Assembly: GCF_001194135.2 (NCBI RefSeq)
Contig: NC_068983.1
Span: 124,107,350 to 124,143,019 of the forward strand
Length of the DNA: 35,670 nucleotides
Origin: Octopus bimaculoides
Taxonomy: Eukaryota
Direction of reading: 5' to 3'
The position numbers were made by a program, and so were the translations under genes. This document shows positions 1 through 35,670 of this stretch, piece by piece; the stretch's first letter is position 1, and each line of letters opens with the position of its first letter. The notes under the pieces were generated by a model. That model searched no databases. It was not told where the DNA came from and was given only the letters and a program-made list of their open reading frames with translations.

Positions 1-62
1 GGGTTAGGGATAGGGTTAGGGTTAGGGATAGGGTTAGGGTTAGGGTTAGGGTTAGGGTTAGG
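1..62 (+). repeat. Telomere-type (TTAGGG)n array with ATAGGG variants, internal to the family-A element
   Basis: About 10 hexamers read directly. The array is G-rich on the + strand and runs into the element terminus. Confidence 0.95.
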
Positions 63-133
63 ATCGACCACTCAAGACTAGCTAGCGCGGACGCGCGACT
101 GCGCGTTCGGATCCGTGCTGCTTTAGTAGTCCC
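1..133. mobile_element. End of family-A TTAGGG-carrying TIR element (Merlin/MULE-like MITE), cut by the window edge
   Basis: 61-133 matches the 73-nt terminus at 21643-21715 with 4 mismatches and is preceded by a TTAGGG/ATAGGG array, as in the 21406-21715 copy. The far end and TSD lie outside the window. Confidence 0.85.
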
Positions 134-227
134 TAAAACATATCCATTTTCCTAAAGTTATGAGGGGAAAAATCGGATTGTGTGAATTTTCCGAAAGTCC
201 TCTGCCCCCACCCCCTCAGAAAAAAAC

Positions 228-462
228 GGTAATTTTTCATATTAACACCCGCACGACTTTCACTAGGGTGTTAGGGTTAGGGTTTTAGGATCAGGGTTGG
301 GGTTTTAGGGTTAGGGTTAGGGTTAGTGTTAGGATTAGGGTTAGGGCTAGGGTTAGGGCTAGGGTTAGGGTTTAGGGTTAGGGTTAGTGTTAGGATTAGG
401 ATTAGGGCTAGGTTTAGGGTTAGGGTTAGGTAATCGTGCGGGTGTTAATCAGAAAAATTACC
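228..462. mobile_element. Family-B MITE: 29-bp TIRs enclosing a degenerate TTAGGG array
   Basis: TIR GGTAATTTTTCATATTAACACCCGCACGA (228-256) vs 434-462, 2 mismatches. Flanks aaaaaaac/gaaaagac are at best a decayed 8-bp TSD. A second copy is at 2423-2483. Confidence 0.85.
266..431 (+). repeat. Degenerate TTAGGG array (TTAGTG, TTAGGA, CTAGGG, TTTAGGG variants) with a higher-order duplication
   Basis: The variant order TTTAGGG..TTAGTG-TTAGGA..CTAGG occurs twice (about 304-352 and 371-412). Confidence 0.9.
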
Positions 463-1138
463 GAAAAGACTTTTTCTTTTTTTTTTTTTTGTAATCTTTG
501 ATGTTTAAAGCATTCAAATCCACAACCCGTGCACCAGGATCGAACTCAAAACTACATATACAGAAGTGGATTTGTTTACCATACAGCTATGACTGCAACA
601 TAAGGATATGTTCTCAATATTTGCAAATTTAATAATTAAAAAATGTTGCTTCATTCATGTTATAATTGGTAACAGAAGGTTATAAAAGAAAATACTATAC
701 TTATCTTTGATTGAACAGAAATAAATCCAGGTGACATGTTGCTTGCCATCTTGTAATTACTTATGAGTTCAAATCCCGCCGAGGTCAACTTGGTCTGTTC
801 ATCCTTCCAGGGTTGATAATGTTAATTATCCATCAAATATTGGGCTTGGTTTATATTCTTTGACTACCTTCTTGATATGAATGGAATTTATAACAAAAGT
901 CATTTTAACTTCTTTCTTTCAACTTTATTTTCATTTATTATTCCTTTTTTCTCTTTTTTCCCCAGAGTATTTCCAAATAATCATTTCCATCAAACAACGG
1001 AATATGAACAATAATTTATATCAATTTATTTTAGATCGATAATTTTTCAAATATATTTTAATCGCTTTCATTGAAGCTGGAAATTTCTTTTTTGTTTTCT
1101 TCATATTAAAAAAATATTTTGGTTTTCACACATTTAAG

Positions 1139-1278
1139 GAATAATTGAGCGTCGACAAGGAAATCATTCAGAAAGAAAATACTTGTTAAACAAGCGAATT
1201 AAAGAAATTATTCGAGAAGAAAAAAAATTAGAAAAGAGAACAATTAAGTTTGGGATATTAATTCCCCCAAAACAGTAA
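1139..1278 (+). CDS. Candidate terminal coding exon of an unidentified upstream gene (xIIERRQGNHSERKYLLNKRIKEIIREEKKLEKRTIKFGILIPPKQ*)
   Basis: T-rich tract plus ttaag acceptor at 1137-1138, open charged helical-looking frame, TAA at 1276-1278, AATAAA at 1286-1291. No family recognised and no upstream exon found. Confidence 0.25.
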
Positions 1279-2422
1279 TTCAGTCAATAAATAAACCATG
1301 AGATTTGTAGACAATTCACAAGAAACATTTTCAAGCATAATAAAAAATATATTTTAAAACTTATCCCAGCATTTTGGAGTGAGATCCTTTGACTTACGGG
1401 TTGAAAGAATGTTGTTGTAATGATTATAATAAATATTTTTAGACACTGCTGTAATATACCTTTCTCTGATAAATCATTTTTTCGTACTTCCTTTCCTATT
1501 CGTTTCGAAAGATATTGTTTCAGAATAAACATTGATAAAACTCACCCCATCTTAGATGTATTTCGAGTATTTTCCAAGTCAACAGAGTTTTGTCAAAGGC
1601 GCCAAAATCGTCAAGTATGTTTTCTTGAAAACATTTTACTCCGTTTAAGAAGAAATGTGTGAAGTAAATGAAAATTGTGACTTAGAAAGATTCTATAAAT
1701 TGTGAATAACATTGTTGCCAGGTACTTATTAATAAGAAAAACAAAACGGGAAAAGTAAATAGTAATAGTTATTATAAATAGTTGAAACACATCCATTACG
1801 TCGTGTTCAACTCAAAATTTGCAGACGACAATTCAAACTCTATAGTCAATAAATGCGCATTAAAATAAGTAGAAAAAATAGTGCCCGTTTAAGTTTAAAT
1901 AATTAATCAAAATTTTTCAAGACACAACGATTTTTTGTAAGAGAAAATTTATAACCTTCCTTAACATCAAACTTTTGGTTATTTTATTGGTCTTAAAAGT
2001 TGATTTAAGTTGAATATGAGCTGACACTTAAAACTCACTGAACCTGATTACACAAAGGTTGTAATTCGGTTCCCAATCGTCTGCGTCACCTCTTAACGCT
2101 CTGAGATGAATTAAATTATGATATTAGTTTATTTCTTTAGTTTGAAAAAATTAAATGAGTTTATATCATCATTTCTTCTAAATGGTCTTTTAACATTTAT
2201 AAGATTAATTATTTTTATAATTCTTGTATTTAAAAATTGTCCCGGTTATTACAAAATAAATCTTTGTAATAAAGACTGAAACCTTAGGATGAACGAGATG
2301 AGGTTACTTTCATGCAATTTCAACAAATATGAATTTGGATCAAATGGTTTCCGACTGGAGTCGAAACTAGATCGAAAACTCCGTTCAAACAGTAATTGAC
2401 AATTATACTAAGTAACAGATTT

Positions 2423-2483
2423 GGTAATTTTTCAGATTAACACTCGCACGATTTTCCCTAGGGTGTTAATCTGAAAAATTACC
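2423..2483. mobile_element. 61-bp family-B mini-element lacking the TTAGGG array
   Basis: Perfect 21-bp TIR GGTAATTTTTCAGATTAACAC and perfect 8-bp TSD ACAGATTT (2415-2422 and 2484-2491). Confidence 0.9.
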
Positions 2484-2836
2484 ACAGATTTTTCTCGAAG
2501 TGCTTTTTCGCTCCTTTAGTTTTCCACCAAGTTTACTGTGTTAAATACGAAAATCACCTTAATTTTATTCTAACAACAAAGATTTGCCTACTAATCACGA
2601 AAACACAATATTTATTGTAATTTCAGCTGCGTCATGTAGATACTATAGAATGCGTTTACTATGATATAACGAGAAGTCACGAATAATGTAAGAAAATTGT
2701 AACAACTATGGAGTTACCACGAATGAACAACCTCAATATGCTCACAAGTGAACATTGACCATCACTATCTTTTGTGTCTCTATTATCTTCTCCAATGAAG
2801 TTCGAAATGTAATCGCATCATAGCTTTATTCTAACA

Positions 2837-3056
2837 AAGGCAGCGAGTTGGCAGAATCATAAGCACGTCGGACAAAAGGCTTAGTGGCATTTCGTCTGTC
2901 ATTATGAGTTGAGTTAAAATTCCGCTGAAGACGACTTTGTCTTTTATCTTTTCAGGGTCGATAAAATAAGTACAAGTTGAGCACTGGGGTTGACGTAATC
3001 GACTAACCCCTTTCCCCCAAAACTTCAGGCCTTGTGTCTATAGTATAAAAGATTAC
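2837..3056 (+). mobile_element. tRNA-derived SINE, family 1, near full length
   Basis: Head GGCAGCGAGTTGGCAGAATC with a B-box-like GAGTTAAAATTCC. The body recurs at about 770-850, 5025-5150, 25745-26105 and 27717-27917. Confidence 0.75.
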
Positions 3057-3089
3057 TTTAGTCTAACTTCCCCACTTTCATTTCTCTCA

Positions 3090-4260
3090 GTTGCATGTCC
3101 TGACGGAGCCATTCACCCTACTTTTCTGACACAGATTCAGCCAGAAGAATCCAAATGATAGGCTAAATAGTACAACTTAAATGACATTTTGCATCCAATA
3201 TTTCTGTAACTTTCAAGTTGTTCTACAAATAAAAGCTTTGAATTCTCTGCTTCGTTGTTGTTCAGAAACTTGTTGACAACGTTCTTGAATGCATTAGTTC
3301 TCTTTGCAACCATTGTCATTTTCATATCCAGAGTTTTGCATGCAAACATCAGCTTCACCTGTGAATGCAATAAACACATCAACAACAATTTTGCGTCGAA
3401 CAACATCAGAAACATTGCTTGTATGCAAGCATAGGCTTCACAATCTAAGACTGCGCTGAATTGTTTCATCAGGCCATTTTACGTGGAAAGGAGGTAGAAG
3501 ATATTGTCAATGAATATAACATTGTGCTTTACATTTTATGTCAGGCAGGCTGCAGGGATGATCTTTTTAGCCATTCTCCTTTTATGCAATTTTTTTTATC
3601 TCCACAAGCAAGAGTGTTTAGTATATCCATCGAGCAATCCGAGCAAGAACTGGAATATTTGAAATCATTAGATATATCCCACATAGTTGTCATATTTTAC
3701 CTTTTTGAAGAAAACTTTTGTATTTTTGCATCTTTCAGATGTACAGAGTGAGCAACAGGTACACTTGTATACTGATTGTCATTGTAAAGTAGCACAATTT
3801 TCTGGCTTCTTGTACAGCCGTCAATGAACAAACGATTTTCATCAGGTTGGTCTCTAAAGCCAATCGATTCAAACAAGCCTCTTACATCAGTAGAAAAGTG
3901 TGGTTACTCCTCAGTGAATAGAAATGGACAAAATCTGCATGTTGTGTTCAGTATTTTAAAATTGTCACTTTTGCATCCAGTAGATTCCATTCTTTCAATC
4001 TGGACACCAGCAGCTCTCCACCATATTTAATGAGATTCAAGTCTTAAATCATCAAGCTCTTGCTGATCTACAAAGTAGGGTTCTTCACATGAGCATGCTC
4101 CTTGAACTTCTTCCCAATTTTCATTATGATCCCACATTTTTGATGTCAACTTCGTCTGTTGATTCATAAGTTTGTAAGAGGTAAATTTGGTTGGCACTGG
4201 AAGGGTGCCACACAATTCTTTACATAAATGTTAGAGGAAAAATATTGGAACAAGAAAACA
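3090..4260 (-). pseudogene. Decayed Chapaev3-type (CMC superfamily) DNA transposase
   Basis: Minus-strand frames, interrupted by stops and frameshifts, give in order: LPVP, EPYFVDQQELDDL, LLVSRLKEWNLL, RLFID, SVPVAHSVHLK, LLPPFHVK/GLMKQF, GCKMSFKLYYLAYHLD. This motif series matches Chapaev3 as recalled. Confidence 0.8.
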
Positions 4261-5024
4261 TCTGAACATAAAGACAACCCTTTTATTTTGTATGTACAAA
4301 AATTTACACCTTGGGACAATCAGTAGCCAGGTCTGGTGTGGAAGAGCAAAGTCGGAGTTAATCATACTTTGTGAAGGCATTCTTCACAGAAATCCAGCTG
4401 CACGGAGCTGGTCAAATACCGGTCAGCAGCAGAGGTGAACAGAGAGCTGCTGAGGACACGTCTGCATAGTTCAGCGGCTGCATCTCGAGTCCAAGATACA
4501 AGAGAACTCTGCTGCTGCTAGTTTTCTGCGCATGCGCATCAGGGACCATTCGGCAGGCCTTCCAGAAGGTTCCAACCCTGCGCATGAGTGCTAGAGACCC
4601 TCAAAATGACGTCACTACAACTTCCTCATGTCCCCTTCCCAATTTTTTTGCCAAAGCCCCCCGTTTTCCTAAAAATCACCTAAAAAAGATTCTGGGATCA
4701 ATGCATTCAACTAAAAATTCCTCATGGCAATGCCCCAGCATGGCTACAGTCCAATGACTGAAACAAAAAAAAAAATGACTGAAAAATATAACCGTGGGGC
4801 TTTTGTCCAGATCCCACTGACTAAACATCATTCCCTATCGAATATGGTTATTTTAATTGAAAGATTAGTAGACACTCCGGCCTACTAAGATTGTGTGGGT
4901 TTCATAAAACTCAAGGCACAGAATTTCAAGCATGAATCACGTGCTATATGATAGGATAATGTATATAACTAAGTAAATAATACACACTTATACTTAAGAT
5001 GTTTTCTTTTAGTTGTTAAATTTC

Positions 5025-5150
5025 TCTGACTTTGCATTTCGTCCTTTTGGAGTCGATAAATTAAGTACCAGTCGCGTACTGGGGTCAATATAATCAACTA
5101 GCTCCCTCCCCCAAAAATTTTGGGCCTTGTGCCTAGTATAGAAAAGAAAT
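5025..5150 (+). mobile_element. SINE family 1, 3' part
   Basis: GACTTTGCATTTCGTCCTTTTGGAGTCGATAAATTAAGTACCAG, collinear with 2930-3050. Confidence 0.7.
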
Positions 5151-5384
5151 TTCTCCAATAATGACAGCACACTGATCTCCGTTTACAGCAGTGGTTGTCA
5201 ACCATTTTAAGGCAATGGACCCCTTTTGTTCCTCTTTTACTCTACTGGACCTCCATAACCGTTTGATGTATAAAAGGAATCCCACTGTATTTTTATTGTT
5301 AAATATCATTAGGAATTATATAAAAAGATTAAAATATTTTGTGTGTTGTAGAAGTATAAAGCAAAGGTATTGGTCTCTTGTCAT

Positions 5385-8140
5385 TGCCTCTGTGAGGCCC
5401 AATGTTTGAAGGTCGTGCTTCACCACCTCATCCCATGTCTTCTGGAGTCTACCTCTTCCACATGTTCCCTTCACACAGCTGTCCTCATCCATATACACCA
5501 TACATGATCATACCAGCGCAGTTGTCTCTCTTGTACACCACATCTAATGCTTCTTATGTCCAACATTTCTTTCAGCACGCTTACATTGTCATGTGTGCAC
5601 ACTGTCATTACACATTCAGTGGATCATACAAGCTTCCTTTCTTTCAAGACTATGTATGGCCCAACAGTCATGGCCCATGTTTCACTGCTGTGTAGCATGG
5701 CTGTTTGCATGCATGCATCATAGTCTATCTTTCACTCTGAGCGAGAGGCCCTTTGTTACAGGTAGAGGTAGAGGCTTTCTTATTCTAGTGGCAACACTCT
5801 CAGAGCATCCACCCCTACTACAGACTTGGTTACCTAGGTAGCAGGAGCTATCAACTACTTCTAGTTTCTCACCCTGGCCTGTGATGGAATCTGTTTTCTG
5901 AACATCTTTGGTGTTTATTGGCCCTCTGCATTTGCCACACACAAAAACTATCATCCCAGTTAACCTTACTTTGATATTGCTGCACCTCTTGTGTCCAGTC
6001 TTCACTGGGTTCATCTTATGGAGTTTCTACCTACACCTTTTCTACAAATCAAGCAGGGTCATCTACCTGAAGAGGTTTCTGATTTGTCCACTTTCCTACT
6101 TACTAGGACATTGGTTTTTGGTAGATTGACTCTTAAGGCCCTTCAATTCTAGACCTTGCTTCCGCACCTGAAATTTCTTCTCTAGTTCTGGGAGTGATTC
6201 AGATTTGAGATCAAGGTCATCAACATAGAGGAGTTCCCAGGGGCAGCCTGTCTTGAATTCCTGTCATTGCCTGGAGGACTATGATGAATAAGAGGGGGCT
6301 GAGGACTGATCCTTGGTGAACCCCTACTTTTACCTGGAATTTTTTACTATACTTATTGCCAACCCTCACCTTACTGACAGCATCCCTGTACAGCTCTTAC
6401 TAACCACTCTTCTATCCCTAGTTTCTGCATTGCCCACCAGATAAGGGATAGGGGGACCCTGTCAAGGGTTTCTCCAAGTCAACAAAAGTCAAGTCCAGGG
6501 GTTTATCTTTGGCTAGGTATTTCTCCTGCGGTTGCCTTACCAGAAATATAGCATCAGTGGTGCTTCTACCTGGCACAAAACCAAACTGCATCTTAACTAG
6601 GCTAACTCTCTCCCTAATTAGTTGGGCTATGACCCTCTCCATGACCTTCATCACTAGATCCAGCAATCTGATACCCCTATAGTTATTTCTATCTAAAGCA
6701 TCACCTTTATCTTTGTAGCAGTTGACCGTGGTGCTGCTACACCAGTCATTGGGTATAACTCCTTTGTGAACTACCTGATTTACAATACAGGTGACTAGAC
6801 TATGACCCACACCACAGATATTTCAAGCATCTCAGCAGTGATTCCTGATGGGCTGGAGGCTTTCCCCGTCTTCATACCCTTAATTGCTTTATCTACCAAA
6901 GAACTGTCAATTCGAATAGCTGGTCCCCCTGTTAAGTCAACATTTAGAAAACTCTCTTTCTCCCATTCATTCTTTTCATTTAACAACCTTTCATAGTGGT
7001 ATTTCCAAGTCTCTTTGCAGCATCATTAAATGCAAGTGAGCCGTCGTCCATGTGGACACATTTCTCCCCTATGACATCATGATTCTCTCACACACTGTTT
7101 AGCAATATGAAACACTTCAAGTCTCTGATCCTCACGACGCTGAACATTGGCAAATTTTTTTCTTATCTGCTTCCCCTCTGGCTAAATAAACTTGTCTCCT
7201 CACTTCCCTTCTGGTAATCTGATAAGTTCCCTGCTACTACCACACTTCCATGCTTGTTTCGTTTCCCTAATGGCCCTGTCAACTAGATTGTTCCACCATC
7301 ATGTTATCTTAGGTCGAGGGGCCCTTGCACTAGTGACAGATCTGGTCAGCAGCTCTCAACAAGTTGTCCTGTAGAAACCTCCAGTTGTCCTCCACATTAT
7401 GTGATACTATATCCTCCTATTTTTCGTCAAACGCTTCAAGTAATATATCTCTAAATCTTTGTCCATTCAGAGGATCTTTAAGCTTCCAGACCCCTCTTTC
7501 CTATGCCGGTCATCTTCTGGGCAGCTATTTAGCCCTGATCCTGAAGTTGCTACCTACTAGCCTATGTTGTGGGGTGCATTTTTTACCTGCGAAAGTTTTA
7601 GCATTTATAAGTAGCCATCTTTCCCGTTTGCAGGTGAGAATGTAGTGAATCTGATTAGTGTACCCACCAGACTGGTAGGTGAACAGGTAACTAGTAGGTT
7701 TCCTGAAGTTAGTATTACAGATCATCAGATCATTTGCATAACAGAACTCCAGCAGCCTGGTTCCCTCCTCATTGTGGGAACCAAATCCATTGCCACCATG
7801 TACGCTCCTGGATGTCGAACAGGCCCGTTGAAGTCGCCAGCCACAAAGAGAAGGTCCCTATCATTCGTTGGCGAAGTAGTCTGCGAGAGGGTGTCATAGA
7901 ATTGGTCTTTCTGTTCATCAGGTAGCCCTGGCTGAGGGGCATAGGCCGAGATAATAGTTGCTAATCCATGTTGCAGCACTAATCTAAGCTTAAGTATTCG
8001 ATCACATACTCTGACTACCTCGATTACCATATCAACCCATTTCACCACAAGGAGTATACCCATGCCTCCAACCCCATCAGTGTTCCCTACCCAGAAAATC
8101 TTATACCTATGTTCTTTGCCTGTGAGGAACCTAGCAGAAC
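5385..8140 (-). mobile_element. 5'-truncated, frameshifted RTE-clade LINE (APE endonuclease plus reverse transcriptase)
   Basis: Endonuclease motifs SAYAPQ and GDFNG. RT motifs NYRGIRLL, QFGFVPGRSTTDAIF, FVDLEK, GVHQGSVLSPLLF, LLYVDDL. C-terminal GRGRLQKTW. Boundaries approximate. Confidence 0.92.
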
Positions 8141-8415
8141 TACTCTTGAAAAGAAGACCAGTAAATTTGTGGAGAGAGGTTTAGTCAATTTCATTGACCT
8201 TAGTAATTGATTGATACTTATTTTACTGAACAAGAATGGATGAAAGGCAAAGTTGACCACAGCAATATTTGAACTCAAAACCTGAAGAGCCAGAAGAAAT
8301 GTTGCTCAGAATTTTGTACAATGCACTGTTTCAGTCATTGGACTGCAGCACTGCCTTGAAGGTTCTTAGTAAAATGAATTGAACGCAGTAATAACTTTTA
8401 AGTCTGGTACTTATT

Positions 8416-8945
8416 CTAAGCATTCCTGTGACACCGCAATTCTTTCTCACACATTGTCTTGCAATCCGAAATACACCAGCCACAAATTTGGTCTGTGGCG
8501 CTCAGTAAGCTGTCACACAGGAATTTCCAGTTACAAGTCTGCAGCTCTTCCTCCCTCTCATCAAATTTCTCAATGAAGATGTCCCTAAATCTCTGACCAT
8601 GTGATGGGTTCTTAAGCTTCCAAATTCTTTTCTGGACTGATCTGCTGCTTAGCATCCTTCTGACCTCGAGTCTTATGTCACTGATGACTAGTCTATGCTT
8701 GGCAGGTGGGGTACATTTTTCACCAGGGAGGGTCTTTGTATTTAAAAGCAACCATGCACGCCGCTGTCTGGTGAAGATGAAATCAATCTGGCTAGCAGAG
8801 TCACCTGATTGATAGGTTATCAGGTGGCTGGCTTCCTGAAGTTGCTGTTGCAGATTAATAGGTTGCTTGCATCACAGAACTCCATTAGCCCAGTTCCCTC
8901 TTCGCTTTGGGAACCAATCTCCAGCCAAGAGATGTTTATATTTCA
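8416..8945 (-). mobile_element. Second, independent RTE endonuclease-region fragment
   Basis: NTKTLPGEKCTP..HRLVISD repeats the protein segment already encoded at 7525-7725, so this is a separate insertion. Confidence 0.8.
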
Positions 8946-10042
8946 CTGATCTTCAAAAGTAGAGAGCAATCAAATAAAATGTCAACATCAGCACCGCTTT
9001 GCTCACATGGCTACATGTGAAATATCAACATCCACACACATACAATAGGCAAGCTACCAAGCCAATATTAATCTCTGTTCTCAAGTTAAAGAGAAATAAA
9101 TCCAGGTCAAATTAGAATATATCCTATCCATATATTTCATCTTATACAAGAAAGCGATATTAAACTTAATGGCTTAAGTAATTGTTTATATTTTAGACTA
9201 CCATTATAGACTGAAGGAATATTGTAACAGAACCAGTTTGAAAAAGGATTACATTATTTGAGTATTAAGTGAGGAAGAACTTTTGGTAAATGTAATGCCC
9301 CACAAACATTTGGGTAACCATTAAAGACTTTCATTTTGGGAAGAGCAAGGTTAACTTTTCAAAGCTCACCTGTCTCCAAGCTATTGAAAGGACTTAAATT
9401 AGAAGACACAAAGTGAACATTAGGAGAGGTTATGAATTTCATACTTTTCCAAAAGAACACGAACAAATAAACTATTGCCTCCAAATATTAAATTGTGATT
9501 TGTAAGGCATTTTCTATAGTGACAGTGATGAAGATGATCCTTTAACTCCTGATGGTATTCTAGAAACATAGCCATGAAATATGGCATGTCTTGGGCCATA
9601 TCAAACTTGGTAGAACCTCTTTCTCTCCAGGTCTAAACACAGCTGATTTCTCCAAAAAGAATCAATTCCTGGTACTTTATTGACCTTAAAGGGATAAAAG
9701 CAAAGTTGACTTCAGAACAAAGAGCCTCAAAAGGACAAAAGGCAAAGTTGACTTCAGCTGGATTTAGATTCAGAACAAAGAGCAAAGGCATTCTATTTAA
9801 TACCCTGAAGACGAACAATTATGTATTAAAAGAATTTCTCTACCAGATAAAGTGTTTTACTCAAGTCATTTGGAGATTAGTAGAGCTTTGTGCTATGGCA
9901 AGTACCATAATGCAACAGAATAGTAGGATTAAACTTGAAACCTTTTGGTTAGAACTATTATTTAACTATTTTGCCATGACGATTTTACTTGCAGGCAAGA
10001 AATGAGGAATAATTGAAAATAACAATATTAATGTCAGATGTG

Positions 10043-10048
10043 TTTAAT
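10043..10048 (-). terminator. Possible CCT5 polyadenylation signal (ATTAAA)
   Basis: First AATAAA/ATTAAA hexamer seen on the minus strand after the stop codon, about 205 nt downstream. No transcript support. Confidence 0.3.
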
Positions 10049-10065
10049 AACAATCAGAGAAAAAA

Positions 10066-10072
<7 letters not shown>

Positions 10073-10104
<32 letters not shown>
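10073..10104. repeat. A32 homopolymer (a U tract in the putative CCT5 3' UTR)
   Basis: Read directly. Similar A runs lie near 11400-11423 and 22252-22287. Confidence 0.9.
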
Positions 10105-10107
<3 letters not shown>

Positions 10108-10253
10108 GCAATATTGTTTTCCACTGAATTTTTTTGTGTATACAAATTTTAGGCAAAATATGACTGCAAAGAATATAGCATGAGATGGTAGAAGAAAACC
10201 TTTAAATAACACGTGACTTGGCCAGTAATGAAATAAAAGCTATATGCATATGT

Positions 10254-10378
10254 TTAATATGCTTCACCAGGAGCTCTAATATCATCAATCTTCAAGATCA
10301 TACGAACTAACTGCGTAGCCAACATTATCTGTTGTTTCTTGGCAGTAAGTGTTTCCAACACATGTTGCTCTTTCATAT
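10254..10378 (-). CDS. CCT5: CCT5 exon 10 (125 nt; [11 protein letters not shown]...[11 protein letters not shown])
   Basis: Acceptor atgcag, TAA at 10256-10254. Confidence 0.96.
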
Positions 10379-13300
10379 CTGCATTTGGAAGAAAAAGAAA
10401 TATTCACATGAGATAAAGTTACATATAATTCATGAAATTACTGTTTCATTACATTACCATAAACAGTTTATTTTATAAGTGGTATATATTGAAATGACAG
10501 TATACTATATTTAAAAACAGTATGTGTAAGTGGGGAGTTGAAATAGAAAAACTACAAAGTCTACTTGAAGTACATCCTTCAGTCCTATGCCGAAAGTGCA
10601 ACTGTAACCAGGTTAAAAACTGTAATACATATAATACTGCTGTTTGGGATTGAAAATTGGAACAAAGCACTCTTCTGTGTGAGTTTAACTGTATTTTAGG
10701 AAGAACTCCCTGTCGAAAGATCTCTTGCTTGCTGATTTTTTTTGTTTTTATCAAACAAATTCCGAGGAATTTTCCTTTTTCTATTTCTGAGTATAATGGT
10801 AGTTAATACCTCAAGCAGAGAGTTAAAATTTGGAGATATTTTAAAAGTGGGGCCTCTCAGCATATTGGTAAGTGTAATTATAATAATAAGAGGACTAATT
10901 TGTTGGGCTTTAGAAAACCTCTGAATGGAGGAGATGAAGGCATATACTGGAATGCTTTTTTGAATGGAAGTTGTGCAGCTTCCAAATTACAGAAACGAAC
11001 TGGAACACCAAGTCGGATCTGAGACAAGAAATCAATGCTCAAGAATAGATGTCTTATAAATATACATGTAATCCACTTTCAACCTATTTGGGCAGGTGAA
11101 AGTGAAAAAACAACAAGTAAAAACTATTTTCACAACATATACCAATGATCATTATATTATTCTTTTATTTGTTTCAGCCATGCTGGAGCACCGCCTTTAT
11201 TCGAACAGATCGACCCCAAGACTTATTCTTTGTAAGCCTAGTACTTATTCAAGCAAACACTGCAAAGTGGTTGGTGTTAGGAAGGGCATCCATGTTGTAA
11301 GAAGTATTGTAAAACAGGTGGTGTTATGAAGGGCATTTGGCTGGAAAATACTGCCTAAAAAGTCCAACTGAAACTTTGCCAGCAAGGAAAAGTAGGGACA
11401 AAAAAAAAAAAAAAAAAAAAAAAGTTACTGCTTTGTCCTCAATATGTATGAGAGAGAGAGAACACCTCTTAGTTTGTTTTTTTTAAATTAACCTATTAAA
11501 TTGAGAGGATTAAAATATTTGTCAACCAAAACTATTACAAAGAATTTAAATGACAAACATTTGGAACAGTTATTGAGTTTTACCTGAAGTTCCTTTACTT
11601 AAGCAATCAATTCCTAGTCTACAATTTTTCTCATTTAATTGTCTTGACTTGACTTCTGATAATGTTCGAATGGATGACAGTCCACTATTTTCTGCCAAAG
11701 CCAATGGAATTGATTCTAATGCTTCAGCAAAAGCTCTCATAGCATATTGTTCAATAGTTGAAATCTGAAAGGGCAATTTTTACTATCAATATCATAAGTG
11801 CCATAAGAATCTAATATAGAAACAGTTAAAAAAATAGAAGAAAAAGTTTAATAAAGACAAATTTATTATATAAAAACAAATTAAGGTAAATGAAAAATAA
11901 TGCTGAATTAAAATTTTCTGAGAAAACTTATAACACATTACAAAACATTAACTCTAAGAACACATAATTAACATTGCTTGAGCATGAATATAAGTAACAA
12001 ATATTTGTTTATCAACTTATGATATTGCTTGGTACTATAGTTTTACAAAAACAGGAACCATTTAGCTGTTTTATAACACTAAGTTATTTTTAATAAATAG
12101 TAAACAGAAAAATAAATTACTTTGTCAGTCATCTGCTCCACTGCCAATGAACAAGAAATTTCAGCTGCTCCACCACCATAAACAATGCGATTATCTTTCA
12201 AAATATTGCGAATGACACACAATGCATCATGAAGACTCCTCTTTGCTTCTTCAATGATCTTAAGTTAAAAAGTAAAATTACAATTTATTTTATAAGTATT
12301 CGTCAAAATCAGTCCATCATCAATTATTACAATGTTAATGATATATATATATATATATATATATATCTCATCATCATCATCATCATCATCATATATGTAT
12401 AAATATTTTGCTTTTGTAAATCATCTTTAACTCAAAGGTAAAGCTATAAATAATAGCATAGAGGGAAACAAAGTTGACGGCTGTTGGTAGGACATGAACC
12501 TACATCTATAAATATGATTGATGAGCTAATCACTATACAAAGCAATACTTTAAATTTTCACAATCTATTTTAGAAGTTTTGCTCTTAGCTAAATATNNNN
12601 NNNNNNCGAAAACTGCAACAAACTACAGCTGGTGAATGTGTAGTGTATATTAGCCAAAATCCCCACCCTCATGTGCCTACAAAACAGTTATTTCAGTTTT
12701 CCCAGTAGTGCAGGGAGAAAAAAAAATATTGCAAAACCCCAATCCATCAAATGTACCCATTTTAAAATTTACTTTTGTATGCAAACAAATATATGCTTAG
12801 AAGTGATACTGGATCAAATGCCTCCAGGTGCAAAAAGTAAGTATGAACAAAAAACACGTTAATGTATATCACAAAGTCTTGTTATGATGAATACATTACT
12901 TGAAGATAAAAAAAGCTTACAAATTACTGTTATATTTGAGGGAAGTTTAGACAAAATATTTATTATGGCCAAATAATATAGAAATTTCTCAGAAAACTTA
13001 CCATCTTATTTCCACCTCTTATAAAAATAGTGACAGCTTTGGAATTGTGGCAGTCTTCAATAACCAACATACGATCTTTAGTAGTCCCAAATGTTAGCTC
13101 ACGGACAATTCCAGCCTTCCCAAGTTTATCAGTTGTTAACTCAGAAAAGCGGGGTACAATACGACCTCCAGTGGCAATAGCAATGAGCTGGAAAGAAATT
13201 ACAATTAATTTATTCAGTATCTTAGTAACTAAATGCTTTTTTTAAGAACTGTTCTTTCATCTCAGTATAATACAGGTAGGACAGTTTTTGGAAATGTGAA

Positions 13301-16300
13301 TCAGTGGAGCAATTAGTTGTATAGATCCTCTTCTCTACTTACACACACATCAGAAGAATCAGTTTAAACTTGAGATAACATTTAGAAGACTAGAGTAAAC
13401 TGCCATCTTTCTTTCTATTCACAAAAAGACCTTATAAAGTTGACTTTGATGAAATCTGAACTCAGAATGTAAAAAGCTCAAATAGGACACCAACAATTCT
13501 GCCAATCTGCCAACTTTATGACAATTGTAATACTAAGAAACATAGTACCCTCAGAGCAACCACTAAGAGGCTAGTAGTTGGTAGATCTTGGGTCTGAAGG
13601 GATAATCAATCAATTCTTTCATCTTTGCAAGAAGAGTTATATTGATCAGTTTCCTCTTGTATTTCAATTATTCTGAGATACCTTTAGATGTAATTATAGC
13701 ATTGCTCTGCTAAATTTTAGAAGCAGTATAAAAATGGGTGCATCTTTTTTTTTTATATATATTTTTTAAGTATAGAAAGCCACTGTCACAAATACCAAAA
13801 CCATTTTGACACTTTCATGACTAGAGTGGTACAGTTATTTTTTAATTGAACTTAAGAACTATTTGAGTGAAAATTTATAAAGTTTCAAGCAAAGGTACTT
13901 TGACAGGGTAGTGTAGTTACATAATGGCCAGTGAAAGTGAAAAAGTCATAAAAAGGTTAAAAGATACAGACAAGACAGTAAATGAGAGAGAATAGTAGAT
14001 TGCGAGAAAGGTAATATGAAGGAAGAGTTATTCAAAGAGCAAGAAAGTGAGAGAAGTGGTTGGTGTAATAGTAGTGGAAGGAATGGAAAAAAGACAGCAA
14101 TGCAAGCTAATCAATTGTTCCCATGTTTGGGAACAATTGCACTTAGTTTTATTATAAATATGTTAAAATTTGTTTCAAGTACAATATCAAGCTTAAGTGC
14201 TGTAAGTAGAAATAAATCATAAAATGTTACTCAATGGAGACAATAACTGACTTCTTGATGTCAAGATTGTTTACGTAGATATAGAAAAAGGGTTAAAAAA
14301 TGCCAACAACTCACTTCAATTTCTGGTCCTCCAACCCAACGGACAGCAGGCAGTTCTTTTTGAAGCAACAGGTGGTTAGCTTCATCATCAAATCCCCACT
14401 GGCAGATTACCAAGTTACAACCAGTACATTTTACCTAAAATACAAAAAAGTTACGTATTAAGTAATAGTAGTCTGATTAAATAAAGTGAAGCTATAACAC
14501 TTCACAAACTCCATATAATGTCCACAAGTAAAACATCACACATATCAGATTAGTTTTAAATAAGACATCCAACTAACATGATACAAAGATAAAACTTGAT
14601 TTATGTTAGCACACTAAACATTCAAATAGTTGAATACTATAAGAATTATACTTCTAAATGGTTTAAAGAATGACCAAGACATTGGCCAAAAACGCAATGT
14701 CAATCTTAAACTAATAAAAACTACTAACCAATGTCAGAAATTACCATAAAAATGGATTACTAAACATTTCAAGAAATAGGTGTGACTGGTGTGTGTCATA
14801 CACAAGACATGATATAAACTGAGAAGCAGAATCGATTTAATGAAAACATTTTGGAATATTTACACATGCATTCACTCATTTAAATAGATAAAATGCAAAT
14901 TATTGATCCACAATCTCACTCTAAGATTGCATACACTCCTATCAAACATGCACACATAGAGCCTCTATGTGCATACATGATCCCACTTTCTACTACTTCA
15001 TTGAAGTTTAACTACAATTTGTTGAGTAATGGAAGAAACAGCAAATCATTTAGTGGAAAACACCTCAATGTATGAGAAGCATCTGCACAAACTTCCTTCT
15101 CAAACACAGCAGATACAAATTTACCCACTTGCCATTTAATGACTAGCATAACAGTATCATTGTAAATTGATAGAAGGGCAAAGATGCATAGAAAGAGGAA
15201 TCTACAGAGGTAACAAACTGCTGAACCAGCTTATGAAAGTTTCAGAGAGTTATTGCAAAAGCAATCAGGAACAGGAAGTAGCTTGTTTTGTGCCAGACAA
15301 CTAGAAAAGAGGCTGAGAGTAAACCTCTACATCTAGCATTCATCAACCTAGAGGTTTTTGATAGGGTCCCATGTTGTGATCTGATGGTAGTGAAGGAAGT
15401 GAGGGAGTAGATGACTGGTTTGTGAGGACCATACAAGCCATATACAGAGGTGCAGTCAGTATGTACATTGGGGGTCCATCAGGATCCAGTTTTCAGCTCT
15501 CTCCTGTTTATTGTTTTAAAACCATGACAGAGAAGTTTAAGGCTGGTTGTCTGAAGGAACTCCTGTTCACTAACAACTTTGTCTAAGAGCAGAATGTGTA
15601 GAAAAAATGCAAACACAGGAATAAAGCCTTACAGTAAACATAGTACAGACTAATGAAATGAATCTAGGTGTCATGTGTAAGGCAGAGTAAAAAAGGTGAA
15701 GACAGTCTGGAAAGATGAGGAAAAAGTGGGGCAGCAAAGAACAATATTAAGTAGCCAGAAGAGAAGCTAGACAACAAATTTGCATAGCAGAGAAAAAAGA
15801 TAAAATACTTTGTGATGAGAGGAGCAGAGGTGTGAGGGTGTCCTGGATTACAAAGGAGTGTTCAAAATGACAGTTATGCACTAACATTCAATGACACAGA
15901 AAAAAATAGGCTTGGAAATGTTACTGAGTGAAGTTATTGAATATGGAAAATGTATCATAGGAAGAGGGACTAAACCAAATACACACATAAATGGGAATCA
16001 GCTACCGAAGTGAACAGCTTCAGTGTTCAAATGACCATTAAGGACATGAAGGCAGAGAAAGCTGTAGCTCTATAAGGGATACTTGTTGAGATGCTGAAAA
16101 TATCTCGAGGAGTAGGAACTCAAGTTTGTCACACACAAAGTCAACCAGTTAGTTGAGAGGGGTGTCAAATACAATAACTGGCAGAGCAGTACCATCATCT
16201 AATGCTAAAAAGGCAAATGACAAAGAAGCAATTACAAAAGCATAAGAGTGATGGATCAAGTTATGAAAGTAATTGAAATGATTAGAAAGAAAACCAATTT

Positions 16301-19300
16301 AGATGAGAGGTGGTTTAGATTTGTTTCAAGTTGGGGTACTACAATGCTTTCTGCCAAAGGTAACTACGAGAAGTTTTTAGCAGAGTCTACTATGATACCT
16401 TGCATTCATGGATGTGCAGAAGGCCTGAAAACTAGGTATAAATGAATGGCTTGTCAGAGTGATGAAGGCCATAGAGATGCTGTTAGAAAGTGAAAGTGAC
16501 AATTCAGTATAGAATTTAGTGTGCAAGTATGTGTACATCTAGTCTTGGTTCTCAGCCTACTCCTGTTTATTATGTTCCTCTAAGTAATAACACAGATTTT
16601 AAGACCAGTTGCTTAGTCCTGCAAACAAAACCTAGAATGAAGTGGCCTCAGAAAATACTTAGCAAAGACTAAAGTTTTAGTAAGTAGGAAAGAAAATAGT
16701 ACTGCTGTCATCTGGGAAATGGATGTGTCATATAGAAAAGGAGTAAGTAAGAATTTCATATAATGTATCAAATGTAAACTATGGGTGCACAACAAGTATA
16801 GTGGAATTACAAGTAGGCTAGCAAAGAAAAAAGACCTTGCATGCAGCAGATGGGCAGACGTTGTTAGCAATCAGCAAACAAGTAAAATAAATTTACTTCC
16901 AATATTCAGAATAGTTGATAGCTTCCATTAAGTGATCTAATCAGCAGTGGAGGAGAATGCTTTAAAAGTACAAAGGAGATGACAAAAGAATCCCAGAAGT
17001 AGTGAGACACTGTATTGGAAAACACCTGTATACCCTATGCAAGCACAAAAAAGTGAATATAAAAAATATTAACCAACAAAAATATTTAAGCTGAATACCA
17101 ACAACACTGATCACATCAGTCTGGAAGTATCTAATATAGATTGTAGAAAAATACCAAAGCACCGACCACATAAAAAAAAAAGTGTTGATAATCATTGTTT
17201 AACAGTAAAATTATAATAAAAATATGTAAGTAAATGTAATTAAAATGTATAATACACAAAAATTAAAGTGAAGATAAAAATGTTATTGACCTGTTAACAT
17301 TTACACAAGCTAAAATTTGAGAACAGTTTATATAAATTAAAAATATATTAATGAATAATATTAATATTATTTACCTGGTCAACCATTTCATTAAACTTAT
17401 GAGTTTCATAGTCTCTTAATTTTTTGTAATCTTCAACAGATGAAACATCTAACTTATGCTTAGTTTTTGGTTTTGGTGGTTCAAATGGGCAGGTAAGTAT
17501 GGCAATTTTTGCATCTTTCACTTGCTGTAATAAAAATTATAGACTCATAAAATTGAAATTTGGTGTAATCTCAACAAAATACACCTAAGTTATTGTATTT
17601 GAAAGATGTTTTTTACAACAATTTTCTTTGTTGTATAAAGTTGCTGATTTAATACATAAATATATATAAATACACATCTACTTCAGTTTTCAGATGAAAA
17701 GAATTTTAATCATTATTTCATGTTTGTTCTAAAATAACTTGGATGTTTGGTCAATCAGCTATTAATCTTGTGAGTTGTTTCAATTTCTAAGATAGTCTAC
17801 TTGTTTTAGAAAACAGACTGCATAAAAATTGGAATTACTAAACAGAACTTGTTAAAAGATCAACAGACTTACTTTGGGCATTTGTGGATGACTCATATCC
17901 TTATCCACAACAACTCCTTTAACTAAAACAGTGTCTTCAAGCTTTCCACCAACTTTACCATCAACTTTTATCAATTCAAAGTTAATATCTTTTCTTTCCA
18001 AGTCAGCAACTGCCAGAACAGCATCTACAGCAATTGTAGCCATTTGGCGGTGACATTTGTTAATACTGGAAGAAAGAAAATATTGTTCTTATCAATCATA
18101 TCAACAAAAACTGAAATTCATAACAGTATAAACCTATATTATGAATTCATTAGAGAGAACTGATAATAGAACACTCACAATCACTTCAAATGCTAAACTT
18201 TGACACCGCTGAGGATCTGATGATTACACAACTGCAACAAACACTGCATCTCTCAAAGAGTTCCCTTCCACTTCAGAACCAGAAAATACTTTAGAGCCCC
18301 CAACAACCACTAACTCTCTACAAAGTTAGACGAGCTCCACATCTGGGACAATGCTGCTGATACACTAACAAATATCTTAAGTGCATCAAAAAAAGTTACC
18401 TGATTAATAAGTATAAAGTTGCCCACCAGCACACCTCAATGCACAAATGATCCAATTGCCTCTCCTCACACTCATACTGTTCCCATAACCCATAGTAACC
18501 ACTAAGTCCAGCCCTTTTGCTCTAGAATATCAACAGCAAAGATTCTGTAGCTTGCACGTTTTTTGTGTCCTGCAGCTACTGATTTGAAACTACTCAAAAG
18601 CTATGTTGATGACATTAACATCACTGGCCTTGAAGGCTGTGATCGCTTCTCCTCCAGGACACTAACTGAATATTAGAAAAGGTTAAGGTTCTTTCAATAG
18701 TGTCAAGTAATCTTTAATATTCAAATTTTCATAAAACTTACATTTTAGAACCTAAAGTAGTCATTGCCAGTTGAATTAAAGGTTCTTTGTTGTTAGGTCC
18801 AGTTTCAAAAACTTCACTTATGTCATGAAGATGATCAACAGCAATTGTAGCAGCCATTTCAAAACCATCAGCAATACGGATAGGATGAATTCCTTTGTCT
18901 AGCAATTTCTCAGCTTGTTCCAACAAAGCACCAGCCAATACTATAAAAAAAAAAAAAGGTGGAAAAGATATATGGAGAGGTTGTCGAGTGCAAAGTGAAT
19001 GGCACTGCAGAGATAAGTGTGAAAGAAGTTGAGAAAGCAACAAGAGTAATAAAGAGTGGAAAAGCAAGAGACCCAACAGGAGTTGAAGGAGACATAAAAA
19101 ACAGCAAGAAGTCGGGATGTTAAGAATATGATTGATGGATATGTCAGCTCCCTGGGCTGTGGTTAGAAGAGTATAATTAAGTTATTGGAACAGAGTAGGA
19201 GAATCTTGGAAAGATAAAGAAAATGAATTTGATGAAATAAAGTCTGGATTTATGATAAAAAGAACAAATGCAGATAGTTTATTTTAAGTACAGGGACATG

Positions 19301-22249
19301 AGCACTGAAAGAGAAACAAAACATTAGTTTAATTAGAGTACCGATGACATATATTCTTACCAACAACACCAGTAGTTCCATCACCAATCTCATCATCCTG
19401 GGATTTGGAGAGTTGTACAAGTAATTTTGCAATCTGATGTTTTACATCCATCATGGTTAGGATAGTTGCACCATCATTAGTTAAGGTTACATCACCATCT
19501 GAACTGACCAACATTTTATCTAGCCCCTTAGGGCCCAGGGATGTTCTCAATATGTCAGCAACATTTTTCGCAGCCAAAATATGCGACTGAAAAAATAAAT
19601 AAAAATCATTACTAATACTAGTTCACTTAAACTTTTAATTCACTAGACACTAGACAAACACATTCAAATCTGAAATGATTAACTTGTAAGGTCAAAATGT
19701 TTTACACATAACTGATCACAATATTTAGTTTGGAGTTGAAGCCTCACTGAAGTCAACTTTACCTTATTCTTCAGTTCCTAAAATGTGCACTTGCAACATT
19801 ACTCTACACTCCTCCACATTAAAAACTGGTTTGGTTGATTATCTCAATAATTCAGATTTTCAAGTAATGACATATTGGAAAAATCAGCAATAAAACTGTA
19901 TCATTTGTACAGTGCAATATGTACTCTGATCAATAGAGGAATTGAAGAAATAAGCTAAATTATAATGAAACTTAACCCTTTTGCTTCATAGTTGTTGAAA
20001 TACAATAACTTTGTTTCAAGTAATTTCAAAAATACTGAAGGTTTGAGTTTAGATAATTTTAGAATGGGAAGTTTGTATCATAGAACAAAGGACAGTCTCA
20101 GGTGCAAGATGTAGCAAATATTACCTTAATTTCAAACCTTCCAAATCTAAGTCATCATCATCATCGTTTAACGTCTGCTTTTCATGCTGGCATGGGTTGG
20201 ATGGTGTGACTGAGGACTGGTGAGCCAGATGGCTGCACCAGGCTCCAATCTGATCTGGCAGAGTTTCTGCAACTGGATGCCTTTCCTAATGCCAACCAAT
20301 GTTCCACTGGCATGGGTGCCAGTCAGGCAGTGCTGTCATTGGCTACATCAGCGAATTTGATTTTGATTACACTTGCCTCAACAGGTTTTCACAAGCAATG
20401 CATAAGTAGGCTGGTTACACCGCTGGCATAGGCCATGGATTATGGTCTCACTTGGCTTGCCGGGTCTTCTCAAGCACANNNNNNNNNNCACTTGGCTTGC
20501 CGGGTCTTCTCAAGCACAGCATATTTCCAAAGGTCGTGCTTCACCACCTCATCCCAGGTCTTCATGGGTCTACCTCTTCCACAGATTCTCTCAACTGCTA
20601 GGATGTGACACTTTTTCATACAGCTGTCCTCATCCATTTGCACCATATGTCCATACCAACGCAGTCGTCTCTCTTGCACACCACATCTGATGCTTCTTAA
20701 GTCCAACTTTTCTCTCAAGGTGCTTACACTTTGTCGTGTATGCACACTGACATTACACATCCAGCGGAGCATACTGGCTTCATTCCTTACAAGCTTACAT
20801 ATGTCCTCAGCAAAAGATAAAAGCAACACTCTTCAAATCAAACACTACGACTGTTTTCTTCTTCATTGGCATGGGTTGGACAGGTGCATTAACCAAAAAA
20901 CCCAGATGCAGCTGTGTCAGAAAAGATTCAAAATCTACAGCTTTTACTCCATTATTGCCTTTCTTAGTTTATGACTATAATGGCTACATTTTACCAACTT
21001 ATCAATACTTTTATCTTGCATGTGCTTAGTTGCACCAAATGAAGTGTAAAATTTCCACTTATTTTCTATCACCTTAGTTACAAACCTTCTATCAAGTCAA
21101 ATTTCTTTAATGATTTGCAGGGTTTTAGTGAACATTCATTTCAAATTTGTCTTATGTAATCAACAAGTTCCAAATTACAAAAGATAAAAAATTCAAAATG
21201 AACAACCTTACAGTTTTCAAGCAAAGCTTCTTAACTTGGAATTTCTCTCAGCAATTTTATCTGGTTTATTCACACCCAACTTCTCGCAACAGACCTCAAA
21301 AATGGCAACACTTTCACAAGTTTTCTCTATGCAGTTGCCTTAGAACTCGAGCATTATAAGTACAAAAACAACTAGTAGTTTTTTTATGTCGTTCTGTAAC
21401 AAATAGGTACTACTAAAGCAGCGCGGACCCGTCCGCGCTAGCTAGTCTTGAGTGGTCGATCCTAACCCTAACCCTAAACACGTATTCATTTGCACACGCA
21501 GGTTAGGATCGACCACTCACGACTAGCTAGCGCGGACGTGCGACTGCGCGTTCGGGTCCGCGCTGCTTTAGTAGTACCCCCTATCCCTAACCCTAACCCG
21601 CGTGTGCAAATGAATACGTGTTTAGGGTTAGGGTTAGGGTTAGGATCGACCACTCACGACTAGCTAGCGCGGACGCGCGACTGCGCGTTCGGGTCCGCGC
21701 TGCTTTAGTAGTACCTAACAAATATTTTAACAAGATGAGGAATTATAAATTATATATTGTCATAGGCGGACTCTAGATTGCTCTAGAAAATGTGTTCCCT
21801 ACAAAAGTAGTATCACAACTGAAAATGAAAATCTTTCGAATAACTAATTATTTTAACAGAACCGTATAAGCTGCTGTAGAATAACGTTTTTTGCTGTCCT
21901 CAAAGTTCTTCACATTACTGCTCTAGTAGCAGGATTTTCTTTTCATGATTTTAAAAAGAGTATCATAGTACTACAAATAGTCTATCGATATCAAGAGGCA
22001 TTCTTTCGATAAATAATTTGATGTTAAATTTAATTTGTGTCAAAATATTTTCGTCGCTTTGAAACCGCGACCTGACAAGACTTCGTGATGAGTTAAAAAT
22101 TTCATTCAATTTAACAAATAAATCGACCAGAGCGTAAAAGAACTTCGACCAAATCAAACTGTGCAGCAAAGCTATCTTGTCATAGGATGGAAAGTAGCAG
22201 TTAAATTCTTCTTTCAGATAACATCTATAAATTAAAAAAGGGTTGCGTT

Positions 22250-22289
<40 letters not shown>

Positions 22290-23235
22290 AATTGAAAAAT
22301 CCCAGTTAAAAGGGAGAAAATCAAACTTGTTAGCGATCTATCCCACACCTCCGCCCTGAAAAAAAATATGGTATGGTCATGGTTGGAACGTCTGCTCGAC
22401 CGAAATTTACTTAGAGCTAAACAATACAGCTTGTAATGAAGAGGCCTGGACAAAAATTTAATTTCTTCAACAATTCTATCGTAAACGAGCTGGTAATTTA
22501 TTTAATTACATCTAGTCCTGATTTTCATATAAGCATCTTTTTTCAGTGAATAGCTTGATCGAATATTTTCAGAAAAGACAGCATCTATGCCATTCGTGAT
22601 GAGTCAGATGAGTCAATACATAGTGAAAATATCTATATACAGAGAAACTACATAAAGAATATATATATTTCCAAAAAATTAATTTGATTCAAAATATAAC
22701 AAAATTTTCATAAAAAATACTTTCTTAGACATTTCATTTTGTTTTCTTTGTTTTTTTTTTTTAATGCCCAAATTGTTATTTGTCAGTTAATTAAAACAAA
22801 ATATTCTACTTTATTATTTTAGGTGGGGCTGAAATAAAGAATTTAAAAGGGTAACAATAAAATGTCTAAACCAATTATAAATGGTTTGTAACTTAAGTGA
22901 GAGAGAGAGAGACTTCTAGAACATTCAATGAAAAGACATTTAATTCACTAAATTACTCGACAATTCCCAACAAATATTTTTAAATTGGAATTTTATGCAA
23001 GGATAACAGATTAATAGTTTTGTTTGTATAAATTATTATAAAACGAAAATAAGCAAGTCAGTAATAATGAAAGAAAGAAAAAAACAGCATGCTATCGCAT
23101 CATGCGACATATGACTGTAGAAAGAATTACCTTGTGAGCATCAATGCCGGTAAGTCGGCTCTTGGTCTCTTGATCTTTAATGATGATAAATGGTCTCCCA
23201 TACTCATCAAATGCTAATGATCCCATTGCGGACAT
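10254..23235 (-). CDS. CCT5: T-complex protein 1 subunit epsilon, complete 10-exon CDS: complement(join(10254..10378,11584..11764,12121..12258,13002..13187,14315..14434,17375..17524,17873..18065,18742..18940,19361..19586,23131..23235)); 1623 nt, 540 aa
   Basis: All nine introns are GT-AG with consistent phases. N-terminus [22 protein letters not shown] and motifs [65 protein letters not shown] are diagnostic for CCT5. Confidence 0.97.
10925..10993 (+). pseudogene. Possible piggyBac transposase relic in CCT5 intron 9
   Basis: [22 protein letters not shown] resembles the recalled piggyBac E.KAF.G...MG...LP.Y segment. It is short and contains an in-frame stop. Confidence 0.3.
11584..11764 (-). 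CDS. CCT5: CCT5 exon 9 (181 nt; [17 protein letters not shown]...KGTS)
   Basis: Acceptor tttcag, donor G|gtaaaa. Confidence 0.96.
12121..12258 (-). CDS. CCT5: CCT5 exon 8 (138 nt; [15 protein letters not shown]...QMTDK)
   Basis: Acceptor cttaag, donor AAA|gtaatt. Confidence 0.96.
12341..12392. repeat. Compound microsatellite (AT)n plus (CAT)n
   Basis: Read directly. Confidence 0.95.
12597..12606. other. Assembly gap (10 N)
   Basis: N run. Confidence 1.
13002..13187 (-). CDS. CCT5: CCT5 exon 7 (186 nt; [14 protein letters not shown]...IRGGNKM)
   Basis: Acceptor ttccag, donor ATG|gtaagt. Confidence 0.96.
14315..14434 (-). CDS. CCT5: CCT5 exon 6 (120 nt; [40 protein letters not shown])
   Basis: Acceptor ttttag, donor GAA|gtgagt. 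Confidence 0.96.
15250..15690 (+). mobile_element. Decayed RTE reverse-transcriptase fragment
   Basis: Degenerate DLEK, GVHQ.SV.S.LLF and ELL segments. Boundaries approximate. Confidence 0.65.
15900..16870 (+). mobile_element. Decayed, internally deleted RTE LINE
   Basis: Degenerate [24 protein letters not shown] and CKLWVH..SGI segments, collinear with the 5385-8140 element. Confidence 0.65.
17375..17524 (-). CDS. CCT5: CCT5 exon 5 (150 nt; [26 protein letters not shown]...MVDQ)
   Basis: Acceptor ttacag, donor CAG|gtaaat. Confidence 0.96.
17873..18065 (-). CDS. CCT5: CCT5 exon 4 (193 nt; INKCHRQMA...HPQMPK)
   Basis: Acceptor ttccag, donor AAA|gtaagt. Confidence 0.96.
18742..18940 (-). CDS. 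CCT5: CCT5 exon 3 (199 nt; [11 protein letters not shown]...TTLGSK)
   Basis: Acceptor tttatag, donor AT|gtaagt. Confidence 0.96.
18960..19320 (+). mobile_element. Highly decayed RTE remnant filling most of CCT5 intron 2
   Basis: [11 protein letters not shown] and GFM segments correspond to KTGKASSPSGI and QFGFV in the 5385-8140 element. Confidence 0.5.
19361..19586 (-). CDS. CCT5: CCT5 exon 2 (226 nt; [10 protein letters not shown]...GDGTTGVV)
   Basis: Acceptor tttcag, donor G|gtaag, ATP-binding GDGTT motif. Confidence 0.96.
20152..20830 (-). mobile_element. 3' end of an RTE LINE with 3' UTR and (GAT)n tail
   Basis: ORF ...[10 protein letters not shown]...GRGRPMKTW followed by UTR ending ACGTTAAACGATGATGATG. 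Confidence 0.85.
20479..20488. other. Assembly gap (10 N) with overlapping contig ends
   Basis: The same 30-mer flanks both sides (20449-20478 and 20489-20518). Confidence 0.95.
21406..21715. mobile_element. Complete family-A TTAGGG-carrying TIR element (310 bp) in CCT5 intron 1; Merlin- or MULE-like
   Basis: Perfect 9-bp TSD TAACAAATA (21397-21405 and 21716-21724). Perfect 26-bp terminal IR GGTACTACTAAAGCAGCGCGGACCCG. Inverted arms 21406-21502 and 21597-21715 each contain TTAGGG units. An extra internal terminus lies at 21506-21578. Confidence 0.92.
23131..23235 (-). CDS. CCT5: CCT5 exon 1 (105 nt; [35 protein letters not shown])
   Basis: ATG at 23235, donor AAG|gtaatt. Confidence 0.96.
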
Positions 23236-23426
23236 TTTGAAGAGGATAAAGCCGGAGATGCAATAAGATTACAGTCGATGAATAAATAATGGATAACAAT
23301 GGAGAAAGATGATCAATACAGAGTGCGAGTAAGCAACGGGAATCTCGTCAGTAACGAGAATCTCGCTAGGTTCGTCTCCTGTAAACAGTGTCTTGGCAAC
23401 GTAATAAAAATATTAGTGTGAACAAA
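23236..23426. promoter_or_regulatory. Putative bidirectional promoter and 5' UTRs of CCT5 and the TEX49-like gene
   Basis: Only 191 bp separate the divergent ATGs. CpG-retaining. TCTCG/CGAGA half-sites at 23343-47, 23355-59 and 23361-65. GGCAAC (RFX-type half-site) at 23395-23400. Confidence 0.65.
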
Positions 23427-23511
23427 ATGTATTCGTCTTCTAATCTTGAACACCATGGTTCATTTAATGAGTTAAAAAGACTTAAAATAAAACATGTGAG
23501 AAATGTTAAAG
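23427..23511 (+). CDS. TEX49: TEX49-like exon 1 (85 nt)
   Basis: aaaATG start with an in-frame TAA upstream at 23382-23384. Donor AAAG|gttggt, phase 1 matching exon 2. Encodes HGSFNELKRLKIKHVRNVK. Confidence 0.7.
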
Positions 23512-26500
23512 GTTGGTCGAAAAAGCAATATGTTTTTCTCTTAAAATAGTCATTTTATTCCTAAATCTCTTCTTTTTCGTTTTGTTATTAGCTCAGATTA
23601 AGTATATCTGTGAGGACATTATAGCCATGATCATCCCCTCCTTTTTTCATTTAATCTTTCTCAGATATCTAGTATGGCCTTATTCAATGTGTCCTTTTCT
23701 CTTTTTTTTTTTTTTTGCGGTCCAACGCCTTTTTTTCTCAGACAGTGGGTGCAAATCGAAGGAGATTTAATTGTTATTATAAGTAGGTCGAGCGACTACA
23801 TGGAAGCTACTCATTGTTTGTTGGACGCAGCGCTAGATTAACCATTAAGCAAAATTAGTACGTGTTTAGGGCATCAAAGGAAACAGAAATGGTTTATGGC
23901 ACAAAAGAATTCACTTTAAATTTGCTAAAATAATATTCGGGATGCCTTATGTCTACTAAGTATGGAAGCAGATGTGTCATGTAAGATTAATTTTGAGGAT
24001 CTGATCAAAGACTTTGCAATTAAAAACAAGTAGAAGAAAACTTTTCAAATATAAATAAAGTGGAAGTATACAAAAATAAACATTCTTTTCCGGCATATTG
24101 TTTTGTTTCATTTTGAAAAATAAAAATTTATTTTATGGTTTATTATTGTTTATATTTTGAATTACATATATATGGGGGAATCAAAATGCTCTAAGTGCTT
24201 AGGGCTTCTATGTGTCTTAAATCTGGCCTTGGTTGGACGTAACTAATTCAGCATGTAAATTTCATAACAGTTCAGTTATTGATTAACCTGCAATAAATAC
24301 AATATATGTGCGGGTGGCACATAAAATACACCATTTTGAGCGGGGCCGTTGCCAGTACCGCCTGACTGGCCTTCGTGCCGGTGGCACGTAAAAGCACCCA
24401 CTACACTCTCTGAGTGGTTGGCGTTAGGAAGGGCATCCAGCTGTAGAAACTCTGCCAAATCAGATTGGAGCCTGGTGTAGCCATCTGGTTTCACCAGTCC
24501 TCAGTCAAATCGTCCAACCCATGCTAGCATGGAAAGCGGACGTTAAACGATGATGATGATGATACCACATGATTATCCATTTAAGGTGCTACCTTTTTAT
24601 TAAATATGTTCTCTTTAAAATTCATAAAGTCTTTGAAAGAATTAGAAACTTAATAACTTAAGGATTTATTCACTTTATTTCACACTGTTTTCATTTGCCA
24701 AAAAAAAAAAATGTTATATTAGGTGATTTTTAGTTTGGTAAATTATTGACATTTAGACTCATTAATAAGAATATTTGCAAATATAGCTGGGCAGTTCAAA
24801 ATTTTGCATAATAACTCTGTGGTTTAAAGTTTGACTTCATTGTGCACCACCTTAAACAAGTGTTTAAATCAATATGTTTAACTTGATCAACGCCTTGTAA
24901 GTCAAGTTTGGAAGACAGAAAGCTGTGTTAAAGTTCATCAAAGGAGCTGTGCCTGTTCTTGGTGGTAGTGTTAATCTGTGATCTGGCCATTGGGTACTTC
25001 AGCAGAGTCCATTCTGTTGCAAGCATTCAAGACAGGTCTCTGATACGAGGATATAGCAGACTTGAACCTGGGTCATCACAATTATGGACTTCGAGTTAAG
25101 AGTCTTTCATGTGTGAAGCCAAGTTATCAGCCAATCAATGGCTGATCTTCACATGATAGTTTCTCCAGAGTTGTTCTCCGTAATAAGCTTATAAACAGAG
25201 TTTGTTTCGAGCACCAATTCACAGAGTGTTGTAGACATCAGCCTAGAATGATTACCTCCAATCTCACCAAGTTGTTATAACAACTACATGGTCATCCAGA
25301 TATGCAGTATGTGATGGTAGACACGAAGCAATGCCTTTATATGTTCCTCTGTTTAATCCAATCCCTGTGCTAAGCTTTTGATATCCAGTTACTTGCTTGT
25401 TGTATTATATTTCTTTCATCATGTTGACTCTACATGTATATTTGTAATTCATGATCAACTTCATATGACTTGTATCATGTTAATAAATCATATCTAAATG
25501 CTTGGACAGTGTTAACTAATTCATACACAGCCTCAACCAACAGCAAACACCTAGCAACAAGGATAATTTTCTCACTTCTAGTCAATCTTGGAAATCCTGA
25601 AAAGGGTTGTGATGTTACTCTTCTTCCTCTGATTAAATAATTAAAGATAAGAAAAAAAGAAGTATTGTAATTGACAATTACTGTCTACATTTCATTTTGT
25701 CATTAAACAATCATTTTATTATTAAACAATCAGACAAAAATGCCTTGTGGAGTTTGGTTCTGCTCTTTACATTCTGAGTCCAAATCCTACTGAGGTAAAT
25801 TTGTTTTTCAACCTTTCAGGGCCAATAAAACAAAGTATCAGTCAGGTACTGGGATTGATCTAACCTCCTCCCCTCAGAAGTGCTGATTTAGTGCCTAAAT
25901 TAGAAACAAGTTAATGCAACAATTAGGGTGATGGAGTGACACATTAGAGCATTTAACAAAATAACTTGCATTTCTTGTGACTCTGTGTCTTCTGAGTTCA
26001 AATCCCGCTGAGGCCACCTTTCCCTTTCATCCTTTCAGGAGTGAATAAAATAAAGTACTAATCAAGTCCATTTAATCACCCAACCCTGAACCTATGTTAG
26101 AAACACTTAATGCAAAAATAAAAAAAAAACAGTGGGTTTTACAGGTATTTACTTGTATATATGCTCTACCTCTTTCTTTTTCATCCCACTGGGGTCACTA
26201 AAATATGTACAAGTAAATAGTCTTAATTTAATCAACTAAACTAGTTTGCTTCATAGTATACATTTTTAGTAATTAACTGAAATCATTGTTTATTAATTCA
26301 TGCACTATAGGGCCAACTGAAATGTATTTGCAACCCAATACAACTTCTCAAGAACTTGGATGGCATTACAAAGAACATTTCACAATGAGTCAGAAACCCT
26401 CATGGACATATATTGAAAGATGGCCAATCATTCAAAATGAAATGACAAGGTGAGTAAATATTGTTTTGCTACTGACAAATTATATTCTTCTTTAAGTGAC

Positions 26501-28013
26501 TCAGAAGAGATTCAGACCTGTTTATGCATGATTGAACTGAAACTACAGATATATCCAAAATATCTTTCCATCATTTCTACTAAGTACAACATTAATAAGA
26601 ATGCATTAAATACTTGTGAGTGGAATAGGTAAAGAAAACTGGAAGAAATCTGTTATATATGCATGCACTCACACCATGTGTGTGTGTGTATCATTATCAT
26701 CCACTTTCCATGTTGGCATGGGTTGACTGTTTAACAGGAGCTGGCTAGGCAGAAGACTATAACATGCTTCACTGTCTGTTTTGACATGGTTTTTATGGAA
26801 GGATGCCCTTCCTAACACCAACCACTCCACAGAGTGGACTGAGTGCTTTTTACATGGCACCAGCACAAGCGAGGTCAGTTTTGACATGTTTTTTTTTTAC
26901 AGTTGGATGCCCTTCCAAATGCCAACCACTTTACAATTGTGGACTGGATGCTTTTTAAGTAGCACCAGCACTGGTAGGGTCACCAAGTAACTTACAAGAC
27001 AAAGATCCTTTGAGAGGGGATGGAGCATTGGAGGAGGAAATCTTCTGCCATATGGTGAAAGATTACAGTGTGACAGAGAGACAGAAACAGGTGTTTTGCT
27101 GTAGAGGAGATACATGGTTAGAGAGAGAGAGAGTGATCAAGATTGTGGCCAGGAACAGGTGTGTTGCTGTAGAGGAGATACATGGTTAACCAGTCTGATG
27201 GAGAGAGCAAGAGAAGGGAAGAAAGCAGGAGTGAGATGGTGGTGAAATGCCAGGGTATCCTCACAAGGAATGGGGAATCAGAATATAAGTGGGATGGTAG
27301 AGTAGAGCAAAGGAGAGATCAGTGGTGGCAAAGTGGAAGGACATATCTTCAAGATATGAGGTTAGAATATAAATGGTAGGTACATAAGTAGAGAGTAGAG
27401 ACTTCACATGAATGCAAAGAGTGGGGGGGGGGAATGCAGTGACTGGTAAAACCTGGGTATATGGAGGGGGTGGAGGACAGGATTGGGGAGCAAGAGACAA
27501 GCATAAACATAGTGCATGAGAAGAGGCGAGATGTAGTTTGGTTTGTTGGGGTAGGGTAAGGAAAATGTTTTATTGTTGTTTTGTGGGTGGAGAGGCCTGA
27601 TAACTGAACCCCCACATGATGCCACGTATAGGAGCATTAAGTCGGAGAATCCATTCATGTTAAAGCATATTCAAATAATTTTAATTAAAAACAAATTTTA
27701 ATATACCTTCTAAAATAAGATGGTGAGTTGGCAGAATTATTAGCACACTGGGCAAAATGCTTAGTGGCATTTCAGCCATTGTTACATTTTGAGTACAAAA
27801 TTTTCGACTTTGCTTTTCATCTTTTCATAAAATAAGTACCAGTTGAACACTAGGGTTGATTTAATTGACTTACCCACTCTTTTGAAGCTCTGCTGGCCTC
27901 AGGCCAAAATTTGAAACTGATATACCTTGTAAAGATTATAATTTCTTTCTTCTTTTCCTTCTAGATTTGTGGATCATATGAAACGGAATGACAGAGATTT
28001 TATATTGTTCTAA
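23427..28013 (+). CDS. TEX49: TEX49/SPMIP11-like microtubule inner protein: join(23427..23511,26311..26449,27965..28013); 273 nt, 90 aa
   Basis: Phases fit (1, then 2) with GT-AG junctions. Protein: MYSSSNLEHHGSFNELKRLKIKHVRNVKGPTEMYLQPNTTSQELGWHYKEHFTMSQKPSWTYIERWPIIQNEMTRFVDHMKRNDRDFILF. The C-terminus matches the recalled human TEX49 end MTRFMDHSILNDRTFSLY. P.TTSQE.GW is typical of axonemal microtubule inner proteins. AATAAA lies 8 nt after the stop. Confidence 0.8.
23944..24231 (+). mobile_element. 3' end of a hAT (Tip100/ZMYM1-like) transposon in TEX49-like intron 1
   Basis: ALCLLSMEADVSCKINFEDLIKDFAIK, a frameshift, then SRRKLF: the hAT dimerisation-domain tail. It ends in CTTAAATCTGGCCTTG, resembling ...CCGGCCCTG hAT termini. 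Confidence 0.6.
24312..24563 (+). mobile_element. RTE 3' UTR/tail-only insertion with (GAT)n tail
   Basis: Collinear with the UTR at 20152-20330 (opposite strand), ending ACGTTAAACGATGATGATGAT. Confidence 0.8.
26311..26449 (+). CDS. TEX49: TEX49-like exon 2 (139 nt)
   Basis: Acceptor ctatag, strong donor AAG|gtgagt, open frame GPTEMYLQPNTTSQELGW...NEMTR. Confidence 0.85.
26690..27120 (-). mobile_element. Older RTE-tail-derived repeat(s)
   Basis: GGATGCCCTTCCTAACACCAACC and GGATGCCCTTCCAAATGCCAACC segments share the RTE UTR core. Confidence 0.6.
27717..27917 (+). mobile_element. tRNA-derived SINE family 1, just upstream of the TEX49-like exon 3 acceptor
   Basis: Collinear with 2837-3056. 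Confidence 0.75.
27965..28013 (+). CDS. TEX49: TEX49-like exon 3 (49 nt; FVDHMKRNDRDFILF*)
   Basis: Long pyrimidine tract plus ctag acceptor, TAA at 28011-28013. Confidence 0.85.
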
Positions 28014-28020
28014 GTCATGG

Positions 28021-28026
28021 AATAAA
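28021..28026 (+). terminator. AATAAA polyadenylation signal of the TEX49-like gene
   Basis: Canonical hexamer just after the stop codon. Confidence 0.5.
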
Positions 28027-28184
28027 AAAAACAAAAAACAGAAACATTATGAATCTAAATACTGCTGACAATGTGTGGATTAAAATGCATGAATTTATTT
28101 ATAAACTATAGAGATTTTGTCTTTTTTATATAGTCAAAACTTTTATTAAAATATATGATTTTTATATGTATGTATGTATGTAAG

Positions 28185-28225
<41 letters not shown>

Positions 28226-29525
28226 CTGTGTATATATATATGTGTCTGTGTTAATGATTATATTCCGTGTTCTTGCATGAAGCTGTTTGAACAAGAGTAA
28301 TGATTGTTATGTTGATATTTGCTGCTAACAAACTGTTCTGTAGCTTTTGAAGGTAAGAGAATTAAGGAAAAACCCCTTATTTGAAAAACATGTAAGAATT
28401 AGCAACAGAAAGGGTATCCAGCTGTAATATAATAGTTCAATTATGAATATTTGTCCAACTGATGTTAGCTTGAAAAAAGGGATGTAAAACAAATAAAATG
28501 ATTCCACTAAGAAAATACATGCCTGGGAATATAGATGTCATGCTGCCTACTCTTTGTCCAAAGGAAGAATGATTGTTTCATTTAGCAACGGAGTTAATTG
28601 TTCTTTGAATTTCTTACAAGTCTAGGGACACATGATGGTTCTAACAAATATTCCCAATAGATTGTAGCATTTTAGTGGGTTAAGAGATCAATATATGAAA
28701 CTATAAACCTTTCATAACCATATTTCTGTTGAAATATCCTGCCTTTATTTCAGTTAATTCTTAAAATAATGAAGAATTTAGTAAAATAATTTTGTCATTA
28801 ATCTAGTTTTTAGAACAAATTAATATAAATTTTTCATGGAAGATTTTCATGTAGATTATTTAAAACACAAAGTTTGTGCCATAGAACCAGGAGTGGTTTC
28901 AGGCAAGTTGGTATCAAAATTGTCAAATGGTACCAGAATTTTTTGCGAGCATTGATTTAAAGAAGAATGTTTCTCTAGAAGTGGAACAATGAGATATACA
29001 TGCTTTTCTCAAAATATCTTTCATATATCTAGATATTGATTAAAATATATATCCTTTTTTTTTAAATGAATAAATTCAATTCACTTTGAAATAAATAGTA
29101 ATTATGGTAAAACATTATTGAACTAAATATAGCGATTACACATAAAAATCTTGTGAAACTGAAAGTACTATACAGTTTTCATTAACGAAATCATTTCCCT
29201 TTTCTTATGTTGCTGATATACTTGAAAAAGGCATGAACATGATATTTTACCTCCTCCATCCTGTGCCTTTCAGCACTGTCATCATTATCAGCATTCTTAG
29301 CTTTCACTTTTCCGTGCTTGCATGGGTCAGATGGAAGTTTGTTGAGATAGAATTTCTGTGACTGGATGCTCTTCCCAAATAGAGTAATTTTTCACCATGA
29401 CCAGACATGCTCTCATGGAAGATTGGAAATGATGCATGCTGCTTACATAACTGTAATATTTACAACCATTACATGATATCAAGGCAAGAAGACAGTAATA
29501 CACACACATGCACATACACCTGCAA

Positions 29526-30301
29526 CATGGTGTTTGGGCCAAATTCGACAGTTTGCATAAAAGGAAAAGAAAACAATATCCCATCCAAAATTAAAAGTAT
29601 TTTCAAAAATATAAAAAACATCAACTAGATAATGGCTTGGAGACAACAGTTTACTGAAACTAGTTGATTTTGGCCACCAATTTAGCCTTGGTGTCTTTCT
29701 CAACTGTACCCCACATATAGTAATCCATGGAATTGCTGTCAGAGGAATTAGGAGGCCAGAAATTGGGCTAGTGAAGTCATAGAAATTCTCCGATAACCAC
29801 TTCCACTTCTTTCCAGAGGTATGATGAGGAGCTGGATTTAGCTGTCACACATATGGCCTTCTAGCACCAACTCTCTCCAGCCATGGTTTGACCACAGTTT
29901 TGAGCAGCTTCACATAGCCATCTGAACTGAACCCAAGTCCTTGTTCAAAGATAGGGGACAAATTCTGGCACATGGACACAGAATACCTGCTGTGTCCTTT
30001 CCTGTTTTGTAGTCGCCATTGCAACTGTCCACATCATGTCTTACAGCCTTTACAATGTTCACAGAGGATTTAGCAGCACTCATAATATTGGCATTTTGAT
30101 ATCTGGCACAAATCATAACTACAAGTAACTCTTTTCCAATATTTAGATAGCTTCCAGCCTTCCATATCATTTAACTTTTTCCCAACTACAGCTTTCATCT
30201 TTATGCTCTCTAATGCCATTAACTGTTTGCCAATACTCAAGGTGTTCTTGAAAAAAAGCAGACAAAAAAAAAATATTGTCAAATTTTGCCTGAAAACCCT
30301 A
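29526..30301 (-). mobile_element. Internally deleted IS630-Tc1-mariner transposon with both TIRs
   Basis: Minus strand reads YVKLLKTVVKPWLERV..RPYV*QLNPAPHHTS..WLSENFYDF, a frameshift, then PNFWPPNSSDSNSMDYYMWGTVEK. Decayed TIRs (18/26 identical) at 29526 and 30301, with TA after the right end. Confidence 0.8.
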
Positions 30302-30718
30302 TACTTTATGTGTGTGTCTCACTATGTCTGTTTTGATAGCTGAAAAGGCCTTTTCTGTTTGTATTGTATTGTTTTAGTACTGCATACATATAATTATTCC
30401 TTTTGCTTATTGTACAACTGTAAGTAATTTTCTATTTTGTATGTACCATTCCTTGTCTGTTACATCTTATCATTATTTCTTATTGTACAAGTAATGTTAT
30501 TTTGTCCAGTCCTCACACATATTTGCCAGCTTTTTCCTGTAGCTCTATGCTCTGGTGCTTCCATTAGATAACAATGGTCTTGGTTTAAATAGTGTGAAAC
30601 CACTAAGACGTCTCGGATACCAACTGATAAGAAAGTCAGCTGTGAATGTTTCTTGTATCATGTTTTTATCTTCCTTTTCTTTCCACTATGTTTTTACCCA
30701 ATTTTTCGTCTATTTGTC

Positions 30719-30724
<6 letters not shown>

Positions 30725-30805
<81 letters not shown>

Positions 30806-30812
30806 CACACAC
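30725..30812. repeat. Compound microsatellite (CT)23(AT)15 plus (AC)n, joined to a SINE fragment at 30813-30898
   Basis: Read directly. Confidence 0.95.
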
Positions 30813-33139
30813 AATGAGCTTTTTTCAGATTCCATCTACCAAATCCATTCATAAGGCTTTGGTCAGCCTGGAACTATAAGTGGAAGACACTTGCCCCATT
30901 CTTATATGTATAACTATATAGAGAGATCGGAGTAGTTTGTGAACTGAAGGAGATTTGTTTGTTATTCCTAATTCAACTAGCTACCAGGTGTGCATTTGTC
31001 TTATGTCTGTTAATGAAGAAAGTGGGAATGAGAAAGAGAGAACGAGAAAAAGAAAGAGATAGGAAGTGTGAAGCAGACTGACGGTTACAAACTACATACA
31101 CTCATACTTTTGTAACCAAAGGTATATCTGAACTTGTGCGTGCAGCTATTGCAATATCTTAAGTTTATCGAAGAGCCAATGATTTCCTTTATATCTATAC
31201 AGCTATACATTTACACCCACCCACACGCGCGCGCACATTATTTAAGCCGTGAGAAAAGTATAGTAATAGAAATTCAGTGCAAGGGAGACAACTCTTATCA
31301 CAGCATTGTGTAAGTGAAAGAGAAAGAACACTGTAAAACAGAAACTTTTTTTTTTAGTTTATTCAGAACATGAGCAACCTAGTTTCATTATATAACAAAT
31401 TGCAAATGCTAGAATTTGTTACAGAGTACAAATTGTATATAGTTTTCAACTTAAACATCCATGGTTCAGGATGAACTCTATTAATACCTCAGAATATATG
31501 TAACAGTAGTTACGTTGATTCCAAACCATACACCTCAACAAGTTGTTGGTGTACATATTATTTGTCAATTGAGAAATGTAAGTTATTCTAGTCTTGAACT
31601 ATCTACAAACATGGAGAGAAAATCTTGACTAAAGTATATTGAACATGGCAAATATTCTGCATAAATTGCCTCACAGTCTCAAATAAATGTAATACCAAGT
31701 AACAGTATGATTTTGCATATTTTGTTACAAAAAGTGTATGTGTGTGTTGTGGATAAAATGGATTTTTTTAAGGTTCCTAGGTTATGATATTTAATTTATA
31801 TTAGGTTATAATAATTTGCTTTCTTTGTCCAGCAGTCAAACTGCTGTCATCTATATTAGTTAATTTGTATCTGTCTTATACAAGAAATTTTTGTAGACTT
31901 GATCAACCAATTAATCATCTCACACACCCAAACTAATTCTCAGTTTTAAACATATTTCCTGCTACTGCATTCATAACAGTTAATTCCTCACACCATTGCT
32001 TTGTTATTATCACTCATGAAAAATGAATGTGTCAAAAGCTCCCTCTATAACCAAATATATCTGGTCAACTATATATTATTAATTGCCAATTTTATGTAGA
32101 CCACCGTTACATGAGTTAAGTAAAAGCATTAAGTGGTTAGCATTAAGTAAGGCATCCAGCAATAAAAAAATCATGCCAAAAATATAATGTACAAGCAATA
32201 CACGATCCTCTGATCAATATAGGAGGGTAATAACTCTGAATTAGAACTGACATGGATAGTGACAACCCATCCAGCCGATGTTGGCATAGAAAACAGATGG
32301 AAAATTATCAATAATGATAATATAATGAACTGATAAAAATATGACTCTTTTGGATTAGACTTTTCTAGCAGCCAATCAAATCTCAATGTATTGATAATGT
32401 AGATATCTTGATGCATTTCAGATATGATTGCATATACTTTCCTTCGCCAATTTTGCAACCGGGTTATGATTCAAGAAACTTCAACTTTTGATAAAACAAA
32501 CACTTTACTCCATGTAATGAGTGTTTTTCCCATTTTTGCTCACAGAAATGTCACCTATTGGATTCAGATGGCAGACTTTACAGAATGTCTTGCAAATGAA
32601 AAAATCATTTACTATTATTTTTTCAAGAAACTCAACTTAATGCATCAATAATTGGGACACTGAAATAGGTTTTCCATTAGATTATTATGGAGGTTTTCAT
32701 TATCTGAACATTTCAAAATAACAAATACTGGGTTACTAATCAAAAGAATAGTATCTAAGACTTTGAATTGATGACCCAGACATTAATATCAAGTATGTTG
32801 TCTCGACCCAGAAAATAACATCTTGGCTGTTGTGTTTACGTGGAGTAGAGGTTTTATTGGAATTTGTGAGCCAAGAGAAGCAAATTTAGGAGATCATAGC
32901 AGTTACCTACTAAATTATTACTGTTGGGGCAGTAGTGAAAGTGTTTTCATTGCTTTTAAAGGTAGGTGTATAAAGAGTGAGGTACTACAGATATATGTCG
33001 TTCTAAACTATCACATATATCTGTCAGACATGTTTCTTCTCTTTCTTCTCTTTTCCTGTCTGTCTTTGTATATGTGTGAATGTATGCATGTACGTGTGTG
33101 TGTGTATATATATCCATATGTATATATATATATAGGTTA

Positions 33140-33500
33140 CTTTTTACTTGTTTTAGTCATTGCACTGTGGCCATACTGGGACATCACCTTGAAAGGTTTA
33201 ATCAAACTAATCAACTGTAACACTTAAAGTTTGGTACTTATTCTATTGCTCTCCAAGTTCCAGTGATGTAAATAAACCAATGCTGGTTGTTGAGTGATGA
33301 TGGTGCAGAGAAGCACAGATGATTTAACACACACACAAACCTATACAATAGACTTTCATATGATTTCCCTCTACCAAATTCACTCATAAGGCATTGGTCC
33401 CCGGGGCTGTAGTAGAAGACATCTGCCCAAAGTTCTCTGCAGTGAGATTGAACCCAAAACCATGTGGTTGCTAAGTGGACTTCTTAACCACACAGCCATA
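33140..33500 (-). mobile_element. tRNA-derived SINE, family 2
   Basis: Head TGGCTGTGTGGTTAAG, body TCTTCTACTAC..GAATTTGGTAGA. Homologous to 34958-35306 and 35345-35608. Confidence 0.75.
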
Positions 33501-33505
33501 TCTTA

Positions 33506-33722
33506 TGAGTAAGTGCAGAAAAGTTCTTGGCTTTGGGTAAAAGAAAATACAGAAGGTTCAGTTAATTATGATTTTATTCAATATATTCCCCTCTCAGCTT
33601 CACACACTTATTGCAGCAGTCCTTCAGTTTTTCTAAGCCCTCTAAAAGAACTTGGAAGGTTGGACCCTCAGCCAAGTCTTTCATGATACCCTTAAAGGCT
33701 GGAACTTTTCAGCTCTCTATTG
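33506..33722. mobile_element. mariner-type MITE flanked by TA
   Basis: Left TGAGTAAGTGCAGAAAAGTTCTTGGCTT and right AAGGCTGGAACTTTTCAGCTCTCTATTG share the GAAAAGTTC core in inverted orientation. TA on both sides. Confidence 0.6.
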
Positions 33723-33891
33723 TAAGTCATCCCACAACACCATTTCTCTGAGGATTTCCTGGAGAAGGGGTCCTAACCACATAATGCTGAAATATAAGGT
33801 AAAAGCACAAACCATCAACTTGTATTATTTCTTACAGCTTGCATTGTTTTTGGTTTAAAAAAACAGCTTCATGCAAGCTATGCTGCTCTAA

Positions 33892-34168
33892 TNNNNNNNN
33901 NNNNNNNNNNNNNNNNNNNNNNNNNNNNNNNNNNNNNNNNNNNNNNNNNNNNNNNNNNNNNNNNNNNNNNNNNNNNNNNNNNNNNNNNNNNNNNNNNNNN
34001 NNNNNNNNNNNNNNNNNNNNNNNNNNNNNNNNNNNNNNNNNNNNNNNNNNNNNNNNNNNNNNNNNNNNNNNNNNNNNNNNNNNNNNNNNNNNNNNNNNNN
34101 NNNNNNNNNNNNNNNNNNNNNNNNNNNNNNNNNNNNNNNNNNNNNNNNNNNNNNNNNNNNNNNNNNNN
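33892..34168. other. Assembly gap (277 N) ending in (TA)n
   Basis: N run. Confidence 1.
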
Positions 34169-34203
<35 letters not shown>

Positions 34204-34206
<3 letters not shown>

Positions 34207-34645
34207 GAAATATAGATGTCACTAAAGTGACGACAGTTACTAATCAGCACCAGTATTGCTAGAAATAAGAGTCAAAACAACTCAATAGCCATGGAAAGCA
34301 CTGTCTTAATGACTAATAAGGGAGGCAAGCTCCTTACAACAGCTGACATAGCCAGATCATCGATGATTTTGCATTTTAGCACTCATTAGTGACTCTCACC
34401 ATGCCTAGGGTTTAACTCAGCTTTCCTTGTCAGTTTATATGATTTCCGTTGAAATTACGTGCTGATTTCTCAAACAGTAGAAGTGGAAATTATAAATAGT
34501 ATGGGTGGCTTATTCGCAATTTTACACCCTAAAGGCAGAAATATAAACGTTGCTAAAGTGACAAAGGACACTAATCAGCACTAGTATTGCTAGAAATAAG
34601 AGTCAAAACAACTCAATAGCCACAGAAAGCACTATCTTAATGACT
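34204..34645 (+). repeat. Pair of about 111-bp direct repeats (34204-34314 and 34535-34645)
   Basis: The core AGTATTGCTAGAAATAAGAGTCAAAACAACTCAATAGCCA is identical in both copies; period 331 bp. Confidence 0.9.
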
Positions 34646-34719
34646 TAATGACTACATATGTATATACACACACACTTCCATAAGAATGTGTGTTTATATA
34701 TATATGCATACATATATAT

Positions 34720-34868
34720 ATTTTAATGGGGGAGGCCGGTTTATGGGATTACCTTGGGTTTCCCATCCATAAAGGTTTAGCTTTATGGTGTATCGTCAGA
34801 TCCCAAAACCTGTTAGCCTAGACAGGGAACCCAGGGTAATCCCTTAAACTAGCCTCCACCATTAAAAT
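34720..34868. mobile_element. MITE-like element with about 44-bp imperfect TIRs
   Basis: ATTTTAATGGGGGAGGCCGGTTTATGGGATTACCTTGGGTTTCCC is inverted as GGGAACCCAGGGTAATCCCTTAAACTAGCCTCCACCATTAAAAT. TTAA lies near both ends. Confidence 0.7.
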
Positions 34869-34957
34869 GCACACTGCTCTACATCTTAGAGTATGCTTTT
34901 TCTCTGGATTTATGTTTTCTACAAACGATATATATATATATATACACACATATACAA

Positions 34958-35306
34958 GGCTGTACATTAAGAAGCTTGCTTCCCAACTACATGGTTCTGG
35001 GTTCAGCATCTTGACCTTGGGCAAATGCCTTCTACTATAGCCTCGGGCCAACCATAGTCTTGTGAGTGGATTTGGTACACAGAAACTCAAAGAAATCTAT
35101 TGTATATATATATATGTGTGTGTGTGTGTGTTTGTTTGCACCACTTGACAACCAGTGTTGGTGTGTTTACCTCCCCGTAACTTAGTGGTTTGGCAAAAGA
35201 GACTGATAGAATAAGTACTAGGCTTAAAAAAAAAAGTCCTGTGGTGAATTTGTTCAGCTAAAACCCTGCATGGCTGCAATCAAAAATGATTGAAACAAGT
35301 AAAAAT
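34958..35306 (+). mobile_element. tRNA-derived SINE family 2 with internal (TA)/(TG) microsatellite
   Basis: Head, GGGCAAATGCCTTCTACTATAGCCTCGGGC body and GAAACAAGTAAAA tail. Confidence 0.75.
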
Positions 35307-35344
35307 ATAATCAACATCATGAGTTTTACATTCATTTTTCATTT

Positions 35345-35608
35345 CAATGGGGATGTAAACACACCAGCATTGGTTGTCAAGCGATGTTGGTGGGACAAAC
35401 ACAGACACACAAAGACACACATATATATATACATATACATATATACGATGGACTTCTTTCAGTTTCCATCTACCAAATCCACTCACAAGGCTTTGGTCAG
35501 CCCGAGGCTATAGTAGAAGACACTTGCCCAAGGTGCAATGCAGTGGGACTGAACCTGGAACCATGTGGTTGGTAAGCAAGCTACTTACCACACAGCCACT
35601 CCTGCACC
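35345..35608 (-). mobile_element. tRNA-derived SINE family 2, young head, 3' end disrupted
   Basis: A-box-like TGGCTGTGTGG and B-box-like GGTTCAGTCCC on the minus strand. Confidence 0.8.
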
Positions 35609-35618
35609 TATATATATC

Positions 35619-35662
<44 letters not shown>

Positions 35663-35670
35663 TCATCATC
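35609..35670. repeat. (TA)n microsatellite ending in (CAT)n
   Basis: Read directly. Confidence 0.9.

What the first reader, a model, noticed from the sequence alone, without database searches (positions are those of the whole stretch)
1..21715. Two unrelated Merlin-like MITE families both carry telomeric TTAGGG repeats and seed interstitial telomere sequence
Seen: every TTAGGG array in the window lies inside one of two short TIR elements, family A (1-133, 21406-21715; 9-bp TSD) or family B (228-462; a 61-bp derivative at 2423-2483 has an 8-bp TSD). They share only the GGTA terminus and the hexamer. Established, from memory: Merlin (IS1016/IS1595-related) elements have 5'-GG termini (GGNRM) and 8-9-bp TSDs; MULEs make about 9-bp TSDs; TTAGGG is the mollusc telomere repeat. 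Inference: cut-and-paste elements are distributing G-quadruplex-prone, shelterin-bindable repeats into genes and intergenic DNA, either as transposase subterminal sites or as telomere mimicry.
Basis: partly seen in the sequence, partly recalled or inferred. Interest (0 to 1): 0.82.

Follow-up and report, generated by a model that had tools for sequence, protein, structure and literature searches.

The report
Octopus MITEs carrying telomere-repeat arrays
Two small, unrelated cut-and-paste transposon families in an octopus genome carry short runs of the telomere repeat TTAGGG as inherited cargo and so scatter it inside chromosomes, but a repeat-free relative that also moved suggests the repeat is a passenger, not a working part.

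Summary
Every tandem TTAGGG array in the window lies inside a terminal-inverted-repeat element: family A (1-133; 21406-21715, perfect 9-bp duplication) or family B (228-462; array-less 61-bp derivative at 2423-2483, perfect 8-bp duplication). The host is Octopus bimaculoides or a very close relative, and TTAGGG is the only experimentally determined cephalopod telomere motif.

In family A the arrays were inherited: all four arms share the junction TTAGG|ATCGACC, and a variant unit (ATAGGG) occurs at both loci.

New evidence comes from the orthologous O. sinensis locus. It holds a 662-bp family-A relative with homologous arms, a 9-bp duplication and no telomeric repeats. The window keeps that element's empty site (23850-23858). 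A-type elements are therefore mobile, and the array is dispensable.

"Merlin-like" fits (5'-GG ends, 8-9-bp duplications, Merlin abundant in this species) but is unproven, because no transposase partner could be reached. The ideas of transposase-binding sites or telomere mimicry are not supported.

Genome-wide copy number and the share of interstitial arrays carried by these elements could not be measured. Neither 10-N gap touches the elements, and gene order is colinear across both.

Verdict: real, modestly novel, a new variant of repeat-bearing MITEs.

The parts
1..62 (+). Family A copy 1: (TTAGGG)n array of at least 10.3 units with two ATAGGG variant units. Cut by the window start.
63..133 (+). 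Family A copy 1: right arm (71 nt), with a diverged terminus GTAGTCCC. It has 4 mismatches in 76 against the reference arm.
220..227 (.). Degenerate 8-bp target duplication of the long family B copy (AAAAAAAC). Its partner is at 463-470 (GAAAAGAC); 6/8 match.
228..256 (+). Family B long copy: left 29-nt TIR, GGTAATTTTTCATATTAACACCCGCACGA.
264..431 (+). Family B internal one-directional degenerate TTAGGG array (about 26 units, 80% matches). It contains a 61-nt higher-order duplication (301-363 vs 362-424, 56/63).
434..462 (-). Family B long copy: right 29-nt TIR, 27/29 complementary to the left TIR.
2415..2491 (+). Family B 61-bp deletion derivative (2423-2483; 21/21 TIRs, no array) with its perfect 8-bp duplications ACAGATTT (2415-2422, 2484-2491). 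The deletion joins the two GGGTGTTA repeats that lie at 265-272 and 438-445 in the long copy.
21397..21405 (.). Left copy of the 9-bp target duplication TAACAAATA of the family A composite. The right copy is at 21716-21724.
21406..21578 (+). Family A unit 1 (173 bp). Parts in order: arm 21406-21460, carrying a 16-bp deletion of its internal hairpin loop; CCCTAA array 21461-21477; 22-bp core ACACGTATTCATTTGCACACGC 21478-21499; array remnant AGGTTAGG 21500-21507; arm 21508-21578. Folds as a near-perfect hairpin (-82.3 kcal/mol, z = -18).
21579..21715 (+). Family A unit 2, lacking one arm. Parts in order: CCCTAA stub with a CCCTAT variant 21579-21599; inverted core 21600-21621; TTAGGG x3.8 at 21622-21644; arm 21645-21715.
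23850..23858 (.). Empty target site CAAAATTAG. O. sinensis carries a 662-bp array-less family-A relative here (L002 8703-9364), flanked by CCAAATTAG/CAAAATTAG.
10260..23235 (-). Context: CCT5 (T-complex protein 1 epsilon) gene, 10 exon matches. The family A composite lies in intron 1, between exon 1 (23235-23095) and exon 2 (19592-19362).

Best explanation
Families A and B are two independent non-autonomous TIR DNA transposons (MITEs) of Octopus bimaculoides. They belong to the 8-9-bp-TSD class and are most likely mobilised in trans by Merlin-type transposases.

Each family picked up a telomeric-hexamer microsatellite in its internal region at some point in its history. From then on the array was copied to every new insertion as passive cargo. 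It expands, contracts and degenerates by slippage, unequal exchange and point mutation.

Transposition therefore plants short interstitial telomere-like arrays in introns and intergenic DNA as a by-product. These arrays supply the only canonical G-quadruplex motifs in this window.

Shown:
- TIR and TSD anatomy.
- Inheritance of the arrays within family A.
- Mobility of the A type, with a 9-bp TSD.
- Dispensability of the array for an A-type element.

Inferred:
- The Merlin assignment.
- Passive rather than functional status of the arrays.
- How the arrays were first acquired. Candidates are seeding at the TAGG|ATCGAC inner arm boundary by telomerase or slippage followed by palindromisation (A), and a one-sided insertion during break repair (B).
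For: Structure:
- Perfect 9-bp and 8-bp TSDs, with 71-76-nt and 21-29-nt TIRs starting GGTA.
- An unbiased TIR+TSD scan finds only these two elements and none in shuffles.
- No ORF with a transposase domain and no Rfam family in the window.

Inheritance of arrays in A:
- The array-arm junction TTAGG|ATCGACC is identical in all four arms at two loci.
- The array-core junction is identical in both units.
- The ATAGGG variant is shared by the array at 1-62 and the stub at 21579-21599.

Family B:
- The 61-bp copy keeps the full left 29-nt TIR but lacks the inner 8 nt of the right TIR. It equals the long copy minus the segment between two GGGTGTTA repeats, so long gave rise to short.
- The array contains a 61-nt internal duplication. 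It therefore grew by duplication, not only by telomerase.

Mobility and dispensability:
- O. sinensis L002 8703-9364 has arms 64-71% identical to A. Homology ends exactly at GTCGATCCT.
- That element has a 9-bp TSD (8/9) and no TTAGGG. The window has the single-copy empty site.

Host and superfamily prior:
- The window's CCT5 is 496/496 identical to the O. bimaculoides entry.
- TTAGGG is the cephalopod telomere motif (PMC13218726).
- Merlin elements have TIRs with terminal 5'-GG and 8-9-bp TSDs, and 191 Merlin sequences are reported in O. bimaculoides (PMC8101967).
Against: - Only two loci per family were seen, and no other copy of either family could be retrieved from this genome.
- No autonomous partner was found, so the superfamily is unproven.
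- Two unrelated families both carrying the same hexamer, 94 bp apart at 1-462, is more coincidence than a purely passive model predicts.
- In family A the arrays are symmetric and abut the inner TIR boundary on both sides. That is also what subterminal binding sites would look like.
- The array-less O. sinensis relative is a diverged subfamily, so it shows dispensability for the A type in general, not for family A itself.
- The empty site of an array-bearing copy was not recovered. O. sinensis lacks a 516-bp block around the A composite, with no TSD at its edges.
Confidence: 0.7

Rival explanations
1. The TTAGGG arrays are functional modules. They could be subterminal binding sites for the transposase or a host Myb-type telomere protein, or telomere mimicry that protects or tethers the excised element. 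On this reading two families acquired them convergently under selection.
For: - Two unrelated families carry the same hexamer.
- In family A the arrays are symmetric, inverted, and directly abut the inner TIR boundary on both sides.
- The G-strand always runs 5'->3' towards the nearest terminus in A and in B's right end.
- Oxytricha TBE transposons offer a precedent for telomere repeats inside TIRs (PMC4724952).
Against: - An A-type relative with homologous arms and a 9-bp TSD inserted without any telomeric repeat.
- Unit number varies from 1.3 to at least 10 among arms of one family.
- B's array is one-sided and 80% degenerate.
- The 61-bp B copy has perfect TIRs and TSD but no array.
Confidence: 0.1
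2. The arrays are independent telomerase-mediated break-repair scars (classical short interstitial telomeric sequences). They happened to land inside pre-existing elements after those elements had inserted.
For: - This is the accepted origin of short ITS in vertebrates (PMC7215372, PMC9693754).
- Palindromic MITEs are plausible fragile sites.
- For family B only one array-bearing copy is seen, so in-situ acquisition cannot be excluded there.
Against: - In family A, four arms at two loci share the same junctions and a shared variant unit. Independent insertions would not reproduce these.
- The 61-bp B copy retains the first array unit (CTAGGGTGTTA) at its deletion junction. This implies that its progenitor already had the array.
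Confidence: 0.07
3. Classification rival: family A is a MULE (Mutator-like) MITE rather than Merlin. Family B would belong to yet another 8-bp-TSD superfamily.
For: - From memory of the standard classifications (Wicker et al. 2007; Yuan and Wessler 2011), 9-bp TSDs and long (>70 nt) TIRs are typical of MULEs.
- A and B differ in TSD length and share no sequence.
Against: - Both begin 5'-GGTA, and both TSD lengths fall in the Merlin range.
- Merlin transposases are unusually numerous in O. bimaculoides (PMC8101967).
- B's GGTAA terminus does not fit hAT (YARNG) or P (CATG) termini (from memory).
Confidence: 0.25
4. Artefact: the arrays are assembly chimeras or a real subtelomere at a scaffold end. 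The 1.5-copy family A composite would be a mis-join of two alleles or flip-flop isomers.
For: - The window starts inside an array.
- The assembly has unmerged overlaps: identical 30-mers flank the gap at 20479-20488.
- Palindromic repeats are hard to assemble.
Against: - TTAGGG on the + strand at the left end is the wrong polarity for a chromosome end.
- The arrays at 228-462 and 21406-21715 lie in gap-free sequence bounded by TIRs and TSDs.
- The locus is colinear with O. sinensis and with the CCT5 exon order.
- A mis-join could explain the composite's internal order but not the elements themselves.
Confidence: 0.04

Closest known systems
Merlin superfamily DNA transposons and their MITEs (IS1016/IS1595-related)
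   Same: 5'-GG termini, 8- or 9-bp target duplications, and TIR lengths within the reported 24-462 bp. The host species is reported to be rich in Merlin transposases (PMC8101967).
   Different: No DDE_Tnp_IS1595 partner with these TIRs was found. Internal telomeric arrays are not a described Merlin feature.
Tandem-repeat- or microsatellite-bearing MITEs of molluscs (pearl, DTC84; PMC3879986)
   Same: Short non-autonomous elements in which inverted-repeat 'cassette' flanks carry an internal tandem array of variable copy number, so transposition spreads the repeat.
   Different: Those elements carry family-specific core repeats plus a tetranucleotide microsatellite and have a putative AA target duplication. 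Here the repeat is the host's telomere hexamer and the TSDs are 8-9 bp.
Telomere-bearing elements (TBE) of Oxytricha (Tc1/mariner; PMC4724952)
   Same: Cut-and-paste transposons whose inverted repeats contain the host telomere repeat, with the C-rich strand reading 5'->3' inwards from each end.
   Different: In TBEs the repeat is at the extreme termini, and the elements are autonomous, 4 kb long, Tc1/mariner type. Here the arrays lie 55-76 nt (A) or 32 nt (B) inside the termini of non-coding elements with 8-9-bp TSDs.
Short interstitial telomeric sequences inserted by telomerase at double-strand breaks (PMC7215372), and the proposal that mobile elements transpose telomeric repeats (PMC9693754, PMC6410037)
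   Same: Short, variable TTAGGG runs at non-terminal sites. The reviews explicitly list transposition by mobile elements as a possible source.
   Different: Classical short ITS sit in unique DNA without TIRs or TSDs. Here the arrays are inside TIR/TSD-bounded elements with inherited junctions. This gives a sequence-level example of the proposed transposon route.

Membership tests
MITE (non-autonomous TIR DNA transposon) | Terminal inverted repeats | tested here: met
   Family A arms are 71-76 nt and 95-100% alike. Family B TIRs match 27/29 (long copy) and 21/21 (61-bp copy).
MITE (non-autonomous TIR DNA transposon) | Target site duplication of fixed length | tested here: met
   9/9 TAACAAATA (A), 8/8 ACAGATTT (B short), 6/8 (B long), and 8/9 for the O. 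sinensis relative.
MITE (non-autonomous TIR DNA transposon) | Small size and no coding capacity | tested here: met
   Sizes are 61, 173 and 235 bp. No transposase domain in the window's larger ORFs.
MITE (non-autonomous TIR DNA transposon) | Insertion polymorphism (filled versus empty site) | tested here: met
   Shown for the A-type relative: filled in O. sinensis (L002 8703-9364), empty in the window (23850-23858). Not recovered for the array-bearing copies themselves.
MITE (non-autonomous TIR DNA transposon) | Many dispersed copies in the genome | not testable with these tools
   Two loci per family in the window. The O. bimaculoides genome is not in any searchable collection.
Merlin superfamily | TIR starts with 5'-GG | tested here: met
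   GGTAC (A and the O. sinensis relative) and GGTAA (B). Criterion taken from PMC8101967.
Merlin superfamily | 8- or 9-bp TSD | tested here: met
   9 bp for A, 8 bp for B.
Merlin superfamily | Autonomous partner encoding a DDE_Tnp_IS1595 transposase with the same TIRs | not testable with these tools
   None in the window and no access to the rest of the genome. The literature reports 191 Merlin sequences in O. bimaculoides.
Mutator-like elements (MULE) | 9-11-bp TSD and long TIRs | tested here: inconclusive
   Family A fits (9 bp, 76-nt arms). Family B does not (8 bp, 29-nt TIR). The criterion is from memory and the transposase was not testable.
hAT superfamily | 8-bp TSD with 5'-YARNG termini | tested here: not met
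   B has an 8-bp TSD but a GGTAA terminus. A has a 9-bp TSD. The criterion is from memory.
Classical short ITS (telomerase break-repair scar) | Array inserted into unique DNA, no TIR or TSD, independent junction at each locus | tested here: not met
   All arrays lie inside TIR/TSD elements. The junctions are identical in the four A arms.
Oxytricha-type telomere-bearing elements | Telomere repeat at the extreme termini; Tc1/mariner transposase | tested here: not met
   The arrays are subterminal or internal and the termini are GGTA. Comparison from PMC4724952.
True telomere or subtelomere | C-rich strand 5' at a left chromosome end | tested here: not met
   The window starts with the G-rich strand, followed by a family A arm.

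The most novel reading that the evidence does not exclude
Telomere-hexamer arrays were acquired convergently by at least two Merlin-type MITE families in octopus because they are useful to the element. They might recruit a telomere-binding Myb protein, or shield or tether the excised DNA. On this reading these MITEs are the main generator of interstitial telomere sequence and G-quadruplex sites across the octopus genome.
Probability: 0.1. Interest if true: 0.75.

Novelty: new variant of a known kind. Interest (0 to 1): 0.45.

Why it matters

This locus supplies a clean example in an animal:
- The arrays are bounded by TIRs and target duplications.
- Their junctions are inherited between copies.
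- A related array-less element has a filled/empty site pair between two Octopus species.

This makes two questions directly testable in cephalopod genomes. How much interstitial TTAGGG (and G-quadruplex potential) is transposon-borne? When and how did the arrays enter the elements?

There is also a practical point. Telomere-motif-based scaffolding and telomere calling in cephalopod assemblies should expect MITE-borne internal arrays.

Tried and rejected
- Exact-pattern scans of metagenome contigs and genome contigs with conserved A and B stretches found nothing. Both caps are used.
- Protein route to more loci of the same genome. The RT ORF gave only 50-73% relatives, and one such locus (L004) shares no repeats with octopus.
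- A first CCT5-exon search gave only anonymous fragments. Its best locus, L001, has no arrays or A/B homology.
- The O. bimaculoides protein P0212 is not on record for contigs. The missing left half of copy 1-133 could therefore not be fetched.
- Argonauta hians orthologue (L003): only exons align, so there is no outgroup for the 516-bp indel around the A composite.
- Window 1-6174 has no alignable orthologue in the 35.5-kb O. sinensis locus. No empty sites were obtained for copy 1-133 or either B copy.
- No paralogous empty sites exist within the window.
- No extra degenerate A or B copies exist in the window.
- Rfam: no family.
- Pfam on 20 of the largest stop-to-stop ORFs: only a weak RVT_1 hit in the LINE, and no DNA transposase.
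- Literature searches found no report of metazoan MITEs with internal TTAGGG arrays. Repbase and Dfam could not be consulted, so prior cataloguing is not excluded.
- Rejected: simple telomerase extension of gap-repair tails from the flanks, or of the excised element's ends. Either would put TTAGGG next to the left arm on the top strand, or outside the termini. That is the opposite of what is seen (inference).

Full report
OBSERVATION

The dimer TTAGGGTTAGGG occurs 14 times in the 35,670-base window and never in 100 shuffles. Tandem Repeats Finder and a mismatch-tolerant scan place every array in five stretches: 1-62, 264-430, 21461-21477, 21579-21599 and 21622-21644. All five lie inside two kinds of short element bounded by inverted termini.

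An unbiased scan looked for an exact 12-nt inverted seed up to 1.2 kb apart with an exact 8- or 9-bp flanking duplication. It returns just two hits in the window: 2423-2483 (TSD ACAGATTT) and 21406-21715 (TSD TAACAAATA). It returns none in 20 shuffles and none in two orthologous loci. By base composition, such flank matches have probabilities of 3e-5 and 8e-6.

GAPS (checked first, as asked)

The window has N runs at 12597-12606, 20479-20488 and 33893-34168.
- The 20479-20488 gap is flanked on both sides by the same 30-mer, which is the signature of an unmerged overlap.
- At 12597-12606 the O. sinensis orthologue has 1,106 bp. The gap may therefore hide about 1.1 kb, or mark a real indel.
- Across both gaps the ten CCT5 exon matches are in order and on one strand, and the O. 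sinensis locus is colinear.
- No gap is within 900 bp of an element, so none affects the finding.

HOST

A protein assembled from the window's CCT5 exons is identical at all 496 aligned residues to the Octopus bimaculoides UniProt entry. It is 98% identical to O. sinensis and 96% to Argonauta hians. TTAGGG is the only experimentally determined cephalopod telomere motif (PMC13218726). The label 'telomeric' is therefore justified.

ANATOMY OF FAMILY A

- The arm is 71 nt from ATCGACC to GTAGTACC. It is GC-rich (62% against 35% for the window) and has its own 9-bp internal hairpin stem.
- A full unit (21406-21578, 173 bp) reads arm, (CCCTAA)2.8, 22-bp core, AGGTTAGG, arm. As single-stranded DNA it folds into an almost perfect hairpin (-82.3 kcal/mol, z = -18).
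- The left arm has lost 16 nt, which correspond to the loop of its internal hairpin.
- Directly after this unit comes a second one without a left arm: CCCTAT-CCCTAA-CCCTAA-CCC, the core inverted, (TTAGGG)3.8, arm. The 9-bp duplication flanks the whole 310 bp.
- This composite is either a 'double element' made by aberrant repair or template switching, or an assembly join of two alleles or flip-flop isomers. Reads are needed to decide.
- The copy at 1-133 is a right half (at least 10 units plus arm) cut by the window start. Its polarity, with the G-strand at a left end, is wrong for a true telomere.

ARE THE FAMILY A ARRAYS CARGO OR LATER ADDITIONS?

All four arms, at two loci 21 kb apart, join the array at the same base (TTAGG|ATCGACC). 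Both units join the core identically. The variant unit ATAGGG is present both in the array at 1-62 and in the stub at 21579-21599. Independent insertions would not reproduce these details, so the array was in the common ancestor and moved with the element.

ANATOMY OF FAMILY B

- The long copy (228-462) has 29-nt TIRs (27/29 complementary) and a one-directional, 80%-matching array of about 26 units. The array contains a 61-nt internal duplication (56/63), so it has grown by duplication and decayed in place.
- The 61-bp copy keeps the full left TIR region but lacks the inner 8 nt of the right TIR. It equals the long form with everything between two GGGTGTTA repeats removed. The direction is therefore long to short, and the progenitor already carried at least the first array unit.
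- A and B share nothing beyond GGTA.

THE NEW EVIDENCE

The O. sinensis CCT5 protein led to the orthologous 35.5-kb locus (L002). It aligns colinearly with window 6175-32272 at 83-95% identity.

The locus contains a 662-bp element at 8703-9364:
- Its termini are GGTACTG... and ...GATAGTACC.
- Its arms are 87% alike, and 64-71% identical to family A arms over their whole length.
- The homology stops exactly at GTCGATCCT, the point where family A's array begins.
- It is flanked by CTAATTTTG/CTAATTTGG, carries a nested SINE, and has no telomeric repeat.

The window aligns to both flanks of that element and has a single CAAAATTAG at 23850-23858. This filled/empty pair shows that A-type elements are mobile and make 9-bp duplications. 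It also shows that an A-type element can transpose without TTAGGG.

The converse test failed. O. sinensis lacks a 516-bp block around the window's A composite. The block's edges have no TSD and there is no usable outgroup. The first 6 kb of the window has no alignable orthologue in L002.

MECHANISM

The best reading is passive cargo. Each family acquired a telomeric microsatellite once, and transposition then spreads it.

Points in favour:
- The arrays are dispensable in the relative.
- The unit number ranges from 1.3 to at least 10 within family A.
- B's array is one-sided and degenerate.
- The 61-bp B copy has no array.

How the arrays arose is inference. In A and its relative the inner arm boundary reads (G)TAGG|ATCGAC. 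This offers a 4-nt telomeric seed for telomerase or slippage. One acquisition followed by copying between the inverted arms would give the observed symmetric CCCTAA-core-TTAGGG arrangement.

Simple telomerase extension of repair tails from the flanks, or of the excised element's ends, predicts the opposite polarity or an external position, so it is rejected.

A functional role (binding sites, telomere mimicry) is not excluded, and the coincidence of two families is its best argument. I put it near 0.1.

CLASSIFICATION

Merlin elements are defined by TIRs of 24-462 bp with terminal 5'-GG, 8- or 9-bp TSDs and a DDE_Tnp_IS1595 transposase (PMC8101967). The first three features are met by both families. 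The fourth could not be tested. The same paper reports 191 Merlin sequences in O. bimaculoides, among the highest counts in Bilateria, which raises the prior. A MULE origin for family A (9-bp TSD, long TIRs) remains possible.

COMPARISON WITH KNOWN THINGS

- Tandem-repeat-bearing MITEs are known in molluscs (pearl, DTC84; PMC3879986).
- Telomere repeats inside transposon TIRs are known in Oxytricha TBEs.
- Reviews list transposon-borne telomeric repeats as a possible ITS source.
- I found no report of metazoan MITEs with internal TTAGGG arrays. Repbase and Dfam could not be checked.

I rate this a new variant of a known kind.

LIMITS

- There are only two loci per family, and no other copy from this genome could be retrieved.
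- No transposase partner was found.
- No occupancy or structure data are available.
- All four canonical G-quadruplex motifs of the window lie in these elements, but several short arrays have too few G-runs to form one.

Noticed in passing
window 10260-23235 (minus strand): Complete CCT5 (T-complex protein 1 epsilon) gene with 10 exon matches. The start codon is at 23235 and the last exon is 10379-10260. It is 100% identical to the O. bimaculoides UniProt entry over the aligned part. That entry skips the exon at 14434-14312.
   Followed up: yes
window 20449-20518: The 10-N gap at 20479-20488 is flanked by two identical 30-mers (CACTTGGCTTGCCGGGTCTTCTCAAGCACA). It is probably an unmerged contig overlap, so about 40 bases here are likely artefactual.
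   Followed up: partly
window 12597-12606 vs L002 21094-22199: O. sinensis has 1,106 bp of unique sequence exactly where the window has a 10-N gap. The gap length may be underestimated, or this is a species indel.
   Followed up: partly
window 21334-21849 vs L002 about 11623: A 516-bp block is absent from O. sinensis. It consists of a 197-bp unique 'host' sequence plus the family A composite. Its edges have no TSD and at most 1 nt of microhomology. Whether it is a deletion or an insertion is unresolved.
   Followed up: partly
L002 32862-32936 (O. sinensis): A small degenerate palindrome: CCCTAA-like, 35-nt spacer, TTAGGG-like. It has the same polarity as the inside of family A. It aligns to the family A centre with score 23.5, against shuffles of 10 +/- 1.6 (max 18). 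It may be an old A-type relic without recognisable arms.
   Followed up: partly
window 5400-8870 and 20470-20830 (minus strand): Degenerate RTE-like LINE fragments, with a weak RVT_1 hit in 6421-6822. The first is shared with O. sinensis at the orthologous place. 5409-5470 and 20530-20591 are 89% alike.
   Followed up: partly
window 20152-20319 and 24394-24562: Two copies (83-92% complementary) of an abundant octopus repeat starting CATCATCATC...GTTTAACGTC lie in inverted orientation on either side of CCT5 exon 1. At least seven copies are in the O. sinensis locus.
   Followed up: no
window 2845-3009, 5056-5104, 25826-25874, 27725-27875, 35350-35611; L002 about 8850-9240: tRNA-like SINE families are scattered through the window. 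One such SINE is nested inside the O. sinensis family-A relative.
   Followed up: no
window 1-57, 294-322, 338-383 (+), 21577-21599 (-): These are the only four canonical G-quadruplex motifs (G3+N1-7 x4) in the whole window, and all lie in the two MITE families. The one in CCT5 intron 1 is on the sense strand of the gene.
   Followed up: partly
window 134-227: Only 94 bp of unique sequence separates the terminus of the family A half-copy from the family B long copy. Their arrays point the same way. Chance, a shared target preference and a local event cannot be told apart.
   Followed up: no
window 33893-34168: A third, 276-N assembly gap flanked by (TA)n. It was not mentioned in the finding.
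   Followed up: no
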